Source: a virus
Length of the DNA: 64,000 nt
IMG/VR virus record: IMGVR_UViG_3300037137_001673
Coordinates: 11,971 to 75,970 of that record
Strand: one strand, 5' to 3'
Numbering within the stretch: the stretch's first letter is position 1; the number at the start of each line of letters is the position of its first letter. The notes beneath the pieces were generated by a model. It was not told the DNA's origin. It did not search any database and was given only the letters and a program-made list of their open reading frames with translations. A program made the translations under genes and the position numbers. Below, one piece after another: positions 1 through 64,000 of the stretch.

Positions 1-371
1 TTTTTATGTCTTTCCGTAAATTGTTTTCCAAAATTATGATTTTTTTCACCTTCTGTTGCTTTACTTATTTTTTTTATAGTTTCTTCACAATGATGTTTAT
101 TTTTATGTCCACCGCTATCAAGATTATATCCATTAGGAGAAATAGAATTGTATTTTTGTATATATTCTCGTTCTAAATCATCTAATTTTTCTTCTGGTAT
201 GTCTTCTATTAAAATTTTTTTGAAATTATTAATTGAGTATTCTCTTAAAGCAACTCCAATCAAAGAATGAGAATTTTGATGTTGTTTAAATCTTGTTTTA
301 AACAGTCTACAGGTTTGTCCTACATAACATTTACCATCAATTTTGTTTTCTAATATGTAAATTGTTCCCAT
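1..371 (-). CDS. GIY-YIG homing endonuclease (runs off window start)
   Basis: Read by hand, not in the ORF track: MGTIYILENKIDGKCYVGQT..., the same N-terminus as the other GIY-YIG copies. Confidence 0.85.
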   Translation of the reverse strand, partial: MGTIYILENKIDGKCYVGQTCRLFKTRFKQHQNSHSLIGVALREYSINNFKKILIEDIPEEKLDDLEREYIQKYNSISPNGYNLDSGGHKNKHHCEETIKKISKATEGEKNHNFGKQFTERHK

Positions 372-377
372 ACATTT

Positions 378-578
378 TTACTTTTTTGTCAAATTTTTTA
401 AAATCTTTTTCTTTTCCCAAGGGTCATAGTTGTAGACATCCTTATTTACAAATTCAACAATATATTTTAAGGATTTTATCATTATGTAACCCATACTTCC
501 ACCTTCATCTACATATTCGTGAATTTTTGGATTAAAAACTTTAAATAAATGAGCGATTTGTTTTATTTTTATTCTCAT
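378..578 (-). CDS. hypothetical protein
   Basis: 66-aa ORF directly behind a sigma70-like promoter (TTGACG...TATTAT) at ~584-615. Confidence 0.55.
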   Translation of the reverse strand: MRIKIKQIAHLFKVFNPKIHEYVDEGGSMGYIMIKSLKYIVEFVNKDVYNYDPWEKKKILKNLTKK

Positions 579-625
579 TATTCTATATAATACCTATCTA
601 TTCATTTCTCGTCAAATTTTTTTTC

Positions 626-634
626 GTAAAGATA
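626..634 (+). promoter_or_regulatory. putative late promoter GTAAAG(A/T)TA (first of 14 copies)
   Basis: Copies on + at 626, 3293, 4052, 4690, 4713, 6068, 10743, 11500, 12943, 15942, 26912; on - at 31967, 39868, 45047; nearly all at gene starts. Confidence 0.75.
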
Positions 635-639
635 ATTTT

Positions 640-825
640 ATGTATGAATTAATCCAAATACAACCCAATGATAAATTACGCAAATTTATAATTAAAAACG
701 AAGATAGAACTTGTGAGCTTGAAATTTCTAGAAGAGGTTCTTTTAAAGGAATAATCGAAAAAATTTATTCTAATGGTAAATATGAAGTAAGACTTCTAGA
801 GATGATACAAGAAAGTAGGGAATAA
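640..825 (+). CDS. hypothetical protein
   Basis: 61-aa ORF, ATG 5 nt after the late motif, abuts the neck gene. Confidence 0.65.
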   Translation: MYELIQIQPNDKLRKFIIKNEDRTCELEISRRGSFKGIIEKIYSNGKYEVRLLEMIQESRE

Positions 826-3276
826 ATGCCAACTTTAAGCGAAAAATTTAATTATATAGAATATAGTGACGCAACAGATTTTACAAATACTTCTGATGGA
901 AGAATTCAACTTAAGCAATACTCTGATGATTTGATATTCTACGCTCCTTTTGATGCTGTTATGGACGCCAAGTATTCTACTGGAGACCCAACTGCTGTTA
1001 CAAGTGGTACTATCTCTATCACTAATTTTGGCGTGTTTGCTCAATATGCTTATTTTCAGAATAGCGGTCTAGCTCGTTATGATACTACAAACTTTGATAG
1101 TTTAACAAATGAAGGAACTGTAAATTTTAGGTTTAGAACAGGGTTTAATAACGATTCGGGCCAGCAAGATTTTCTTGGAACAAGTGTAACTCCAGGTGAT
1201 ACCAGATACTATTTTAAATTTTATGTAGGTGGAACTTTTACTGGAGCAGATAGTCAATGGGTTAGTTTAGTTCCAGGCGATACTATGGGTTCTATTAAAA
1301 ATAAAATTTATGTAAAAGTAAATCCTTATAATGCTGTTACTACACTATTACAAAATAATCAAATTAGAACAGTTGCTACAAATAATGGTGATAGTGTATT
1401 TTATTTACCTTCTACAGCAACTAATGATTTAATTGCTTTACTTGGAGGATTAGGCACTTCTGTTATACCAAATAGTCCTACTGCCACTTCTGTTGATTTT
1501 ATGCAGTTCTATAATGGATTAAATAATAACAGCAGAATAATTTTAACTCATACTGGTGATAGCTCCCATTTACAATTAAAAATGTATAGTTCTACTGGAA
1601 CACTAGTTGTTGATGAAGATTTTGGAATTTGGTCCAATCACTATAATCAATGGTATGATTTTGAACTTGCTTGGAATTCTTCTATAGTACAACTTTTTAT
1701 TGATGGAGTTTTATTTGGTGTAGCAATGACTGGCTTTGCTAGAGGAAGTGGTAACTATCTTTATTTACAAACTAATGCAACTGATTTCTATAGATTTGAT
1801 GAATTCATAGTTTATGATGTTCAAAAACATTCTGGTACTTTTGTAGTTCCAACTCTTGCTCTTTCTGCCTATTCAACAGATAATCCTTACCTTGATATAC
1901 ATCTTGGTAAAAGCCCAAAACTTACAGAAGTTCAGGATTTAAATTTAATATGTTCTACTGGTTGTTATTTTGTGGTAGAAATTGGTGACGCTTGGTATTA
2001 TTATATTGGTGGATCTTGGCAAGTATCTGATGCTACTTTTGCGCAAAGTTCAACTCCAGATTTAATGGAAACAAAATTTACCAGTCTTCTATTTAATGAA
2101 AATTTAGATCTTACTATTAGGGTAATTTTTCACTCTGATGGAGTAGCAAATGTTTGGTTAAGTGAAATAGAAATTGTTACACTTCAAGGAACTTCTGTTC
2201 AAGCGGTAGTAACTGGATTTGTAAGTTTATTGAGCCCTACAGATTTATCTACCAATTACAATATTTTACTATCGACTAATTTAGGTTCATCAACAGTTAA
2301 TTGTTCTACTGGAGCTGGAAATGTAACTGCTGTAACTTTAAGTGAAATTAAAGCAGCAATTTTAGGTTCCTCAGTTCTGGGACTGGCAATTCCATCAGAT
2401 GATGGGCTAGGACATTTAGTTTTAAAAACTTCTACTTATGGAGATAGTGCTTGGATTAGTGTAACAAATGCTGGAACTTTTGATGCACTTTCAATTATTT
2501 TTGGAGGAACTGCTTCTGCTATTGGAGTTACTCCACAGGGTTCAAGTATTGATTATTCAGAACTTTTTAGATATGTGCGCTCAAAATTAGGAGAACCAAC
2601 GCTTCCAGTAGAACTTACAGACGAACAACTTATGGATTGCCTAGCAGACGCTACATTCCACTACAACAGGTGGAGAAACTTCAAGGAAGAGTTAATTTAC
2701 ACAAGCCTATCTGGTGATGCCAAAAATGGTTACTTAATTCCTCCAGTTGTTGGTGGTGCAGATAATATACTAGAGATAATAGTAGCATCTCGCTATCCAT
2801 ATTCATTCTATGCTGGTAAGTCTGATGATATAATTGGAAATCTTTATGTTCAGTCTATATTTCATAAATGGAAAAGCGCTGGTTTATTGTCCGATATATT
2901 ATCTGATTATTATATGGTGATAAGTACAGCGGAAGACATAAACATAATTCTTGGAACTCAAGTTAAGTGGGAAATTATGAATGGTAGATTATTCATAACT
3001 CCTCCACCTAATTCTATGAATATAGGAATAAAATATAGAGGTGCTTTATCACCACAAGAAGTTGTTACTAATTACTGGGTGAGGAGAATGGTACTTGCTG
3101 AGGCAAAAGTAGTTCTGGGAAATATAAGAGATACTTTCAAAAGTGGTATACCGGGAGGCACTGAGATGATAATGCTCCGTGGCGCTGAACTCATAGCAGA
3201 AGGCAAAGAAGAAAAAGATGCATTAATAGAAGAAATGAAAAAGTCCAGCGAACCGCTACTGTTTGATTGGTTTTAG
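826..3276 (+). CDS. neck / head-tail adaptor (T4 gp13-like) with N-terminal LamG/concanavalin-like extension
   Basis: C-terminal ~240 aa (YVRSKLGEPTLPVELTDEQLMDCLADA...GGTEMIMLRGAELIAEGKEE) resembles gp13; N-terminal EGTVNF...WYDFELAW...LFIDG...FDEFIVYD is LamG-like. Confidence 0.75.
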   Translation: MPTLSEKFNYIEYSDATDFTNTSDGRIQLKQYSDDLIFYAPFDAVMDAKYSTGDPTAVTSGTISITNFGVFAQYAYFQNSGLARYDTTNFDSLTNEGTVNFRFRTGFNNDSGQQDFLGTSVTPGDTRYYFKFYVGGTFTGADSQWVSLVPGDTMGSIKNKIYVKVNPYNAVTTLLQNNQIRTVATNNGDSVFYLPSTATNDLIALLGGLGTSVIPNSPTATSVDFMQFYNGLNNNSRIILTHTGDSSHLQLKMYSSTGTLVVDEDFGIWSNHYNQWYDFELAWNSSIVQLFIDGVLFGVAMTGFARGSGNYLYLQTNATDFYRFDEFIVYDVQKHSGTFVVPTLALSAYSTDNPYLDIHLGKSPKLTEVQDLNLICSTGCYFVVEIGDAWYYYIGGSWQVSDATFAQSSTPDLMETKFTSLLFNENLDLTIRVIFHSDGVANVWLSEIEIVTLQGTSVQAVVTGFVSLLSPTDLSTNYNILLSTNLGSSTVNCSTGAGNVTAVTLSEIKAAILGSSVLGLAIPSDDGLGHLVLKTSTYGDSAWISVTNAGTFDALSIIFGGTASAIGVTPQGSSIDYSELFRYVRSKLGEPTLPVELTDEQLMDCLADATFHYNRWRNFKEELIYTSLSGDAKNGYLIPPVVGGADNILEIIVASRYPYSFYAGKSDDIIGNLYVQSIFHKWKSAGLLSDILSDYYMVISTAEDINIILGTQVKWEIMNGRLFITPPPNSMNIGIKYRGALSPQEVVTNYWVRRMVLAEAKVVLGNIRDTFKSGIPGGTEMIMLRGAELIAEGKEEKDALIEEMKKSSEPLLFDWF

Positions 3277-3306
3277 AGTTATTAGAGATTTTGTAAAGTT
3301 ATTTAT

Positions 3307-4674
3307 ATGAATAAAAATGTTTTGGAGTATATAAAAAAAGCAAAAGAACAAAATTTTAGCGAAAGAAGTTTAATTAATGTTTTTGATGAAACTTGGAATA
3401 ATTCTAGATCTGGAATTTCTATAGTAGCAGGTTCAACAGAAGTTATTAAGTATTTAAAAAGAAGGGGAATTTCTAATTTTTTAATTAAAAGTGCCTTAAT
3501 TAAAAGTGACATTATGTTTAATTTATATGAAAGAGAAAAAGAAGAAATTTTATTTTTATTACCAACTGGAATAAAAGAAACAGAAAAAGAAATAAAAAAT
3601 ATGAAATCCGGAAGTAAAAAGTTAGAAAATAAACCTTTAAAGTTAAAAGAATGGATAAGTGAAACTACAGAATATGAATATTTAGTTGATGCGCTAGGTC
3701 ATAAAAAAAAGCTAGATTTTAATTCTCATTACAAAAATTTTGCTAATGATAGAGCAATACCTTTAAATATTTTTATAGAAAAATCTTTATGGGAAAATTT
3801 AGATGAACACGAAGCAATAAATATTTTAATTCAAGCAAAAAAGTGGCAATCTTTAATGTGGATTTTAGAAAAAGATTCTGGCTGGCAATTAGATAAAAAT
3901 GATGAAGATAAAGTATTTAATTATTTAGCAGCAGAACCAAATTTTCATAAAGTTGGCTGGGGAGCATCTGAAATAGTTAAAGAAAGAATTAAAAATAGAG
4001 CAATGAATAGTCAGTCCCAGAAATTACAAAATAAACCCTTAAAATTAGAAGGTAAAGTTAAACATATGAATGACTTAAGAAACTATTTAGACGATAAAGA
4101 AGAAGAACTACTAGACAAAGAACTTAAAGAAGATGTTTTTGGAGTAATAGGTTCTGCGCTAGGATATACAATTGGAGCAGCAGCGCTAGCTTTTGGTGGT
4201 ACTCTTTTAATTATAGCTGGGAAGAAATATGTCTTAAAAATGAGAGATTTATGGCAGAAAATTTTTAGCAGAAAAAAGAAACCAAATGTAGAAAGTAAAA
4301 CTGCCGAACAAGTAATGCATGAGATTGAAACAGATGCGAAAGTAAAATCAGAAAAAGCAAAAATTGAGGCTAAAAAAAGGGCTTATGAAGATAAACTACA
4401 TGAAGTTTATTTAGCAATAGAGAATAAAGATTTTAACAAAGCAAAAGAAGAGTTCTACCAAGTAGATAGAAATTTACAAAATAGTCCAGATGTTCATAAA
4501 GCAATAATTTTTGAAGTAACTAAAGTGTTAAAAGAACCACCACTTTATGTAAAATCACCCGGAAATACTTCTTATCAAGCAATTAAAAAATTATTAAATA
4601 TAAGAGTGGCTAGAGCAGCAGCTTCAGCAGTGCAGCAAAGTTTAGTATCGGCTAGTGGTGGAGAAATTGAATAA
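3307..4674 (+). CDS. hypothetical late protein, probably with a second in-frame start at 4066
   Basis: 455-aa ORF; internal late motif at 4052 followed by in-frame ATG; one hydrophobic segment in the C-terminal half. Confidence 0.7.
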   Translation: MNKNVLEYIKKAKEQNFSERSLINVFDETWNNSRSGISIVAGSTEVIKYLKRRGISNFLIKSALIKSDIMFNLYEREKEEILFLLPTGIKETEKEIKNMKSGSKKLENKPLKLKEWISETTEYEYLVDALGHKKKLDFNSHYKNFANDRAIPLNIFIEKSLWENLDEHEAINILIQAKKWQSLMWILEKDSGWQLDKNDEDKVFNYLAAEPNFHKVGWGASEIVKERIKNRAMNSQSQKLQNKPLKLEGKVKHMNDLRNYLDDKEEELLDKELKEDVFGVIGSALGYTIGAAALAFGGTLLIIAGKKYVLKMRDLWQKIFSRKKKPNVESKTAEQVMHEIETDAKVKSEKAKIEAKKRAYEDKLHEVYLAIENKDFNKAKEEFYQVDRNLQNSPDVHKAIIFEVTKVLKEPPLYVKSPGNTSYQAIKKLLNIRVARAAASAVQQSLVSASGGEIE

Positions 4675-4749
4675 TGATAAAGGGAACTTGTAAAGATAAA
4701 TTTTGAGTTTATGTAAAGATAAAGTAGAATTTATTTATAGGAGAATAGT

Positions 4750-5214
4750 ATGGCTCTAACAGTTAACAATAAGGCAGATCGTGAAATTCTTTATAGATTG
4801 CTAGGAACAGCACAGGATGGAAGCTGGCAGGGTAAACCTGGGGATACAATGAAGTTGTGTCTCTATAAAGGTGGAAGAGCAATTGGTGTTGGAGATAGTA
4901 AGTATGGTCTCATAGAAAGTTCAGGATCTGGATATGCAAAAATTATTCTTGCTCCTAACTCTTGGGTAATTTCTACTACACTTCCCGCCAATGGTGATAC
5001 TAATATGGCATCTTACGCCCAGCAGACATTCACCTACACTGGCGCTGACTCTGTTGCGGGATACTATATGTCAACTATGAGAATGCGTGGATCACTTACA
5101 TCAGCAACTTCCGATAGCACAATTATGTGGAGGGAAGCATTCACAGATGGTCCATACATCATACCAGCTGGCGGTGGTACTATAAAAATTACTCCTCGCC
5201 TGATAATGAGGTAG
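4750..5214 (+). CDS. small virion fibre subunit
   Basis: SD AGGAG, two late motifs upstream; beta-rich 154 aa ending GGTIKITPRL, typical of phage fibre-associated proteins. Confidence 0.65.
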   Translation: MALTVNNKADREILYRLLGTAQDGSWQGKPGDTMKLCLYKGGRAIGVGDSKYGLIESSGSGYAKIILAPNSWVISTTLPANGDTNMASYAQQTFTYTGADSVAGYYMSTMRMRGSLTSATSDSTIMWREAFTDGPYIIPAGGGTIKITPRLIMR

Positions 5215-5298
5215 TCTACGCCAACACCCAAACGATTTTTTTGAGGTTTAAGTCCATTTTTGCTTGACAAAAATGGACTTTTTTATTATTATAGTCAC

Positions 5299-6012
5299 AT
5301 GGGTACAATATATATTATAGAAAATAAAATTAATGGAATGTGTTATGTGGGACAAACTACACAATCTTTTAATGATAGATTTAGGCAGCATAATCAATCG
5401 CATTCTTATATTGGAAATGCTTTACGCAAACATGGAGTTGCTAATTTTAATAGGATATTACTAGAAAATATATCAGAAGATAAAATGGATGAAGTAGAAA
5501 AAGAATGTATTGTAAAATACAACGCTATTTATCCTAATGGATATAATTTACAAGATGGTGGGTGTGGTAATAAGCATCAGCATCCAGAAACTAAACAAAA
5601 ATTAAGTAAAATACAAGAAGGTAAAATGGTTGGTGAACTTAATCCCTTCTTCGGTAAGCATCACACTGATGAAAGTAACATGAAAAATGCTGCTGCACAT
5701 ACTGGTAAGATTGGTGGTATGAATGGAATTGCCCAAACTGATGAAGCTAGGCATCTTATGTCTATTGCTAAAAAAGGTAATACTTATAGGCGTGGTTCTC
5801 ATCATACTGAAGAAGCAAAAGAGAAAAATCGTTTGGCTCATCTAGGTGTCATTCCTGTAAATAAAGGAATTCGTGTTCCACATTTGTGTCCAGTTTGTAA
5901 AAATCCAGTAAAAGAGAAATATGGTTTAAGGGGTGAGTTTCAAGGTTATCAAAAATCTTGTGGAAATTTTAATTATATAAAAAGTTTAAGAAAAGTTAAA
6001 TTATTGGTTTAA
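5299..6012 (+). CDS. GIY-YIG homing endonuclease with NUMOD3 repeats
   Basis: MGTIYIIEN...YVGQT; GKHHT/HHTEE repeats; C-terminal CPVC; start moved from 5260 to the ATG at 5299 by paralogue alignment; TTGACA promoter just upstream. Confidence 0.9.
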   Translation: MGTIYIIENKINGMCYVGQTTQSFNDRFRQHNQSHSYIGNALRKHGVANFNRILLENISEDKMDEVEKECIVKYNAIYPNGYNLQDGGCGNKHQHPETKQKLSKIQEGKMVGELNPFFGKHHTDESNMKNAAAHTGKIGGMNGIAQTDEARHLMSIAKKGNTYRRGSHHTEEAKEKNRLAHLGVIPVNKGIRVPHLCPVCKNPVKEKYGLRGEFQGYQKSCGNFNYIKSLRKVKLLV

Positions 6013-6032
6013 GTATTATTTTTTTCATTATT

Positions 6033-6065
6033 AAGAGCAATCATAATTGATTGCTCTTTTTTTTT
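6033..6065 (+). terminator. intrinsic terminator
   Basis: AAGAGCAATC-ATAATT-GATTGCTCTT plus T run; identical to 12909-12940. Confidence 0.8.
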
Positions 6066-6215
6066 CTGTAAAGTTAATTTTGAGGTTTTAATGAAATTAT
6101 TTTATTTGGCATTACTAATTAATGAATTCTTTTAAGCAGGATTTAGATATGCCATGGTCGGTAATCAAGTTGCTTGAACATCACCGCAGCCCGAGATATG
6201 GATAGAGGAGAATAA

Positions 6216-6416
6216 ATGACAAAACCTGAGGCGATTACTTTTCTTAATACTATAACACCAACAACGGTGAGTATGGTAACTATTGATGCCGTGAAGTGGG
6301 CAGATTTCAAAACTACAGTGTTAGCGATATTGGCCGATAACTCTTCTGATCCGAAATGGAAGGCGGCTGTTCTTGCTATGGATGCCATTGATAACGCTGC
6401 CGTAAAGTCAACGTAG
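6216..6416 (+). CDS. hypothetical protein
   Basis: 66 aa, SD GAGGAG. Confidence 0.6.
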   Translation: MTKPEAITFLNTITPTTVSMVTIDAVKWADFKTTVLAILADNSSDPKWKAAVLAMDAIDNAAVKST

Positions 6417-6426
6417 GTACAGGTAG

Positions 6427-7875
6427 ATGACTTACTATTGGGTTGCAGAACGCTATACGGGGGGGACAAAGAACGGAGGAGAATCTACCCCTTGGAATAA
6501 TTGGGCTGGTATAAACTGGACTACTATTTCAACCGCACTCAGCTCGGACAGTGTAACAATTTATTTTGATTCTCGCGGGGATTGGTCAGCGCAAGGTTCT
6601 GTGGCCGTCGGGTCTTCGGGTAATGCGAGTTATCGCCTCTACCTTTTGGGGGATGCGAAGTATTGCACAGGTACCTCTACTGTCACATGGTTCACTGAGG
6701 ATTCTCCAGGGGTTGGAAATACAGGAAACCGTGCGCTGTTTGGAGATACAATTTACACTGGGACTAACCGTGCTTACGTTACCATTAAGGGCTTTCATAT
6801 CCAGACGCCTTCATACACTGGGGTAGGAGACAATGGAGGTTCATCAGAAGTCAATACCTACATAACGGTTGATAATTGCTATGTGGAGGGACCGACAGGA
6901 GCAAGCCAACCGGGTATTAATTTCTCGCGCTTATCTACTGGGAGCCACGACATCATCGTTAGGTATTGCTATGTCTGGAAGTCAACAGCGGAAGCAGTAT
7001 ATATTGGGCACTCTTCAGAGATGGATAACTATCTAACGGGAGTGATTGTCGAGTATAACACACTGGTAGATTGTGGGACTAGTGGCGAAGGTGACATAGA
7101 CATCAAGCCAAATGTCGAAGCCCCCATCATCCGATACAACACCCACTATGATACTTCTCTCGCCGCTGCTTCTTGTGGTGTAGCTTGCTATGCTGATAAG
7201 GCCGAGATATACGGCAATAAGTTCTATACATTAAAAACGAAAGGCTCCGAGTGGGGTTGGGGCATCATGCTCACCAACTATGGTTCGGATGGGGGGACAC
7301 GGAAAGTAATCACATCGTGTTTGATCTATAACAATTTAATCTATTCAAATGAACTGGATGGGATTAAAATTGACGCTACGGGTGCTGGGGCTAACATGAC
7401 CGGCATCAAGATCAATAGCAACGTTATAGCATCGAATGCCAGATATGGAATTAGCACTGCTGTAGTTTCGACTATTACGATATCCGAGATGAAAAATAAC
7501 ATATTCTATAGCAATGTGAATTACGATGTTCAGTTTGTAAGTAGCGTGGTGATAACTTCGGCGAATAACAACTGCTGGTATCGCCCGAGTGGTAATAGTT
7601 GGTATTACCAAGGAGCAGCGCATACGTGGGCGGAATGGCAGGGGCATGGGTTTGATGCGGCGGGTGTGAACTCTGATCCACTATTTACCAATCCAGGCTC
7701 AGGTGTTTACACGTTGCAAGCGGGTTCTCCTGGATTAAATACAGGTGCCACTTTGGGATCACCATTCAATATAGACATTCTTGAAGTAGCGAGGCCCCAA
7801 GGAGCAGCATATGATATGGGGGCTTATGAAGCAGTATCGGGTAGCGGGACTAAATTCGTGATGGTGTTGAGGTAA
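6427..7875 (+). CDS. parallel beta-helix (pectin-lyase-like) virion protein / putative depolymerase
   Basis: PbH-type repeats (IYNNLIYSN, IFYSN); C-terminal DPLF...LQAGSP...RPQGAAYDMGAYE (choice-of-anchor-Q-like). Confidence 0.7.
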   Translation: MTYYWVAERYTGGTKNGGESTPWNNWAGINWTTISTALSSDSVTIYFDSRGDWSAQGSVAVGSSGNASYRLYLLGDAKYCTGTSTVTWFTEDSPGVGNTGNRALFGDTIYTGTNRAYVTIKGFHIQTPSYTGVGDNGGSSEVNTYITVDNCYVEGPTGASQPGINFSRLSTGSHDIIVRYCYVWKSTAEAVYIGHSSEMDNYLTGVIVEYNTLVDCGTSGEGDIDIKPNVEAPIIRYNTHYDTSLAAASCGVACYADKAEIYGNKFYTLKTKGSEWGWGIMLTNYGSDGGTRKVITSCLIYNNLIYSNELDGIKIDATGAGANMTGIKINSNVIASNARYGISTAVVSTITISEMKNNIFYSNVNYDVQFVSSVVITSANNNCWYRPSGNSWYYQGAAHTWAEWQGHGFDAAGVNSDPLFTNPGSGVYTLQAGSPGLNTGATLGSPFNIDILEVARPQGAAYDMGAYEAVSGSGTKFVMVLR

Positions 7876-7881
7876 TCAAAT

Positions 7882-9168
7882 ATGGCATTTACTGATTACG
7901 GTGGGATATTTGCTACCTTCCCTACCCTTGATCCGGATGCGGGGGTCGATCCTGGCCTCGACGATGAGATTCATGCTCGGTCCTTCGCTTGCCCTGGAGC
8001 TGGGAATCAAGTAATTAACAAAATAGGGGCATGGATTGAACGGGGGGCATCCCCTACAAAATGTCGCTTCCTCATTTATACGGATAGTTCGGGAAGCCCG
8101 GGTACTATAGTCGCGAACTCCCTGACGACTGAGGTGACTCTCTCCTTAGCAGCGTGGATTTCCTTCACCTACTCAACGAAACCCGTTCTGGTCGGGGGAA
8201 CAACCTATTGGCTAGCAACGTGGGGAAGTTCAACGGGTGGCTTATACGACTTCTCGCCAGGGTACAGTGTCTTTACGGAATTCATCGGGAAGTATACGGC
8301 TCAAGTTTATAGTAGCGGCGGAACGCCATCGGGAGAATCATGGACAGACTTAAATAACCTAGTACAACTTGCGGCGGAGTACCAAGCGGAGGGTGGCGGA
8401 GGTGGGGGGGTTTACTCCCCTATTGGTTCTGCCACTACTTCTGGTTCTGCAACTACTTTTAGTGGTTTATTTATTATAGATGCAGAAACAGGTAACACAA
8501 ATCAATTCACAGGGATTGCTCAGTCAGGAGCAACTACCTTTACTGCTCAAAGTGGAACTATTCTCCATGGATCATATAGTTTTCTTTCGCATTTTGCTGG
8601 AGCCTATGCCTATGCTTACGGATACAAGAATCTTATTTCGAACTATACTGAACTTTATACAAGAATGTATTTTAGAATAGGATCGCTAGCTCTAACAAAT
8701 GGTCAATATGTTCTACTTCTCACTATGATGAGCGGGGGAGAAGGTGGAACGGAAATGGCGCAATTTCGTCTCTATCAGAAAGCTACCAATCAGTATGGAT
8801 ATATGTACTGTTGCACGGATCAAACCGGATTTCAGGTTAGAGTAAATAATAGTACGGTAGATGTTTTCAATCCCTCAGAAACTCACTATATTGAAGTACA
8901 CACAAAAATTGGTACAACCGATGGAATTGAATCATTGCTTATAGATGGCACTTCCGTTTATTCCGCAACCAACATTGATAATCATACTTATAATATGAAT
9001 TGCGTCCAATGCGGGGTATTTAATGGTTCAACTCCTACAAGTGGGGATGTATATACGGATGACTTGAAGATTTCTCAAACAGGCCCTATTGGAGCGTATC
9101 CTACAAGTGGTGTTAGTAGTATTATAACAAAAGTATTTAATTTTTTTCGAATGAGAAGAAATAGTTAA
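7882..9168 (+). CDS. two-domain putative receptor/carbohydrate-binding fibre protein
   Basis: Beta-sandwich N-terminal domain, linker VYSPIGSATTSGSATT, lectin/polysaccharide-lyase-like C-terminal domain. Confidence 0.6.
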   Translation: MAFTDYGGIFATFPTLDPDAGVDPGLDDEIHARSFACPGAGNQVINKIGAWIERGASPTKCRFLIYTDSSGSPGTIVANSLTTEVTLSLAAWISFTYSTKPVLVGGTTYWLATWGSSTGGLYDFSPGYSVFTEFIGKYTAQVYSSGGTPSGESWTDLNNLVQLAAEYQAEGGGGGGVYSPIGSATTSGSATTFSGLFIIDAETGNTNQFTGIAQSGATTFTAQSGTILHGSYSFLSHFAGAYAYAYGYKNLISNYTELYTRMYFRIGSLALTNGQYVLLLTMMSGGEGGTEMAQFRLYQKATNQYGYMYCCTDQTGFQVRVNNSTVDVFNPSETHYIEVHTKIGTTDGIESLLIDGTSVYSATNIDNHTYNMNCVQCGVFNGSTPTSGDVYTDDLKISQTGPIGAYPTSGVSSIITKVFNFFRMRRNS

Positions 9169-10736
9169 TGGCGACATATTACATCGACCATGATGGTGGG
9201 AATGACGGGAGTGATGGCCTATCGGAAGGTGCTGCCAAGCTACATATTCCTGCTCTTTCAAATGGTGATTATGTAATTTTCAAGCGTGGTGTAGTTTATC
9301 CTCATATTTACACAACTACGGTAGCAAATTGCACCTTCACAGTTAATGTCTCTTGGGGGATAGGGCAGGCAGTTTGGGGTGCTAATTCTCTTACCGACGA
9401 TTGGTTAGTATTTGTTAGGCATTCAGGAACTGTTATAACAGGTTTATCAGCATCGCACGAGTTAAAGTTCACTGGTACTGGACTTAATAGAGGAACTATT
9501 GGCATTTTTCCTTCGTTGGGAGCAATATCAAGTATTACTGTAGCTTATGCGGAATTTCTAAATATAGCAGGGGCGGGAAAGTCAGAAGGAATTGGCGTTA
9601 AGATGGGCGTCACTGATTATTCTGCCGAGCTATCTACTGTAGTTGTTTCATACTGTTCATTTGACAATTGTTATAGCTATGGAGTTAAAATAAGTTCTGG
9701 AACTGGAAGTACACATGATTGCGATATTCATCACAACACGTTTACTAATAACGGATCGGGTACCGATCTTCTTGAAACAAATATCAGCAGCAATCTTGGG
9801 AATGGTGCCTATGATAATTCATTCCATCACAACACGTTGACTGCTGGTGTGAATAGCACAGATGGAATAGAAGTCAACAATTCTCCGAACAAGATCTACA
9901 ACAATACATTTGATGGGTACAGGTATGCTCTAAGAATTGATCCGTCATACAATACGAACAAACACGGGATTATTGAATTATATAGTAATCTGATAAAGAA
10001 CTCATCAGAACGGGGGATAAACTTTGGCGGGACAAGCACCGCGTTGGGTTATGTTTTAGCATATAACAACCTGTTTGAAAACAATGGAAGCTATGTTATA
10101 AACTTTCCAAGCACCGCCGATAATAATGAGTTTTACTTCAACTCTTTCTACCAGACAGGGGGACATACTTTCTGGTTCCAAGCGGGGGCAACGGGAAATA
10201 TCGTAAAAAACAACATCGTATTCTCGACAGGGGATTGCTATGCCCAGGCCGATGCAACCTATAGTAATAATACCGAAAACTACAACATTTTTTATAGAGC
10301 AAGTGGAACGATAGTAACAGTAGGAGCCAGTAATTACACGATAACACAGCTTGCGGCATATCAAGCGGCAGCTACTCCTAATGGGGCGAATAGTCTATTT
10401 TCCAATCCTCAATATGTGGGGGCACCGAGTGATCTTACCATACCAACGGGAAGTCCGGCGAAGGATGCGGGGATAAATGTTGGGATTGCGGTAGATTATC
10501 TTGGTAATGCAAGACCCGTGGGGGCGGGGTATGACATTGGAGCGTATGAATATAGTTCTGGTTCTAGTGATTACATTTATAACCCAAGAGGAAATGCTTT
10601 AACTTCTGGTTTTGCTGATATTTTTCGTAACAACTATATTTATAATCCAAGGGGAAATATTTTAACTTCTGGTACTGCTTATTATTATAGAATTACAGGC
10701 CTAGGTCCTAGACTAGTCTTCTTTTTAAGATACTAA
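9168..10736 (+). CDS. parallel beta-helix virion protein / putative depolymerase
   Basis: MATYYID...GND, HHNT/YNNT repeats, RPVGAGYDIGAYE, then two scaffold-type YIYNPRG..TSG.A repeats. Confidence 0.7.
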   Translation: MATYYIDHDGGNDGSDGLSEGAAKLHIPALSNGDYVIFKRGVVYPHIYTTTVANCTFTVNVSWGIGQAVWGANSLTDDWLVFVRHSGTVITGLSASHELKFTGTGLNRGTIGIFPSLGAISSITVAYAEFLNIAGAGKSEGIGVKMGVTDYSAELSTVVVSYCSFDNCYSYGVKISSGTGSTHDCDIHHNTFTNNGSGTDLLETNISSNLGNGAYDNSFHHNTLTAGVNSTDGIEVNNSPNKIYNNTFDGYRYALRIDPSYNTNKHGIIELYSNLIKNSSERGINFGGTSTALGYVLAYNNLFENNGSYVINFPSTADNNEFYFNSFYQTGGHTFWFQAGATGNIVKNNIVFSTGDCYAQADATYSNNTENYNIFYRASGTIVTVGASNYTITQLAAYQAAATPNGANSLFSNPQYVGAPSDLTIPTGSPAKDAGINVGIAVDYLGNARPVGAGYDIGAYEYSSGSSDYIYNPRGNALTSGFADIFRNNYIYNPRGNILTSGTAYYYRITGLGPRLVFFLRY

Positions 10737-10756
10737 TTTAATGTAAAGTTATAATT

Positions 10757-11461
10757 ATGACATTTTTAAGACAGAGTACAGCAAAGACAGTAAGTTTTGG
10801 TCCATTCGTAAATAAAACTGATGGGACTACGTTTCTAGCAGGTTTAGTATCTTCGCTAGATAATGGAACTACTGGAATTAAACTTTCTAAAAATGGTGCT
10901 GCTTTAACTATTAGACATGCAAGTGTTACAGCATCAACTTATGATACCTTTGGAAATTATAGAGTAACAATAGATACTACTGATACAAATACATTAGGCA
11001 CTATGAAGATGCAGTATGGAGATACAGCAGTATGTCTAACTGTATGGGATGATTTTACAATTCTTCCATCTAATGTTTATGATTCACTAATTCTTGGTGG
11101 TGGATATTTAAAAACTGATATTAGGTGGATAGCAGGAGATTCTGTAGCAAATAAACTAGTAACTGGTGATAGTGTTGCTAATAGAGTATGGGATATAACA
11201 AAAGCTAGTCATACAATATCTGGAACTTTTGGAGATCTAGCAACAAAAGCAGAAGTTGCTCATGCAGTAAGAGATGAAGTTATAGATAAAGGATATACTC
11301 TAGGACAACTCACTAGACTTATGGCAGCAGCATTGCTTGGAAAAGTTTCTGGTGGTGGCAGTAGTACGATCACCTTCCGTTCTATTGGAGATAGTATAAA
11401 TATAATTACAACTACGGTTGATGCTAGTGGAAATAGGCTGACAACTACTTTAAGTCCATGA
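10757..11461 (+). CDS. virion structural protein (paralogue of 11514)
   Basis: GPFV..DG, DTNTLG, C-terminal LMAAALLGKVSGGG...FRS...VDASGNR. Confidence 0.7.
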   Translation: MTFLRQSTAKTVSFGPFVNKTDGTTFLAGLVSSLDNGTTGIKLSKNGAALTIRHASVTASTYDTFGNYRVTIDTTDTNTLGTMKMQYGDTAVCLTVWDDFTILPSNVYDSLILGGGYLKTDIRWIAGDSVANKLVTGDSVANRVWDITKASHTISGTFGDLATKAEVAHAVRDEVIDKGYTLGQLTRLMAAALLGKVSGGGSSTITFRSIGDSINIITTTVDASGNRLTTTLSP

Positions 11462-11513
11462 CGCTAACATAAATTTTATTTAATCATCCTAACTTCTCTG
11501 TAAAGTTATTAGT

Positions 11514-12056
11514 ATGAAATTCTTAAGATATTCGACTGCATGTATAACTAATTTGGGTCCATTTGTAACTACAAGTAATGGCGACAGCGAAATGGTTGCC
11601 CTTACAATAGCACAAGCAGATGTAAGGATAAGTTATAATGGTGATTCATTTAGAACTGTAAATCATAACCAAGATGCTGTAAATCTTATTCATAACGAAC
11701 ATGGTTGGTATAAAGTAAAACTATCTACTACTGATACTGGAACTTATGGAAATGTAGTTATTGCTTGCCACAAACCTGGAGCACTAGCAGTTTGGCAAGA
11801 ATATGATGTTATTCCACAAATAATGTGGGACTATATGTTCTCTGGTGGTTCAACGGTCGCAATACTGGATGATGTAGTTGAGGGTGCTTATACCATGAGA
11901 CAAATTATGAAATTAATGGCAGCTGTATTATATGGAAAGGCCGTTGGTGGAGGTACTACAAATGTGAAATTTAGGTCTCTTGCCGATGACGCGGATAGAG
12001 TTTCAGCTGTCGTAGATTCAAGTGGGAATCGTTCATTGGTTTCACTCGTTCCATAA
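11514..12056 (+). CDS. virion structural protein (paralogue of 10757)
   Basis: GPFV, DTGTYG, LMAAVLYGKAVGGG...FRS...VDSSGNR. Confidence 0.7.
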   Translation: MKFLRYSTACITNLGPFVTTSNGDSEMVALTIAQADVRISYNGDSFRTVNHNQDAVNLIHNEHGWYKVKLSTTDTGTYGNVVIACHKPGALAVWQEYDVIPQIMWDYMFSGGSTVAILDDVVEGAYTMRQIMKLMAAVLYGKAVGGGTTNVKFRSLADDADRVSAVVDSSGNRSLVSLVP

Positions 12057-12091
12057 ATTTTTCACCACATATATAGTGTTGTAGATTTTTT

Positions 12092-12119
12092 AAGAACCTT
12101 TCATATGAAAGGTTCTTTT
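12092..12119 (+). terminator. hairpin/terminator upstream of GIY-YIG gene
   Basis: AAGAACCTTTC-ATAT-GAAAGGTTCTT; related hairpin at 28651-28678. Confidence 0.65.
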
Positions 12120-12133
12120 ATTTAGGAAGTGAT

Positions 12134-12898
12134 ATGGGTACAATATATATTTTAGAAAATAAAATTAATGGTAAATGTTATGTTGGACAAACAATTCATT
12201 CATTTAATCAAAGATTTAGGCAACATCAAAATTCGAATTATGCTATTGGTAATGCTTTGAGAAAATATGGTGTAGATAATTTTAATAAAATCTTAATAGA
12301 AGGTATACTAGAAGATAAAATGGATGAATTAGAAATTGAGTATATACAAAAATATAATTCTATTTTTCCCAATGGATATAATTTTGAAACTGGGTGGCAT
12401 AAAAATAAGCATGCTTGTGAAGAAACTAAAAAAAGATTAAGTGAAGTAAATACAGGAAAACATCATTCACTAGAAACAAGAAAAAAGCAGAGTGAAATTA
12501 AAAAAGGAAAACATATTTCTATAGAGACGGAATTTAAAAAAGGAAAAGAAAATCTCCTTTTTGGAAAACATCTTGCAGAAGAAATTAAAGAGAAAATAAG
12601 TAAGTCAAATATCGGCAAGCGTCGTTCAGCAGAAACTATAAAAAATTTAAGTGAAAGTCATAAGGGACAAATTCCTTGGATGAAGGGTAAGCATCATACT
12701 GAAGAAGCAATTAAAAAAAATAGTGAAGCACATAAAGGACAAATTCCTTATAATAAAGGTGCTCGTAGTATTAGAGCTTGTCCTATTTGCGGTAAGCAAC
12801 GAAAAGAAAAACTTGTTAAGAGTAAATTTTGTGGTTATTTAGCAACTTGTGGAAATTTAATCTGTCTAAAAGAGTTAAGGAAGAAAAAAACTGCCTAA
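12134..12898 (+). CDS. GIY-YIG homing endonuclease with NUMOD3 repeats
   Basis: MGTIYILEN...YVGQT; GKHHS/GKHHT repeats; C-terminal CPIC. Confidence 0.9.
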   Translation: MGTIYILENKINGKCYVGQTIHSFNQRFRQHQNSNYAIGNALRKYGVDNFNKILIEGILEDKMDELEIEYIQKYNSIFPNGYNFETGWHKNKHACEETKKRLSEVNTGKHHSLETRKKQSEIKKGKHISIETEFKKGKENLLFGKHLAEEIKEKISKSNIGKRRSAETIKNLSESHKGQIPWMKGKHHTEEAIKKNSEAHKGQIPYNKGARSIRACPICGKQRKEKLVKSKFCGYLATCGNLICLKELRKKKTA

Positions 12899-12908
12899 AA
12901 GTTTAATT

Positions 12909-12940
12909 AAGAGCAATCATAATTGATTGCTCTTTTTTTT
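12909..12940 (+). terminator. intrinsic terminator
   Basis: Identical hairpin to 6033-6065 plus T run. Confidence 0.8.
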
Positions 12941-12968
12941 GCGTAAAGATAATCATAAGGAATTTTAT

Positions 12969-13055
12969 ATGGATAAAAAAATAGTAGAAAAGAAAGAAGA
13001 AGTAAAAACTTCTGTGATTATAAATCTCCCAGTTTTAAATTCAAGGGGGAAGTAA
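12969..13055 (+). CDS. 28-aa mini-ORF MDKKIVEKKEEVKTSVIINLPVLNSRGK
   Basis: Late motif at 12943 and AAGGA SD; C-terminus resembles the LxxKG repeat of the 2249-aa protein. Confidence 0.5.
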   Translation: MDKKIVEKKEEVKTSVIINLPVLNSRGK

Positions 13056-13091
13056 ATATGGCTAGTTTAGTTTTAATGGAGAATAACAATT

Positions 13092-13541
13092 ATGGCATCA
13101 ATTATATATGATAGATTTTGGCTCTCACTTCCTGCGAAGCAGATTTCGTGGACGGGTGATTCCATCCAGTGCTCTCTAATAGATAGTACTTATGCACCTG
13201 TGAAAGCTGATAGTCTTTATCAATCTGGTAGAGATCCTTTTGATAGTGAAGTTACTGGAGCTGGATATACTAAACTTGGAAAACGTATTACTTCTCCTAC
13301 TATAACTTTGGGAACAACTCCTATGGTTGCTGGTGGTGATACTACTAGACTTTATGCTGATAGTGTATGGTGGGCAGCATCTACTATTACTGCTAGATAT
13401 GCAGTTTTGTGGGATGGAACTGATGCTACATTAAAGCGTCTATTATGTTGCTTTGATTTTGGTGCTGATAAAACCAGTTCCAGTGGTACTTTTACTCTAG
13501 TATGGAATCAATTAGGAATTATAACCTTGCAGCAAGGGTAA
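13092..13541 (+). CDS. small virion fibre subunit
   Basis: W..STITARYAVL...DFGADKTSSSGTFTLVW, a common phage structural-protein pattern. Confidence 0.7.
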   Translation: MASIIYDRFWLSLPAKQISWTGDSIQCSLIDSTYAPVKADSLYQSGRDPFDSEVTGAGYTKLGKRITSPTITLGTTPMVAGGDTTRLYADSVWWAASTITARYAVLWDGTDATLKRLLCCFDFGADKTSSSGTFTLVWNQLGIITLQQG

Positions 13542-13558
13542 ATAATGTAGGTTAATAA

Positions 13559-15226
13559 ATGAGGAAAGATGTAAAAATTTGTATGGGTAGGAATGTTATT
13601 TTGTATGATACATTTGATGTTGTCGAAAGTGCAAGTGCGATAATTAGTAATGCCCGTCGAGTAATATGGCAAGGAAATGTTGGTGTGTACGGAGACATTC
13701 CGGCACGCAATACGATATTCGCCGACGTTACGCAGGCTCCATACAACGCGGACAATACTGGTTCGGCTGATGCTACCTCTGCAATCCAAGCCGCTATAAA
13801 TGCCTGTACGGCAGATCAGGTTGTCTACATCCCCGCCGGCACATACAAGATTGGAACCTCAGCCGGTTTGAAAATAAAGTCAGGAATCACGGTACGCGGG
13901 GCTGGCAAGGGACAGACGATTCTGAAGGGGCCTGCGGGTTCTACTGCTGCGTATCTTGTTGGAATAATTGATTCACCAAGTTGGAATCAGACGACATACT
14001 GGGAAGCCGCGCGAACGGTTACGGCCGGATTGGGGAAAGATTCAACCGCCGTCTCCGTAAATATCACAAGTTGGGCATCTGGTGACCTGATCTTGCTTGA
14101 CCAGTTGGCTAATGCCGCTGGTGATCCGATGATAACAAACATAGGAACGGAGGGTACGCTCAATTCTGGTAGAGATAGCGGGACTCGGTGTTTTGGACAA
14201 GTTGTGGAACTGGACTCAGTTTCCGCGGGAGTGGCAAATCTAAAGATTCCCATCTATTTCGGATTTGATATGGCGAAAACACCCCAAGCATCGAGGATGG
14301 TTAATTCCTATATTATCAGCAATGCAGGTCTTGAAGAATTGACCGTTGACAATTCTCTGAGTGTAGGGGCACCCCAGACTAACTATGGCACTATAATCCT
14401 GGCGTTTACCAAAAATTGTTGGCTTCTTAATGTCGAAGTTAACACCGTTCGCAAAGTCGGCATTACGATAGAGATGTGCTACCGCGATACGATTCGGGGG
14501 TGTCAGGTACACAACTCATACTCATATGGATCAAACGCCGGGTACGGCATTGGGTTTATTGAAAGTGTATCGGCTTGCTTAATCGAAAATAACAAACTCA
14601 ACCACATTACGGTAGGCGTAATCTTACAGGGGGTCGCTTCGGGAAACGTAATTGCATACAACTACATCTACGATTTGCAATACACGGACAATTCATGGGT
14701 ACGGAACGGAACGCTAACGCACGGCGGTCATCCGCACATGAACTTGTTTGAGGGGAACTTGGTCGATGGTCCCAACATGGGGCATGATTTCTATTGGGGA
14801 TCGTCGAGTCACAATACTCATCTGCGCAACTATGTGGCAAAAGACCCAGCTCGGACGAATGCTCTTATGAATCTGGAACTTTGGAAAGGGCAGCAGTATC
14901 TGAACTTCGTCGGCGGTGTTTATGGCAACGGGAACGAGACAAGCTACCAGGAAACATCCTACGCAGGAAAGAACACCATTTATCTCGTAGACTATACGGA
15001 TTCCGGCTCCCAGGACGGGCGCACTTTGGCAACTATACTTCGCCACGGGAACTGGGATGCCTTTGATAATGCGATTGTGTGGGATGCGGGGATTTCGAAC
15101 CATGTGATCCCCGCTTCATATTATCTTGCCTCTAAACCGTCATGGTGGGGGTCGGGCATATGGCCTTCCATTGGTTCTGATTTGACACCGAGGAATAGTG
15201 GTATTCCTGCTTCGGGTCTAACCTAA
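13559..15226 (+). CDS. pectate-lyase-3-like beta-helix protein / putative depolymerase
   Basis: ADNTGSADATSAIQAAINAC...VVYIPAGTYKI; beta-helix repeats; N-terminus looks truncated. Confidence 0.75.
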   Translation: MRKDVKICMGRNVILYDTFDVVESASAIISNARRVIWQGNVGVYGDIPARNTIFADVTQAPYNADNTGSADATSAIQAAINACTADQVVYIPAGTYKIGTSAGLKIKSGITVRGAGKGQTILKGPAGSTAAYLVGIIDSPSWNQTTYWEAARTVTAGLGKDSTAVSVNITSWASGDLILLDQLANAAGDPMITNIGTEGTLNSGRDSGTRCFGQVVELDSVSAGVANLKIPIYFGFDMAKTPQASRMVNSYIISNAGLEELTVDNSLSVGAPQTNYGTIILAFTKNCWLLNVEVNTVRKVGITIEMCYRDTIRGCQVHNSYSYGSNAGYGIGFIESVSACLIENNKLNHITVGVILQGVASGNVIAYNYIYDLQYTDNSWVRNGTLTHGGHPHMNLFEGNLVDGPNMGHDFYWGSSSHNTHLRNYVAKDPARTNALMNLELWKGQQYLNFVGGVYGNGNETSYQETSYAGKNTIYLVDYTDSGSQDGRTLATILRHGNWDAFDNAIVWDAGISNHVIPASYYLASKPSWWGSGIWPSIGSDLTPRNSGIPASGLT

Positions 15227-15260
15227 GATGGAAAACTCATTACGGTGCTGAGGTAGAGAA

Positions 15261-15938
15261 ATGGCAGATTGGACTTATATAGCGTATACAAAGGGACAAA
15301 GCGAGGCATCTGCTAATTCTCTCGCTGGCGATGTAGTGCTGAATTTAGCAGCAGGAGATTTACTGATTGCCATTGCTAAATGGGAGGGGACTTCGGACAC
15401 TGCTACTTTTTCTGATGGTGGAAGTAATGCGCTCACAATGTCGGCGGCATTATTGCAGAGTGATCATTATTCGTCATTTGGATACAAAATAGGGGCATCC
15501 GCTAATGCCACCGCTACCATGACATTTTCTACTGTCAGTAACCAAACGGCAAGATCAATGTTGCTTATACAAATAACTCCAGGAGCGGGTAATGTTTCTC
15601 TTGACGGAGGGCCGAACGGAGTTGGAGGAGGGATTGACCCTGATCCAGTATCACCAAACATAACGACAGCAGGAGCTAGCGTTATACTCTTGGGAGGGTT
15701 GGCGAATAGCTTCGGAAGGTCAATAACAACTCCTCTCATTGGAGAATCAGCAGCAACGAGTCCTATTGACACGGGACGATATACTCATATGTTCTACCGT
15801 GTCGCAACGGGAACGAATATACATAGTCAAGCAACGTACAGTGCAAATACTAACTGGGGAGCATATGTTGTCGCATTCAAATTGGTAGCGGCCGGTGGTG
15901 ACTTTACTGAACATCTACATACATTACTTAAGTTCTAG
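15261..15938 (+). CDS. beta-sandwich virion protein
   Basis: AAGDLLIA motif; homologous to an insert in the 2249-aa protein. Confidence 0.65.
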   Translation: MADWTYIAYTKGQSEASANSLAGDVVLNLAAGDLLIAIAKWEGTSDTATFSDGGSNALTMSAALLQSDHYSSFGYKIGASANATATMTFSTVSNQTARSMLLIQITPGAGNVSLDGGPNGVGGGIDPDPVSPNITTAGASVILLGGLANSFGRSITTPLIGESAATSPIDTGRYTHMFYRVATGTNIHSQATYSANTNWGAYVVAFKLVAAGGDFTEHLHTLLKF

Positions 15939-15967
15939 TTTGTAAAGTTATTCTAGAAGGTATAATT

Positions 15968-16795
15968 ATGGCTGTTACAACTTTGGATGCTGCTTTACAA
16001 GGTATGATGCTTCCCTCTGCTTTTTATAAGGCACAAGTTGGAACTCCTGTTGTTGGAACTATGTATTCCCAATGGGTAGCTCCCGGAAGTCCCGGAGCAG
16101 CAACTACTCTTCCCACTGGACTTTTAGCAGGACAATTTTTTACTTGTGCTGCTGCGCAAGTAGCTGGGCAACTAAAATTTTCTGCTGGTATTAGTGGTGA
16201 TACTTTTTATCTAGCAAGATTTACTGGTGCTTCTAATACTACTGGAACATTAATTCTTGCTGATAGGATTTGGGGTGATTCAGTTTCTGGTGTTCCTGTT
16301 GGAACACAAACAATTTATTCAGGTTCTTTTCCTAGGTCTGCTGGAATTGGTGGTGGCGATAGTTCTGGTACTGGTGTTCAGTTAGCAATTGAAGTTTATG
16401 CTAGTATTGGTGCTACTGCTTGCACTCCAAAAGTTACTTATGTTAATTCTGCTGGTACTGCCGGAGATACAGGAACTGCTGCTTATGCAGTTCCTTCTTC
16501 TGCTGTTGCTGGAACTTTTATTCCTATTAATTTAAAAGCAGGAGCATTTGGAGTAAGAAGTGTAACTGCTTACAATAATATGACTGCTAGAACGCAAGGT
16601 GGTGCCTTTGGAGTGGTAGCATATCGTCCATTAGCATATGTACCTTGCAATGTAGCTGGAGTTGCTGGTGTAGTTGATTTCTTGACTAGTGGATTTCCAA
16701 TTATGTTTCCCAATACCATTCCTTTTCTTATTTGGATGGCTGGAACTGCTACTGTACCTGTAATTGCTGGTAGTTTTTATTGGTGTTGCGGATAA
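15968..16795 (+). CDS. virion structural protein (tandem paralogue 1)
   Basis: GTLILADRIW, PINLKAGAFGVRSV, YRPLA; late motif upstream. Confidence 0.7.
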   Translation: MAVTTLDAALQGMMLPSAFYKAQVGTPVVGTMYSQWVAPGSPGAATTLPTGLLAGQFFTCAAAQVAGQLKFSAGISGDTFYLARFTGASNTTGTLILADRIWGDSVSGVPVGTQTIYSGSFPRSAGIGGGDSSGTGVQLAIEVYASIGATACTPKVTYVNSAGTAGDTGTAAYAVPSSAVAGTFIPINLKAGAFGVRSVTAYNNMTARTQGGAFGVVAYRPLAYVPCNVAGVAGVVDFLTSGFPIMFPNTIPFLIWMAGTATVPVIAGSFYWCCG

Positions 16796-16807
16796 AGGGA
16801 AATAACT

Positions 16808-17644
16808 TTGAGTATTACAACTATAAGTTCAGCAATTTCTTACATGTATGGTCCGCAAACATTTTTTAAAGTACCTACTCCTACTCCTGTTGTTGGAACT
16901 ATGTATTCACTTTGGACCGCAGCAGGAATGCCCGGAGCAGGAACCATTCCTCCCACTGGACTTTTAGCAGGACAATTTTTTACTTGTGCTGCTGCGCAAA
17001 TAACGGGACAAATATATTTTCAAAATCCTGCTGCTGGGGATACTACTTATTTAGCAAGATTTGCTGGGACTTGTAATACTTATGGAACATTAATTCTTGC
17101 TGATAGGATTTGGGGAGATTCAGTTTCTCCAGTTCGTATTGGAGCACAAGTAATAAATTCTGGTGCTTTTCCTAGGTCTGCTGGAATTGGTGGTGGCGAT
17201 AGTTCTGGTACTGGTGTTCAGTTAGCAATTGAAGTTTATACAACCTTGGGTGCTGCTGCTGCTACTCCAAAAGTTTCCTATGTGCCCGTTGGTGGTTCCA
17301 TGGGTTCAACTGGTGGAGATACAGGAGCTGCTGCTTACGCTGTACCTGCTACTGCTGCTGCTGGAACTTTTATTCCTATTAATTTAAAAGCAGGAGCATT
17401 TGGAGTGAAAGCAGTTACTGCTTACAATAACATGACTACTAAAACTTCTGGTGTTCTAGGTTTGGTTGCTTATCGTCCATTAGCATATATTCCTTGTTCG
17501 GCACCGGAAATTTATGGAGTAGCAGATTGCTTAACTGGTGGATTTCCGATTATGTTTCCTAATACCGTTCCAATGTTAATATGGATGGCTGGAACTGCTA
17601 CTGTTCCTGTAATTTCAGGCCAGTTTCAATTTACTCAAAATTAA
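16808..17644 (+). CDS. virion structural protein (tandem paralogue 2)
   Basis: Long identical blocks shared with 15968-16795; TTG start. Confidence 0.7.
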   Translation: MSITTISSAISYMYGPQTFFKVPTPTPVVGTMYSLWTAAGMPGAGTIPPTGLLAGQFFTCAAAQITGQIYFQNPAAGDTTYLARFAGTCNTYGTLILADRIWGDSVSPVRIGAQVINSGAFPRSAGIGGGDSSGTGVQLAIEVYTTLGAAAATPKVSYVPVGGSMGSTGGDTGAAAYAVPATAAAGTFIPINLKAGAFGVKAVTAYNNMTTKTSGVLGLVAYRPLAYIPCSAPEIYGVADCLTGGFPIMFPNTVPMLIWMAGTATVPVISGQFQFTQN

Positions 17645-17654
17645 TGGGAATGTT

Positions 17655-17960
17655 ATGGAAAAAATTTATGTAGGAATAGGAAGAATAACTGCTTCTGCTC
17701 CTGCGCAATTTTCAATTTACACAAAACATTTTATTTACAATCCATTTGTAAATCCTGTTACTTATAATTTTTTCATTTACAAAATTTTAGAAAATAAAAA
17801 AACTGCTGAAACATTCCCTATACCACAGGGAAATACTACTTGTATAAATTCTATTTCAATAGTTTCTGGTTCTGGTCCGCCTGTAAATAATTTTATTTAT
17901 AATGTTGAAAATTCTTATCGTTTTAATCCTTTATCAATAGGAGCAAATAATGGCTTCTAA
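17655..17960 (+). CDS. hypothetical virion-associated protein
   Basis: 101 aa, overlaps the start of the giant repeat gene. Confidence 0.55.
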   Translation: MEKIYVGIGRITASAPAQFSIYTKHFIYNPFVNPVTYNFFIYKILENKKTAETFPIPQGNTTCINSISIVSGSGPPVNNFIYNVENSYRFNPLSIGANNGF

Positions 17961-20900
17961 TGGTTTAGGAAAATTTCCATTTAAAAGTTCTTGGTTTACT
18001 ACTACCGAAATAATTAATGATGATGATTTTTGCGATATAGATCATCCATTAAAAAATATATTACAGACCTTCCTATTTGGTGCAGAGGCTGTATATAAAA
18101 CTTATAATGCTACTGGAAGTTCTGTTACTTCTGGACTTGCTACTACTTCTGTAGATACTAAAAACTTTATATATAATGCTACTGGAAGTTCATCAACCTC
18201 TGGTTCTGCAGATAAATATCGCTGGTCTAATTATACAGGATCAGGAACTGCAACTACTTCTGGACTTGCTACTACTTCTAAAACTACAAATACAAAAGAA
18301 ACTATCTCTACTTTAAAAGCTAAAGGCGTTCTTTTTGGAACATTAGCTTCTACTCAAAAAAGTGTTACTCTTAACCAAGTTACAATACTTACAGGTAAAG
18401 GAAAACTTTACGAACCTACCGTAAAAGTTAATTACAGCTACAACGCAACTGGAAGAGTTAATACTTCTGGATTTGCTAATAAAGTTGGTACTTGGCAAGT
18501 TGCCTATTTACCAAGAAATTTCTTCCCTATTTATATTCCTAGAAATTATTTTACAGATATTTATGAAAGACTTTGTTTTGGATTTGGTTCTATAATTACT
18601 TCTGGAATTGCTACTACTTCTAAAACTGATGCTGCTGCTTCTAATTTCACTTATAACGCCACTGGAAGTTCATCAACCTCTGGTTCTGCAGATAAATATC
18701 GCTGGTCTAATTATACAGGATCAGGAACTGCAACTACTTCTGGTTCAGCAGATAAATATCGCTGGTCTAATTATACTGGAAGTGGAACTGTAACTACTTC
18801 TGGGCTTGCTACTACTCAAAGAGATTTTACTTATAATCCAACTGGAACTGCAACTACTTCTGGACTTGCTACTACTTCTATAGGAACAAAGAATTTTATT
18901 TATAACGCTACTGGAAGTTCATCAACTTCTGGTTCTGCAGATAAATATCGCTGGTCTAATTATACTGGAAGTGGAACTGTAACTACTTCTGGATTTACTA
19001 CTACTCAAAGAGATTTTACTTATAACGCTACTGGAACTGCAACTACTTCTGGTTCTGCAGATAAATATCGCTGGTCTAATTATACAGGATCAGGAACTGC
19101 AACTACTTCTGGTTCAGCAGATAAATATCGCTGGTCTAATTATACTGGAAGTGGAACTGTAACTACTTCTGGACTTGCTACTACTTCTGCAGATACAAAG
19201 AATTTCATTTATAACGCTACTGGAACTGCAACTACTTCTGGACTTGCTACTACTGAAGGTGCCACTACTCTTTCATATTTTGGCTATCAGGATGGAACAG
19301 ATCAATTATCCATAGGAGCAGCACTTGCTAGAAAAGGAGCAGGATATGTTTGTCCTGGAACTGGATCGCAAGCAGTAAAAGAACTTTCTGTGCAAATTAT
19401 TTCTGGAACTACTAATATTAGATTAGGTATTTATAATGTAGCTGGAAATCTTATTTTACAGACTTCTAAAAAATCAACTACTGGACCTGGTTGGCTATCT
19501 TGGAATGAAAATGAATTAACTTGGTTTATTCAATCAACTATAATTGGTGGAACTACTTATAAACTTGCAATTGCTAATGATGAAACTTTTGTTATTGCTG
19601 GAAACTCAAGTGCGGGAACACTAAATTATAATTTAGGAGATTATACAGCAGCTCTACCAGATCCAGAACCAGCTAGTAGTACTACTGGAGGTGAATATAA
19701 TATAAAGTGTGGAGTTACTTCTACTGATTATACAATGGCTTGTGCTGGTTCTGGAACTGCAACTACTTCTGGGCTTGCTACTACTTCTGTAGATACAAAG
19801 AATTTCATTTATAACGCCACTGGAAGTTCTGTTACTTCTGGACTTGCTACTACTTCTGTAGATACTAAAAACTTTATATATAATGCTACTGGAAGTTCAT
19901 CAACCTCTGGTTCTGCAGATAAATATCGCTGGTCTAATTATACAGGATCAGGAACTGCAACTACTTCTGGACTTGGTTCTGTTTCATTAGATACTAAGAA
20001 TTTTACTTATAATGCAACTGGAAGTTCAACTACTTCTGGTTCTGCAGATAAATATCGCTGGTCTAATTATACAGGATCAGGAACTGCAACTACTTCTGGA
20101 CTTGCTACTACTGAAGGTGCGATTTATACCAAAACTTACGATCCAATTGGAAGTTCAACTACCTCTGGACTTGCTACTACTTCTGTAGATACAAAGAATT
20201 TCATTTATAATGCTGTTGGAAGTTCATCAACTTCTGGTTCTGCAGATAAATATCGCTGGTCTAATTATACTGGAAGTGGAACTGTAACTACTTCTGGATT
20301 TACTACTACTCAAAGAGATTTTACTTATAACGCTACTGGAAGTTCATCAACTTCTGGACTTGCTACTACTTCTGTAGATACTAAAAACTTTATTTATAAC
20401 GCTACTGGAACTGCAACTACTTCTGGTTCTGCAGATAAATATCGCTGGTCTAATTATACTGGAAGTGGAACTGCAACTACTTCTGGGCTTGGTTCTGTTT
20501 CATTAGATACTAAGAATTTTACTTATAATGCAACTGGAAGTTCAACTACTTCTAAATTTGCTCCTACTTCATTAGATACTAAAAACTTTATTTATAATGC
20601 TACTGGAAGTTCTGTTACTTCTGGGCTTGCCACTACTTCTATAGGAACAAAGAATTTTATATATAATGCTACTGGAAGTTCATCAACTTCTGGTACTGCA
20701 GATAAATACCATTGGTCTAATTATACAGGTTCTGGAACTGTAACTACTTCTGGTAGTGCTGATTATATAGGTCCAGCTAGAATTTATAATACTACTGGAG
20801 GAATATTAACTTCTGGAACTGCTAATTATGTAGTACCAAAATTTATATTTATAGCAACAGCACAGGGAGTTGTCGATGAATATACTACTACAGTAGATTG

Positions 20901-23900
20901 TTCTACTACTTTAAATATTCAGGAAGGTGATTTACTTGTAGCGACAAGTAGGTGGTATCCATCTACCTTATGGTCATCAGTTGCAGAAATTGGAGGTGCT
21001 AATAATTTCACATTGCTAATATTGCTTAATAATGGAGCTAGCAATCATTACGAACAGATTGGTTATAAAATTGCTGCTACTGCCAATGTTGCCGCTACAA
21101 TTAGAGCAACTTGGAACGCGAATACTTTTTGGAAAAATTTAATTGTTTTTCAGTTTAGACCTGCCCCTGGTTATTCAGTTTCTCTAGATCAAAATGTTAG
21201 CACTGCAAATGATGGATTGACTTGGCAAACACCAAATATTACAACTACCGACTTAGATGAAGTAGTATGTGCGATGGTTGCTCATTACCCATATGAGAAT
21301 TATCCACCTGTTCAAATTGCTGGTACTAATGCCGATCTTTATGTAAATGGTCCTTCTGGTGCTTTTGGTTTAAGCCAATTAAGTTATAGCATCTTTACTA
21401 GTATACAAACTGACATTTATGCTACTGGAACTTTCTCTTATCAGACAGATTTGTGGGGTTGCCAGATAATATCATTTAAGGCACTAGCAGAACATATCTA
21501 CAATCCTACTGGAATTGTAAATACTTCTGGACTTGCTACTACTGTAGGAAATACAAACCCTGTATATATTGCTAATGGAATTGTAAATACTTCTGGACTT
21601 GCTACTACTGAAGAATTTAATGCTTATGTTTATAACGCAACTGGAAGTGTAAATACTACTGGTTTTGCCTCGTTTAGTAGAGATACTATTTACAATGCAA
21701 TTGGAACAGTAAATACTTCTGGATTTGCTATAACTATAGGTTCTATAGCTGGTATATGGAATGCTACAGGAACTGTAAATACTTCTGGATTTGCTACAAC
21801 TGAAGAACTTGATGCTTATATTTGCAATCCAGTAGGAAGTGTAAATACTTCTGGAACTGCACAAATTACTCATAGTAATTACATTTATAATCCTACTGGA
21901 AGCATAATAACTTCTGGATTTGCCTTAGTTTCATCTGTTAGTGTTCCTTTTAGAATGCCTGATTTGATAGGTAAAGGAATTCTTTTTGGAGCACCAGCAA
22001 CTAAAAATAGTGTTACTCTTAATCAAAATACTGCTTTTAAAAGTATAGGAAAAATTTATACTCCTACAGTAGTTATTTATCCTACTCGTATTTATATAGC
22101 AAGAGGTGGAGTTGCTACTTCTGGTATTGCTCGCGTTAATTTTAGAAATTACACTTACAACGCAACTGGAAGTGTAAATACTTCTGGTGTTGCTAGAACT
22201 ATTTTTAAAAATTTTATTTACAATGGAACTGGAAGAGTAAATACTTCTGGTTTTGCTCTAACTATTGGTGCCTATAAACCAATTGGTTACTGGCCTATTT
22301 ACTACTGGGCAATTTACTGGCCTATACATTACTGGCCTGATTCAATGCCTACTGCTAATTATGTTTATGGCGCATTAGGAATTGTAAATACTTCTGGTGT
22401 TGCTGAAACAATTGGTCCTGTTGTTAAAACTTACAGTGCAACTGGAAGAATAAATACTTCTGGTTTTGCTACCACACAACAAGGTTATATCTATAATCCT
22501 ACTGGAAGAGTAAATACTTCTGGTTTTGCAGCAGGAATTATTTTTAATAACTATCAAAATGTCTTTAATGGAACTGGAAGGATAAGTACTTCTGGATTTG
22601 CTTTAACTATAGCAGTTAATGCTCCTTTTAAATTAACTACTTTAATAGGTAAGGGAATTCTTTTTGGAACTTTAGCTGGCACTGATATTTATCTAAAATC
22701 AAATGCAGCATTAAAGAGTTTTGGAAAACTTTACTCACCTATAGTTACTATTACCGCTACAGGTTATACTTATAATCCTACTGGAAGAGTTTTTACTTCT
22801 GGATTTGCTACAACTATAACTTCTGGTTATTCCAAGACTTACAATCCAACAGGAAGGGTATTAACTTCTAAATTTGCTCCTACTTCTGTAGATACTAAAA
22901 ACTTTATTTATAATGCTACTGGAAGTTCATCAACTTCTGGACTAGCAACTACTTTTGTATCTAAAGATTTTATTTATAATGCTACTGGAAGAGTTAATAC
23001 TTCTGGACTAGCAACTACTTTTGTATCTAAAGATTTTATTTATAATGCTATTGGAATTGTAAATACTTCTGGATTTGCCACAATTTTGTTAAGCACTAGA
23101 TACTTTATTTATAGTGCAGAAGTAGCAATTGTTATTACTTCTGGCTTTGCTACAACTTTATTAGTTACAAAAAATTTTGTTTATAATACTTCTGGAACTA
23201 TTTTAACTTCTGGGTTTGCTTCTACAATTGGAAATATAACTGCCACTTATAATCCTACTGGAAGAATAAATACTTCTGGAATTGCTACAACTGTACTAGG
23301 CACTTCTAATCAAATTTATAATCCTACTGGAAGAATAAATACTTCTGGATTTGCTACTATACAACAAGGTTATATTTATAATGTAACTGGAAGAATAAAT
23401 ACTTCTGGATTTGCTACTACTTTATTAAATACTTTGACTCCAGTTTATAACACTACTGGAAGTGTATTAACTTCTGGATTTGCTATAACTTCGTTAAGTA
23501 CAAGAAATTTCACGTATAATACTACTGGAAGAATAAATACTTCTGGAATTGCTACAACTGTACTAGGCACTTCTAATCAAATTTATAATCCTACTGGAAA
23601 AATAAATACTTCTGGACTTGCTACTACTTTAATAAGTTATAAGAACTTTATTTATAACGCAACTGGAATTATAAATACTTCTGGACTTGCTACAACTAAT
23701 AAAAATATTTATTCTCAATCTTATAATGCAACTGGAAGGGTAAATACTTCTGGTTTTGCCCTCGCTTTTGAATTTAATAATTATACTTACGAACCAAAAG
23801 GAAGTTCCACTACTTCTGGATTTGCTAGAACTTTAATAAATGCAAAGAACTTTATTTACAACGCAACTGGAAATATAAATACTTCTGGAACTCTTACTTT

Positions 23901-24699
23901 AGTAATTTCTTTCTTTGTAGTATTTTATGTAGCAATCGGAACAGTAAATACTTCTGGACTTGCTACTACTTTAATAAGTTATAAGAACTTTATTTACAAT
24001 GCAATCGGAACAGTAAATACTTCTGGACTTGCTACAACTTTATTAAATACAAAGAATTTTGTATATAATGGTACCGGAAGAATTCTTACTGCTGGATCTG
24101 CTAGTATAACTACATCTGTATTTATTCAAGCCTATATATCAATAGTAACTATAAGAACTTCTGGTCTTGCTACTACTTTAATAAGCTATAAGAATTTTAT
24201 TTATAACGCAACTGGAATTATAAATACTTCTGGATTTGCTAGAACTACAGAATTTGCTTTATATACTTTTAATACTACTGGAATTATAAATACTTCTGGA
24301 ACAGCACAGTATCAACGAGGATTTATTTATAAAGGAATTGGAATAATTAGAGCTAGTGGTAAAGCAAGTTCAGTTGGTTACATAACTGCTATTTATATAG
24401 GAAGAGGAACAATTAGAACCAGTGGATTTGCTCCTACTGGAAAGAACGAACATTCTTATATAGGAAATGGAATAATTCATACTTCTGGATTTGCTAAAAC
24501 ATCTCGTAAGAGAAAACGCTTTATTTCTTTCACGGAAGTAGTTGGTGACACAAGTATAAATTACTTTAATCTATTTACAGGGAAAGTTAAAGTAGGTTCT
24601 ACAGAAATTAGAAAATTATTAAAGGGAAAAAATTCTGGTAGAGAGGCTGACTTTTCTTATTTTGATGAATGGACCAAAGGCGATGGACGAAAAGAATGA
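17950..24699 (+). CDS. giant Ser/Thr-rich repeat protein, putative fibre scaffold
   Basis: 2249 aa made of many tens of ~19-23-aa units (F.YN[AP]TG...TSG.A.T), with two globular inserts. Confidence 0.75.
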   Translation: MASNGLGKFPFKSSWFTTTEIINDDDFCDIDHPLKNILQTFLFGAEAVYKTYNATGSSVTSGLATTSVDTKNFIYNATGSSSTSGSADKYRWSNYTGSGTATTSGLATTSKTTNTKETISTLKAKGVLFGTLASTQKSVTLNQVTILTGKGKLYEPTVKVNYSYNATGRVNTSGFANKVGTWQVAYLPRNFFPIYIPRNYFTDIYERLCFGFGSIITSGIATTSKTDAAASNFTYNATGSSSTSGSADKYRWSNYTGSGTATTSGSADKYRWSNYTGSGTVTTSGLATTQRDFTYNPTGTATTSGLATTSIGTKNFIYNATGSSSTSGSADKYRWSNYTGSGTVTTSGFTTTQRDFTYNATGTATTSGSADKYRWSNYTGSGTATTSGSADKYRWSNYTGSGTVTTSGLATTSADTKNFIYNATGTATTSGLATTEGATTLSYFGYQDGTDQLSIGAALARKGAGYVCPGTGSQAVKELSVQIISGTTNIRLGIYNVAGNLILQTSKKSTTGPGWLSWNENELTWFIQSTIIGGTTYKLAIANDETFVIAGNSSAGTLNYNLGDYTAALPDPEPASSTTGGEYNIKCGVTSTDYTMACAGSGTATTSGLATTSVDTKNFIYNATGSSVTSGLATTSVDTKNFIYNATGSSSTSGSADKYRWSNYTGSGTATTSGLGSVSLDTKNFTYNATGSSTTSGSADKYRWSNYTGSGTATTSGLATTEGAIYTKTYDPIGSSTTSGLATTSVDTKNFIYNAVGSSSTSGSADKYRWSNYTGSGTVTTSGFTTTQRDFTYNATGSSSTSGLATTSVDTKNFIYNATGTATTSGSADKYRWSNYTGSGTATTSGLGSVSLDTKNFTYNATGSSTTSKFAPTSLDTKNFIYNATGSSVTSGLATTSIGTKNFIYNATGSSSTSGTADKYHWSNYTGSGTVTTSGSADYIGPARIYNTTGGILTSGTANYVVPKFIFIATAQGVVDEYTTTVDCSTTLNIQEGDLLVATSRWYPSTLWSSVAEIGGANNFTLLILLNNGASNHYEQIGYKIAATANVAATIRATWNANTFWKNLIVFQFRPAPGYSVSLDQNVSTANDGLTWQTPNITTTDLDEVVCAMVAHYPYENYPPVQIAGTNADLYVNGPSGAFGLSQLSYSIFTSIQTDIYATGTFSYQTDLWGCQIISFKALAEHIYNPTGIVNTSGLATTVGNTNPVYIANGIVNTSGLATTEEFNAYVYNATGSVNTTGFASFSRDTIYNAIGTVNTSGFAITIGSIAGIWNATGTVNTSGFATTEELDAYICNPVGSVNTSGTAQITHSNYIYNPTGSIITSGFALVSSVSVPFRMPDLIGKGILFGAPATKNSVTLNQNTAFKSIGKIYTPTVVIYPTRIYIARGGVATSGIARVNFRNYTYNATGSVNTSGVARTIFKNFIYNGTGRVNTSGFALTIGAYKPIGYWPIYYWAIYWPIHYWPDSMPTANYVYGALGIVNTSGVAETIGPVVKTYSATGRINTSGFATTQQGYIYNPTGRVNTSGFAAGIIFNNYQNVFNGTGRISTSGFALTIAVNAPFKLTTLIGKGILFGTLAGTDIYLKSNAALKSFGKLYSPIVTITATGYTYNPTGRVFTSGFATTITSGYSKTYNPTGRVLTSKFAPTSVDTKNFIYNATGSSSTSGLATTFVSKDFIYNATGRVNTSGLATTFVSKDFIYNAIGIVNTSGFATILLSTRYFIYSAEVAIVITSGFATTLLVTKNFVYNTSGTILTSGFASTIGNITATYNPTGRINTSGIATTVLGTSNQIYNPTGRINTSGFATIQQGYIYNVTGRINTSGFATTLLNTLTPVYNTTGSVLTSGFAITSLSTRNFTYNTTGRINTSGIATTVLGTSNQIYNPTGKINTSGLATTLISYKNFIYNATGIINTSGLATTNKNIYSQSYNATGRVNTSGFALAFEFNNYTYEPKGSSTTSGFARTLINAKNFIYNATGNINTSGTLTLVISFFVVFYVAIGTVNTSGLATTLISYKNFIYNAIGTVNTSGLATTLLNTKNFVYNGTGRILTAGSASITTSVFIQAYISIVTIRTSGLATTLISYKNFIYNATGIINTSGFARTTEFALYTFNTTGIINTSGTAQYQRGFIYKGIGIIRASGKASSVGYITAIYIGRGTIRTSGFAPTGKNEHSYIGNGIIHTSGFAKTSRKRKRFISFTEVVGDTSINYFNLFTGKVKVGSTEIRKLLKGKNSGREADFSYFDEWTKGDGRKE
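18100..20760 (+). repeat. near-identical in-frame coding repeats
   Basis: Recurrent GCAGATAAATATCGCTGGTCTAATTATAC and ACTACTTCTGGACTTGCTACTACT blocks. Confidence 0.9.
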
Positions 24700-24717
24700 T
24701 AAAAGGAATTAAGTAAT

Positions 24718-25515
24718 ATGTTGGACTGGATAAACTTTATCAATCAGGCATATATTAATTTTTCAGCACCTCAACTAAAAATCTTTAAGCTGGATAAAGT
24801 AAGAACACAAAAAGACCCAGTTTATGTAGAAGAACAATTTTCTAGGATTTTTCTACCACCTTTTAACATTAGAGGATTTCATTTAGACAACACTTGGAAA
24901 CAATTACTTGGTGGATTGATGCCTTACCGAGAAGAAGAAGACAACATACAATTTGTAATAAATTTTCAAAATATGGTACAGACAATTCGTAAATTAAAAT
25001 ATATGCATGTTGCTGAAATTCATATTACTTATACTGGTAAAGGAATTCCTTTCGCTTCTAATTTAAATGGACTTTTCTTAATTAAAGTTGATGGAATTAT
25101 TGTTGGAAGTTTCTCACTTGATTATATAGCATATAATACTATCACTAAATTAGGAACAGCAATTGGTGATTTAACCAACTTCACAGTAACTTTAACAGGA
25201 CAAAATGATGCTAGTTTAAATCTTGTTGATTTTGCGGAAATAAATTTTAAAAATAGAGAACTTCTGGTTTATTCTATTGATGGTGCTTATTTAAACATAA
25301 ATGATGTAATTGAAGCTGGAGATTTAGTACTTACAAATAAATGGCGATTGTATGAAGTTCTTAACTGTAACCCTTCAGGGGATATGCTTTGGGATTATGT
25401 AACATACACCCTATCCTGTAATTTAGCAAAATTAGATCAAGCAGTTTTACCTGGAGATTATAATGCACAAATTAAAATTCATCAGTTGAATTTACCTAGG
25501 ACTTTGAGGGAATAG
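24718..25515 (+). CDS. neck / head-closure protein (T4 gp14-like) with internal insert
   Basis: DPVYVEE, IQFVIN...F, EAGDLV...LYEV...YTLSC pattern; lies before the gp15-like and sheath genes. Confidence 0.65.
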   Translation: MLDWINFINQAYINFSAPQLKIFKLDKVRTQKDPVYVEEQFSRIFLPPFNIRGFHLDNTWKQLLGGLMPYREEEDNIQFVINFQNMVQTIRKLKYMHVAEIHITYTGKGIPFASNLNGLFLIKVDGIIVGSFSLDYIAYNTITKLGTAIGDLTNFTVTLTGQNDASLNLVDFAEINFKNRELLVYSIDGAYLNINDVIEAGDLVLTNKWRLYEVLNCNPSGDMLWDYVTYTLSCNLAKLDQAVLPGDYNAQIKIHQLNLPRTLRE

Positions 25516-25516
25516 T

Positions 25517-26137
25517 ATGGCAGAACGACTAGAACACTTTATGATGCGTAACTATAGTAAAGCAATAAAAGAATGGTTGGAGAAAACTGTTTCTCTATCC
25601 CGTTACCCAAATAACCAGAATGTTCAAGTTACTTACATGACACCAGAAAGAGCATTTGCTAAATACCTTTATCCAGTAGTGAATGGACAAAATGTTGCAC
25701 CAATAATTACTTTTATGCTAATTGATTTCACTTATGGAGAAAATGAAAATTCTCTAGGATTTACAAATGATGTTATTCGTTATACAAATTCTAAAGTAGT
25801 AAGATATGTTAAACCTTTGCTAGTTTATAAACTCAATTATCAACTTTCCATAAATACAATTATGCAATCCGATTGTGATGTTATGATGTATCAAATAATG
25901 AGTAATGCTTCTAAAAATAGAAAAGCAGCAGTAGCAGTAGACGGGCAGTGGGCAGAAATAATGGCTGGAAATCCTCGAAATGAAATAGCACTTGAACCCG
26001 GAGATGCTCAAGATAAAATTTGTAGATATGGGATGGATTTAACAATTCCAAGGGCTTACTTACCAAGAGATTTCTTTGAGCGTTCACCTATACTTTCTAG
26101 CGACTTTGATGTTGAAACAGTTACAGATATCACATAG
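25517..26137 (+). CDS. tail terminator / sheath stabiliser (T4 gp15-like)
   Basis: V.YMTPERAF, P.ITF, PLLVYKLNYQLSI; gene order. Confidence 0.6.
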   Translation: MAERLEHFMMRNYSKAIKEWLEKTVSLSRYPNNQNVQVTYMTPERAFAKYLYPVVNGQNVAPIITFMLIDFTYGENENSLGFTNDVIRYTNSKVVRYVKPLLVYKLNYQLSINTIMQSDCDVMMYQIMSNASKNRKAAVAVDGQWAEIMAGNPRNEIALEPGDAQDKICRYGMDLTIPRAYLPRDFFERSPILSSDFDVETVTDIT

Positions 26138-26159
26138 ATGATAAAGAAGGTATTTATAT

Positions 26160-26645
26160 TTGGGAACAATTTATATACTAGAAAATAAAGTTAATGGTAA
26201 GTATTACGTAGGGCAAACTACTCAAGTATTTTATAAAAGAATGCGAGAACATTGTAAAAATAAAAAATTTTATATTGGGAATGCTTTAAGGAAATATGGA
26301 GAAGAGAATTTTTCCAAATTACTTCTTGAGAATGTTCCAGATGAAGAACTTAATTACTGGGAAATTCATTATATACAAGAATGTAATTCTGTTTCTCCAT
26401 TTGGGTATAATTTAACCTATGGTGGAGAAAGTGGAAGAAAATCAGAAGAAACTAGAAAGAAAATGAGTGAAGAACATAAAGGTGAAAAAAATCATATGTT
26501 TGGAAAACATCCTACAGAAGAATATAAAAAGAAATTGAGTGAAGCACATAAAGGACAAATTCCTTGGAATAAAGGAAAGCGTTATACAGAAGAAGATAAA
26601 TTAAAAATGAGTCGTTACAAAAAAACCGTTGTTTCTATTACATAG
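26160..26645 (+). CDS. GIY-YIG homing endonuclease (short)
   Basis: GTIYILENK...YVGQT, GYNLTYGG, NUMOD3-like tail; TTG start. Confidence 0.85.
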   Translation: MGTIYILENKVNGKYYVGQTTQVFYKRMREHCKNKKFYIGNALRKYGEENFSKLLLENVPDEELNYWEIHYIQECNSVSPFGYNLTYGGESGRKSEETRKKMSEEHKGEKNHMFGKHPTEEYKKKLSEAHKGQIPWNKGKRYTEEDKLKMSRYKKTVVSIT

Positions 26646-26647
26646 AT

Positions 26648-26833
26648 ATGAGTATGCAGTATAAAATTAGTAATTTAACATATCAAAGTATAAGAGTTTT
26701 CATTGAAAACAAGGAGTATATAATTCCTGGAAGGAATGATGTGATAGAAAATTTTATTACAGTGGAAGCAATTAATGAAGATGTTAAAAATCTAGCCACA
26801 AAAGGTCTATTAAAGTATAAACAACTAAAATAG
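26648..26833 (+). CDS. small conserved-looking late protein
   Basis: 61 aa between the gp15-like and sheath genes. Confidence 0.6.
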   Translation: MSMQYKISNLTYQSIRVFIENKEYIIPGRNDVIENFITVEAINEDVKNLATKGLLKYKQLK

Positions 26834-26949
26834 TTCCTACCTATAATTCTACGAAGACAAGGCGGTTTTTGTGTCACCATGTTTTTGTCAATAAATGCCT
26901 TTTTCTCCAATGTAAAGATAAAGAAGTATTTTAAATAGGAGGAAATGAT

Positions 26950-28611
26950 ATGGCAAAAAGCCCTTCAATAACAATTTTTGAGCAGGATAAATCATCCTAT
27001 ACAGTAACTTCAGCACAGACTATTCTAGCACTGGTTGGATATGCTACAAAAGGTATCATAAATACAGTAAAGTCAATAGCTTCAAAAACTGATTTCTTAA
27101 AAGCTTATGGAAATCCATCAACTACTTCCCCTTGGGGTTCTCTAACTGCTCTAAGAGGTTTCAACCAAACAGGTCAAGTTTTATTTGTTAGAGTTGGAAA
27201 TTTAGCTGCTGGTGATTCTTCTACTTGGCTTTCTTATGCCGAGAGGGTAATAAGAGGATATAAATTTACTAACTCAGCTGATTCAATTAAAATTTTATTT
27301 CAAGCAAAAGAATATGGTTCAGCTTTAAATGGTTCTTATGTTACTTTTACTCAACGAAGTAATCCTATTAATGGTGATAGTATTTATGATCTTAAATATT
27401 ATTATGGTGGAAATTTACAAGAGACTTATTCTGCCATTAGTTTTAAAATTGGAGATTCTAGATTTTTCCCAACACTAATAAATGCTCTTCCTGAAAATGG
27501 TGGTTCTAACTGGCTTTCAATCCAATATAAAGTCTGGAGTGGTGACTCAAGAGTTAGAGCAGTACCCGCTTCTACAACTGGAACAGTTACTACTTATTAT
27601 TTGGGGCAATCTTCTGGATATGGTGATTCAAATATTGCTCAATCTTGGAGAGGTGATAGTTGGCAAGCAGCAAGACCTGGAATGACAACTTGGTATACTT
27701 TTAGAACTGGTAAAGATGGAATTCTTCTAAATTCTGGAGATACATTGTTTACTAATCAATTAGCTACATCTGCAGCTTTAGCAAATCAAGAAATGTGGGA
27801 CTATCATATTCTTGCTTGCCCTGACAATGGAAATTCTGCAGTAGCAGATGCTGGTATTGCTCTAGCTGAATATAGAAAAGATTTCTTATTTTTGGTAGAT
27901 CCTCCTTTTGGAAAGACAACAACTAATGTTACTGCTTGGCATAATGGAACTGGTTCTCAAGGTAGAACTACCGTACTTAATAGTTCTTATGCTGCTACTT
28001 GGTGGCCTTGGCTTAAAGACTATAATCCGATAGCTGGACAATATGTGTGGTCTCCTCCTTCTACTTTCATAGCTGAAAAATTACTTGAAGTAGATAAGAA
28101 TTATGGACCTTGGTATGCACCAGCTGGTGATATAAGGGGAAAAATTCTAGCTTACGATTATGAGACTTCACCTTCTTTAAGTGACAGAGAAGTGCTTTAT
28201 GGTGATTTAAATGCCGTTAACCCAATAGTAAATTTTGCAGTAAAAGGTCTAGAAGTTTATGGACAGAAGACATTATTACGAGCAACTACTGCTCTTAATA
28301 GACTTAATGTTAGAAGAATGGTAATCTATGTTAAGAAGTTAATTAAGAAGGCAATGGATGGAATTGTATTTGAGCCACATAATGCTGACAGTTGGGCAAG
28401 GGCTAGAACGATTATTAACAGCATACTTGAACCTGTAAGACAAGCAAATGGACTAGCAGACTACAAAGTAACTATTGATGATAATACTAATACTCCTGAT
28501 TTAATAGCTCAAAGTATTATGAAAGGAATTATACAACTTGTTCCAGTTGGAACAATTGAAATCATAGAATTGACTATGCAAATTAAAGCAGCGGGATCAT
28601 CAATTTCATAA
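26950..28611 (+). CDS. contractile tail sheath protein (T4 gp18-like)
   Basis: SPSITIFEQD, LNSSYAATWWPW, PWYAPAG..RG, YGQKTL...LNRLNVRR, FEPHN; SD AGGAGG. Confidence 0.95.
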   Translation: MAKSPSITIFEQDKSSYTVTSAQTILALVGYATKGIINTVKSIASKTDFLKAYGNPSTTSPWGSLTALRGFNQTGQVLFVRVGNLAAGDSSTWLSYAERVIRGYKFTNSADSIKILFQAKEYGSALNGSYVTFTQRSNPINGDSIYDLKYYYGGNLQETYSAISFKIGDSRFFPTLINALPENGGSNWLSIQYKVWSGDSRVRAVPASTTGTVTTYYLGQSSGYGDSNIAQSWRGDSWQAARPGMTTWYTFRTGKDGILLNSGDTLFTNQLATSAALANQEMWDYHILACPDNGNSAVADAGIALAEYRKDFLFLVDPPFGKTTTNVTAWHNGTGSQGRTTVLNSSYAATWWPWLKDYNPIAGQYVWSPPSTFIAEKLLEVDKNYGPWYAPAGDIRGKILAYDYETSPSLSDREVLYGDLNAVNPIVNFAVKGLEVYGQKTLLRATTALNRLNVRRMVIYVKKLIKKAMDGIVFEPHNADSWARARTIINSILEPVRQANGLADYKVTIDDNTNTPDLIAQSIMKGIIQLVPVGTIEIIELTMQIKAAGSSIS

Positions 28612-28697
28612 GAAACGCCAACGACAACTCATATATGTTATTATAAGTTTAAGAACCTTCTTAACAGAAGGTTCTTTTATTTTAATGAGTAATATAT

Positions 28698-28733
28698 ATG
28701 GGAATTATTTATATATTGGAAATTAAAATAAAA
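28698..28733 (+). pseudogene. GIY-YIG N-terminal remnant
   Basis: ATG GGA ATT ATT TAT ATA TTG GAA (MGIIYILE) behind the same hairpin as at 12092, then cut off by a terminator. Confidence 0.6.
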
Positions 28734-28762
28734 AGCCCCTCTTTTTGAGGGGCTTATTTTTT
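28728..28762. terminator. bidirectional terminator between convergent modules
   Basis: A run-AAGCCCCTC-TTTTT-GAGGGGCTT-T run. Confidence 0.8.
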
Positions 28763-30347
28763 AGTTATATGTTATGAGAGAAAAACTATTAGGTATAAAT
28801 GTTATTAAAGCATTACAGCAATAATTATATGAAAATGAAAATTCTAGAAATAATTGTTCCTTATCTATTTCTTCAGCTAGACAAGTTTTACAGATAATTT
28901 CTTCATTGTCAAGAGTTATTAAGTAACCTTCTGGAACATTGGAGAAAATTGTTCTGCAAGAATTACAGATTTCAATATCTTCTTCAGTTTCTTTAAGACA
29001 TTCTACACAAATCCATTTTTTAGTATCTTTAAAAGAAAAAAGTTTAGATTTTAGTTCAGTTTTTTCACAAGTATCACAAACTGTATAAAAAGTATCAAAA
29101 CAATGTTGACAAACTCTTGTATTTTTTGTGTCTAATCTTGAAGTATCTATCCACATTTCAGTATTACATATATGACATTGTACTACTCTTTCTCTGTAGC
29201 ATTTATCACACATAATTCTTCCATCAAAAGTATGGGATATGCTTTCTATATAATATGTGCACGTGCTACAATACTGTCCTGAAACTTTTTCTATATTTAT
29301 TTTTTCATCTATGAGATGTGTTAATCCATATTTGTAAACAAATATAGAACTTCCATCTATAAAAAGATTGCCTCTATTTTTGTCTATGTAAGAATAATGT
29401 CCTGCTGAAGCAGTTCCTTCAATATAATATCTTCCATTATAATTACTAAATTTACTATAATCAATATAAATAAAACAACTTTTTTTATTTTTGAAATATA
29501 GAAAATCTATTGGATGTTTAGAACAAAATTTTTCTTGTTTTACAAAAGGAAGTTTTGTTGTATTTCTTATAACTTCTTGTTCTAGAATTTCAGAAGGGAA
29601 GAAACGAATTAAATTTAGATCGTTATACTTATTTAGTATTATCCAAGATCTAGAATTAAAAGCATCAGTCTTCATTCCATGATAAATTTTTTTGCTACCA
29701 TCCGTAACATAAAGCATTGCTCTATTTGGATCTCCAACAAGTCCAGGAAGTCCGCTCCAATAAGAACCACTGAAATTACTTTCAAGGTTAATACAAGAAC
29801 TCCACTTTTCTCCGGAAGCAGATAGAAACCAGTCAGCAAAATTTAAGGAGAAAACTATTTCTATTCCGCTTGAAGGAAGCTTATAAACTCCTACTTTATT
29901 AAGAGCATTTATAATTTCTTGTTCTAGACATTCTATATCATAAGTATTTTTAGAATTAAAATTATCAATTCCAGTGATACGACTGGCGGATGCTTCATGA
30001 GAAAGATAATAGTCAAGAATTACTTTCTTTAATTTTAAAGTCCTTCCTTTAAGAGTAAATTTATTGCTTCTAAAATTTGAATATTGAATATTGGTTTCTA
30101 GACAAAAAGAAGTAAAAAACTTTCTGAATAAGGTCCAGCCTTTGTCAAATTTTTCTAAAAATTCTTCTGGAATTTTATATCGAATTCTTAAGTCTGGAGA
30201 ATTTTTAAAAATTTCTTTATAGAAATTATCTGTAACTGGTTCGTAAATTCTTTTTTTAAAAACTTTTAAACTTTCTTCTTCAAGGCAAAAGTGATTTGTA
30301 ACCAATTCTTCGATAATTTCTAGATTCTTAATGTCAGTTTCATTCAT
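28761..30347 (-). CDS. Cys-motif protein paralogue 1 with C-terminal Zn-ribbon repeats
   Basis: LNFADWFLSASGEKWSSCI...WSGLPGLVGDPNRAM; multiple CxxC pairs. Confidence 0.75.
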   Translation of the reverse strand: MNETDIKNLEIIEELVTNHFCLEEESLKVFKKRIYEPVTDNFYKEIFKNSPDLRIRYKIPEEFLEKFDKGWTLFRKFFTSFCLETNIQYSNFRSNKFTLKGRTLKLKKVILDYYLSHEASASRITGIDNFNSKNTYDIECLEQEIINALNKVGVYKLPSSGIEIVFSLNFADWFLSASGEKWSSCINLESNFSGSYWSGLPGLVGDPNRAMLYVTDGSKKIYHGMKTDAFNSRSWIILNKYNDLNLIRFFPSEILEQEVIRNTTKLPFVKQEKFCSKHPIDFLYFKNKKSCFIYIDYSKFSNYNGRYYIEGTASAGHYSYIDKNRGNLFIDGSSIFVYKYGLTHLIDEKINIEKVSGQYCSTCTYYIESISHTFDGRIMCDKCYRERVVQCHICNTEMWIDTSRLDTKNTRVCQHCFDTFYTVCDTCEKTELKSKLFSFKDTKKWICVECLKETEEDIEICNSCRTIFSNVPEGYLITLDNEEIICKTCLAEEIDKEQLFLEFSFSYNYCCNALITFIPNSFSLITYN

Positions 30348-31586
30348 TTAATAATTCTCTTCTTCATCCCCATATCCATCGTCTTCATCATAATAGGAAT
30401 CATTTCTTTCGTAGAAATCTGCTATTTTTTTAAGACGATTTCCTTTAGTTTCAGTTTTCCAAACTTTCCCATTGATTAAGCGCTTTAAGCCACCACTATA
30501 ATTAAATCCCTCATCTGTATAATTAGGCTTTTTGTCTTCTTTTCTAGAATATGAAGAACTACCACTTCCTCTAACATATCTACCATAAGTTCCAAATTTA
30601 TGATGTTCTGCTACATTTTTGTTAGCCATTTTAATAGACAAGTTATCAAAATAGATTGAGTTAAGAAATTCCCCGTTAGTAATTTTATGCCAGAATAATT
30701 CAATGTAATATCTTCCAATATAGCTTTCTGGATGGCAATCTTCATCATTTCCATAAAATTTTATATTGAAAGCTTTTTCTGTCATATTGGTTATTCCTAA
30801 ATAGTTAGGATATTCCCTAACCATTGTAAGAAAAGTTTTATTTATTGTATCTTTGGATTTAGATCTTATAATCGTAACCCAGCTTCTAGATATAATTCTA
30901 TCAACTATTATACCATTATAATTTTTCTTAACTCCATCGGTGATATAGACCATCGCCCTATTTTTATCTCCAACAAGTCCAGGTAATCCACTCCAGAAAG
31001 CTCTTTCGTAAGAACTATCCAAAGAAATACATGAAGTCCATTTTTCTCCAGCAGAACACAAAAACCAGTCAGCAAAATTTAGAGAAAAAACAATTTCGAG
31101 TTTTTTGTTAGGTATTTTCATTGTTCCTATTTTCTCTAAAAGGATTCTTATTTTTTTTGTGATAGTCTCTTCATTAATAGTTTCATAATAGCCAAATCCA
31201 AGATCTTTTGTGGCGTATGAAATATTTTTAATATAAAAATCTTCAATAACTTTCTTTATTTTTACTTCTTGTCCATTAATTGTTATTTTATTTTTTTTAT
31301 AATGATTATAATTTATTTTATTTTTTTCGATAAAATAAGAAAAGTTTTCCTGAAATATTTTCCATCCATTATCAAATTGTTCCACAAGTTTTTCATCAAG
31401 CGGTATTCTTTTGCGAAAATCTTTTTTTTCTCCAATTATTTCTTTAAATTCTTTTGCGATAAGTGGTTCATAGAATAATCTGTATTTAAAAAGTTTAAGG
31501 CTCTCGTCGGTTAAAGAAAAATGATTTTTTACAAGATAAAAAATCTTGAATTTATTTTTTAGGTCTTGAAATTCAGTTTCGGGCAT
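30348..31586 (-). CDS. Cys-motif protein paralogue 2 (no Zn ribbons)
   Basis: LNFADWFLCSAGEKWTSCI...WSGLPGLVGDKNRAM; acidic tail. Confidence 0.75.
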   Translation of the reverse strand: MPETEFQDLKNKFKIFYLVKNHFSLTDESLKLFKYRLFYEPLIAKEFKEIIGEKKDFRKRIPLDEKLVEQFDNGWKIFQENFSYFIEKNKINYNHYKKNKITINGQEVKIKKVIEDFYIKNISYATKDLGFGYYETINEETITKKIRILLEKIGTMKIPNKKLEIVFSLNFADWFLCSAGEKWTSCISLDSSYERAFWSGLPGLVGDKNRAMVYITDGVKKNYNGIIVDRIISRSWVTIIRSKSKDTINKTFLTMVREYPNYLGITNMTEKAFNIKFYGNDEDCHPESYIGRYYIELFWHKITNGEFLNSIYFDNLSIKMANKNVAEHHKFGTYGRYVRGSGSSSYSRKEDKKPNYTDEGFNYSGGLKRLINGKVWKTETKGNRLKKIADFYERNDSYYDEDDGYGDEEENY

Positions 31587-31670
31587 TATACTCCCTTTCT
31601 ATCTTTAAGTATAACATTTTTTTTGATTTTTGTAAATTTTTTAAGTTTTAAAATTTTTGGAGTTTAATTA

Positions 31671-31949
31671 TTATTGTCTAGCAAACATTTTTGGATCTAA
31701 AACAGTAGATAGATTAGTTTCATTTTTTATAGGATTTTTAGGATCTATTAAGTTAATTTTTGTATCTGTGTTTTTTAACACAGGTGATTGACTTACTGAT
31801 AGTATAATTTCAGTTTTTGGATTTTTGAAACTAGTTTCACTGAAAATAGTTCCAGTTTTTGGATCTTTAATTGCTGAAGGGGCAATGTCTATTTCTGGAA
31901 CTTTTGCTAAATCAATAGAAGTATTTATAGTTACTGGTTTATCTGCCAT
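31671..31949 (-). CDS. hypothetical late protein
   Basis: Late motif at 31967, SD GAGGA; internal DPK repeats. Confidence 0.6.
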   Translation of the reverse strand: MADKPVTINTSIDLAKVPEIDIAPSAIKDPKTGTIFSETSFKNPKTEIILSVSQSPVLKNTDTKINLIDPKNPIKNETNLSTVLDPKMFARQ

Positions 31950-31971
31950 AGAAGTCCTCTATAGAGTATCT

Positions 31972-32283
31972 TTACTCATCTTCCAGTTCGTCTTCTGGTT
32001 CTTCATCATCTTTATCTAAATCTCCCATTGTAATTTTTTCATTAGTCAGTTTATTGTAAGACTTTATTAAATACTTTGTGTCATAGTAAGAAATTTCGTC
32101 AATTAACATGGAAGATATTTCTTCCATTAATTCTGCTTCTTTGCTAGGAGCACTGGAACTTACAGAACTTTCTGTAATTCTTTCTTCTTCTGGAAAAACC
32201 CAGTTCCAGTATTTTACTAAATCTTTTTTAGATAGTAATTTTATCTTTTCTTCTATTGTAGAGATTACATCATCAATTGTCAT
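31972..32283 (-). CDS. hypothetical acidic protein
   Basis: 103 aa, SD AGGAG. Confidence 0.65.
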   Translation of the reverse strand: MTIDDVISTIEEKIKLLSKKDLVKYWNWVFPEEERITESSVSSSAPSKEAELMEEISSMLIDEISYYDTKYLIKSYNKLTNEKITMGDLDKDDEEPEDELEDE

Positions 32284-32426
32284 ATAAAACTCCTAGTTGG
32301 TATATAAGTGTTAATTATTTTTAAAGATAAGAAATATTGCCACTATTCCTAGTCCAGTCAACATTACTGCTACCACTGGAAAAAAACCAGCTATTAAAAG
32401 ACCTGCTATTATAGCACATCCAATGC

Positions 32427-33590
32427 CTATACTTCGTTGCATATTTCTTCCTTATGTTTAGAAGGAGTGGGAACATCAGTTGGTTTTGAGTGGTGTTCTT
32501 CTTCTTCGAAATTTTCGTCAAAACCTATTGGCATTTGTTCTTCGTCTTCTAAATTTTTTAAAATTTCGTCTATATTTCCATCCATTTCTCTATTTATCAT
32601 TTCAGAATATTCGATATTATCATCTTCCGTTAGTAAATCCTCATAAGTAAGAATTTCTTTTCTTAATTGTCCCATGCAATCTAAACAAATAAAGTCATTA
32701 CAAACTTTTGAGAAAATTGTTTGTACCTTTTCAGTATTACAAAACATACAAATTTCACCAATATATTCTGCTGAGGTATAGGCTGGAATTTCTATATTTC
32801 TTGTTTTATTTAAAATTGGACGATATCCAAGTCCATAATATGTATTATGAAAACAACTTTTTGGAGCTTCAAATTTTTCTTTTACATTTTTTATAATTGC
32901 ATGTGTGAAATCCATAGCAACTTTAAGATCGTTAATATCAACAAATTCTGATTTTGAGTGAGGATTATAATAACCAACGCTTAAATTGGCACAACTAATT
33001 TGCTCGCTTAAAAAATTTGCATCCGAGAAACAGCCAATTCCTTGTTTATAACCAAATACTCTACCTATTTCTAGAAGAGTTTTTTCAAATTCTTCAGTTC
33101 CATAATTATTATTGGCACAAATAATATCTTGATAACCTTTTCTATCAAGAACTAGTCCATAAGGAATATCAATTAATTTTTGAGTTATCATGAAATGTTT
33201 AATTCCATTTCCTCCGCATTCTTCTTCTACGGAAAAAACAAAATTACATAAGTTCTGGCAAGCTAAAGTTAAAGCTATAAAAATTCCACACTTATCATCT
33301 CCTCCAATTACACCATAACCACTTAAAATATTTCCTCTTATTTTAATAAATTTAACTAAAGTAGCATCTATTTCATCTTGAACTGTATCCATATGCGCAG
33401 AAAGTAGCGGAACATTTTTTTTGGAGATGTTGTATATGTTACCACACTTATCAGTCCAATGAGGAATGTCATACTTTTTAAGCACTTCCCTTATTACACT
33501 AGCCATTTGTGTTTCTTTTTTTGTTCTTGCTGGAGTTTGGAAAATTTTTTCCAGTAATTTGAGATCCATTATTGTTCCTTCATTTTTCAA
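32427..33590 (-). CDS. M20/M28-family zinc peptidase/deacylase with C-terminal Zn finger
   Basis: SAHMDTV, GGDDKCG, VEEECGG, LDRKG, YYNPHS; C-terminal CxxC...CxxC. Confidence 0.85.
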   Translation of the reverse strand: MKNEGTIMDLKLLEKIFQTPARTKKETQMASVIREVLKKYDIPHWTDKCGNIYNISKKNVPLLSAHMDTVQDEIDATLVKFIKIRGNILSGYGVIGGDDKCGIFIALTLACQNLCNFVFSVEEECGGNGIKHFMITQKLIDIPYGLVLDRKGYQDIICANNNYGTEEFEKTLLEIGRVFGYKQGIGCFSDANFLSEQISCANLSVGYYNPHSKSEFVDINDLKVAMDFTHAIIKNVKEKFEAPKSCFHNTYYGLGYRPILNKTRNIEIPAYTSAEYIGEICMFCNTEKVQTIFSKVCNDFICLDCMGQLRKEILTYEDLLTEDDNIEYSEMINREMDGNIDEILKNLEDEEQMPIGFDENFEEEEHHSKPTDVPTPSKHKEEICNEV

Positions 33591-33618
33591 GTATATAAAT
33601 TTATTTCTTTCTTGTCAA

Positions 33619-35109
33619 TTATTCGTGGTCTTTATGTAATTTAATTCCCTTTTCACAGGCGCAAGCATAACAATAAATATGTCCTGTTTTTGTTTTTACT
33701 TTGTCTTTTATATTGCCTACAAGTTTCCCACAAGAAGAACAATTTGCATACTTTTCATAAAAACATATTTCACAAATAATATTTCCTTTTGGATCTTTTT
33801 TGTTAATGCCATTTTTTAGACTTACTTCTTCACTACAACAGTAGCAATCAGTGTATCCTTCATGATAGCAATTTTCACAATAATAAATACCACGCTTGTC
33901 TATATATTTATCTTCGTTGTGGTAAGCATCATCACAATTATTACAGGTGAAAAAAGCTTCTCTATAACAGTTTTCGCAATAAACATCGTTGCCATCTGGC
34001 CCATAAAAGGCATGGTTTTCATCTATCATTCTTCCACAATTAGTGCATTCATATCCACTATCTTCGCAACTTGAAAGATTTTTTCCTTGTGAGATTAATC
34101 CTTTAAGTCCTGCGCCACGCCAATTAAAAATTCTATTTTCATTTATTTCACCATTTGGTGCTATGTGATTATAACCATGATGGCCGAAACGAAGATATAA
34201 GTCTTTACACAAACCGAAACTATCCTGAAATACACCAGCACTATTTCCATTTTTATATTTAATTAAATCTACTGGATATTTGCTTTGAAAATTTCTAGTA
34301 GTTTCATCTTCATGATTAAAAGTAAGTTTTGTTATTTTGTTAATTTCTGAAATTTTTATTAGAGAATTAGGATAAAATCTAACTATATGCATTTCATTTT
34401 TATTGCTTAAAAGAACCCAACTTCTAGCCAAAAATCTATCAACCTTAATATTGCAGTAACTTTTTTGCGCACCATCAGTTAGATAAATCATTGCCCTATT
34501 CTTATCTCCAACTAGGCCAGGCAATCCGCTCCAATAATTTCCATCATAGTCACTATCCAGAGAAATACAGGAAGTCCATTTTTCTCCAGTAGAACAGAGA
34601 AACCAATCAGCAAAATCAAGAGTTAAAACAATTTCAAGTTTTCCTTTAGAAAGTTTATTTGCTCCGATTTGATTCATTGTATCGTCAAATTTTTTTTTCA
34701 TTTGTTTGCGATAAAACTCTTCGTTATCGCTTGAGTAACAATGGATACCAAATACTTGGCAAGCTTCACGAATAGGCAGTTTTTTTAGAAAATACTCTTC
34801 CATAAATTTAACAAGTTTGCGTTCGTTCTTATCAACAGTAATTTTATTGTTGAAGAAATTTTCATATTTTACATTAAAATTTAGAATGAAACCAGAAAAC
34901 CAGTTCTTAAATAATTGCCAGCCTTCATCAAATCTTGAACAATCAAATCCATCAACTGGAAAACGCACTCTCAAATCATTTTTGATAAATTTTTTATAGG
35001 TTTCATCAATGAATGGATCAAAGAGATAGTTTTGGAATTTTTTTAGTCCTTCTTCGCTAAAAGCAAAGTATTCTTTTACCAGATCAAAAATAATTTCTTT
35101 GTTACCCAT
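33619..35109 (-). CDS. Cys-motif protein paralogue 3 with C-terminal Zn-ribbon repeats
   Basis: LDFADWFLCSTGEKWTSCI...WSGLPGLVGDKNRAM; four CxxC...CxxC units. Confidence 0.75.
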   Translation of the reverse strand: MGNKEIIFDLVKEYFAFSEEGLKKFQNYLFDPFIDETYKKFIKNDLRVRFPVDGFDCSRFDEGWQLFKNWFSGFILNFNVKYENFFNNKITVDKNERKLVKFMEEYFLKKLPIREACQVFGIHCYSSDNEEFYRKQMKKKFDDTMNQIGANKLSKGKLEIVLTLDFADWFLCSTGEKWTSCISLDSDYDGNYWSGLPGLVGDKNRAMIYLTDGAQKSYCNIKVDRFLARSWVLLSNKNEMHIVRFYPNSLIKISEINKITKLTFNHEDETTRNFQSKYPVDLIKYKNGNSAGVFQDSFGLCKDLYLRFGHHGYNHIAPNGEINENRIFNWRGAGLKGLISQGKNLSSCEDSGYECTNCGRMIDENHAFYGPDGNDVYCENCYREAFFTCNNCDDAYHNEDKYIDKRGIYYCENCYHEGYTDCYCCSEEVSLKNGINKKDPKGNIICEICFYEKYANCSSCGKLVGNIKDKVKTKTGHIYCYACACEKGIKLHKDHE

Positions 35110-35110
35110 A

Positions 35111-36262
35111 TTACACTCTTACCATTGCTTTTTGTGGAAAATTCAAAATTAAGGATTTGGTAATCCTTTTAGGTAATTCTCTTTTAAGTTCTTTTACTAG
35201 AAGTTTCTTATTTACAGGAATTTTTGTAATAGTAGAATCAATTTCGCTTGCTAAATCTTTTATAGAAATTTTTACGAGCATTGAAAGAATTTTGTAAATG
35301 TTTGATTCAGTCATTTGGATATTTTTTATATCCAATTCATGCTTCCAGTAAATTGTCCTTGCTTCCGTGCAAAACTTATCTAAAATACTTCCGGCTATAG
35401 TATATACTAAAACATCACTATTCTTATAAATGAAAGAAGTTTCTTTCTTAATTGAATTTGATGAATTAAAAATTCTTTTTTCTACAAAGGGAGAGTTAGT
35501 TACTTTAGCAATTAATCTTGAGGAATATTCTGAGTCTTCAATAAAAGGTCTTATAATAATTCCCTCCATTAATTGTCCTGGAAGTTCAGAAGTCATAGAA
35601 ACTGCATTTGCTAGTTTTTTAATTTCTTCTTCATCAAAATTTATTAATTTAATCAATGGAACATGAAGAAGTTCAACAGATTCCATTAAATTAGAAAAAT
35701 CATCCCAGCACATCCAGTTTTCATTAAGAAAGATGTCATGAAAATAAATTGCTTTTGAACTGGAAGATTTAAAATAAGAAATCTCTTTAGAAATTTCATT
35801 GTTTATAAGTTCTCCAAATAAACAAAATGGGACAGAAATTTTTTCTGCTAACTTAATAAATTCATCCTTGTAATTTACAAGTGATTTTATCATAAATTGA
35901 CTTTCCAAATCATCTTTTAAGTTTCCCCAACGATTTCCAAATTTATAAGTTTTTCCATCGAACATTACACGAATACTTAAGCCACGTAATTTTTCTAATA
36001 CTACAATGGCTCGTTTATCAAATTTTTCACAAAGTTCATCATTTAGTTCTTCCACTCTTGCTATAGCTTTATCATTGGATTTATTTGTAAAACCAGTCTC
36101 CCAACCATTTCTTCTACAATAACCTTCATAATAATCATCATCGTAGTTATATGGATAATTATTTGGGTTAGTTACTGTTGTAGCTGGGACATTTTGTGTT
36201 TGTATTTGATTAATTGGTTCAGGCATTTGTTTTCTTTTTTTAAAAAATCTTCGTGTAGTCAT
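35111..36262 (-). CDS. RNA ligase, Rnl2-like nucleotidyltransferase
   Basis: Motif I EKLRG, III LFGEL, IIIa YFHDI, IV MEGIIIRP, V IAKV. Confidence 0.75.
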   Translation of the reverse strand: MTTRRFFKKRKQMPEPINQIQTQNVPATTVTNPNNYPYNYDDDYYEGYCRRNGWETGFTNKSNDKAIARVEELNDELCEKFDKRAIVVLEKLRGLSIRVMFDGKTYKFGNRWGNLKDDLESQFMIKSLVNYKDEFIKLAEKISVPFCLFGELINNEISKEISYFKSSSSKAIYFHDIFLNENWMCWDDFSNLMESVELLHVPLIKLINFDEEEIKKLANAVSMTSELPGQLMEGIIIRPFIEDSEYSSRLIAKVTNSPFVEKRIFNSSNSIKKETSFIYKNSDVLVYTIAGSILDKFCTEARTIYWKHELDIKNIQMTESNIYKILSMLVKISIKDLASEIDSTITKIPVNKKLLVKELKRELPKRITKSLILNFPQKAMVRV

Positions 36263-36305
36263 AATAAAAAAGAGGGCTTTTCACCCTCTTTTGTTCTATG
36301 TGGGC

Positions 36306-36623
36306 TTAAGCATCAATTAGTTTGACAAATAGATGGTAGGCGCGCACAAGTACTTTATCTTCTTTATTAAGGGTAAAAGTAACGGTAAATGTTTTCGCAT
36401 TTAGTTTTAGAACTATGCCTTCTACTACATCCTCTTTATACCTAAAAACAATTTTGTTTCCAGGTTTAATAGTATTTCTAGCTAGTTCGGCATTTTCATC
36501 AGAGTTTTGTATTTCCAAAGCTCTTTTTGCTGCTTTCTTTTCTTTAATTATTTTATTTATTTCTGCCTTAAGTTCGTTTAGGTTTTCAATAGACAAAATA
36601 TCAAAATCAATTTTTGTAGCCAT
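36306..36623 (-). CDS. coiled-coil plus SH3-like small protein (paralogue of 56713)
   Basis: DILSIENLNELKAEI...PGNKIVF...VEGIVLK. Confidence 0.7.
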   Translation of the reverse strand: MATKIDFDILSIENLNELKAEINKIIKEKKAAKRALEIQNSDENAELARNTIKPGNKIVFRYKEDVVEGIVLKLNAKTFTVTFTLNKEDKVLVRAYHLFVKLIDA

Positions 36624-36854
36624 AATAAGAAAACTCCTTTATTAGTTTCTATCTATATTATAAAATATTTTTTGATTTTTGTAAATTGTTTTAGATTAGT
36701 ATTTATTTATTCTAGGATAACCATTTTTGAAATAGATAGTTAAATAATAATAAGAATAACAATCTTTTTTAAAAACTGCTACTCTAGCATTACTTTTATT
36801 AGAAGCATAAGTAAAAATTAGAGATAGAGTAATTATTTGTTGTTTCATTAATTT

Positions 36855-36926
36855 AAGGGCTAGGGAAGGTTGAACTCCGCATCTAAACCTTGAAAGGGTT
36901 TTGACCTACCTTTAGTCGATAGCCCC
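36855..36926 (-). tRNA. tRNA-Glu(TTC)
   Basis: Cloverleaf; anticodon arm AAACC-CTTTCAA-GGTTT; weak T stem. Confidence 0.8.
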
Positions 36927-36932
36927 ATCTAT

Positions 36933-37115
36933 TTAAGCTTCTGTTCCGTATTTATCTCTACAGAATTTTTCTGCTTCAACTACTCTTTCCTTTATTTTTT
37001 CGTAATCCATTCCAGCTACTTTGATACTCCAAGTATAACCTTTTGTATTTCTAGTAACTTCCATTGAGTGATAAGTTTCTCCAGCTTTTAAAGCTGCTTC
37101 ATAAGCATCAGACAT
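36933..37115 (-). CDS. hypothetical protein
   Basis: 60 aa, SD AAGGAG, own TTGACA promoter. Confidence 0.7.
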   Translation of the reverse strand: MSDAYEAALKAGETYHSMEVTRNTKGYTWSIKVAGMDYEKIKERVVEAEKFCRDKYGTEA

Positions 37116-37169
37116 ATAAGTCTCCTTTTTAATAGTATAATTTAATTATTTATTCTTGTCAAATAAAAA

Positions 37170-37420
37170 TAGCTGACGTAACGACGCCAGCTTATCGTTC
37201 GAACTTTCCCGAAAGTCATATGTCTTTCCATATGTCAAAAGTCTTTCCTTCTGCCAGACAAGTTGCGCTAGTAAAATAACATACTATACAGCAACTATGT
37301 CCCATTTTAACTTCAAGGTATACTAAGCACTGCTGTGACTTCCATGTTCAGAAACATCGCTATATTAGTAATAGGTTGTTTAACTGTGAAAGTAGCTAGC
37401 GTGGCGGTTCACCGAAGAAA
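37170..37420 (-). ncRNA. putative structured RNA, family copy A
   Basis: Shares ordered motifs with 49870-50180; ends in a hairpin plus T run. Confidence 0.55.
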
Positions 37421-37427
37421 TGGTTTA

Positions 37428-37499
37428 CGGGTTCACAAAGATTTGAACTCTGAACTTCTGGGTTGGAGCCAGAAATGTTGCCAATTACACTATGAACCC
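37428..37499 (-). tRNA. tRNA-Trp(CCA)
   Basis: TCTGG-CTCCAAC-CCAGA; TTCAAAT T loop. Confidence 0.9.
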
Positions 37500-37699
37500 A
37501 TTAGTGGAGGAACGGCTGACAAATAATAACTCACTTGGCAACCACCCCTCCAAGCCCCTCTACACCTAATAGCCGAAGCTAAATTCGGGACAAGGCATTT
37601 TGATTAACTTACAAATAATATAAGTCAATCTTTTAATCTCTAACTTCAATCTTTTCTCATAATTATTCTTTACAATATATATATAATAAATTTTTTAAC

Positions 37700-37950
37700 T
37701 AGGCGGCGGAATACCTGTAGTCATACTACACCTTTTCTTTGTATTAGGCCAGTTGTTTTAATAGTTTCCGTTCGTGGAAGCAGCACGGCTAGTCTTTTTC
37801 CTAGTAGTCAGGACCTGTTCTTTCGTGTGGGTTCCCGCACTCGGATACGATAACGGTTGTATCGGGCGATGAAATTTTTATCCTTCTAATTATTCATACA
37901 AGGTCGTCATTCCCTTTCGACTGGGCTTCTCAATTGTAGTGTGAGAAGTA
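37700..37950 (-). ncRNA. putative structured RNA
   Basis: GC-richer, ORF-free, several hairpins including GAC..CTAG-GAAAAAGA-CTAG. Confidence 0.4.
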
Positions 37951-38148
37951 GCACTTACTTCTTTCTCAAATCCTTCCATTCCTTTTTGGAAATGTAGGTA
38001 TGAGTTCCTGCTTTTACCGAACGTCTAGCAGCCTCATCATAAATACGGGTAATGTCTTTCGTTTCAATGTTCTTGATGCATTTCATCAGTTATTCCTCCA
38101 TGCTTTCTTTCATTATTATATCATAATTTTTGATTTTTGTAAAGTTTT

Positions 38149-38222
38149 TACTGGGAGAGAGATTTGAACTCTCATGACACTTATTTTGAGTAAGCGAAGT
38201 TTGCCAATTACTTCATCCCAGC
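38149..38222 (-). tRNA. tRNA-Leu(CAA), short variable arm
   Basis: GCTTA-CTCAAAA-TAAGT. Confidence 0.85.
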
Positions 38223-38476
38223 TTGTTATATTTTTCAAAAGCGATTTGTCCCCACCAAGTTCTTTTTTGTGCTTCTACTTGTTTTGAAATTATATGTTCT
38301 TCGATAATTCCTTTTTTCAAAGTTTCAAAAAACATTCCAGCTCCAGATAGAAATTCTTTTGCTCCTTCATATGGAGTTAAACTTGCTTCTTTGTATAGAG
38401 AAAAAATTATGTCATCTAATTTTACAAAAATTTCTCCACCTATATTTATATGAATGAAATTGTGGTCCATAGGCAT
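38213..38476 (-). CDS. hypothetical protein, stop codon inside tRNA-Leu
   Basis: 87 aa, SD GAGG. Confidence 0.6.
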   Translation of the reverse strand: MPMDHNFIHINIGGEIFVKLDDIIFSLYKEASLTPYEGAKEFLSGAGMFFETLKKGIIEEHIISKQVEAQKRTWWGQIAFEKYNKLG

Positions 38477-38490
38477 TTACTTTACCTCAT

Positions 38491-38577
38491 TGCGCAAGAA
38501 AGGAATTGAACCTTCACGCCCCTTACGGAACACGAGACTCTCATTCTCGTATGGCTACCAGATTACATCACTTGCGC
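38491..38577 (-). tRNA. tRNA-Leu(GAG)
   Basis: CGAGA-ATGAGAG-TCTCG, long variable arm. Confidence 0.85.
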
Positions 38578-38580
38578 GTT

Positions 38581-38655
38581 TGCGAGCAAAAGGAGTTGAA
38601 CCTTCAAAAAGTAGATTCTAAATCTACCGCGTCTAGCCAGTTGCGCCATGCTCGC
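38581..38655 (-). tRNA. tRNA-Leu(TAG), short variable arm
   Basis: GTAGA-TTTAGAA-TCTAC. Confidence 0.85.
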
Positions 38656-38660
38656 ATAAT

Positions 38661-39107
38661 TTAAAGATTTTCTAATTCGTTATTAAACCCATCGAAATCT
38701 GCTCTTTCAATTTTAAAAGCAATAATTTCTTTAAGATCAAATTTCTCATGAGAGTAAATAAATACAAATACAAAAGGGGAATCTTCTGTTGTAATTACTC
38801 TCCAGATATAACTTTTTTCTTTGAAGTAAACTAAATTAATAATTGAACCTTCTACTTTTTCAGCAAAAATTTTTGCTACATGAAGAACTCCTCCATTGGC
38901 AGAAATTATTTTAGTTCCCTCAACTTCGAAAACTCCGCTAACTCCATAATCACTTATAATGGTATTTCCACCATCAAAAGAATGATACATTTTGTCCCAT
39001 GTTCCTTGAAAAACTTTGTCAAATTCTTTAACTTCAACAATCTTTGGCTGAGAAAAAATTGTAAATGATAAGAAGAGGAACAATAAAATGGAAAAAATCT
39101 TTTTCAT
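38661..39107 (-). CDS. putative exported protein
   Basis: Signal peptide MKKIFSILLFLFLSFTIFS. Confidence 0.65.
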   Translation of the reverse strand: MKKIFSILLFLFLSFTIFSQPKIVEVKEFDKVFQGTWDKMYHSFDGGNTIISDYGVSGVFEVEGTKIISANGGVLHVAKIFAEKVEGSIINLVYFKEKSYIWRVITTEDSPFVFVFIYSHEKFDLKEIIAFKIERADFDGFNNELENL

Positions 39108-39120
39108 AAAAAATCCTTAT

Positions 39121-39195
39121 TAGCGGAGGAGAGATTCGAACTCTCACTGACATCCTTTTAAGGGACGTGCCTCCTGCCAGTTGGGCTACTCCGCC
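39121..39195 (-). tRNA. tRNA-Leu(TAA), short variable arm
   Basis: CGTCC-CTTAAAA-GGATG. Confidence 0.9.
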
Positions 39196-39851
39196 AAGTT
39201 AAAACTTACATTATTTTTAAACATTATATTTCTTATTCTAGCATAATTTCCTGCTTTAGGGGTTAATCCTGCTTTTATCAACAATTGTCTTATATTTTTA
39301 GTTTCACTTAATAACTCTATAATCTTTTCTTCACTTACCTGTATTTTACCTTTTCCTAAATTTCTCGCTCTAAAAGTATCAGATTGTGAATGACAATTAG
39401 GACAAAGAAATTCTAAGTTTTCTAATCTGTTGTCATTGTTAAATCCATTTTTATGCTCTAGTTCTAGAACTAATTTTTCTTCTTTCCAGATTCCTTCATT
39501 TCCACATTTTCTACATTTATATGGAATTAAGTTATATTTTATTAAATAATGTTTTAATCTACAAATTGCTATAAAAGAATTTGCTGAAAATATTTTATCT
39601 TTAGGAATTTTAGTTTTTATTCTTTCATCGTCAAAAAATGTTTTTCCCTTATTCCAACTAATTACTTTTTTAGTCTTTATACATTTTGTTAAATATTCTA
39701 TTGATGCTCTACCTTCTTTGTGAGCTTTGCTAAGCCCTTCACTATTTTTTTTTCTATTAACTGGACATTGAGTATTCCACTTTTCACAGGTATTTCTTCC
39801 TGACTTATTTATAAATCTTGCTTCTTTTCCACAACCATATTCGCATAGCAT
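39186..39851 (-). CDS. HNH homing endonuclease
   Basis: CRKCG...LELEHKNGFNNDNRLENLEFLCPNCHS; N-terminal CEYGCG. Confidence 0.9.
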   Translation of the reverse strand: MLCEYGCGKEARFINKSGRNTCEKWNTQCPVNRKKNSEGLSKAHKEGRASIEYLTKCIKTKKVISWNKGKTFFDDERIKTKIPKDKIFSANSFIAICRLKHYLIKYNLIPYKCRKCGNEGIWKEEKLVLELEHKNGFNNDNRLENLEFLCPNCHSQSDTFRARNLGKGKIQVSEEKIIELLSETKNIRQLLIKAGLTPKAGNYARIRNIMFKNNVSFNLAE

Positions 39852-39926
39852 AAACTGCCTCCAAAAGTATCTTTACTGGCAATAACTATATATGCTATAA
39901 CTATGCTCCTACCATTTTATAAAAAA

Positions 39927-39993
39927 AGGGATGTAAAGGATTCTAACCTTCAACTTACTTTGATGTAAATTTTTCTTTTAAACTAACATCCCT
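39927..39993 (-). pseudogene. degenerate tRNA
   Basis: GGGATGT/ACATCCC acceptor and GAAGG-TTAGAAT-CCTTT T arm intact; D and anticodon arms decayed. Confidence 0.55.
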
Positions 39994-40114
39994 ATCAAGA
40001 ACAACTCATTTTCAGTGAGGTCAAGATGCGTCCATCCTTTTACATCTTCACGTTCTAAGCCATTTAACCCATTGCTACGGAAGAAAGAGCGTTCTATCTT
40101 ATTTAACTTTCCTA

Positions 40115-40189
40115 GCCCGAAGTGTTTGAATCGAACAAACGACCGCTTGGTCTTCAGCCAAGCGCTCTACCAACTGAGCTAACTCCGGA
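40115..40189 (-). tRNA. tRNA-Phe(GAA)
   Basis: CTTGG-CTGAAGA-CCAAG. Confidence 0.9.
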
Positions 40190-40191
40190 AA

Positions 40192-40267
40192 GGGAGATTG
40201 ACGAGGATTGAACTCGCATGATTCCTTGCTCCACAGGCAAGTGGCTTACCATTAGCCCACAATCTCC
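40192..40267 (-). tRNA. tRNA-His(GTG)
   Basis: CTTGC-CTGTGGA-GCAAG. Confidence 0.9.
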
Positions 40268-40273
40268 AAGTAA

Positions 40274-40343
40274 GCCCTAGGTTAGAGTCGAACTAACTTT
40301 AATAGTTTACCGAACTATCGTTCTGCCGTTAAACTACAAGGGC
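40274..40343 (-). tRNA. tRNA-Thr(GGT), C33
   Basis: ATAGT-TCGGTAA-ACTAT. Confidence 0.85.
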
Positions 40344-40943
40344 ATTTTCTTTTATTTTTATTATTTCTATGTTTTTTATGTTTATTAAATTTTGATGTAT
40401 TTCTCTATGGCAATTAGAGCATACAAGAATACATTTATTTGCTTCTTCTATTAATTTAAACTTAGATTTTTCTAAACCATTACCACTTATTAAAAATTTT
40501 TTTTCATTTTTATTTTTATGATGAAAATCTAGAGCACTAAAACATTTATTGTATCCACAAACTTGACATTTACCCCCTTTTAAATCTGTTAATTTTCTTC
40601 TTATTTTTTTGCTTCTTGTATCTGTATATTTGTTAAAATTTTTAGCATTTATTCCATATGCTTGTGGACGATTTTTATCAAAGCATTCTTTACATAAATT
40701 TTCAGCACTTTTAGACATTCTACTACCACAAATTTTACAAATCTTTTTAATTTTTTTTATTTTATATCTATCTTCTTCATATCCTTTTTTAAGAGTTAAA
40801 GCTCTTTTAAAATTCATTTCATCCGATTGTATTCTTTTATTAGAACAACTTCTAGAACAAAATCTCAAAGGATAATTTTTTGTGTGGTATTTATCCTTTC
40901 TCCAATCTTCAAAAAATTCCTTACCACAACTTTCACAATTCAT
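40329..40943 (-). CDS. HNH homing endonuclease
   Basis: GGKCQVCGYNKC..ALDFHH...KCILVCSNCHREIH; N-terminal Zn fingers. Confidence 0.9.
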   Translation of the reverse strand: MNCESCGKEFFEDWRKDKYHTKNYPLRFCSRSCSNKRIQSDEMNFKRALTLKKGYEEDRYKIKKIKKICKICGSRMSKSAENLCKECFDKNRPQAYGINAKNFNKYTDTRSKKIRRKLTDLKGGKCQVCGYNKCFSALDFHHKNKNEKKFLISGNGLEKSKFKLIEEANKCILVCSNCHREIHQNLINIKNIEIIKIKENALVV

Positions 40944-41000
40944 AATTGAACTCTCCCATATATATATTTACTACATTCAATAATATATATGAGTTCAATT
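40944..41000 (-). promoter_or_regulatory. hairpin occluding the HNH ribosome-binding site
   Basis: Imperfect inverted repeat AATTGAACTC..CATATATAT / ATATATATGAGTTCAATT spanning the GGGAG SD. Confidence 0.5.
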
Positions 41001-41012
41001 CTACCTACTGAG

Positions 41013-42959
41013 TTATAGTAGCATTCTTTCACAATTATAAATATAGTTCCCATTTTTATAAGAGAACCAAACTACTTCTTCATACCAATCTTCCCAGTTT
41101 AACCACCTAATTTTAGAGCAGAGAATTTTATATTGAACCTCTTTTTCCACTAGCTCAATTTCAATTCCTCTCAAAATTGCTTGGTAACACTCCCATATAT
41201 TATAACTTAAATTTAAATTCTTGTCAAATCCTTGAAATGGTAGTTTTAAAAGAGTTTTATTTAATAATAAACTTTCGTGAAGTAGTTTTTCAAAACCAAA
41301 AGTATCTATTTTTGTTAAATAATCTGTAAGTATCTTTTCTGCTTCTACATAAAACTCATTTAATCTATTACTTTTAATTATGTCAATAAATTTATATTCA
41401 TCAGTAGGCCACCAGATATTTAACCATTCTTTTGATTCACAATGAGGAATTTCTCCATTTTGTGTTTCCAATGCTTTTTTAGTAAAAAAAGAAATTATTT
41501 CTTCAAAAATTCCTGTAGATTTATTTTCAGTAAAAATTTCAGCTAATTTTCTAAAACTTATTCCATAAAATTTATTTAGAATAACAAATGGAATTTGTAG
41601 AAGTTTATTAAAGTGTAAAAGAGAAATTACCCAAGCAAAAACTTTTGCCTTTATCCAGTCTTCTCTAGTTAAAGTATTTGTTGATGTTACTACTAATTCA
41701 TTTTCAAAAACTTCTTCTACAGAAAGACTTCCGTGCCGATTAACAAGTTTCTTTTCCATTATATCAAAACTATATTTTTCTTGATATTCAATTCTTCCCA
41801 TTTCAGCATTAGGGAGAATATTTAAATCTGAAAAAGTAATTCTGTTATGTTGTCCGTTTTCTATTATTTCTGAAATTCCATTTACATAAGAATCGTAAGT
41901 TTCTTCTGGCAGTCCTAAAATAATGTCTGTAAAAGCATCCACTCCAATGTTAGTTAATTTCTGTTTTACTTCTTTGAAGTGATTAATTTTCATATTTATT
42001 CTTTTTATTGCTTTTAAGGTATCTTCATTTGTAGATTGAAGGGAAAGAGAAATTGTAGTATTTAATCCAGCTTCTGCTAATAATTTGTAAGTATTATAAG
42101 TGTGTTCCTTAAAGTTTTTAGTGCTTTGAACTGATATTCCTTCTGGATAACCAAACTTTATTTTATTATCTGCTACAAATTTAATAATTTCATAATCTCT
42201 TTCCAGCATTCCAAAATTAGAATCACAGCAAGTTATAAACTCAATTTTATTATTCTTGAACCATTCTACTTCTTTATAAAGTCTTTCCATGCCAAAAGTA
42301 AAAACTCTATTTTGTGTGGCAGAACCCCAGTCACAATAAGTGCAAGAAAAAGGACAACCTCTATTGGTTTCCCAAAGAGCAATCCAATTTACTTTTGGAT
42401 TTGCTTTTATTAGTGGCTGGAAGATTTCTTCTAAAAATGGAGATGGAATACTATTTATTTCAAAAATTCTTGGAGGGTATTGAGAAAGTATTACTTCATT
42501 GTTTTTGTCTAAATAATTTATTCCGGAAATTTCTCTCCAGTTACGATTAAAAAGATTTTTTAAAATTAAAGTAAAAGTTATTTCTCCATTACCAAGACAA
42601 GCCAAATTAACTTGAGGATTTTCTCTTAAAAATTTTTCTACTTTATCACAAGAAATTCCTGGTCCACCAAAAACGGTTATTACATTAGAATCTCTTTTTT
42701 TTAATAGTCTTGCTATTTCTAAAGAAATTCTTGTATTCCAAGTGTATAAACTAAAAAAAATTATCTCTGCACCAGATAATTCTCTTACTGCTTCTTTTAA
42801 TGGAATTCTTTTATAGATTGGCAAAAGAAATTCAAAATCACTTACATTATCTAAATACTTTTCAGCATATGCTTGTAATAATCCTAACGAATATGGCAAA
42901 TACTCTTGATTAAAAAAAGAAGTATTTATCTGAACCATTCCTACTTTAATTTTTTGCAT
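41013..42959 (-). CDS. cobalamin-binding radical SAM enzyme
   Basis: N-terminal B12-binding domain (LPYSLG, SLYTWN, FGGP, GNGE); ETNRGCPFSCTYCDW CxxxCxxC; DIILGLPEET. Confidence 0.9.
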   Translation of the reverse strand: MQKIKVGMVQINTSFFNQEYLPYSLGLLQAYAEKYLDNVSDFEFLLPIYKRIPLKEAVRELSGAEIIFFSLYTWNTRISLEIARLLKKRDSNVITVFGGPGISCDKVEKFLRENPQVNLACLGNGEITFTLILKNLFNRNWREISGINYLDKNNEVILSQYPPRIFEINSIPSPFLEEIFQPLIKANPKVNWIALWETNRGCPFSCTYCDWGSATQNRVFTFGMERLYKEVEWFKNNKIEFITCCDSNFGMLERDYEIIKFVADNKIKFGYPEGISVQSTKNFKEHTYNTYKLLAEAGLNTTISLSLQSTNEDTLKAIKRINMKINHFKEVKQKLTNIGVDAFTDIILGLPEETYDSYVNGISEIIENGQHNRITFSDLNILPNAEMGRIEYQEKYSFDIMEKKLVNRHGSLSVEEVFENELVVTSTNTLTREDWIKAKVFAWVISLLHFNKLLQIPFVILNKFYGISFRKLAEIFTENKSTGIFEEIISFFTKKALETQNGEIPHCESKEWLNIWWPTDEYKFIDIIKSNRLNEFYVEAEKILTDYLTKIDTFGFEKLLHESLLLNKTLLKLPFQGFDKNLNLSYNIWECYQAILRGIEIELVEKEVQYKILCSKIRWLNWEDWYEEVVWFSYKNGNYIYNCERMLL

Positions 42960-42987
42960 ATAACTCCTTTGACTTTATTTATGCTAT

Positions 42988-43058
42988 AGCCATCTGCTAG
43001 AATCAAACTAGCATCTTATTTGTACGAAAAATTGATTTTATCATTAAACTAAGATGGC
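42988..43058 (-). tRNA. tRNA-Thr(CGT), degenerate
   Basis: GCCATCT/AGATGGC acceptor; loop TTCGTAC; weak AT-rich arms. Confidence 0.6.
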
Positions 43059-43200
43059 GTGAAATGTGTTATAAAACTTTATTAAAATAATGTTTAATTA
43101 TTGTCTTTTTTTCTTTAATGAGAAACTTTAGACTAGCAGTAAAATATCCAAGATAAAATGTCCCTGGAATAATTAAAAATAACCACCAAGGACTCATATT

Positions 43201-43506
43201 TTATTCCTTTTCAGCTATTTCTTCTGCTATAACAATTGCTGGACCAATTATATCTATCTTTTTATTGCTTACAGTAAATAGAATCATCACGTCTCCATTT
43301 TCACTTCTATCAGCTATGAAACACTTTCCAGTTTTTTCCCATAGAAGTTTTCCATCTATATTAGAATAAACTTTAATATTCCTAACTAGTCCTCCATTGT
43401 ATCCAGTATCCTTCTGCTTATTCCACATCGCCGTTTGGGATGGGTTACAAGCAATAAAACTAAAGACTAGCAGAATTGCTAGAACTACGAACAGGAATTT
43501 TCTCAT
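43201..43506 (-). CDS. putative lipoprotein
   Basis: Hydrophobic leader ending FIAC. Confidence 0.7.
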   Translation of the reverse strand: MRKFLFVVLAILLVFSFIACNPSQTAMWNKQKDTGYNGGLVRNIKVYSNIDGKLLWEKTGKCFIADRSENGDVMILFTVSNKKIDIIGPAIVIAEEIAEKE

Positions 43507-43772
43507 AACTTCTTTTCCTTCTTTTTGTTTATTTGTTTCTTGATTTCTTGGTTAATTGCTCCAAGTGGACTAGCTCCAAAAATCTTTGCTGGTATATACC
43601 AAATAGGCATTGTGATTATCGACCACTTCATTGTGAAGAAAATCAAATAACCTAGAGCGGGAATACACAAGAATGCGTAAGCCCACCATTGTGAGAATAC
43701 CCAAATGTCAACCTGAAAGGTTGCCCATAGGAAATTCACATACGCTAAAAGAATTTCCAAAAATTCCATCAT
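43503..43772 (-). CDS. membrane protein
   Basis: Hydrophobic 89 aa. Confidence 0.65.
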   Translation of the reverse strand: MMEFLEILLAYVNFLWATFQVDIWVFSQWWAYAFLCIPALGYLIFFTMKWSIITMPIWYIPAKIFGASPLGAINQEIKKQINKKKEKKL

Positions 43773-44245
43773 TTCTTCACCTCTCTTACAAATTCAAATA
43801 ATTTCATTATATTTTTAATAGGAGAAATTTTCTCCTCATTAAAAAATTCTTCTATATTCTCAAAATACTTTTTTACATAACCATCTACAAATCCATTTAA
43901 AATTACTTCAGAGTTTTTATTAAGAACCTTTTTTTCATAGATGGCCCAACTTAAAAAATTTGCTATATCTTTTTTTCTTTTGATGAAATTGTCAAATTGA
44001 ATAGTCCAGTAATCTTTTTTTCCAGTATAATGCCTTACTCTAATCCAGCCATTTATAGAAACTTCTTTTATTAGTTCTTCTCTAGCTTTTCCTTCCGTAT
44101 ATAATTTTTCTTTATATTTCTTGTAAGTGTTTTCTATTATTTCTTTAGTTATTCCAAATTTTTCAGGATGATAAATTATGTCACTGATATGACTATCAGT
44201 TGTCATGTCAGTTATTTCTTTATTTTTTATCCAATAACCTTTCAC
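43769..44245 (-). CDS. hypothetical protein
   Basis: GYWI...H...GWIRVR, a recurrent phage pattern. Confidence 0.65.
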   Translation of the reverse strand: MKGYWIKNKEITDMTTDSHISDIIYHPEKFGITKEIIENTYKKYKEKLYTEGKAREELIKEVSINGWIRVRHYTGKKDYWTIQFDNFIKRKKDIANFLSWAIYEKKVLNKNSEVILNGFVDGYVKKYFENIEEFFNEEKISPIKNIMKLFEFVREVKK

Positions 44246-44571
44246 TTTTTATTCCTTGCTTCATGCTCTTCCTTAATTATGCAGTCAGAACAAATACAAG
44301 TTTCTTCTGCTATTTCAATAGTAAGAAGTTTTTTGTCTTCTTTACTTAATTCTTGCCATAACTCTTTACCGCAAGAACAAAAAAATTTAACTTTTCCCAT
44401 TTTTTTCTTTCATTTCTATTTTAAACTCATTATTAAATGGAACGAAAACTGAATTAGTGCCAAGAACGGAATAAATCCAACCACCAGACACTCTTAAAAT
44501 TTGCATATTTTCATCAATTATTACTTGGTGAATTTTCATTCCATAGATGTTTTCCATTTGTTTTCCTTTAG

Positions 44572-44659
44572 TGGGCTGGGTAGGACTCGAACCTACGGTG
44601 TTTTGTCTGAGACGCTTGATTTACAGTCAAGGGGATTCGCCACTATCCTTAACCAACCC
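44572..44659 (-). tRNA. tRNA-Tyr(GTA)
   Basis: CTTGA-CTGTAAA-TCAAG, long variable arm. Confidence 0.85.
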
Positions 44660-45041
44660 TAAATTCTTCATATTTCTCATATAAGGTAATAGAATTTATA
44701 TTATTTAATTTTTCCACAGGTATAAAATATTCTTCGTCATCTTCCGTTAAAATAAATAGATAATCACAAGAATTTTTTTCAAATTTCTTAGCATAATTAA
44801 AACTTTGATTTCCTCCAGTGGTTCTTAAAGATGCTTTATAATTGCCATTAGATTGTTTGCTGGTGGTAGTTTTTACTTGTACTTTTAAAAGTTTTTTTTC
44901 TAATTCTACAATTAAATCATATCCTTGATTATCATTTAAAGGTATGCTTACTGTAATTCCATTACTTGTAAAATACTTTATAGCAGAACCTATTCCTGCT
45001 AATCCTTTGTCTTTACTATTTTTATGTTTTGAAAGTTTCAT
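44649..45041 (-). CDS. PD-(D/E)XK endonuclease
   Basis: VSIPLNDNQGYDLIVE...KVQVKTT; late motif 5 nt before the ATG. Confidence 0.85.
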   Translation of the reverse strand: MKLSKHKNSKDKGLAGIGSAIKYFTSNGITVSIPLNDNQGYDLIVELEKKLLKVQVKTTTSKQSNGNYKASLRTTGGNQSFNYAKKFEKNSCDYLFILTEDDEEYFIPVEKLNNINSITLYEKYEEFRVG

Positions 45042-45111
45042 AAATTTATCTTTACATAAGAGAGTATAATACTCTTTTTATACAGACCGCCGACAAAATT
45101 ATTTCCCAAAG

Positions 45112-45268
45112 AAAGATAGTCGCTTGCCATAGTTACATATTGTGCTAGCCGTTTATCTAACACACCACTTGTTAAAATGGAGCAAGCCCCTTCACACTTA
45201 ACTAATTCAAAATCTAGTAACTTGTCATTGTTGAATCAGAATCGCACTTGGGAGTCGACTATCTTTTT
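45112..45268 (-). ncRNA. putative rod-like RNA
   Basis: Ends pair over 11 bp (AAAGATAGTCG/CGACTATCTTT); internal hairpins; no ORF. Confidence 0.45.
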
Positions 45269-45270
45269 TA

Positions 45271-45355
45271 CGGAAGCGCAGCGATTTGAACGCTGAAAGG
45301 TTTCACCCTCGTCCGGGTTCAGACCGGATGGACTACCAGATTATCCCACGCTTCC
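45271..45355 (-). tRNA. tRNA-Ser(TGA), C33
   Basis: TCCGG-TCTGAAC-CCGGA, long variable arm, G73. Confidence 0.85.
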
Positions 45356-45441
45356 ATTAAGCAATTTTCTTTTTATCTTTCCGTTCTTTTTTCTCTTGTC
45401 TTTTTATTATACCAGATTTTTCTTTTTCTGTCAATTTTCGC

Positions 45442-46086
45442 CTAAGCCAATTTAATTTTTTTTCTTTTTCTATTTGCTTCACTTATTTTCTTTCTAGTTT
45501 CTTCTGAAAAAACTTGGAGTTTTCTTTTTTCTTTAATTTTTTGTTTAGTTTCTTCCGAGTGATGCTTACCAAACATATTATTTTCTTCACCAATTTTTGC
45601 TTCACTCATTTTCTTTTTACTTTCTTCTGAATGATGCTTGCCGAGCATACCATTTCCATTCTTCTTTTGTAGTTCGCTCATTTTCTTTATAGTTTCTTCT
45701 GAATGAGTTTTGCCTTCATGCGCTTTACTCATTTTCCTTTTACTTTCTTCAGAATGGGTTCTTTTTCTATTTGCTTCACTTATCTTCCTTTTATGTTCTT
45801 TGTGAAGGTGTTTGTTTTTGTGCCCTCCACTCTCAAAATTATATCCATTAGGAAAGATGCTATTACATTCTTGTATGTAATGCGTTTCCCAATAGTCAAG
45901 TTCTTTTTCTGGAACACTTTCTAATAAAAGTTTATCGAAATTATCACTTCCATATTTTTGTATTGCTTTTCCAGTTAAAGAGTTGGAATGTTGGTGACTT
46001 CTAAATCTTTTTTTAAAAGTTTGTGTTGTTTGTCCTATATAACACTTATCGTTTTTTCTATTTCTTAATATATAAATTATTCCCAT
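45442..46086 (-). CDS. GIY-YIG homing endonuclease with NUMOD3 repeats
   Basis: MGIIYILRN...YIGQT; HSEE repeats. Confidence 0.9.
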   Translation of the reverse strand: MGIIYILRNRKNDKCYIGQTTQTFKKRFRSHQHSNSLTGKAIQKYGSDNFDKLLLESVPEKELDYWETHYIQECNSIFPNGYNFESGGHKNKHLHKEHKRKISEANRKRTHSEESKRKMSKAHEGKTHSEETIKKMSELQKKNGNGMLGKHHSEESKKKMSEAKIGEENNMFGKHHSEETKQKIKEKRKLQVFSEETRKKISEANRKRKKIKLA

Positions 46087-46119
46087 ATATAGTCTCCTAT
46101 AACTATATATGTCGCGAGT

Positions 46120-46191
46120 TGCGGATTGTTAGAGTTGAACTAACGACTTTTTGCGTGTCGAGCAAATACTCTACCACTAAGTTAAACCCGC
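46120..46191 (-). tRNA. tRNA-Val(GAC), C33
   Basis: TTTGC-TCGACAC-GCAAA. Confidence 0.85.
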
Positions 46192-46194
46192 ATT

Positions 46195-46270
46195 TCGGAG
46201 TAGCTGGGTACGATCCAGCAAGTCTTCGCGTTCGAAGCGCGAGATTTTATCCAATTTAAACTATACTCCG
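46195..46270 (-). tRNA. tRNA-Arg(TCG)
   Basis: TCGCG-CTTCGAA-CGCGA; T loop ATCGTAC. Confidence 0.8.
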
Positions 46271-46496
46271 GAAAAAATAAAAGGTGCATAAAATTTCACT
46301 GAGACAATTGAGTAATCAATTATCTATAGAAGCCCCTATCGTAAAAATGATAGGAAATGCACCTTTTTCAGATATGTTTTTAAAGAGGATACCGCCTCTA
46401 TTATATTTTATAAAAGGGCTGGCTCGCAACTGCTGAGCCAACTGGCTATTTATTAGGCCCCTGCGGTCTGCCAGCGTGCCGAGGTTCCACGCCCTA

Positions 46497-46570
46497 TGGA
46501 GATAAAGAGAATCGAACTCTTAACCTACAGACTGCCAGCCTGTTGCTCTGCCATATTGAGCTATATCCCC
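46497..46570 (-). tRNA. tRNA-Ala(GGC)
   Basis: G3:U70; ACAGG-CTGGCAG-TCTGT. Confidence 0.9.
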
Positions 46571-46580
46571 GTTATTAAAC

Positions 46581-46844
46581 TTATCCCGATGGACCTGACC
46601 CAGTAATCAACTCTTCTGATTTACATTTACTACATCTATAAACACAATAACTACCATTCAATTCTCCAGTGCTTTTCCATCTGTGTTTGCATTTTGAATT
46701 ATAGTTGTGCTTTTTATCAAAGAAATATTTTTTTGGAGATAAAAACATCATTGCTATTACTACTAACATTCCTAGAAACATTATCCCTAGAAACATTATC
46801 AATATCAAACTCAGAATTATTGTCAACATCATTGTTCCTTTCAT
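46581..46844 (-). CDS. membrane-anchored Zn-finger protein
   Basis: N-terminal TM helix, CKH.W...CSKC. Confidence 0.6.
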   Translation of the reverse strand: MKGTMMLTIILSLILIMFLGIMFLGMLVVIAMMFLSPKKYFFDKKHNYNSKCKHRWKSTGELNGSYCVYRCSKCKSEELITGSGPSG

Positions 46845-46857
46845 TCATTTTACCATA

Positions 46858-47118
46858 TTAGAAAATTCCCTGTTGAATGAAGTATCTAAACAATCTGCCA
46901 CGACTTTTAATCCATTCAATAGAAATTCCAATTGCTGATTTTAGTCCTTTAGGTTTGCCTATTTCTGTATCTTGGAAATCATAAGCAGCTGGACACATAT
47001 CGCAAGGTTTTTCATTAATTTCACCATACCCAGCATTGCAGCAATTGTTTTTACATTTCCAGCATACAACCATCCAAGTTTTACAAAGTAAACAGTATTC
47101 CCATTTGTATGGGTTCAC
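46858..47118 (-). CDS. Cys-rich hypothetical protein
   Basis: CLLC, CWKC, CCN, CDMC. Confidence 0.6.
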   Translation of the reverse strand: MNPYKWEYCLLCKTWMVVCWKCKNNCCNAGYGEINEKPCDMCPAAYDFQDTEIGKPKGLKSAIGISIEWIKSRGRLFRYFIQQGIF

Positions 47119-47510
47119 AGCAGTTTCAATTCTCCTGTTATTGCATCTATTTTTTCTTCTTCATCTGGACCTATTGCTATACAAGTATTTGTAGGCATTC
47201 CATGAAATTCTGTAAGCCCGTTATCTTTAATAAGAGCATTAGGAATTTTTGCTTCAAAAGCTTTTTTCTGTATTTCTAGAAGTTCTTCTTCGCTATTAAC
47301 ACCAACTACAATTTTAGTAAAAGAACCATCTCCATAATTCATCCATTTAATCATGGGTTCAGGTATATTAAATATTTCAAATCTGTCATGGTCAGTCCAT
47401 TCTGCCATATCGAAAAACACTTTCATTGAGGCATGAGCTACCTGTGCGGCAAGTTTTCCTTTCCGCATATTTAAATCTTTACGAACTACTATTACTTGTT
47501 TTACGCTCAT
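47115..47510 (-). CDS. pth2: peptidyl-tRNA hydrolase, Pth2 type
   Basis: KQVIVVRKDLNMRKGKLAAQVAHAS, KIVV, IKDNGLTEF, TCIAIGP, ITGELKLL. Confidence 0.95.
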   Translation of the reverse strand: MSVKQVIVVRKDLNMRKGKLAAQVAHASMKVFFDMAEWTDHDRFEIFNIPEPMIKWMNYGDGSFTKIVVGVNSEEELLEIQKKAFEAKIPNALIKDNGLTEFHGMPTNTCIAIGPDEEEKIDAITGELKLL

Positions 47511-47628
47511 GTTTTTCTAAAAATTACCATTAAAGCTTCAGCTGTTATATTAAGCCCTCTACTAGCTATATATTTTCCAAGTTTTGAATTAAATAAATAA
47601 ACTATATTTTTAATTTTGTTATTTATAG

Positions 47629-47701
47629 AGGGATAGATAGGAATCGAACCTACAAAATGATGGGTTGCAATCATCCGCCTTTGCCATTCAGCCACTATCC
47701 C
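47629..47701 (-). tRNA. tRNA-Cys(GCA)
   Basis: Loop TTGCAAC, U73. Confidence 0.85.
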
Positions 47702-47703
47702 AT

Positions 47704-47778
47704 TGGACCTTGCGTGATTTGAACACGCCTGAATTTCTCGGTGCAAGCGAGACGACCACCCTAGCAGTCCCAAAGCCC
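47704..47778 (-). tRNA. tRNA-Ala(TGC)
   Basis: TCTCG-CTTGCAC-CGAGA; G3:U70. Confidence 0.85.
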
Positions 47779-47782
47779 TATT

Positions 47783-47860
47783 CTCCGGCGGCTGGACTCG
47801 GACCAGCGACCCTTTGTTTAACAGACAAACGCTTTTATCTACCATCTGAGCTACGCCGGA
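47783..47860 (-). tRNA. tRNA-Asn(GTT)
   Basis: TTTGT-CTGTTAA-ACAAA; enlarged D loop. Confidence 0.85.
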
Positions 47861-47871
47861 AAGTTTTCAAT

Positions 47872-47952
47872 AGCTAATAGTAGGATTTGAACCCACGGTG
47901 TTTGTATTCTTGCTTACAAAGCAAGCCCATTCGACCACTCTGGCATATTAGC
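47872..47952 (-). tRNA. tRNA-Thr(TGT), long variable region
   Basis: CTTGC-TTTGTAA-GCAAG. Confidence 0.8.
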
Positions 47953-47957
47953 AATAG

Positions 47958-48028
47958 AGCGACATGTCAGACTTAAACTGACCTCTCTAGCTTGGAAGGC
48001 TAGGGCACAATCTCTATACCAATGTCGC
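47958..48028 (-). tRNA. tRNA-Gly(TCC)
   Basis: CTAGC-CTTCCAA-GCTAG. Confidence 0.85.
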
Positions 48029-48031
48029 ATA

Positions 48032-48104
48032 CGGAGTTGATGGGTGACACTCCCACTATTTCAAGATTGACAATCTTGCGGCTCTGTTGACTGCCTCCAA
48101 CTCC
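48032..48104 (-). tRNA. tRNA-Asp(GTC), atypical D and T loops
   Basis: CAAGA-TTGTCAA-TCTTG; T loop AGTGTCA. Confidence 0.75.
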
Positions 48105-48295
48105 AAACTTATTTCTTCTTAAATATGCCTTTGATTTTATTCCATAGCCATGCTGCTGCATCAGCAATTGCTTTCATAACTACATCACCAGCATACTTAC
48201 CAACGAAAAATGCTATAACTACTAATGCTAACCAAATCAACCACATATATTGCCTCTTTTATTTATCTTAACATTTAATTTAATTTTTGTCAAGC

Positions 48296-48634
48296 TTACA
48301 TGTGCCAGCTTAAAACCTTTTCTCCATAATCAGCTGGACTTCCTGCTAGCAAATCAAGCAATTCTTTTCTTGAACCGCCAACATTAGTTAGCAAGCAAAA
48401 TAGGATTGTAGAAAAAATAAGACAGGCCATAAATGTAGGCAAGAACACAATTATTGATTCTGATTTTTTCATAACCAAAATACAAATAATTATGAGAGAA
48501 ACAAAATAAATAATTTCTAGTAAAAAACTATGAGTTGCCCCACCAATAAATACTCCACCAATATATCCAATAATGGCTGGAACAAGCAATCCTATTAGAA
48601 GAACGCCTACTGCTTTCCCTAAAAAATTATCCAT
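48296..48634 (-). CDS. multi-pass membrane protein
   Basis: Three hydrophobic segments; start moved to MDNFLG behind the AAGGA SD. Confidence 0.65.
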   Translation of the reverse strand: MDNFLGKAVGVLLIGLLVPAIIGYIGGVFIGGATHSFLLEIIYFVSLIIICILVMKKSESIIVFLPTFMACLIFSTILFCLLTNVGGSRKELLDLLAGSPADYGEKVLSWHM

Positions 48635-48645
48635 TTTTCCTTTCC

Positions 48646-48996
48646 TTAGTCCCACAAATAAAACATGTATTTTACACAAAGCTTTTCTGCTTTTCGCATT
48701 CTTTCTTTGTTTTCATCCATTTCTTTCCAGTCATCCCTAATGAGTAGTTTCACAAACCACAGCATTTCCTTAAGAACATCAGTGTAAGCTTTGTCCCCAT
48801 TGACATCTCCCAGTTTTTCAAACTCACTAGGAAATCCATAGTGATTATGGATTAGGTGAGTAAGTCTAGGAACAATCCATTTACACATTGCTATACCAAA
48901 ATCCCATACTTCATCATTAGAATAACCACGAGTTATTTTTTGATAGAGTAGTTTAATTTTATAAGTAATGCTTTTACCAAAATATCCAATACGCAT
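48646..48996 (-). CDS. hypothetical phage protein
   Basis: RGYS..EVWD...IVPRL...GFP...LWD pattern. Confidence 0.7.
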   Translation of the reverse strand: MRIGYFGKSITYKIKLLYQKITRGYSNDEVWDFGIAMCKWIVPRLTHLIHNHYGFPSEFEKLGDVNGDKAYTDVLKEMLWFVKLLIRDDWKEMDENKERMRKAEKLCVKYMFYLWD

Positions 48997-49013
48997 ATTT
49001 TTTTCCTTTTTAC

Positions 49014-49103
49014 CGGAAAGTAAGAGATTTGAACTCTTGAACCTTGTTTAAGGGTTGCGGCGTTAGCGGTGCCGTGGTTTTAGCCAGACTCACCCAACTT
49101 TCC
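49014..49103 (-). tRNA. tRNA-Ser(GCT), C33
   Basis: Loop CCGCTAA, long variable arm, G73. Confidence 0.8.
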
Positions 49104-49107
49104 TAAT

Positions 49108-49284
49108 TTAAATTTCCTTTAATTTCTGTATTTCAGTTTTTTCTTCTTTGCTGATTTCTTCGATGAGTATTTCATTAACGAGTTCATTAAAGGTAATGTC
49201 TCGTCTGTGTGCTTCTCTTGCTAGAAAGAGAAATTCTTCATCGCTTATTTCAACCTCTACATTAACCATTTTTTCCTCGTTCAT
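49108..49284 (-). CDS. small ribbon-helix-helix-like protein
   Basis: Read by hand: MNEEKMVNVEVEISDEEFLFLAREAHRRDITFNELVNEIL; SD AGGAG. Confidence 0.6.
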   Translation of the reverse strand: MNEEKMVNVEVEISDEEFLFLAREAHRRDITFNELVNEILIEEISKEEKTEIQKLKEI

Positions 49285-49408
49285 TTATTGCTCCTTCTTG
49301 AAGTATATAATTTGTCCAGAACCATCCTTTAATAAAACTATAATAATAAGTCTTTTTTTCAATTATTAAAAAGTTAAACATCTTGGATAAATAAATAACT
49401 TTATCCAT

Positions 49409-49600
49409 TTATTTAGTATCTCCAGTTGTTACTTCTATATTTAATATATCTATATTTACAACTATGTAAGAACTATCGCCAGCTTTTACCTTTGCTAAAG
49501 TCATCTTATCTTGTAAATTCCAAACTTCTTCAATAGTTCCATTGAAATTTATATAAGATACTTTTTTATTTACTAATTTTTCTGCTTCTTCTAATTTCAT
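49409..49600 (-). CDS. hypothetical SH3-like protein
   Basis: 63 aa. Confidence 0.55.
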   Translation of the reverse strand: MKLEEAEKLVNKKVSYINFNGTIEEVWNLQDKMTLAKVKAGDSSYIVVNIDILNIEVTTGDTK

Positions 49601-49869
49601 TTATTTATTTTTCTTCTCAAGAGAGGAAAGTAATTCATCAACTTCGGAAGCTAGATAAACTTCTGTATGTCTCTCGTTATGGAAAGCATGGGCAATAATC
49701 ATTGCTGGAGTCATGTCTTTGTAGGCTTCTACTAAACAAGTATCTGCCCAATATAACTTCAATTTATTCATTTCCTAACTCCTAAAATAATTATATCACA
49801 AATTTTGATTTTTGTAAATAACTATTCACGAAAACCGCCCTTCTGCCACATATATCTTAGACAAAAAAA

Positions 49870-50180
49870 TGGGCACCAGGCTTGCCTACAAGAGCTTACC
49901 CAGCACCCATACGGAACTTTCCCCGTAGTCATTGTGTCTTTTCCACAACGTCAGTGTAAAAGGTCTGGAAGGTAATTTATTTTTAAGTGTAAATTTCCAC
50001 TACCACGAAACCACTCCCCGTATCTTTTTCGAGGCGTCACTTCCATTTACGATGATGGTTGCCTAACGGATACTTTATCAGTCACCTAGTCTTCCCTAGG
50101 AGCCATACACATAAACCTTTTCGCTGGCGATCAACCCAGCAGTTTTTATTGCTTCGTTCCATATTTAATGATAGGGGAGG
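49870..50180 (-). ncRNA. putative structured RNA, family copy B
   Basis: Shares ordered motifs with 37170-37420; ends in a GGGTGC/GTGCCC hairpin plus T run. Confidence 0.55.
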
Positions 50181-50187
50181 CAATAAG

Positions 50188-50242
50188 ATCGCAATTGGTG
50201 CGAAGCATCCGCATACGCAGGTGACATTCGACAAAAGCGAAC
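50188..50242 (-). ncRNA. candidate minimal HDV-like (theta) ribozyme
   Basis: Begins with G at the first base after the tRNA discriminator; P1 GTTCGC/GCGGAT with G:U, P3 ATG/TAT, J4/2 CCAA; P2 imperfect. Confidence 0.5.
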
Positions 50243-50314
50243 TGGTAGGGTCCAGAGTCGAACTGGAATCATTCACCTTATGAGAGTGACAATCTACCAT
50301 TAATATACCCTACT
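50243..50314 (-). tRNA. tRNA-Met(CAT), A1xC72 mismatch
   Basis: TCACT-CTCATAA-GGTGA. Confidence 0.85.
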
Positions 50315-50449
50315 ACGAAAATGCGAAGAGAAACGACCGTATCAAGAGAGCATCGAACGAAGTAACCGCATCAATTACAGCGCCTAGCTCTTGGTGGATT
50401 CTCAATTAATGAACGCCTTACGGCAGGTCATTCTAAAAAAGAGAGAGAA

Positions 50450-50950
50450 AAAAATGGGTAGGATTAACATTTACCTACAAAGTAGATTCACTTTCAGATT
50501 ATTCAGCCACTACACCCACTCCTCCGTCGAGAAGGGGCTTGTATGTAGGAAGGATTGAGTACCTTCAAGTCAGGCAGTGAGTAGTGCCATTATAATGGCT
50601 CAGGGATTTCTGCCCTTCTCCTTACTAGTTGTGCGAACCCCAAGGGTTGTACGACCCCCAACTAGCTTTCGTGCTTTATCTGCGCAGCGAACTTCTAGCT
50701 CTCACCAGTTCTTCACTGACAAGACGCCTTATCCACCTCAATGGATTGTTCGGCAACCAAATTTTTCTCTCAAATTTAAAAGAACTATACAACTATTGCC
50801 CTTTAGACAATAGAAGATCTGTTCCCACACATGGTGGGTCAGGTTTTAATCGTTCTGACTTTCGCACAGAACTGGGCGACTGCGTCTCTACCGCAATTTT
50901 AACCTTAAAGTAGTTTCACCACCATCTAGGCTGTCCACTACTAAAATTAC
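50450..50950 (-). ncRNA. putative large structured RNA region
   Basis: No credible ORF, GC-richer, many hairpins, boxA-like GTTCTTTTAAA at ~50775-50785, upstream promoter at ~51045-51074. Confidence 0.5.
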
Positions 50951-51070
50951 AAAATAAAGGAACAAGGATTTGAAAGACGAGATGCCCGAAGGCGATAACA
51001 TTTACAGTGTTGATAACGCCTTTTCATTCAGTTCCTTATATTATTATCTTATCACAATGATTGAAAATTG

Positions 51071-51442
51071 TCAATCATCTTCTGTTTCAATTTCCTGTGT
51101 GGCAAGATATGAAGTTGTATTTGACAAATAGGATTGCGACCAACCCCATTGATCTTCAACATAATTTATAGCATCTTGCTCGGAAAGCTTTATTTCTTTT
51201 CTTGTGTCTATTGTTACAAAACGAATTGCTCTATCGTAATCATTTACATGTTCTTCTGGAACTGGCAGAGTAAAAAATACTCTCAACTTTTTTCCAGAAG
51301 AAATATTGTCAATGTTCTGCTTTAAAACTTCTATTGCTTTTTGTTTATAAAGAGCAACCGCTTTTACAAACTTTTCATGATGTTCGTCTCTATTTTTTAC
51401 TAGTATAGAAATAAGCACATTCTTTTCTATCATTAAATCCAT
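51071..51442 (-). CDS. hypothetical phage protein
   Basis: NRDEH...P.EH..DYDRAI...YVEDQWGW; SD AAGGAG. Confidence 0.75.
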   Translation of the reverse strand: MDLMIEKNVLISILVKNRDEHHEKFVKAVALYKQKAIEVLKQNIDNISSGKKLRVFFTLPVPEEHVNDYDRAIRFVTIDTRKEIKLSEQDAINYVEDQWGWSQSYLSNTTSYLATQEIETEDD

Positions 51443-51454
51443 ACATTCTCCTTA

Positions 51455-51530
51455 TAGGGCTTATCAGATTTGAACTGATGATTTTAAGATTGAAAATCTT
51501 ACGTCCTAGACCAAGCTAGACGAAAGCCCC
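51455..51530 (-). tRNA. tRNA-Glu(TTC)
   Basis: TAAGA-TTTTCAA-TCTTA. Confidence 0.9.
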
Positions 51531-51684
51531 ATGTTCGATATAAATAGATTGGATGACATATTGCCAGTCGACGGGCAGTTAGTCAGTTGCCCAATCACCT
51601 TCTGTGGAATAGTCCCGTTAAGCCATATAGACCTTGACTATCAGGTATTAGAACTATCGTCCTAATTTTAGCCGTCGCACATAT

Positions 51685-51786
51685 ACGTTCTTAAGGAATC
51701 GAACCGAAATTTCCTAGCTGAGTGGCTAGGCGTCCTGAAATTTCCAGACGAATGTCCTTTGATTTACTCCATTAGACGAAGAACGC
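51685..51786 (-). ncRNA. tRNA-like RNA with duplicated D arm
   Basis: GCGTTCT/AGAACGT acceptor, TTCGATT loop, two GTC..GAC arms, non-7-nt anticodon loop. Confidence 0.6.
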
Positions 51787-51790
51787 TCGA

Positions 51791-51905
51791 TGGAAACGGT
51801 AGGGGTTGAACCTACATTTACTCAGTGGATACTGTCGCTCACACTTTTCTTTACTGCCCTGAATTCTTGTTTTAGATCTAAACTTAATTCATTTCAGTCG
51901 TTTCC
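51791..51905 (-). ncRNA. tRNA-like RNA (acceptor plus T arm, replaced core)
   Basis: GGAAACG/CGTTTCC-A, GTAGG-TTCAACC-CCTAC. Confidence 0.6.
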
Positions 51906-52141
51906 GTTAAAAGAGAGAATACTTATAGGGGCTTAACCTATCATACATCTACTTTAATAGCTACAGAAAAGTAGGTATTCTCTCTTTACTTTTTATTATA
52001 TCACAATTTTTGTTTTTCGTCAAATTAAAAACACTGCCGACAATCACCCAAAAGTTAATTTAGTGGAGGTTTGACCGCCGACCTAAGATTATTGGGACAC
52101 GGGATGAGACTCCATTAACGATTAAACGACTGGCAGCAGTT

Positions 52142-52360
52142 TTATTTTATTACTACCTTTACTTCTGGATGCTGTGCTTCATATTCATGAGCTAGGCGTT
52201 CTCCATGTTCTTCTGTATTTGCCCTAGCTACATCAAAACCCATTCCATGGTTTAAGCCATTACACGGGCACGAACAATCTTCTCCTTTTGCGTTATAGCA
52301 ACGAGCATCACAGCGTCCTATCATTTTCTTATCTGTATTATAGATTGCTATTAAAGTCAT
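52142..52360 (-). CDS. Cys/His-rich metal-binding protein
   Basis: RCDARCYNAKGEDCSCPCNGLNHG. Confidence 0.7.
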   Translation of the reverse strand: MTLIAIYNTDKKMIGRCDARCYNAKGEDCSCPCNGLNHGMGFDVARANTEEHGERLAHEYEAQHPEVKVVIK

Positions 52361-52536
52361 TTCTTTTTCCTTATAACACTATTATAAAACATTTTTTGAT
52401 TTTTGTAAATTATTCTTTTCTTATATTTCTGTAGTTTAATGAATCCATTTTATATTTACATTTAGGGCAAACATAAATCATTTTTGGAGTTTCTTTCATC
52501 AAAGTTCCACAAATAGGGCAAATAACATCTTTCATT

Positions 52537-53235
52537 TTATTCCTCCAGCTTTACATATGTCTCATAGATACAACTAAATTCTTTTGGTAGTTCAAAAGGT
52601 AAAGTATCAAAGTGATAATGAGCGAAATACCAGTGTTTGAATTCAGTATTATTCTTTATCTCTTCTAAATAATTTGGTAAATCATAACCTGAATTTTTTA
52701 GAGAACCATGAGATTTTTTTCTTAACATAGCATCCACTATTGAAAATGGACCTTCATGTGTAAGAATATAATCTACTTTCTTTCCAGCTTTTTCCAGATT
52801 ATCCAAACCATTTTTGTATTCTTTGAAATTAGGAAGTTCTTGTTCCCACCAACTAATATGAGAAACTCTAAACATTTTATCAATAGAAATTCCACCACCA
52901 AAGACAAAAAACTTTTTATCTTCGATAGTATAAATATTCCCACGACGAAGATGAAAAACATTATCAGTTACTACACCAACTTCATCGCCATATTTTTCAA
53001 TGGTTCCAAGTCTGTCAATGCGGTCAAAGTTTTCATGATTTCCATCTAGCCAGAGAATATTATGTCCTTTATTTTTAGCAATTTCTAATTGCTTTTTTTC
53101 ATTTTCTTCATAAGTTTTTTGCTGGTTCCAAAGCACACCAAAATCTCCAAGAATGATAATTACATCACCTTTCTTGGAGGGAATTTTATTGAGTCCTTCT
53201 AGTCGTCCGTGACAATCGCCAATTAAGAATACCAT
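52537..53235 (-). CDS. calcineurin-like metallophosphoesterase
   Basis: GDCHG, LGDFG, DGNHE, THEGP, AHYH. Confidence 0.9.
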   Translation of the reverse strand: MVFLIGDCHGRLEGLNKIPSKKGDVIIILGDFGVLWNQQKTYEENEKKQLEIAKNKGHNILWLDGNHENFDRIDRLGTIEKYGDEVGVVTDNVFHLRRGNIYTIEDKKFFVFGGGISIDKMFRVSHISWWEQELPNFKEYKNGLDNLEKAGKKVDYILTHEGPFSIVDAMLRKKSHGSLKNSGYDLPNYLEEIKNNTEFKHWYFAHYHFDTLPFELPKEFSCIYETYVKLEE

Positions 53236-53345
53236 ATAATGATTATATCACAATTTTCAATTTTTGTAAATAACTATTCACAAAAACCGCCCTTCAGCCA
53301 CACAGATTTTAGACATAAAAAAAGTGTCCTTCCGGACACTTGTTC

Positions 53346-53825
53346 TTACTTAGGAACATTACCTATAGAACTATGTAACTGTAAAGTGATTTTATCTATA
53401 GCACCTTCTCCCCAAAGAGATGTTACCCTGTAAGAGTACTGATATATATTTTGTGGATGAGTACATTCATGTTGATATATAATTTTGAAGATTCCAAATT
53501 GAATTCCTGTCTCAATTATATAATTTGTAAAAGTAGGATTCCAACTGGCAATACTTCCCTGCCAAGGTTCAATTTGAGTAGTAATGGAAGCGCCTAGAAA
53601 AACGTGCTCAAAAAACCAAACATCAAAACCTAGAAGTGTATAAAATGATTTCATAGGTTTCGAAGGGTAATCTAATTTTACGTTGTAAGTATTTACAGAA
53701 GTCCATCCACCAAACTGCGAACTGGCCCATCCTACATCAACGTAGTAGTCAAGTCCAATCCAGTCTTGTGCCGTTGCTGTAAAAGCAATAAGCGAAAATG
53801 CCAATACCAAAAAAATCTTTTTCAA
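53346..53825 (-). CDS. exported beta-strand-rich protein, possible small outer-membrane barrel
   Basis: Signal peptide ending ATA-Q, amphipathic aromatic strands, HECTHP. Confidence 0.55.
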   Translation of the reverse strand: MKKIFLVLAFSLIAFTATAQDWIGLDYYVDVGWASSQFGGWTSVNTYNVKLDYPSKPMKSFYTLLGFDVWFFEHVFLGASITTQIEPWQGSIASWNPTFTNYIIETGIQFGIFKIIYQHECTHPQNIYQYSYRVTSLWGEGAIDKITLQLHSSIGNVPK

Positions 53826-53826
53826 G

Positions 53827-54096
53827 TTATTCTCCTATTTCTAGAGTTGTGAATTGGAAATCATAACCAATGCTGAGACAATCCCAAGTCTTATGATTTT
53901 TCTCATTAATATAAGGTTCCCAACCATCATCGGAGTTTTTTGCTTTCCTTTTCTTGGCATCTTTTTTCATCCACTCAAAAGCACCTTCATAGGTTTTAAA
54001 CCACTTAATGTCAATCGTGGTAGTATATTCACTTCCCATTGGGCCACCCAAATGAGATAAATCCTCAACTTCAACTTTCCAAAGTTTCTCTTTCAT
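53827..54096 (-). CDS. hypothetical protein
   Basis: 89 aa with promoter and SD. Confidence 0.65.
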   Translation of the reverse strand: MKEKLWKVEVEDLSHLGGPMGSEYTTTIDIKWFKTYEGAFEWMKKDAKKRKAKNSDDGWEPYINEKNHKTWDCLSIGYDFQFTTLEIGE

Positions 54097-54170
54097 AAAG
54101 TTTTCTCCCTTGTATATATTATATCACATATATCGTTTTTTGTAAAGCAAAAAAATAAGGCATTTCTGCC

Positions 54171-54401
54171 TTACTTCATACGAGCTTTGTATTTTTTTCC
54201 GTAAAACTTTCCCCAGTTTTCCCAATCTCCCTTTTTGTAAAAAAGGCACTTGAAATCAGAAATGTCATAAGATTCAAAAATCTTTTTGTAGGATTTTCCA
54301 TTGGGAAGTTCAGGAGTTCTGCGAACTTTCTTATTCGCAAGTTTCTTGAAGTAAGGATTTCTGTCACAAAATCCAATAGCGTGTTTGAAACTATGAGACA
54401 T
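54171..54401 (-). CDS. small basic phage protein
   Basis: MSHSFK...KKLANKKVRR...NGKSYKK...YDI.D. Confidence 0.7.
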   Translation of the reverse strand: MSHSFKHAIGFCDRNPYFKKLANKKVRRTPELPNGKSYKKIFESYDISDFKCLFYKKGDWENWGKFYGKKYKARMK

Positions 54402-54416
54402 GTTTAAGCTCCTTTA

Positions 54417-54492
54417 TAGTCCTTATCAGATTTGAACTGATGATTTCAAGTTTGAGAAACTTGCGTCCTAGACCAAACTAAACGAAAGGACT
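54417..54492 (-). tRNA. tRNA-Glu(CTC)
   Basis: CAAGT-TTCTCAA-ACTTG; body similar to 51455. Confidence 0.9.
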
Positions 54493-54681
54493 AAAATTGG
54501 TGGGTTTCGTACCACCCGAGTTTCCAACGAACCTTCTCTTACGCCACCGATGCTATTAATAGTGCCGCCTACAAAGTCAGCCTTCGGTAGAAGAGTTTCA
54601 TTTGTAGTGATTCAGTCAGGCGTAATTATTAATTTAGGGAATACGAAATCAGTTGGCTGAAAAACCAATCCGTTACCCTTT

Positions 54682-54867
54682 TTATTTTTCTTTTAAAGGA
54701 CAACAATCAGGAAAGATTACTTCTTTATTTTTTTGCTTCATCCAGATGAAAGATTTTAATTTCGTGCAGTAATCATCAACGTCACCATGAGAATTCGCAG
54801 GACAAGAAAAGCAATCCTTTACTTCATGAACTAGCGTTAATTGACGCGCTTTGAAATTTAGCGCCAT
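54682..54867 (-). CDS. small Cys-rich protein
   Basis: Start moved to MALNFK behind AAGGAG; CFSCP...C...FPDCCPL. Confidence 0.65.
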   Translation of the reverse strand: MALNFKARQLTLVHEVKDCFSCPANSHGDVDDYCTKLKSFIWMKQKNKEVIFPDCCPLKEK

Positions 54868-54889
54868 TTGAAGCTCCTTTCTTTTTTTG

Positions 54890-54962
54890 TGGAGATGATA
54901 GGAATTGAACCTACACCATTTTGCTTGCGAAGCAAATGCTCTACCAATCGAGCTACATCCCC
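54890..54962 (-). tRNA. tRNA-Ala(CGC)
   Basis: TTTGC-TTCGCAA-GCAAA; G3:U70. Confidence 0.9.
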
Positions 54963-55314
54963 ATAAGTAGGATTGGATAGGGTTACAGGACATGCCACTC
55001 ACCACTGTTCTACTCGATATGTAGATTACCAATCCTAGAGGACTTACGCCCTCTTTGCGATTTTTTCCTTGTGAAGCTTCTTGTAGAGGCGATTGGTTTT
55101 CCAAGCCTTCTTTCGAAGCTCGCTCTTTGCGTTTCCAGAAATCAATTTACCTTTCAATTTTTTCTCCTTGCTTTATTATATCACAATTTTCAATTTTTGG
55201 CAAGTTTCATCTGGGAATAAGATTGCTTCATCAGTATTTACTTTTACCTTTTCAGTAGATACTTTTGCTTTTTTTACCTCTTTTATATATTGCGTAATGC
55301 TATATATTGTCCGT

Positions 55315-55527
55315 TCAATCTCCATCTTTTTCGCAACCTATTAGTTCATATTCAAATAGACCTAGAATAGGTTCAACAGTTACTTTCCCATAGACAAGTC
55401 TCTGCTTGCTATAGCCTAGCAAAAGTTTTCCATTGAAAGTTTCTTCCTCAATGGGAACATCTGTATAGACATTGAAGCAAGGAACATCTTCTTCCTTGTA
55501 AATAAATGTTTGAGGATTATAGTTCAT
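55315..55527 (-). CDS. hypothetical protein
   Basis: Start moved to MNYNPQ behind AAGGAG. Confidence 0.6.
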   Translation of the reverse strand: MNYNPQTFIYKEEDVPCFNVYTDVPIEEETFNGKLLLGYSKQRLVYGKVTVEPILGLFEYELIGCEKDGD

Positions 55528-55550
55528 GATTGCTCCTTTATTTAAAACTT

Positions 55551-55637
55551 CGGAAAGGAGAGGATTTGAACCTCCGGTGGTTTTATCCACACTACATTTC
55601 CAATGTAGCGCACTAGACCAAACTATGCGACCTTTCC
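55551..55637 (-). tRNA. tRNA-Ser(GGA)
   Basis: CTACA-TTGGAAA-TGTAG, long variable arm. Confidence 0.9.
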
Positions 55638-55641
55638 ACTT

Positions 55642-55714
55642 TGTTCCCAGCGGGGCACGATCCCACAATAAAAGTTTAGGAAACTTTTGGTTTATCCAAT
55701 TAGCCTACGGGAAC
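55642..55714 (-). tRNA. tRNA-Arg(CCT)
   Basis: AAAGT-TTCCTAA-ACTTT. Confidence 0.85.
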
Positions 55715-55716
55715 TA

Positions 55717-55835
55717 GAGCAAGGAGTAGGAATTGAACCTACGGCTCGTGGCTATTCTGCCCTCACGGTGCTACTCTCTAACCCAACGGCGAAGGGTTCT
55801 CGCTGGTATTCATTTCCAGTTGCATTATCCTTGCT
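55717..55835 (-). ncRNA. tRNA-like RNA with two extra hairpins in the D arm
   Basis: AGCAAGGA/TCCTTGCT acceptor, GTAGG-TTCAATT-CCTAC T arm. Confidence 0.65.
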
Positions 55836-55843
55836 TTTATAAC

Positions 55844-56332
55844 TTATATTATATCTTTCAAAACTTCTTCGATACTACCAACATCGTGTTTGGTAATCAC
55901 TACTTTTTCAGCAGATGGTCCAGTGATAGGAGTTACTTTCCAACTGGTTTTTACCCCAAGCCCAGCACGAACAGCATCTGCGGTGAATTTATACTTTCCA
56001 CCACTTCCCAGCTGACCGATTACAGAATACTTGCGACCCTTTGGAGCAATCGCTACGATTTTGTAAGTCTTTCCAGCCACGATAGTCATTTTGCCGAACA
56101 TATCTTTTGTAAGTCCAAATTTTCCGCAATAGGCATCCCACTCTGCTTTATCGGCATCTTCTGTCGAACCAGTAGCATCTAGAAACCTTCCTTTTGTAGA
56201 AAAAGTGAAATACAAGTCAGTATAGGAGACACCTCCCATTTTGAAACTGACACCATGCTTTACACCTACCGAAGCAAGAGCAATGGCAACATCACGACTG
56301 ATTTCTCTCAACTTCTCACTTGTTCCGTTCAT
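55844..56332 (-). CDS. hypothetical phage protein
   Basis: 162 aa, overlaps the upstream ORF by ATGA. Confidence 0.7.
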   Translation of the reverse strand: MNGTSEKLREISRDVAIALASVGVKHGVSFKMGGVSYTDLYFTFSTKGRFLDATGSTEDADKAEWDAYCGKFGLTKDMFGKMTIVAGKTYKIVAIAPKGRKYSVIGQLGSGGKYKFTADAVRAGLGVKTSWKVTPITGPSAEKVVITKHDVGSIEEVLKDII

Positions 56333-56547
56333 ACCTTTGCTCCTTTCAGCATCTTTTGAAAAAATGCCTTTTCGTTTTTTGTAGCTGGCCGCATATCAAG
56401 GGAAATTCCTTCCCTCAAATCGCAAGCAGCATATCCCCAATCATATCTTAAAAAATTTCCATTTGGAAGTTTTTGATAAATTGACGACATATGAGACTGG
56501 GACTTGAAATAAAACTCGTCCCCGATAAATACAATTTCCTTCTTCAT
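56329..56547 (-). CDS. hypothetical protein
   Basis: Start moved to MKKEIVF downstream of the promoter; RYDWG...MRPAT. Confidence 0.6.
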   Translation of the reverse strand: MKKEIVFIGDEFYFKSQSHMSSIYQKLPNGNFLRYDWGYAACDLREGISLDMRPATKNEKAFFQKMLKGAKV

Positions 56548-56712
56548 TTTTCTCTTTCTTGAAATAAGTATAACACAAATTTTGTTTTTGGTAAAGTCGT
56601 CAAACGTCAACAAATAATTATTCACAAAAACCGCCCGAACACAATCACTATATATGAAAACTGCTATATTTCAAGGCATAAAAAAGGGGATGCTTTTCAG
56701 CATCCCCTCCCA

Positions 56713-57039
56713 CTAGGCAGCCTTCGCTGCCTTCTCGACGATCTTGACGATCTCGGAATACTTCCGATACCTCTTGACGTCCTCGCCATCCTTCTTGAAG
56801 GAGACGGTGACGGACTTGTCAGAAGCCTTCAGCACGATGCCCTCGACCTCGCCCTTTCCGAACTTGAAGATGATCTTGTCGCCAGCGGTCAGGCCAGCAG
56901 ACCTCATCTCCTTGTCCAGCTTGTCCTTGGTCTCGGAATCGGAAGCCTTCGCGTCCGCCCTCTTGGACTTCAGGGTCTCGGAAACCTCATCCTTGAGCAC
57001 CCGCAGATCCTCGATAGTCATGGTCTTGAGATCAATCAT
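56713..57039 (-). CDS. coiled-coil plus SH3-like protein with GC-rich codon use (paralogue of 36306)
   Basis: SD TAAGGAGGT, consensus promoter, terminator GGGGATGC/GCATCCCC. Confidence 0.85.
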   Translation of the reverse strand: MIDLKTMTIEDLRVLKDEVSETLKSKRADAKASDSETKDKLDKEMRSAGLTAGDKIIFKFGKGEVEGIVLKASDKSVTVSFKKDGEDVKRYRKYSEIVKIVEKAAKAA

Positions 57040-57439
57040 TGTTGACCTCCTTACTTGAATTTCAGTCCCGCATAAGCGGAACTAGTCTTTACTCTTTTAT
57101 TATACAGGAATTTTTTAATCTTGTCAAGAAAAATGTGTCGCTCAGGATCATCAATTTCTCTTCTCCCCTGAACGACACTGAACAAGAACGGTGTGCGGTT
57201 TCGACATTGCCTCTACTCCCGCTGGGGAATTATAGGAACGGTGGTAAGGGTTATTTGTGAGGACATGCCTCGACGTAGATAACTACCCATCCACCGTTGT
57301 TTACATAGTATAGCACAAGTTTTTAATTTTGTCAAGAAAATTGGTGAGTTAATAGGCGTAGTCAGACTTCTCTTGCCAGAGAAACTTAATCACCTTCCTA
57401 CCTAAAGACTATTGGCATAGTATCACCACTTTAGTTCTG

Positions 57440-57513
57440 TGAGTCGTGTAGGATTTGAACCTACGGCATCGAGCTTAAGAGGCTCGCGCTCTACCAGACT
57501 GAGCTAACAACCC
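57440..57513 (-). tRNA. tRNA-Lys(CTT)
   Basis: CGAGC-CTCTTAA-GCTCG. Confidence 0.9.
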
Positions 57514-57517
57514 ATAG

Positions 57518-57588
57518 AGCCACCGATAGGATTTGAACCTATACAACTAGTCTACCGAACTAGTGTCCTGCCGTTAGACGACAGCGGC
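57518..57588 (-). tRNA. tRNA-Thr(GGT), C33
   Basis: CTAGT-TCGGTAG-ACTAG. Confidence 0.85.
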
Positions 57589-58236
57589 TAAAAAATGCCT
57601 ATTTCCATCTTCAGGAATAAGGCTAAGCGTGAGCTGTTTTATATTTACTGACGTTGGTGGAGGTATTCGCCCCTCGTTTCTACGGGTGGTATTAACCAAT
57701 CATCTATTTATATCGCTATCCGATTGCGTCATGTCAATGCTATTCATGATTAGCACCTTCACTATTATCCACCTATGAAGTTGTGGTCTAGCTTCAAAAG
57801 ATGCTAGCAACCTTGCGCTTATTTATCTTAACACAATCTTTGAAATTAGTCAAGGCGCTTCGGCGCTTCTCGTTTTCACGAAGGCCACCATCAATCCAAT
57901 TCACACAGCACCTTGACCAGTTCAGTATATCACAATCTTTGAAAATTGTCAAGGGGGGTTGCCTCAGACTGCTTTCGCAGGAGGTTGCTCTGCCCCTTGA
58001 CTAGGCCTGTGCAGCTGCCGTTCTGTATGACTTTGCGCCACATTACTAGGCAACTCTCACTCACAGAGCGTGTTAAAACGTCCATGAGGGGAAAACACTT
58101 TTTCCCTGATAACCAATTATACAGGAAAGTTTCAATTTTGTCAAGGGTTTTGTGAGAACTTCACATTTAACAGACGTGATGCTGTTTTCCCCTGACTCTT
58201 TAATAATACACGAATTTTTGAATTTTGTCAAACTTG

Positions 58237-58318
58237 TGGGCTAGGTTGGAATCGAACCAACAAAGTCATAGACCTCTGTTTTACAGACAGATAAGCACAC
58301 CACCTGCTCGACTAACCC
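58237..58318 (-). tRNA. tRNA-Tyr(GTA)
   Basis: TCTGT-CTGTAAA-ACAGA, long variable arm. Confidence 0.85.
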
Positions 58319-58321
58319 ATA

Positions 58322-58391
58322 TGGTAGAGGTGGGTATCGCGCCCACAAAGTTTGGCTTATGAAACCAAATTGAATACTTATTCTCCCTACT
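58322..58391 (-). tRNA. tRNA-Met(CAT), minimal D arm and atypical T loop
   Basis: TTGGT-TTCATAA-GCCAA; A1xC72 mismatch. Confidence 0.7.
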
Positions 58392-58500
58392 ACGATGCTG
58401 GCTAGTGAATACGTTTTTCCTGCCAGCTCTCAACGTGAGACCAACCACGTTTTGCGGTCTATATTATCTTATCACAACGATTGAACTTTGTCAAATTTCT

Positions 58501-58573
58501 TGCGCCTAGATAGAGTCGAACTACCGTATCAACTTTATCAGAGTTGCATAATAAACCGTTATATGATAGGCGC
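58501..58573 (-). tRNA. tRNA-Ile(GAT)
   Basis: CAACT-CTGATAA-AGTTG. Confidence 0.9.
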
Positions 58574-59122
58574 GCATAACCCCCAAAGAAAACGAAACAG
58601 ATTACTGCGTCTCAATTGCTGACACACCCACATCACTTGTATTCTTTTTTACAATACAATACAAACTGCCTTAACGCTAGTCAACTACTAGCCCTCATCT
58701 GTTTCGTTAATTTATCTTATCACAATTTTTCTATTTTGTCAAGACCACTTCACTAGGCTCGCTAGCCACATGACGAAGGTGATTGCGCCTACACAAAAAA
58801 TGAATAGGGCAACGATTTTTTTCGTGTTTCCTCTCCTCTCTCATAATAGTATAGCACACGGATTGGATTTTGTCAAGTTGGGCGGTTTTTGTGTTATTTT
58901 CACAATTTTATATTTTTTCATAAATTGTGTAAATGTGCGTATATTTTGTGATTTTACGTAATTTTTATAGATAAGTAAAATGCCTATATTTTGGGGTATT
59001 TACGCCGTATGGCATAGGGTTTTTGGCATTCTTTTTTCCGGTGAGCCAGACGGAACTGGTAGGAAAAGCGAGCACTTTTATAAAAAAATCGTCATTTTTT
59101 ACTAAAAGTGAAATTGCCTTTT

Positions 59123-59431
59123 TTAGACAAACATTAACACTAGTATTATAAAAATGACTGCTGCTACAGTAAGAAACCCAGTTAGAAATCCTGTTGCGAA
59201 AAAAAGATGTGGTTTAGGACTATATTTTTTTGTTCTTTTAATAGTTTTCTCAATAATAGGTTGGCGGATTTCTTTTTTGTATTCTTCTTTTCTTCTTTTT
59301 TCATTGTCGTTGAAATAAGTTGAAATTTTTTTAATTAAGTCTAGAACCCATTTTATAATTTTGTCTAGAATTATAAATTTAGGTTCGTATTGTTTAAACG
59401 AATAAACTTTTTTTGCTATTCTTTTATTCAT
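59123..59431 (-). CDS. C-terminally anchored membrane protein
   Basis: Basic N-terminus, terminal TM helix. Confidence 0.6.
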   Translation of the reverse strand: MNKRIAKKVYSFKQYEPKFIILDKIIKWVLDLIKKISTYFNDNEKRRKEEYKKEIRQPIIEKTIKRTKKYSPKPHLFFATGFLTGFLTVAAVIFIILVLMFV

Positions 59432-59560
59432 GCTCTGCTACCTCTAGAAATACTAAATATTAAGTATTCTTTCCATTCTTTAATTTTCCAGTAAATATTT
59501 TTTTTAGCAGTAAAATTTTTAAATGAAGGACTAAATAAAGTAATTAATCCTAGAATTTTA

Positions 59561-59743
59561 TTATTCATGTAAGTACTCATATACTATGATATCTAGAATA
59601 CTTTCGAAAATAGAACCACCATCTAATATCCAAGGAGATACATAATCACACCAATCATTCTTAAAAATTCTATTGAAGATATTTTTAGTGTTAAAAGTGC
59701 GATTAAGTATGAAGATTTTATCTCTTTGAGAGAGTTGATACAC
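59561..59743 (-). CDS. hypothetical protein
   Basis: 60 aa, abuts the upstream ORF. Confidence 0.45.
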   Translation of the reverse strand: MYQLSQRDKIFILNRTFNTKNIFNRIFKNDWCDYVSPWILDGGSIFESILDIIVYEYLHE

Positions 59744-60244
59744 TTACGCTATTTCCTTAAATAGAATATACTTATGAGTTGCTAAATTATACCAGAACAT
59801 TTTATAATCAACGGAAAACATTACATTTTCTCCATCTATTTTTACATAATTGATTTGTGTATTACATTGTTCGCAAGGGAAGGAATTTTTCCATCCTCCA
59901 CCTTTATTATTTATACTTTTCTTCCATTTTTGGATTTGTATTTCGCAACAATTTTTTAAGTATTTCTTACCAGTATCTTCTCCGGGAACACTTGCTATTA
60001 CTTTTTTCGCATCTTCTTCATCGACAAATAAATCTATATAGTTTAGTTTCTTTGCTTCTATATTTTTCATTTTGTCGGAGAATTTAATTATTTTTCTTTT
60101 CACTGGAGACAATACATTTTCCGTTTCTGCTAGTCCTGCCCAGACAGAAGTTTCATTTATTTTATAAACATAATAACAAACTTTATTTTTATAAACCTTA
60201 CATCCTACAAAAATGTTGGTTTGGATAGCTGGAATTAAATTCAT
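59744..60244 (-). CDS. hypothetical protein
   Basis: 166 aa, CC...CEQC. Confidence 0.65.
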   Translation of the reverse strand: MNLIPAIQTNIFVGCKVYKNKVCYYVYKINETSVWAGLAETENVLSPVKRKIIKFSDKMKNIEAKKLNYIDLFVDEEDAKKVIASVPGEDTGKKYLKNCCEIQIQKWKKSINNKGGGWKNSFPCEQCNTQINYVKIDGENVMFSVDYKMFWYNLATHKYILFKEIA

Positions 60245-60513
60245 TTTATATAATCATTAGGAAGTATTATTATAATAGCACCACTACCATTATTCATAGT
60301 TATTTCTGCTACAAAACTTCCATCTTTCTTAAAGAGTTTATAGGTTTTTGTTAGTAAATTAAGTTCATATCTATCACAGAAATACCAGTTGGTTCCTATC
60401 CAGTTAGAAACTCCAACTTGATAAGTAGCATTATGCCTATAAATTTCTGCTGGTGTGTAATAGCAAGCAAAAAGAAATAATGATAATAGAATTGCTAGAA
60501 TTATTTTTTTCAT
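60241..60513 (-). CDS. putative lipoprotein
   Basis: Leader ending LFAC. Confidence 0.65.
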   Translation of the reverse strand: MKKIILAILLSLFLFACYYTPAEIYRHNATYQVGVSNWIGTNWYFCDRYELNLLTKTYKLFKKDGSFVAEITMNNGSGAIIIILPNDYIK

Positions 60514-60809
60514 TTAATTCGCCAATCATCTTTTTTATATCCAAAAATATGCCATATAAAAACAAAACCATCAGGAGATTGAGTCTGGACCGTTGTATAA
60601 AATTCTAGTTCGTCTAGACTATCTACTGGATTTCCAGTTCCAAAAATTCTAAATCTTTTAGTTTCTTGAATTTTTATTCCAGAATCTACTAAAACCCAAG
60701 CAAAAATTTTATCATTTTGTGCTTGTAAGTTGATTAGATTTGCTCCGGCTATAACCTTTATTGCTGGCTCGTCAGTAATAGGAATTTCATACTTCCAAAT
60801 AGTTTTCAT
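60510..60809 (-). CDS. conserved phage protein of unknown function
   Basis: TIWKY...W.LVD...IFGTG...TVQ...FIWHIF. Confidence 0.75.
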   Translation of the reverse strand: MKTIWKYEIPITDEPAIKVIAGANLINLQAQNDKIFAWVLVDSGIKIQETKRFRIFGTGNPVDSLDELEFYTTVQTQSPDGFVFIWHIFGYKKDDWRIK

Positions 60810-61042
60810 TTCTTTATTCTTCCAAGTTCTTTTTTTACATATTCTTTTATTTCATCCCATTTAGAGACAAAATCATTCCAAGTATCAACATCAATGTTAA
60901 ACCCATTTTTTCCTCGTGCCATTTCACCTTTGTTGTCATACCACTTCCGGATGTCAATTCTAGATACTCCACGAAACTCTGATACTTCCACAAATATATC
61001 TTCGGTAATAGCAAGTTTATCTGCCACCTTCTTCTCCTTCAA
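60806..61042 (-). CDS. PC4-like ssDNA-binding protein
   Basis: VSEFRGVSRIDIRKWY...GKNGFNI...W. Confidence 0.8.
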   Translation of the reverse strand: MKEKKVADKLAITEDIFVEVSEFRGVSRIDIRKWYDNKGEMARGKNGFNIDVDTWNDFVSKWDEIKEYVKKELGRIKK

Positions 61043-61346
61043 AATTTAGTTCCAATTGAGTATTTGCCTTTATAAATTTATCATCAATTCTAGTTCCAAG
61101 GTTCCAGCAAGAAACTTTTAAGTCTTTTAAGTCTTTTAAGTCTTTGAAATGTTCAATCTTTTTTATAGTTTTAAAATTTACATAATCTGGAACATGCCCA
61201 CTTCTCCAATTTTTAAAATAAATACAAAAATCAGCAAAATTTTGAGAAATGCCAATTATAATTCCAGTTCTACCAACTAGATCTGGTTTATCCCAACCTA
61301 GGGAAATTACTTTTACTTTATCGCCAATTTCAAATTTAGTTATCAA
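61017..61346 (-). CDS. SH3/KOW-like protein ending QLELNF
   Basis: KFEIGDKVKV; C-terminal NTQLELNF. Confidence 0.7.
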   Translation of the reverse strand: MITKFEIGDKVKVISLGWDKPDLVGRTGIIIGISQNFADFCIYFKNWRSGHVPDYVNFKTIKKIEHFKDLKDLKDLKVSCWNLGTRIDDKFIKANTQLELNFEGEEGGR

Positions 61347-61572
61347 AGTTTAGTTCCAGTTGAGCGTTAAATCTTTTAAACCATCTAAGTCTCCACCATT
61401 GCGGAATTTCATAAAAACTTAATTGATAAGATTCTTCATCCATAAATTTGATAGTTAGATATTTTGCTGTTTTTGCTTTTTCTATATAGAGATATTCATT
61501 TCCAAAATTATCAAATTCTCTTTGTTGTATTTTTTTTAGAAGAACTACTTTATCGCCTTTTTTAAATTTCAA
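61336..61572 (-). CDS. SH3/KOW-like protein ending QLELNF
   Basis: KFKKGDKVV; C-terminal NAQLELNF. Confidence 0.7.
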   Translation of the reverse strand: MKFKKGDKVVLLKKIQQREFDNFGNEYLYIEKAKTAKYLTIKFMDEESYQLSFYEIPQWWRLRWFKRFNAQLELNFDN

Positions 61573-61678
61573 AGTTTAACTCCATCATTTACATAAATAA
61601 AAAAGAGTAGGGTAATCTTGGTAGATAATTGCCTACTCTTTTCCCTTATAGTTATTATACTATAATTTTCCCTTTTCG

Positions 61679-61846
61679 TCAAGTTCTCTTCTGTGTTTTT
61701 AATTTTACAGAAGGCTTCTTCACGGGTGGAATTGTAGTTTTTGCTGAAGTTTTTGGCAAAGATTTTGAATTCTTTGGTGCTGTCTTCTTTGCAGGAACTA
61801 CTACTGGCTTCTTTTCGAGGCCTAGTAAACTTTTGAAAAAACCCAT
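61679..61846 (-). CDS. small Lys/Pro-rich basic protein
   Basis: Read by hand: MGFFKSLLGLEKKPVVVPAKKTAPK...; SD AAGGAG. Confidence 0.6.
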   Translation of the reverse strand: MGFFKSLLGLEKKPVVVPAKKTAPKNSKSLPKTSAKTTIPPVKKPSVKLKTQKRT

Positions 61847-61883
61847 ATCGCTTTCTCCTTTTTAATAAGATGTATAATTTTAT

Positions 61884-62120
61884 TTATGCGTTGAAATTAA
61901 ATTCTAATTGTACTGGAACTTCTTTTAACCATTTAATATTCCATTTGCAGAGTATAACAGGGTCGTCCCAATAAAAAATATTCTTTGTCATTAAAACTCT
62001 CTTACCTTTAAAATTAATAGCAAGGGCATTCATTTCGTCTATATAAGTTGGAGATTCTTTTACATTTAAATTTTGTTCTATTAATTCTTTTAAAGTTTTG
62101 AGATAAAAGTATTTAATCAT
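61884..62120 (-). CDS. hypothetical protein ending QLEFNF
   Basis: 78 aa; C-terminal VQLEFNF. Confidence 0.65.
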   Translation of the reverse strand: MIKYFYLKTLKELIEQNLNVKESPTYIDEMNALAINFKGKRVLMTKNIFYWDDPVILCKWNIKWLKEVPVQLEFNFNA

Positions 62121-62658
62121 ATTTAACTAGATCCTCATTATCTTCTTTCGTTTCCATTATTTTACTAATTTCACTAAAAGAATAGGGATAAAAATTATTT
62201 ACATCTACACCAACATTCATTCTTTTTCCTTTAAAATTTTCTTCTATAATTTTTGAATGGTGGTGCCCGTGAATAGACCATGAGTTATGGCAAGAGCAGT
62301 TCCACGAAAGCATAGCATAATGACAGAGTGTAATTTTCTGTCCTTCAATTTTAATGTCTCTCATTAGAGATATAGAAGCACAATACTTTGACAGAAATTC
62401 ATCAGTTAGTCTAATGTCATGATTTCCCCTAATATAATGAATAGTAATTCCTATAGGAAGTCTATTGAAAAACTTTTCAGCAGGTTCTACTTGAAATGAC
62501 ATATCGCCCAGAAAGTATAGAATATCTCCAGACTTTAGAACAGAGAGGAAGTTTTTAGTAATTGTTTCATCCATTTCTTCCACACTATTAAATGGACGAT
62601 TACAATACTTAAGAATGTTAAAATGTGAAAAGTGGAAATCGGCGCTAAAGTAAATCAT
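62113..62658 (-). CDS. calcineurin-like metallophosphoesterase
   Basis: ADFHFSH, LGD, RGNHD, CHY, HGHHH, NVGVD. Confidence 0.9.
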   Translation of the reverse strand: MIYFSADFHFSHFNILKYCNRPFNSVEEMDETITKNFLSVLKSGDILYFLGDMSFQVEPAEKFFNRLPIGITIHYIRGNHDIRLTDEFLSKYCASISLMRDIKIEGQKITLCHYAMLSWNCSCHNSWSIHGHHHSKIIEENFKGKRMNVGVDVNNFYPYSFSEISKIMETKEDNEDLVKYD

Positions 62659-62688
62659 GCTTTATTATATAATAATTTTTGTTTTTTT

Positions 62689-63600
62689 TCAAGTTTTATA
62701 ATTGTGAATTTTTTCTAGGATAGATTTTTCTGCTCCATGATAATAGTTTTGTATTTCTTCATCCCAGAAGTTTATGGTTCTATCTTTAAAAGTAGATTTC
62801 ATAATTCTATTCATAAATCTATTTTCAAAATCTTCTCGGTCTTTGCTGTATAGATGGAACGAATCGGCTTGCCAGTTTATGCGTCCCATAATTATGTTTT
62901 TTTGAGTTGTCATTTGTAAAACATCAAGTATATTTTCTTTGATAAACATAGTTAAACCAAAGCAGTTCATCATGAAAGCATTGTAAGCATCATTAGAACG
63001 GAACGAGATGTTAGTGTTTAAATACCAGTTATTTTCACTTTCGGTTATGCGAAACCAAATAGACCTCAAGCATGCCGGATCATAAATATCTTTATCCAAA
63101 TACGGAATCCAAGTAATCATTTGTGCTTGCCTAGTAAATGGGTCTTTTATTAGTTTTTTAATTACTTCTTCTACTTGATTTACTGAAAGGATTTTATCGC
63201 CATGTTTAGGTTGAATTTTTGTTTTGATAATTTTTCTATCATTTACATCTAAAATATTTTCATACCAAGAACCCCAATCTGTCATTCGTGAGTGGTAGGT
63301 ATAATTCCAACGAGTATCTTTTTCATCGTTACTAGCCCTTACCCAATTATCTTTTAATCCATTAAGTTCATAAACATATTCCCTTAAATCTTCTATACCA
63401 CCCGGAAATGCTTTATGTATCATTGGGTCAGTAAGTGGTTCCTCTATTGTAATGTTCGCTGTAGCGTCGATAGAGGGCATACCATCGGGTTTATCATATT
63501 GAGTTTTAACTTCTATACCATTGATTTTTAATTTTATTAAAGCATCTTCATATGCTTGCGCAATGGTTTTTCCAGAAGCCGAGATAATTGGTATATTCAT
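62689..63600 (-). CDS. thymidylate-synthase-family enzyme (archaeal-type ThyA or dUMP hydroxymethylase-like)
   Basis: YTYHSR, TRQA, PACL (catalytic Cys), FRSNDA...MN, SFHLY. Confidence 0.8.
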   Translation of the reverse strand: MNIPIISASGKTIAQAYEDALIKLKINGIEVKTQYDKPDGMPSIDATANITIEEPLTDPMIHKAFPGGIEDLREYVYELNGLKDNWVRASNDEKDTRWNYTYHSRMTDWGSWYENILDVNDRKIIKTKIQPKHGDKILSVNQVEEVIKKLIKDPFTRQAQMITWIPYLDKDIYDPACLRSIWFRITESENNWYLNTNISFRSNDAYNAFMMNCFGLTMFIKENILDVLQMTTQKNIIMGRINWQADSFHLYSKDREDFENRFMNRIMKSTFKDRTINFWDEEIQNYYHGAEKSILEKIHNYKT

Positions 63601-63601
63601 A

Positions 63602-63811
63602 TTATTCTCTAGTTAATTTGTATTTAAATTCTTTCATGTGTTCTTCGCAAAGAGTTTTTACCCAATTATTTTTGCTACACAAAGTTCCAACTTTACCACA
63701 AATTTCACCAAAATTATTAAAATAAAAATTTTCATAGAAGTTAAATAGTAAGATTAAAAATCCAACTTTATTTCCTTCAATTTTTTTATTTAGAAGGATG
63801 TATTTATTCAT
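63602..63811 (-). CDS. hypothetical protein
   Basis: 69 aa, EICG...W.KTLC..H. Confidence 0.45.
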   Translation of the reverse strand: MNKYILLNKKIEGNKVGFLILLFNFYENFYFNNFGEICGKVGTLCSKNNWVKTLCEEHMKEFKYKLTRE

Positions 63812-64000
63812 ACCTTCTTTCCTTCTCCATCCATTTCAGGCCAATCAATTTTACCTAATTTTTTTTCTATTATTTTTCTATATGGTTTCTGTGGGGCATA
63901 ACCTCTTTTTTTAGTAACCCAGAGAATATGCCCGTAATTATGTTCTTCTATTACTGCTTTATAAATTTCTACAAAATCTTTTAGTTCTATTTTCTCAACA

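Follow-up and report, generated by a model that had tools for sequence, protein, structure and literature searches.

Why do unrelated proteins of one phage particle share the same three residues? The window (the whole stretch of 64,000 nucleotides analysed here, part of a 76-kb contig) encodes neck, fibre and tail proteins in which Gly or Ala, Asp, and Ser or Thr follow one another far more often than chance predicts. As judged from the sequence, GD[S/T] looks like a previously undescribed tag that is read by an enzyme or a binding partner. The GD[ST]-rich set is one clade of uncultured T4-like phages, whose sister clades share proteins without the tag, and in outward-facing proteins of the clade the excess of Gly-Asp-Ser/Thr is about ten times chance. 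The features are summarized in Table 1; genes are referred to by their first coordinate.

Table 1. Genes of the window that carry, lack or might read the tripeptide
Coordinates	Strand	Feature	[GA]D[ST] sites	Positions (aa)	Remarks
826..3276	+	Neck/head-tail adaptor protein, 816 aa	6	124, 141, 151, 188, 244, 539	PHROG 211 head-tail adaptor Ad2 match, aa 557-808
4750..5214	+	Small conserved neck-module protein, 154 aa	4	31, 48, 82, 99	
6427-7875, 7882-9168, 9168-10736, 13559-15226, 15261-15938	+	Untagged GC-richer fibre genes, between tagged ones			GC 0.41-0.48
10757..11461	+	Fibre-module small protein, 234 aa	4	88, 127, 137, 211	Paralogue of 11514
11514..12056	+	Fibre-module small protein, 180 aa	2	23, 43	
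13092..13541	+	Small protein, 149 aa	4	22, 39, 82, 89	PHROG 644 (function unknown)
15968..16795	+	Small protein, 275 aa	4	77, 103, 130, 166	Paralogue of 16808
16808..17644	+	Small protein, 278 aa	4	77, 103, 130, 170	Paralogue of 15968, 68% identity
17950..24699	+	Giant repeat protein, 2249 aa, untagged	2 (3.3 expected)		Native GC 0.33
26950..28611	+	Tail sheath, 553 aa	9	88, 110, 142, 168, 198, 225, 235, 263 (middle domain); 479	PHROG 23 tail sheath, E = 1.5e-58
35111..36262	-	Divergent RNA-ligase-family gene			Pfam RNA_ligase, E = 3.5e-14
41013..42959	-	B12-binding radical SAM C-methyltransferase (KedN5-like)			Considered as modifier, unsupported

Enrichment and specificity of the tripeptide

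The eight virion proteins contain 37 [GA]D[ST] sites in 2639 amino acids, which reproduces exactly, protein by protein, the count of the earlier note on this DNA. That note had roughly estimated about 5 sites by chance; when each protein is shuffled at constant composition, 4.9 +/- 2.1 sites are expected, and the highest of 5000 shuffles reached 15. Two pairs of paralogues (10757/11514 and 15968/16808) raise the raw count slightly and the eight proteins were chosen after the fact, both of which would speak for an artefact. Against this, 33 sites remain versus 4.6 expected when the paralogue 16808 is dropped, and the unselected set of all 21 plus-strand proteins holds 40 versus 13.0 +/- 3.5. 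The 13 plus-strand proteins outside the chosen eight have 3 sites versus 8.0 expected.

The excess is confined to an exact tripeptide. Among all tripeptides in the eight proteins, GDS ranks first (20 versus 1.2 expected, p = 3e-18) and GDT second (11 versus 1.4 expected, p = 3e-7), and there is no excess of GE[ST] (0 versus 1.8), GN[ST] (1 versus 4.0) or the equivalent turn former SD[ST]. Ser or Thr follows in 31 of 37 Gly-Asp pairs, compared with 19 of the 109 Asp residues that have no preceding Gly, and the 31 GD[ST] are 2.4 times the 12.7 predicted under a first-order Markov expectation. No positional residue preference was found around the tag outside its three residues.

All 31 occurrences of the corresponding DNA motif, GGNGAYWS, in the eight genes are in frame 0, with none in the five other frames, and the tag codons are mixed, with those for Ser, Thr and Gly all varying, indicating that the signal resides in the protein and not in the DNA. 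A methylation site, a Shine-Dalgarno-like GGTGAT and a recombination cassette are excluded as causes on these grounds. An all-against-all BLAST finds similarity only within the two paralogue pairs (27% identity and E = 2e-24 for 10757 and 11514), and hhalign gives a probability of 0.3% for the 4750 family against the neck; for 10757, no Pfam or PHROG family was found. With no similarity between families, irregular spacing and unrelated flanks, a hidden repeat or shared domain is ruled out. The suggestion that the sites were acquired convergently rather than spread as a repeat is thus borne out: the proteins are unrelated by profile comparison, and the enrichment arose by point acquisition. Known calcium-binding or catalytic GD motifs (RTX GGxGxD, EF-hand-like DxDxDG, SGNH GDS(L)) do not account for the tag either, as their extended consensus and their Pfam families are absent from the tagged proteins. 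We regard an artefact of composition, paralogy, hidden repeat domain or DNA-level motif as already refuted, with a negligible chance of being true.

Placement of the sites and their turnover among related phages

In the neck, no site lies in the C-terminal adaptor domain, which is the buried part of the protein. The AlphaFold2 (AF2) model of the neck is poor overall (mean pLDDT 59) and confident only for about residues 80-330; in it, five of the six sites are in coil that leads straight into a strand or helix, four of them in blocks of pLDDT about 72-90 and one, site 539, in a low-confidence block. The sheath model (pLDDT 88.8) matches T4 and other sheaths in the PDB, and by DSSP all nine sites are in coil or at the first residue of a strand or helix. 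The earlier note expected surface loops; the models show loops, and exposure itself is deduced from secondary structure and the sheath architecture.

Some proteins are untagged despite exposure, namely the beta-helix fibres and the giant protein 17950. The five GC-richer fibre genes, which have beta-helix/pectate-lyase-like Pfam matches and no homologues in the GD-poor genome G001, together hold one [GA]D[ST] site versus about 4 expected, confirming the single site given in the earlier note. Its proposal that recently captured modules have not yet gained the tag fits these genes but not 17950, which has native GC and is also untagged.

Among relatives, the tag is missing at the same columns in homologues of the same fold at about 40% identity. 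GD-poor necks (39-45% identity) have other residues at all six tag positions, and Ser or Thr follows Gly-Asp in 24 of 29 cases in the necks of rich phages versus 2 of 31 in poor ones (Fisher p = 2e-10); within the GD-rich clade, neck sites are gained and lost. The corresponding figures for the 4750 family are 16 of 17 in rich versus 0 of 10 in poor members. An invariant GD column of this family reads GDT in rich members and GDP in all four poor ones, and another column reads ADS in rich members and GET in two of the four GD-poor members. In the 15968 homologue of the GD-rich locus L014 (47% identity), Gly-Asp precedes Ser or Thr in 4 of 4 cases. Major head proteins at least 60% identical to that of this phage have 2-3 sites each, except for 1 in this phage and L074, and those less than 60% identical have 0 in nearly all cases.

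Sheaths of rich phages carry 5-13 GD[ST] versus 0-3 in poor ones; P0115, a sheath of the same length that aligns over its whole length, has one only. Conservation of the tag columns across 37 GD-rich homologues is 87-92%; the remainder of the domain reaches 53% and the flanks 44%. Ser and Thr replace each other freely within the tag columns. Nine sheath sites had been noted earlier, eight of them in the middle domain, and both figures stand. The ninth, ADS at residue 479, is conserved in all sheath homologues and belongs to the conserved core rather than to the tag, because it is kept in GD-poor sheaths too. Alignment with homologues, put forward earlier as a check, thus finds ADS 479 alone kept in all, and the sites not conserved in distant homologues of the same fold. 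A tree of the sheath core requires at least two changes of tag state, and in both the 650-aa and the 758/900-aa GD-poor groups the necks are untagged. The GD-rich sheath domain was found in no cultured phage. P0006, P0011 and P0015 are encoded on GD-rich contigs of 175-259 kb.

The whole GD-poor genome G001 (201 kb) has 36 sites versus 32.4 expected, and no replacement tag was found in GD-poor clades. In the GD-rich phage G014, by comparison, three large, unrelated proteins without homologues in this contig, and with only one weak partial match in G001, have Gly-Asp tagged in 14 of 16, 12 of 15 and 10 of 17 cases, again with irregular spacing and unrelated flanks. GD-rich and GD-poor phages both occur in metagenome 3300035698; their physical surroundings, being shared, do not account for why only some carry the tag. 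The joint presence or absence of the tag in neck, 4750 family, head protein and sheath favours a trans-acting reader. A scan of genome contigs returned only an 11.5-kb phage contig binned into an archaeal MAG, and the neck was not found elsewhere in that MAG.

Modification, binding or capping

Our tentative reading is that GD[S/T] is a selected linear tag, most likely a sequon for covalent modification by a phage- or host-encoded enzyme. GD[S/T], occasionally AD[S/T], would be kept by selection on outward-facing parts of the virion: the outer domain of the sheath, the N-terminal part of the neck, the variable region of the head protein and the small and large fibre-module proteins. An enzyme from elsewhere in the phage genome or from the host would recognise Gly-Asp-Ser/Thr in exposed loops that enter strands or helices, and would coat the particle by covalent modification of the Asp or of the hydroxyl residue, the latter by glycosylation or another adduct. 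We infer the existence of a reader, its being an enzyme and its chemistry from the enrichment, specificity, conservation, site turnover and concerted presence or absence of the tag, which favours a trans-acting reader with a modifying enzyme as the most plausible kind. The earlier proposal of an enzyme that modifies Ser/Thr in GD[ST] is upheld as to a real enrichment and, through the clades, a trans-acting cause, but not by the finding of a transferase.

The same evidence for a trans-acting reader applies to a non-covalent docking or binding motif, whose loops would be read, unmodified, by a common partner such as a decoration, cement or fibre-scaffold protein, an assembly chaperone, or a cation or polysaccharide ligand that aids adhesion of the particle. 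It would also suit the location of the small tagged proteins in the fibre and scaffold module and the failure to find a modifying enzyme on the contig or among the ORFs scanned on related contigs. We nevertheless consider docking improbable: a tripeptide with free flanks offers little for another protein to dock on, no one partner is known that contacts sites on head, neck, sheath and fibres alike, and giant scaffold-like proteins of similar size occur in GD-poor phages too (L002, 2310 aa; G001, 2468 aa). A lone Asp and hydroxyl cannot make a metal site, and the turnover in the neck speaks against fixed multi-loop sites. Less probable still is a pure turn or capping motif (Asx/ST turn), a habitual solution of this lineage that no reader recognises. 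The consistent position just before strands or helices in the neck and sheath models fits this role too, ADS 479 is such a cap, and GET in place of ADS in the 4750 family agrees with it. However, the same folds in sister clades carry unrelated residues at these columns, the equivalent turn formers are not enriched, new sites arise as exactly GD[ST] in unrelated proteins, and environment, given the shared metagenome, is no explanation.

If GD[S/T] is a sequon, what does it resemble? To our knowledge, modification across the whole virion has been established in tailed phages only for glycosylated mycobacteriophages. As related in PMC12619734, Freeman et al. (2023, Cell Host Microbe; PMC10527164) describe phage-encoded glycosyltransferases that glycosylate Ser/Thr of the structural proteins; the glycans are attached at the C-termini of the subunits of capsid and tail tube, and the genes for the enzymes adjoin structural genes. 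The proposed GD[S/T] coat would likewise be a covalent one, borne by Ser/Thr residues in structural proteins of cytoplasmic origin. It differs in that its sites are internal loops with an exact tripeptide, on sheath, neck, head and fibre proteins, and in that no glycosyltransferase was found here (76-kb contig and 27 ORFs of fragmentary relatives).

The general O-glycosylation motif of Bacteroidota, reportedly D-(S/T)-(A/I/L/V/M/T) as Fletcher et al. are said to have defined it in 2009, is also a three-residue motif in many unrelated proteins with Asp directly before Ser/Thr (37 of 37 sites here). Its constraint, however, lies on the residue after S/T and leaves the one before Asp free, whereas GD[S/T] requires Gly (or Ala) before Asp and leaves the residue after S/T free. 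The earlier note had already remarked on this freedom, and over 366 sites in GD-rich proteins it holds: A/I/L/V/M/T follow S/T at 45% versus a 40% background, with N and W the most enriched residues, and the Bacteroidota sequon is rejected on this ground. Bacteroidota O-glycosylation, moreover, takes place in the periplasm, on exported proteins, whereas tailed-phage virion proteins are folded and assembled in the cytoplasm; this argues against such a system. Closer in behaviour are the N-x-S/T sequons of eukaryotic viral glycoproteins and the atypical sequons of the chlorovirus PBCV-1 capsid protein: conserved tripeptides in variable surface loops, with S/T exchange and gain and loss of sites, confined to systems that possess the machinery to read them. 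They differ from GD[S/T] in residues, chemistry, host domain and enzymes, and we know of no such system described for tailed phages.

A broader and, in our view, rather unlikely generalization is that tailed phages use clade-specific tripeptide sequons, GD[S/T] being one, that mark the whole exposed particle for a dedicated modification system, with the reader a new enzyme family among unannotated clade-specific genes. Loss of such a reader would relax selection on all sites at once, which would account for sister clades lacking the tag in all these proteins together. Should GD[S/T] prove to be a sequon, tailed phages would have their first defined sequence code for modification of the whole virion, one that could be read straight from genomes and would help to predict which environmental phages coat their particles, and where; phylogenetic profiling of tag-rich and tag-poor clades would be a handle for finding the enzyme. 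Coats of this kind matter for adsorption and particle stability, for evading host sensors that detect structural proteins, and for how immune systems recognise therapeutic phages. Even if the reader is a binding partner, a motif whose gain and loss are coordinated among head, neck, sheath and fibre proteins would be a new co-evolution signal in virion architecture.

Candidate genes for a reader

The window had been said to show no transferase, and the outcome is the same across the 76-kb contig: searches of Pfam, PHROGs and NCBIfam found no glycosyltransferase, kinase or other protein-modifying enzyme. None was found either in 27 ORFs scanned on G012, G013, G014, L013 and L014, mostly the larger GD-rich-only ORFs of G012 and G013; the GD-rich contigs searched are fragments, at most 38% complete, and the absence holds for these rather than for whole genomes. 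The contrast between clades reflects no more than one or two changes of state in evolution, and any other trait peculiar to a clade would therefore correlate with the tag. Few genes occur in GD-rich contigs and in no GD-poor sequence examined. The most widespread of them, 35111, occurs in G009, G012, L012 and L016 but nowhere in the GD-poor sequence examined, which includes G001. No PDB relative was found by sequence, and this RNA-ligase-like gene was rejected as reader: it has co-occurrence with the rich clade only and no link to protein modification. The Cys-motif paralogues and the M20 peptidase beside the sheath gene occur in both clades and gave no family or Atlas lead.

The radical SAM gene 41013 is also absent from G001. 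It was set aside as modifier since 42%-identical homologues occur in two other huge phages without GD[ST] enrichment; the B12-binding radical SAM protein of the GD-rich G012 is only 20% identical to it. A thymidylate-synthase-like gene lies beside 41013, and its relatives neighbour DNA methylases, a PurM-like gene and a zeta-like kinase, suggesting a role in nucleic-acid modification instead.

Over-representation of GD[ST] in virion proteins

The viral contig consists of 75,970 bp with a G+C content of 33.6%, the window being its final 64 kb, and it represents part of the genome of a T4-like myophage that is uncultured. The nearest cultured phages have the sheath core alone in common with it, at 27-34% identity. 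Its homing endonucleases comprise three mutually paralogous genes (43-47% identity), two GIY-YIG/NUMOD3 and two HNH genes, and many of them split the structural module.

Features of the contig, with one locus of a related phage (window coordinates unless a locus is named)
Feature	Position	Strand	Remark
T4-type prohead protease, scaffold protein, major head protein	upstream of window		
Homing endonucleases	3-371 and 45442-46086; 39186-39851 and 40329-40943	-	
Neck/adaptor protein	826		
Fibre module	4750-24699		homing endonucleases interspersed
Homing endonucleases	5260-6012, 12134-12898, 26160-26645	+	
Gene 9168	9168-10736		TSG/FIYNA repeats at C-terminus
Gene 15261	15261-15938		free-standing; paralogue of aa 962-1184 of the 17950 protein
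Gene 17655	17655-17960		TSG/FIYNA repeats
Giant repeat protein 17950	17950-24699	+	2249 aa, made of short repeats (TSG, FIYNA)
gp15-like protein	25517		
Tail sheath	26950-28611		
Operon	28761-36262	-	convergent with sheath gene; three family-less paralogues, M20-type peptidase, RNA-ligase-family protein
Divergent RNA-ligase-family gene	35111	-	in operon 28761-36262
KedN5-like B12-radical SAM C-methyltransferase	41013-42959	-	
PTH2-type peptidyl-tRNA hydrolase	47115-47510	-	phage-encoded; Pfam E = 2e-34; near tRNA region
Thymidylate-synthase-like gene	62689-63600	-	
Three large proteins (1151, 628, 576 aa)	L126:1208-8996		contig G014 (IMGVR_UViG_3300033153_005734); adjoin neck gene

The enrichment of GD[ST] (occasionally AD[ST]) reported in the earlier note is confirmed and strengthened. 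All of its per-protein counts proved exact on recount, and the excess holds against composition-preserving shuffles: the eight tagged proteins (826, 4750, 10757, 11514, 13092, 15968, 16808 and the sheath) contain 37 [GA]D[ST] sites versus 4.9 ± 2.1 expected (n = 5000, maximum 15), or 33 versus 4.6 with one paralogue removed. Without any selection, all 21 plus-strand proteins have 40 sites versus 13.0 ± 3.5. The most over-represented tripeptides overall are GDS (20 versus 1.2, p = 3e-18) and then GDT (11 versus 1.4), and the observed number is 2.4 times the first-order Markov expectation. Ser or Thr follows 31/37 Gly-Asp pairs and 19/109 other Asp residues; neither GE[ST] nor GN[ST] is enriched in the eight proteins, and no residue constraint was found at the positions outside GD[ST]. 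At the DNA level, GGNGAYWS was counted 31 times in the coding frame of the eight genes and 0 times in the remaining five frames; Gly, Ser and Thr codons are all mixed at the tag sites, and these results together indicate selection on the peptide.

The claim that these are unrelated proteins rather than carriers of a repeat is upheld. BLAST among the eight found two paralogue pairs (10757/11514 and 15968/16808) and nothing else, profile comparison of the 4750 and neck families gave a probability of 0.3%, and the sites have irregular spacing and unrelated flanks.

Distribution of the tag among related phages

The comparison set consisted of IMG/VR and JGI loci around sheath and head-protein homologues, plus four whole GD-rich contigs. 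Comparison of clades is decisive: in one phage, the tag is present or absent jointly across unrelated proteins. GD is followed by Ser or Thr in 24/29 cases in the necks of tag-rich phages (those with the enrichment) versus 2/31 in eight tag-poor necks (Fisher p = 2e-10), which are 39-45% identical, align end to end and lack GD[ST] at every one of the six positions that are tagged in the 826 protein. In the 4750 family the proportions are 16/17 in rich versus 0/10 in poor members, and an invariant GD column reads GDT in the former and GDP in all four of the latter. Head proteins at least 60% identical to that of this phage have 2-3 GD[ST] in every phage, except for just one in this phage and in locus L074; nearly all those below 60% have none. 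A 201-kb tag-poor genome (G001) contains 36 GD[ST] versus 32.4 expected, and no replacement tripeptide was found in the tag-poor clades. Necks are untagged in both poor groups (sheaths of about 650 aa and of 758/900 aa). On the sheath-core tree, tag-rich members make up a basal grade, and at least two changes are needed to account for the poor state; one metagenome (IMG 3300035698) contains both rich and poor phages.

The sheath search returned 161 relatives. Among the 120 matches listed, sheaths of the same 535-580-aa architecture have 5-13 GD[ST] each, the only exceptions being the homologues P0115 (542 aa, 1 site) and P0109 (561 aa, 0), and sheaths whose middle domains differ (about 650, 760 or 900 aa) have 0-4, which is the chance level. 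Conservation across 37 tag-rich sheaths is 87-92% at the eight tag columns, compared with 53% for the remainder of the domain and 44% for the three flanking residues on each side, and Ser and Thr exchange freely at a given column. ADS 479, which is present across all sheaths, tag-poor included, simply caps a helix in the core. The AF2 model of the sheath (pLDDT 88.8), which resembles T4 and other sheaths, places every site within the inserted middle domains, either in coil or where a strand or helix begins, on its first residue. In solved sheaths, inserted middle domains point outward.

Within the rich clade the tag shows sequon-like behaviour. There is turnover of neck sites, the 826 protein having only about two in common with a 48%-identical neck that carries 13, and the C-terminal adaptor domain contains 0 of about 25 neck sites. 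The densest tagging seen is in the three large proteins of G014, a contig of a related tag-rich phage, with 14/16, 12/15 and 10/17 GD pairs tagged in the 576-, 628- and 1151-aa proteins (36 sites in total). They belong to no Pfam family and have no homologues in this contig; their sole match in G001 is weak (1151-aa protein, 26% identity over 260 residues). On the same contigs the tag is missing from portal-sized, terminase-sized and replication proteins. Another GD-rich phage fragment, the 11.5-kb locus L067 (NZBH01000013.1, "MAG: archaeon isolate ARS1414"), lies within an archaeal MAG and agrees with IMG/VR locus L006 in length, in the coordinates of its sheath and in its percent identity to the query; it was probably mis-binned.

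Candidate readers of the tag

The clade contrast, together with the sequon-like behaviour, points to a reader that acts in trans and, where present, keeps the tripeptide exact on exposed loops. The positions of the sites would agree with a pure role in turns or capping, but the same folds in sister clades lack the sites, and equivalent turn formers are not enriched. The earlier note's interpretation finds partial support: the existence of a reader is strongly implied, and modification of the tag sites is plausible but unproven. The suggestion that recently captured genes have not yet been tagged is in keeping with the GC-rich fibres; the giant 17950 protein, which has native GC, does not fit it.

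The Bacteroidota O-glycosylation motif restricts the residue after Asp-Ser/Thr, and its substrates are exported proteins. The Asp-Ser/Thr pair is common to both systems, but the following residue is free here (45% versus 40% background), as the earlier note had stated. To our knowledge, the sole established precedent for a phage coat is the glycosylation of mycobacteriophage virions. As cited in PMC12619734, it involves subunit C-termini and adjacent glycosyltransferase genes (PMC10527164). Literature searches found no description of a tag such as GD[ST].

Searches with Pfam, PHROGs and NCBIfam detected neither a glycosyltransferase nor a kinase nor a comparable enzyme on the contig, in line with the earlier report of no transferase in the window, and none among 27 ORFs of related contigs (mostly the larger ORFs that occur in the rich clade only, from G012 and G013, two contigs of tag-rich phages); these negatives apply to GD-rich contigs that are all fragments and reach a completeness of 38% at most. 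Membership of the rich clade is matched best by the RNA-ligase-family gene, found in GD-rich contigs only; nothing known connects it with protein modification, and it was rejected as reader. The paralogues and M20-type peptidase of its operon are present in rich and poor clades alike. The B12-radical SAM gene, missing in G001, was rejected as tag modifier since two further huge phages carry homologues of it without showing GD[ST] enrichment; its gene neighbourhood suggests a role in nucleic-acid modification. Related GD-rich contigs encode DNA methylases, a PurM-like protein and a zeta-toxin-like kinase, which, with the B12-radical SAM and thymidylate-synthase-like genes, may constitute a nucleic-acid hypermodification pathway.

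Follow-up and report, generated by a model that had tools for sequence, protein, structure and literature searches.

The window that we analyzed (64,000 nt of DNA in all) is a fragment of a large uncultured phage, a sediment myovirus. It contains 31 ordinary tRNA genes and three tRNA-derived genes, which we call c1, c2, and c3. All three are on the minus strand within the tRNA array, at the positions that the first-pass annotation gave (c3 is one base shorter at each end, at 55718-55834). Each keeps the amino-acid-accepting end of a tRNA, and the codon-reading part is absent or invalid. ORFs and tRNA genes alternate along the whole array, and none of the array's genes encodes CCA. The array also includes genes for homing endonucleases (GIY-YIG/NUMOD3, HNH, and PD-(D/E)XK), which promote rearrangement. 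The phage carries genes for an RNA ligase, a phosphoesterase, and PTH2 as well. The features that we will discuss are:

47115-47510: PTH2 gene, at a distance of 4-8 kb from c1-c3
50955-51040: Tyr-like degenerate tRNA remnant
51454-51531, minus strand: ordinary tRNA-Glu(UUC), the last member of the c2-c1 unit (ARAGORN)
51532-51684, minus strand: 153-nt spacer between c1 and tRNA-Glu(UUC), variable between strains (comparison to strain variant X4)
51685-51786, minus strand: c1, a 102-nt paralogue of tRNA-Glu(CUC) whose D arm is duplicated in tandem (aligned to both Glu tRNAs)
51791-51905, minus strand: c2, a 115-nt tRNA-shaped RNA gene (fold plus acceptor/T scan)
51908-51985, minus strand: leader hairpin of 77 nt, located after the promoter and before c2; it is an indel, missing in the relative L044
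51995-52023, minus strand: predicted sigma-70-type promoter for c2, c1, and tRNA-Glu(UUC), TTGACG-17-TATAAT with a TG extension (sequence match, 11/12)
54416-54493: canonical tRNA-Glu(CUC) (ARAGORN)
55550-55714, minus strand: tRNA-Arg(CCU) and tRNA-Ser(GGA), starting 3 nt past c3 (tRNA calls)
55718-55834, minus strand: c3, a 117-nt tRNA-shaped RNA gene (fold plus acceptor/T scan)
55844-56332, minus strand: 162-amino-acid ORF that ends 9 nt before c3 and matches no family (ORF/family scan)

The accepting ends of c2 and c3 are perfectly paired. In c2, the acceptor (GGAAACG/CGUUUCC) pairs at 7/7 positions and the T arm (GUAGG-UUCAACC-CCUAC) pairs at 5/5 positions and has a canonical loop; stacked together, these give 12/12 pairs, and the discriminator is A. 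Similarly, c3 has a perfect 7-bp acceptor (GCAAGGA/UCCUUGC, with U as the discriminator) and a perfect 5-bp T stem (GUAGG-UUCAAUU-CCUAC), or 12/12 pairs again. (The N73-CUA trailer of c3 is the same as in the Thr, Gly, and Cys tRNAs of the array.) In a strict scan for such acceptor and T arms across the 64 kb, c2 and c3 were the only new hits. About 0.34 hits would be expected in random sequence, but both of these are on the array strand, with a gap of 3-4 nt to the adjoining gene. In place of the decoding half, both elements have other hairpins. The core of c2 is 83 nt, close to the 85 nt of foreign sequence described by the first-pass annotation, and contains a long "D-side" hairpin (nt 8-53) and a second hairpin (nt 61-82), with no anticodon loop. 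The core of c3 (about 83-85 nt) keeps U8, A14, G18, and G19, with a 3-bp D stem and a 4-nt variable loop. Its D loop has a canonical start, followed by an insert of about 44 nt. As had been reported, this insert can form two extra hairpins (CUGG/CCAG and AACCC/GGGUU) and the anticodon-like arm is bulged (by 3 nt, with a 6-nt loop). The core of c3 has an ill-defined fold (z = -1.8, MFE frequency 3%).

In c1, the sequence UUCGUCU..AGGAC is present twice in tandem, which bears out the duplicated Glu-type D arm that had been noticed there. The anticodon loop, CCACUCAG, does indeed differ from 7 nt: it has 8 nt, with C33/A33 in place of U33. The acceptor has 7 bp (including G1-U), but the T arm is not intact because the T stem pairs at only 3/5 positions. 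So the claim of an intact acceptor and T arm stands for c2 and c3 but not for the T stem of c1.

The proposal that these elements do not decode agrees with our results. None of the three has the anticodon arm of the Rfam tRNA family (RF00005), that is, a 5-bp stem and a 7-nt loop with U33 and a purine at position 37. The acceptor and T arm of that family (7 bp, a contiguous 5 bp, and a UUCRANN-type loop) are present in c2 and c3, and c1 has the acceptor only. ARAGORN, with or without its intron option, does not call c1, c2, or c3. RF00005 matches neither c1 nor c2 at E up to 10; c3 scores 25.8 bits against RF00005, below the cut-off of 29 bits. We then tried deleting single blocks (1,442 deletions per element). 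ARAGORN found no tRNAs among the products from c1, c2, or c3, as compared to 227-402 hits for controls from other phages (L004a, L039, and L079). Removing two blocks did not yield an ARAGORN tRNA from c2 or c3 either, and on these two series we rejected an intron or insert in c2 and c3. Because the controls were restored and c2 and c3 were not, these two did not arise by recent damage to a tRNA whose parent can be identified. In contrast, c1 is called as tRNA-Glu(CUC), but only once nt 15-41 and one nucleotide of the loop are removed. In other words, c1 has a recognizable parent that is two lesions away, while no candidate parent of c2 or c3 rises above background.

We also considered other classes of RNA. 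The marks of a tmRNA are a G3:U70 pair, a tag reading frame, pseudoknots, and a length of over 250 nt. ARAGORN finds no tmRNA here, c2 and c3 have A-U at pair 3:70 (L044's c2 has G-C), and c2 and c3 are just 115-117 nt long, so we rejected this identity. Like c2 and c3, the YrlA-type Y RNAs (RF02553) and mascRNA-type elements are non-decoding and have a tRNA-like module that is recognized by tRNA enzymes. But the ends of c2 and c3 form a tRNA acceptor stem instead of a Ro-binding stem, and RF02553 does not match c1-c3. (Its sole weak hit, at 21.2 bits versus 69, is on Lys/Thr tRNAs.) Nor is there a Ro/Rsr gene among the ORFs that we scanned, or a match from another Rfam family to c1-c3. Coding on either strand was rejected; L044 has a disrupted antisense ORF. 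We found no antisense targets of the three elements in the phage genome, and the only 15-nt match (nt 7-21 of c3, to a giant repeat gene) is same-sense. Finally, the first-pass annotation described a family, and we do not think that c2 and c3 are homologous. They have only their architecture in common: a covariance model of c2 gives c3 14.3 bits, which is lower than for many ordinary tRNAs, and the similarity of their cores is at z = 2.3.

To study the elements' evolution, we relied on one useful relative, L044, from a phosphoesterase-anchored scan of metagenomes. (The corresponding scan of genomes gave hits at 45% identity or less only.) L044 is about 11% diverged, with 88% identity in a neighboring protein, and it keeps c2 and c1 behind the same promoter, which is predicted to be strong (TTGACG-17-TATAAT). 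The c2 homologue (L044:2280-2394) has 13 substitutions in 115 nt, and all six helices are kept. In the acceptor, pair 3:70 changed from A-U to G-C, which is a compensatory double change, and pair 6:67 changed from C-G to a U-G wobble. In a neutral simulation, the probability of keeping 12/12 pairs with at least one compensatory double change was 0.017. From L044, c2 has diverged by 0.113 and nt 1-75 of c1 by 0.068, as compared to 0.179 at 4-fold degenerate sites, which are our neutral proxy (P = 0.037 and 0.005); both are also below the divergence of the neighboring intergenic DNA. A caveat is that each of these statistics describes a single pair of sequences, at P of about 0.02-0.04, and the covariation amounts to one double change in one relative.

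The strain variant X4 gives a different picture. Its c2 has a 1-nt deletion in the 5' strand of the acceptor (at 51901) and an insertion in the core. The 3' third of c1 is replaced in X4, with 50 nt in place of 191 nt (the spacer and nt 64-102 of c1; the joint is at 51532/51724). The c1 of this window is probably a damaged copy; L044's has a 7-nt loop, CCCUCAG. X4's copy of c3 is identical and lies inside a block of low divergence (54658-55891). Because the ORFs in this block are also nearly identical, the identity of c3 is uninformative, and we dropped it as a sign of selection. Beyond these strains, we found no homologues of c2 or c3 in 2.9 million viral contigs (exact-pattern segment scans, 0 hits) or in 37 loci. 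Relatives identified by the tail sheath were fragments of only 48-50% identity, without comparable elements, and the 162-amino-acid ORF upstream of c3 has no relatives in the viral contigs that we searched. An unrelated phage does have a comparable element (L004:6960-7108).

Overall, c2 gives moderate support to the earlier argument against simple decay (the compensatory change, divergence below the neutral proxy, and the retained promoter), and the first 75 nt of c1 are conserved too. The 3' end of c1 is unstable between strains, and the argument is not supported for c3, whose only other copy is in the undiverged block.

Phage tRNA clusters with tRNA-like stable RNAs, such as RNA C and RNA D of T4, have been known since the 1970s. 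Those of T4 were shown to accumulate; the RNAs of c1-c3 are predicted from sequence. As in T4, c2 and c1 adjoin tRNAs and each other inside a phage tRNA cluster. T4 rnaC has a canonical T arm (CCGGG-UUCGAAU-CCCGG), an acceptor-type 3' strand, and two long hairpins that replace the D and anticodon arms, but its closing stem is imperfect, versus 7/7 pairs in c2 and c3. T4 RNA C and RNA D are 119-139 nt. At 115-117 nt, c2 and c3 are within the range (115-140 nt) that we used to define RNA C-like elements, and the rest of the definition (position in the cluster, and a T arm and closing stem around non-tRNA hairpins) describes them too. We found no sequence or profile similarity to rnaC: the T4 locus contains no match to the c2 model (R1) at E up to 0.01, and Rfam has no family for rnaC or rnaD. 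What RNA C (species 1 RNA) and RNA D do in T4 is still unknown (PMC3014915, PMC9697503). Also tRNA-shaped and cluster-encoded are the "irregular tRNAs" in polycistrons and the inactive allo-tRNAs, some of which are charged yet unused in translation; they were proposed to be regulatory RNAs (Mukai et al. 2017, PMC5389517). That paper also cites tRNA-Other of Bacillus cereus. By description, these RNAs are set apart by keeping the anticodon arm and by an extra loop or an acceptor/T geometry of 8/4 or 9/3, versus the standard 7/5 and no anticodon loop in c2 and c3.

We put the chance at about even that c2 and c3 (and c1 in related strains) are maintained, non-decoding, tRNA-shaped small RNAs that are processed by RNase P and receive CCA, analogous to T4 RNA C. 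The acceptor/T-stem stack and the T loop are the part of a tRNA that is read by RNase P, by the enzymes that trim 3' ends, by the CCA-adding enzyme, and by proteins that bind tRNA ends. We infer processing by RNase P and the CCA-adding enzyme from the intact 12-bp minihelix of c2 and c3. The RNAs would be transcribed together with their tRNA neighbors. A predicted promoter-driven unit of its own begins with c2, and tRNA-Arg(CCU) and tRNA-Ser(GGA) are presumably co-transcribed with c3. RNase P would cleave at +1, and the 3' end would be trimmed before CCA is added, as is proposed for every tRNA of the array because none encodes it. The products could accumulate as stable RNAs of about 118 nt that never pair with codons. 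They may act via the acceptor end and the elbow, as competitors, decoys, or substrates of a protein that recognizes the top half of tRNAs.

The main rival, which is possible if rather on the unlikely side, is neutral debris: c1, c2, and c3 would be pseudogenes of tRNAs or products of recombination in a fast-rearranging array, and their RNAs would have no role. The stems would then be intact by chance, because of a recent origin, or through gene conversion between T arms that are alike. Gene conversion is possible because the T-arm sequence GUAGGUUCAAnnCCUAC is common to several real tRNAs here. Like an ordinary tRNA pseudogene, c1 is two lesions from tRNA-Glu(CUC), with a decayed T stem and a 3' end that differs between strains. 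The Tyr-like remnant is another degenerate element, the array contains the endonuclease genes, c2 has indels in X4 (one of them in the acceptor strand), and distant homologues were not found. Yet c2 and c3, unlike pseudogenes, have no recognizable parent and still show 12/12 pairs. A compensatory change maintains the stem of c2 across 11% divergence, c2 and nt 1-75 of c1 diverge less than 4-fold sites and adjacent intergenic DNA, and a near-consensus promoter is kept directly before c2. These points argue against debris.

Alternatively, the elements might be nothing but punctuation, that is, sites for RNase P and 3' processing that separate mRNAs and tRNAs, with the excised RNA as a by-product. 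The position of c3, 9 nt after the ORF and 3 nt before tRNA-Arg, would suit this, as would the alternation of ORFs and tRNAs and the fact that the well-kept part is just the minihelix, which is the substrate of RNase P. We consider it unlikely: c2 heads its own unit, and in L044 it begins a few nucleotides past the predicted start site (the -10 box is about 10 nt upstream), with nothing to separate; the cuts would already be supplied by the real tRNAs on either side; and the core helices of c2 are preserved as well. That the elements are unconventional decoders or precursors, with inserts removed like introns or with odd loops that decode (8-nt anticodon loops are known from frameshift suppressors, so c1 could be a +1 suppressor), is very improbable: other phages' tRNAs do become canonical when one block is removed (L004:6832-6952 and L039:2511-2633) and L044's c1 has a 7-nt CUC loop, but no single or double deletion makes a tRNA from c2 or c3, c1 has C33/A33 instead of U33 along with a mismatched T stem, and a canonical tRNA-Glu(CUC) is already present.

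If c2 and c3 are maintained small RNAs, a more specific proposal, which we think quite unlikely, is that RNAs of this type are purpose-built decoys of the tRNA top half that soak up host immune effectors by which tRNA acceptor ends are attacked or modified. They would then belong to a module for the protection of tRNAs, along with the genes for the RNA ligase, the phosphoesterase, and PTH2. Being CCA-ended and incompetent for translation, they might target CCA-end pyrophosphokinases, nucleotidyltransferase toxins, or acceptor-stem nucleases, for example. This instance alone gives little mechanistic information. In independent, unrelated examples, the acceptor/T minihelix is retained and the anticodon is dropped, and in one of them the stem is preserved in evolution and the gene has a promoter of its own. 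This suggests that such "top-half" tRNA mimics are a class that recurs under selection, and not junk. If this is true, it would point to a phage-host interaction that centers on tRNA ends, whether in processing, charging, or defense.

The tRNA array, a gene cluster on the minus strand (36.8-58.6 kb), contains 30 tRNAs identified by ARAGORN and one tRNA that is seen by Rfam only, and small ORFs alternate with the tRNAs along it. (The virus record is 75,970 bp, of which the window is 64 kb, and is from sediment metagenomes. The window's GC content is 33.5%, and it encodes a tail sheath and further myovirus parts. CheckV estimates that relatives of 16-39 kb are 11-17% complete, which suggests a genome size of over 200 kb.) Near-consensus sigma-70 promoters with a common AAAATTGTGATATAAT core are dotted along the array. 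The features of interest are:

35111-36262: RNA ligase, at the edge of the array
41013-42959: radical-SAM/B12 protein, in or beside the array
47115-47510: PTH2 peptidyl-tRNA hydrolase, in or beside the array
51685-51786, minus strand: c1, 102 nt
51791-51905, minus strand: c2, 115 nt
52023-51995, minus strand: promoter (TTGACG-17-TATAAT, with a TG extension), upstream of c2
52537-53235: metallophosphoesterase, in or beside the array
55718-55834, minus strand: c3, 117 nt
Within the array: homing-endonuclease genes of the GIY-YIG/NUMOD3, HNH, and PD-(D/E)XK types

The tRNA look-alikes c1, c2, and c3 lack a valid anticodon loop. In c2, the acceptor stem has 7 base pairs, all Watson-Crick (GGAAACG/CGUUUCC), and a 5-bp T stem with the loop UUCAACC is stacked on it without a gap; the discriminator base of c2 is A. 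The 83-nt core of c2 has a four-way junction fold, with a long hairpin (nt 8-53) that continues from the acceptor and a second hairpin (nt 61-82). The minimum free energy of c2 is -28.4 kcal/mol (z = -3.5). The acceptor and T arm of c3 are as perfect as those of c2, with U as the discriminator. c3 also retains U8, a 3-bp D stem, and the start of the D loop (A14..G18 G19), which is followed by about 44 extra nucleotides. The first-pass annotation proposed two hairpins here, and the insert can indeed form both, or else one single hairpin. The anticodon-like arm of c3 is interrupted by a 3-nt bulge and capped by a 6-nt loop, and c3's Rfam tRNA score (25.8 bits) is under the 29-bit cut-off. (Nucleotides 7-21 of c3, AUAAUGCAACUGGAA at 55814-55828 on the minus strand, match a 15-mer that is repeated, in the same sense, in the gene for a 2249-aa repeat protein, at 20009-20023, 20525-20539, and 23723-23737 on the plus strand. 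This is probably a chance match.)

We scanned the whole window strictly for an acceptor and a T arm that are 95-160 nt apart, and c2 and c3 were the sole hits. Random sequence of the same composition gave a mean of 0.34 hits. Since c2 and c3 are both on the array strand and lie 3-4 nt from a neighbouring gene, we infer that the chance expectation is reduced roughly another thousand-fold.

From its sequence, c2 is predicted to head its own promoter-driven unit: given where the promoter lies, c2 would come first in this unit, followed by c1 and then tRNA-Glu(UUC). The window has a 77-nt leader hairpin (51908-51985) between the promoter and c2. As for c3, a 162-aa ORF ends 9 nt before it and a tRNA-Arg begins 3 nt after it. 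The only relative with usable DNA that we found, L044, is a metagenome contig of 2.5 kb; its phosphoesterase is 88% identical. L044 retains the order promoter-c2-c1, but the leader is missing, and c2 starts about 10 nt past the -10 box.

The main alternative explanation is that c1-c3 are neutral debris of a recombination-prone array. First, we compared c2 between the window and L044. Although 13 of 115 positions differ, all helices survive: acceptor pair 3:70 is A-U in the window and G-C in L044, acceptor pair 6:67 is C-G in the window and U-G in L044, no change falls in the T stem, and the inner hairpin is re-registered with 4-5 pairs kept. If 13 random substitutions are simulated in c2 with the observed transition bias, then 15% of trials leave all 12 acceptor and T pairs intact, and 1.7% do so while also producing one or more compensatory double changes. 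Relative to 4-fold degenerate sites in three orthologous ORFs (divergence of 0.179, or 26/145), divergence is 0.113 in c2 (P = 0.037), 0.068 in nt 1-75 of c1, which include both D-arm copies (P = 0.005), and 0.16 in the upstream intergenic DNA (P = 0.38).

Second, we examined X4, a sequencing run with a strain variant of the window whose ORFs are 5-6% diverged. There, c2 has a 1-nt deletion (at 51901) in the 5' strand of the acceptor and an insertion in the core, and nt 64-102 of c1, along with the 153-nt spacer (51532-51684), are exchanged for 50 nt. These indels fit the neutral explanation and are evidence against strong constraint on c2 and c1. c3 is identical in X4, but the whole block at 54658-55891 is nearly undiverged too, so this is uninformative about selection.

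Two other features of the array also fit neutral debris. One is c1, whose T arm had been described as intact, but whose T stem has two mismatches. The duplicated Glu-type D arm and the loop of unusual length that had been reported for c1 are both present (UUCGUCU..AGGAC in tandem, twice, and an 8-nt loop containing CUC). c1 aligns with the array's two Glu tRNAs starting at the second D-arm copy, and deleting a copy of the D arm together with a single loop nucleotide yields an ARAGORN tRNA-Glu(CUC). In L044, the loop of c1 is of normal length (CCCUCAG), and 5 of 12 positions on the 5' side of the T arm differ, at which point the contig ends. The c1 of the window is probably a damaged version of an odd Glu paralogue that is conserved. 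(A third Glu-like tRNA, at 36855-36926 on the minus strand, is found by Rfam only, at 41 bits, and pairs 4/5 of its T stem.) The other is a degenerate Tyr-like remnant (50955-51040, minus strand). It lies directly after a promoter (51074-51046). Its acceptor has 7 bp, its anticodon loop (CUGUAAA) is intact, and its variable arm is capped by UUCG, but the T stem is missing.

We also considered whether c2 and c3 are tRNAs that bear inserts. We removed blocks from both elements, first each one singly and afterwards tens of thousands of pairs, and reran ARAGORN; no single- or double-block deletion that we tried gave a tRNA. Control elements from other phage loci (L004:6832-6952, L039:2511-2633, and L079:10138-10243; 106-123 nt) did become ARAGORN tRNAs, each after deletion of one block of about 30-46 nt. 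Their interruptions are insert- or intron-like, and the block in L004:6832-6952 sits in a Leu-type tRNA, within its anticodon loop. Finally, c2 is not coding (a 48-codon antisense ORF over it is broken by a stop codon in L044), none of the other RNA families in Rfam, including tmRNA and YrlA, matches c1-c3, and nowhere in the phage genome did we find a complementary stretch of at least 12 nt that would indicate an antisense target.

The first-pass annotation grouped c1-c3 as one family. The cores of c2 and c3 show only marginal similarity (z = 2.3, P = 0.026), and when a covariance model of c2 is run on c3, the score (14.3 bits) is lower than those of a dozen ordinary tRNAs. Across 37 phage loci, this model found no further homologue. 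By sequence, c1, c2, and c3 appear instead to be independent tRNA derivatives with an architecture in common.

The closest analogue is RNA C of phage T4 (139 nt), which terminates in a canonical T arm and an acceptor-type 3' strand around two long hairpins. In the T4 cluster, RNA C and RNA D come right after tRNA-Arg. The function of RNA C is still unknown (PMC3014915, PMC9697503). The covariance model detects no sequence homology between RNA C and c2, and Rfam has no family for RNA C. Mukai et al. described polycistrons of irregular tRNAs, some of which are charged yet unused in translation; unlike c2 and c3, all of these keep their anticodon arms (PMC5389517). Among the phage loci that we compared, L004:6960-7108 is another element with an acceptor and T arm around a non-tRNA core, and it is beside an odd tRNA. 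Other unusual elements are a tRNA-Tyr-like gene with a 47-nt perfect hairpin as its variable arm (L052:8788-8895) and tandem pairs of 69-nt mini tRNA-likes that ARAGORN missed (L010:12094-12233 and L089:8094-8233). Within the array itself, tRNA-Asn and tRNA-Thr(UGU) (47782-47861 and 47872-47952, minus strand) have enlarged D and variable regions, and a weak, sub-threshold match to Rfam's manA-RNA (21.9 bits vs. a cut-off of 55.2) lies at 50448-50784 (minus strand), in a long stretch with few ORFs and a higher GC content that is upstream of tRNA-Met.

The acceptor-T minihelix is the recognition module for RNase P and the CCA enzyme. In c2 and c3, this module is intact and the decoding module is missing. 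CCA is not encoded in any of the array's genes. (In 6 of 30 array genes, including c3, the discriminator is followed by CUA, which is above chance; c3 has its U73-CUA trailer in common with Thr, Gly, and Cys tRNAs.) The c2 and c3 RNAs would be cut out and CCA-tailed as the neighbouring tRNAs are, would then persist as tRNA-shaped RNAs without decoding, and might act by tying up a protein that recognizes the ends or the elbow of tRNAs. The genes for RNA ligase, phosphoesterase, and PTH2 indicate that the phage invests in tRNA upkeep, and with the radical-SAM/B12 gene they may form a module for tRNA repair or modification. Phage tRNAs counter tRNA-directed defences (PMC10264068, PMC11455837). 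Lacking an anticodon loop, a decoy of the c2 or c3 kind could be useful only against effectors directed at the acceptor end.

Overall, the proposal of processed tRNA mimics that do not decode is supported in part, as is the observation behind it: c2 probably is a tRNA-shaped RNA that the phage maintains, and c3 is plausibly another.
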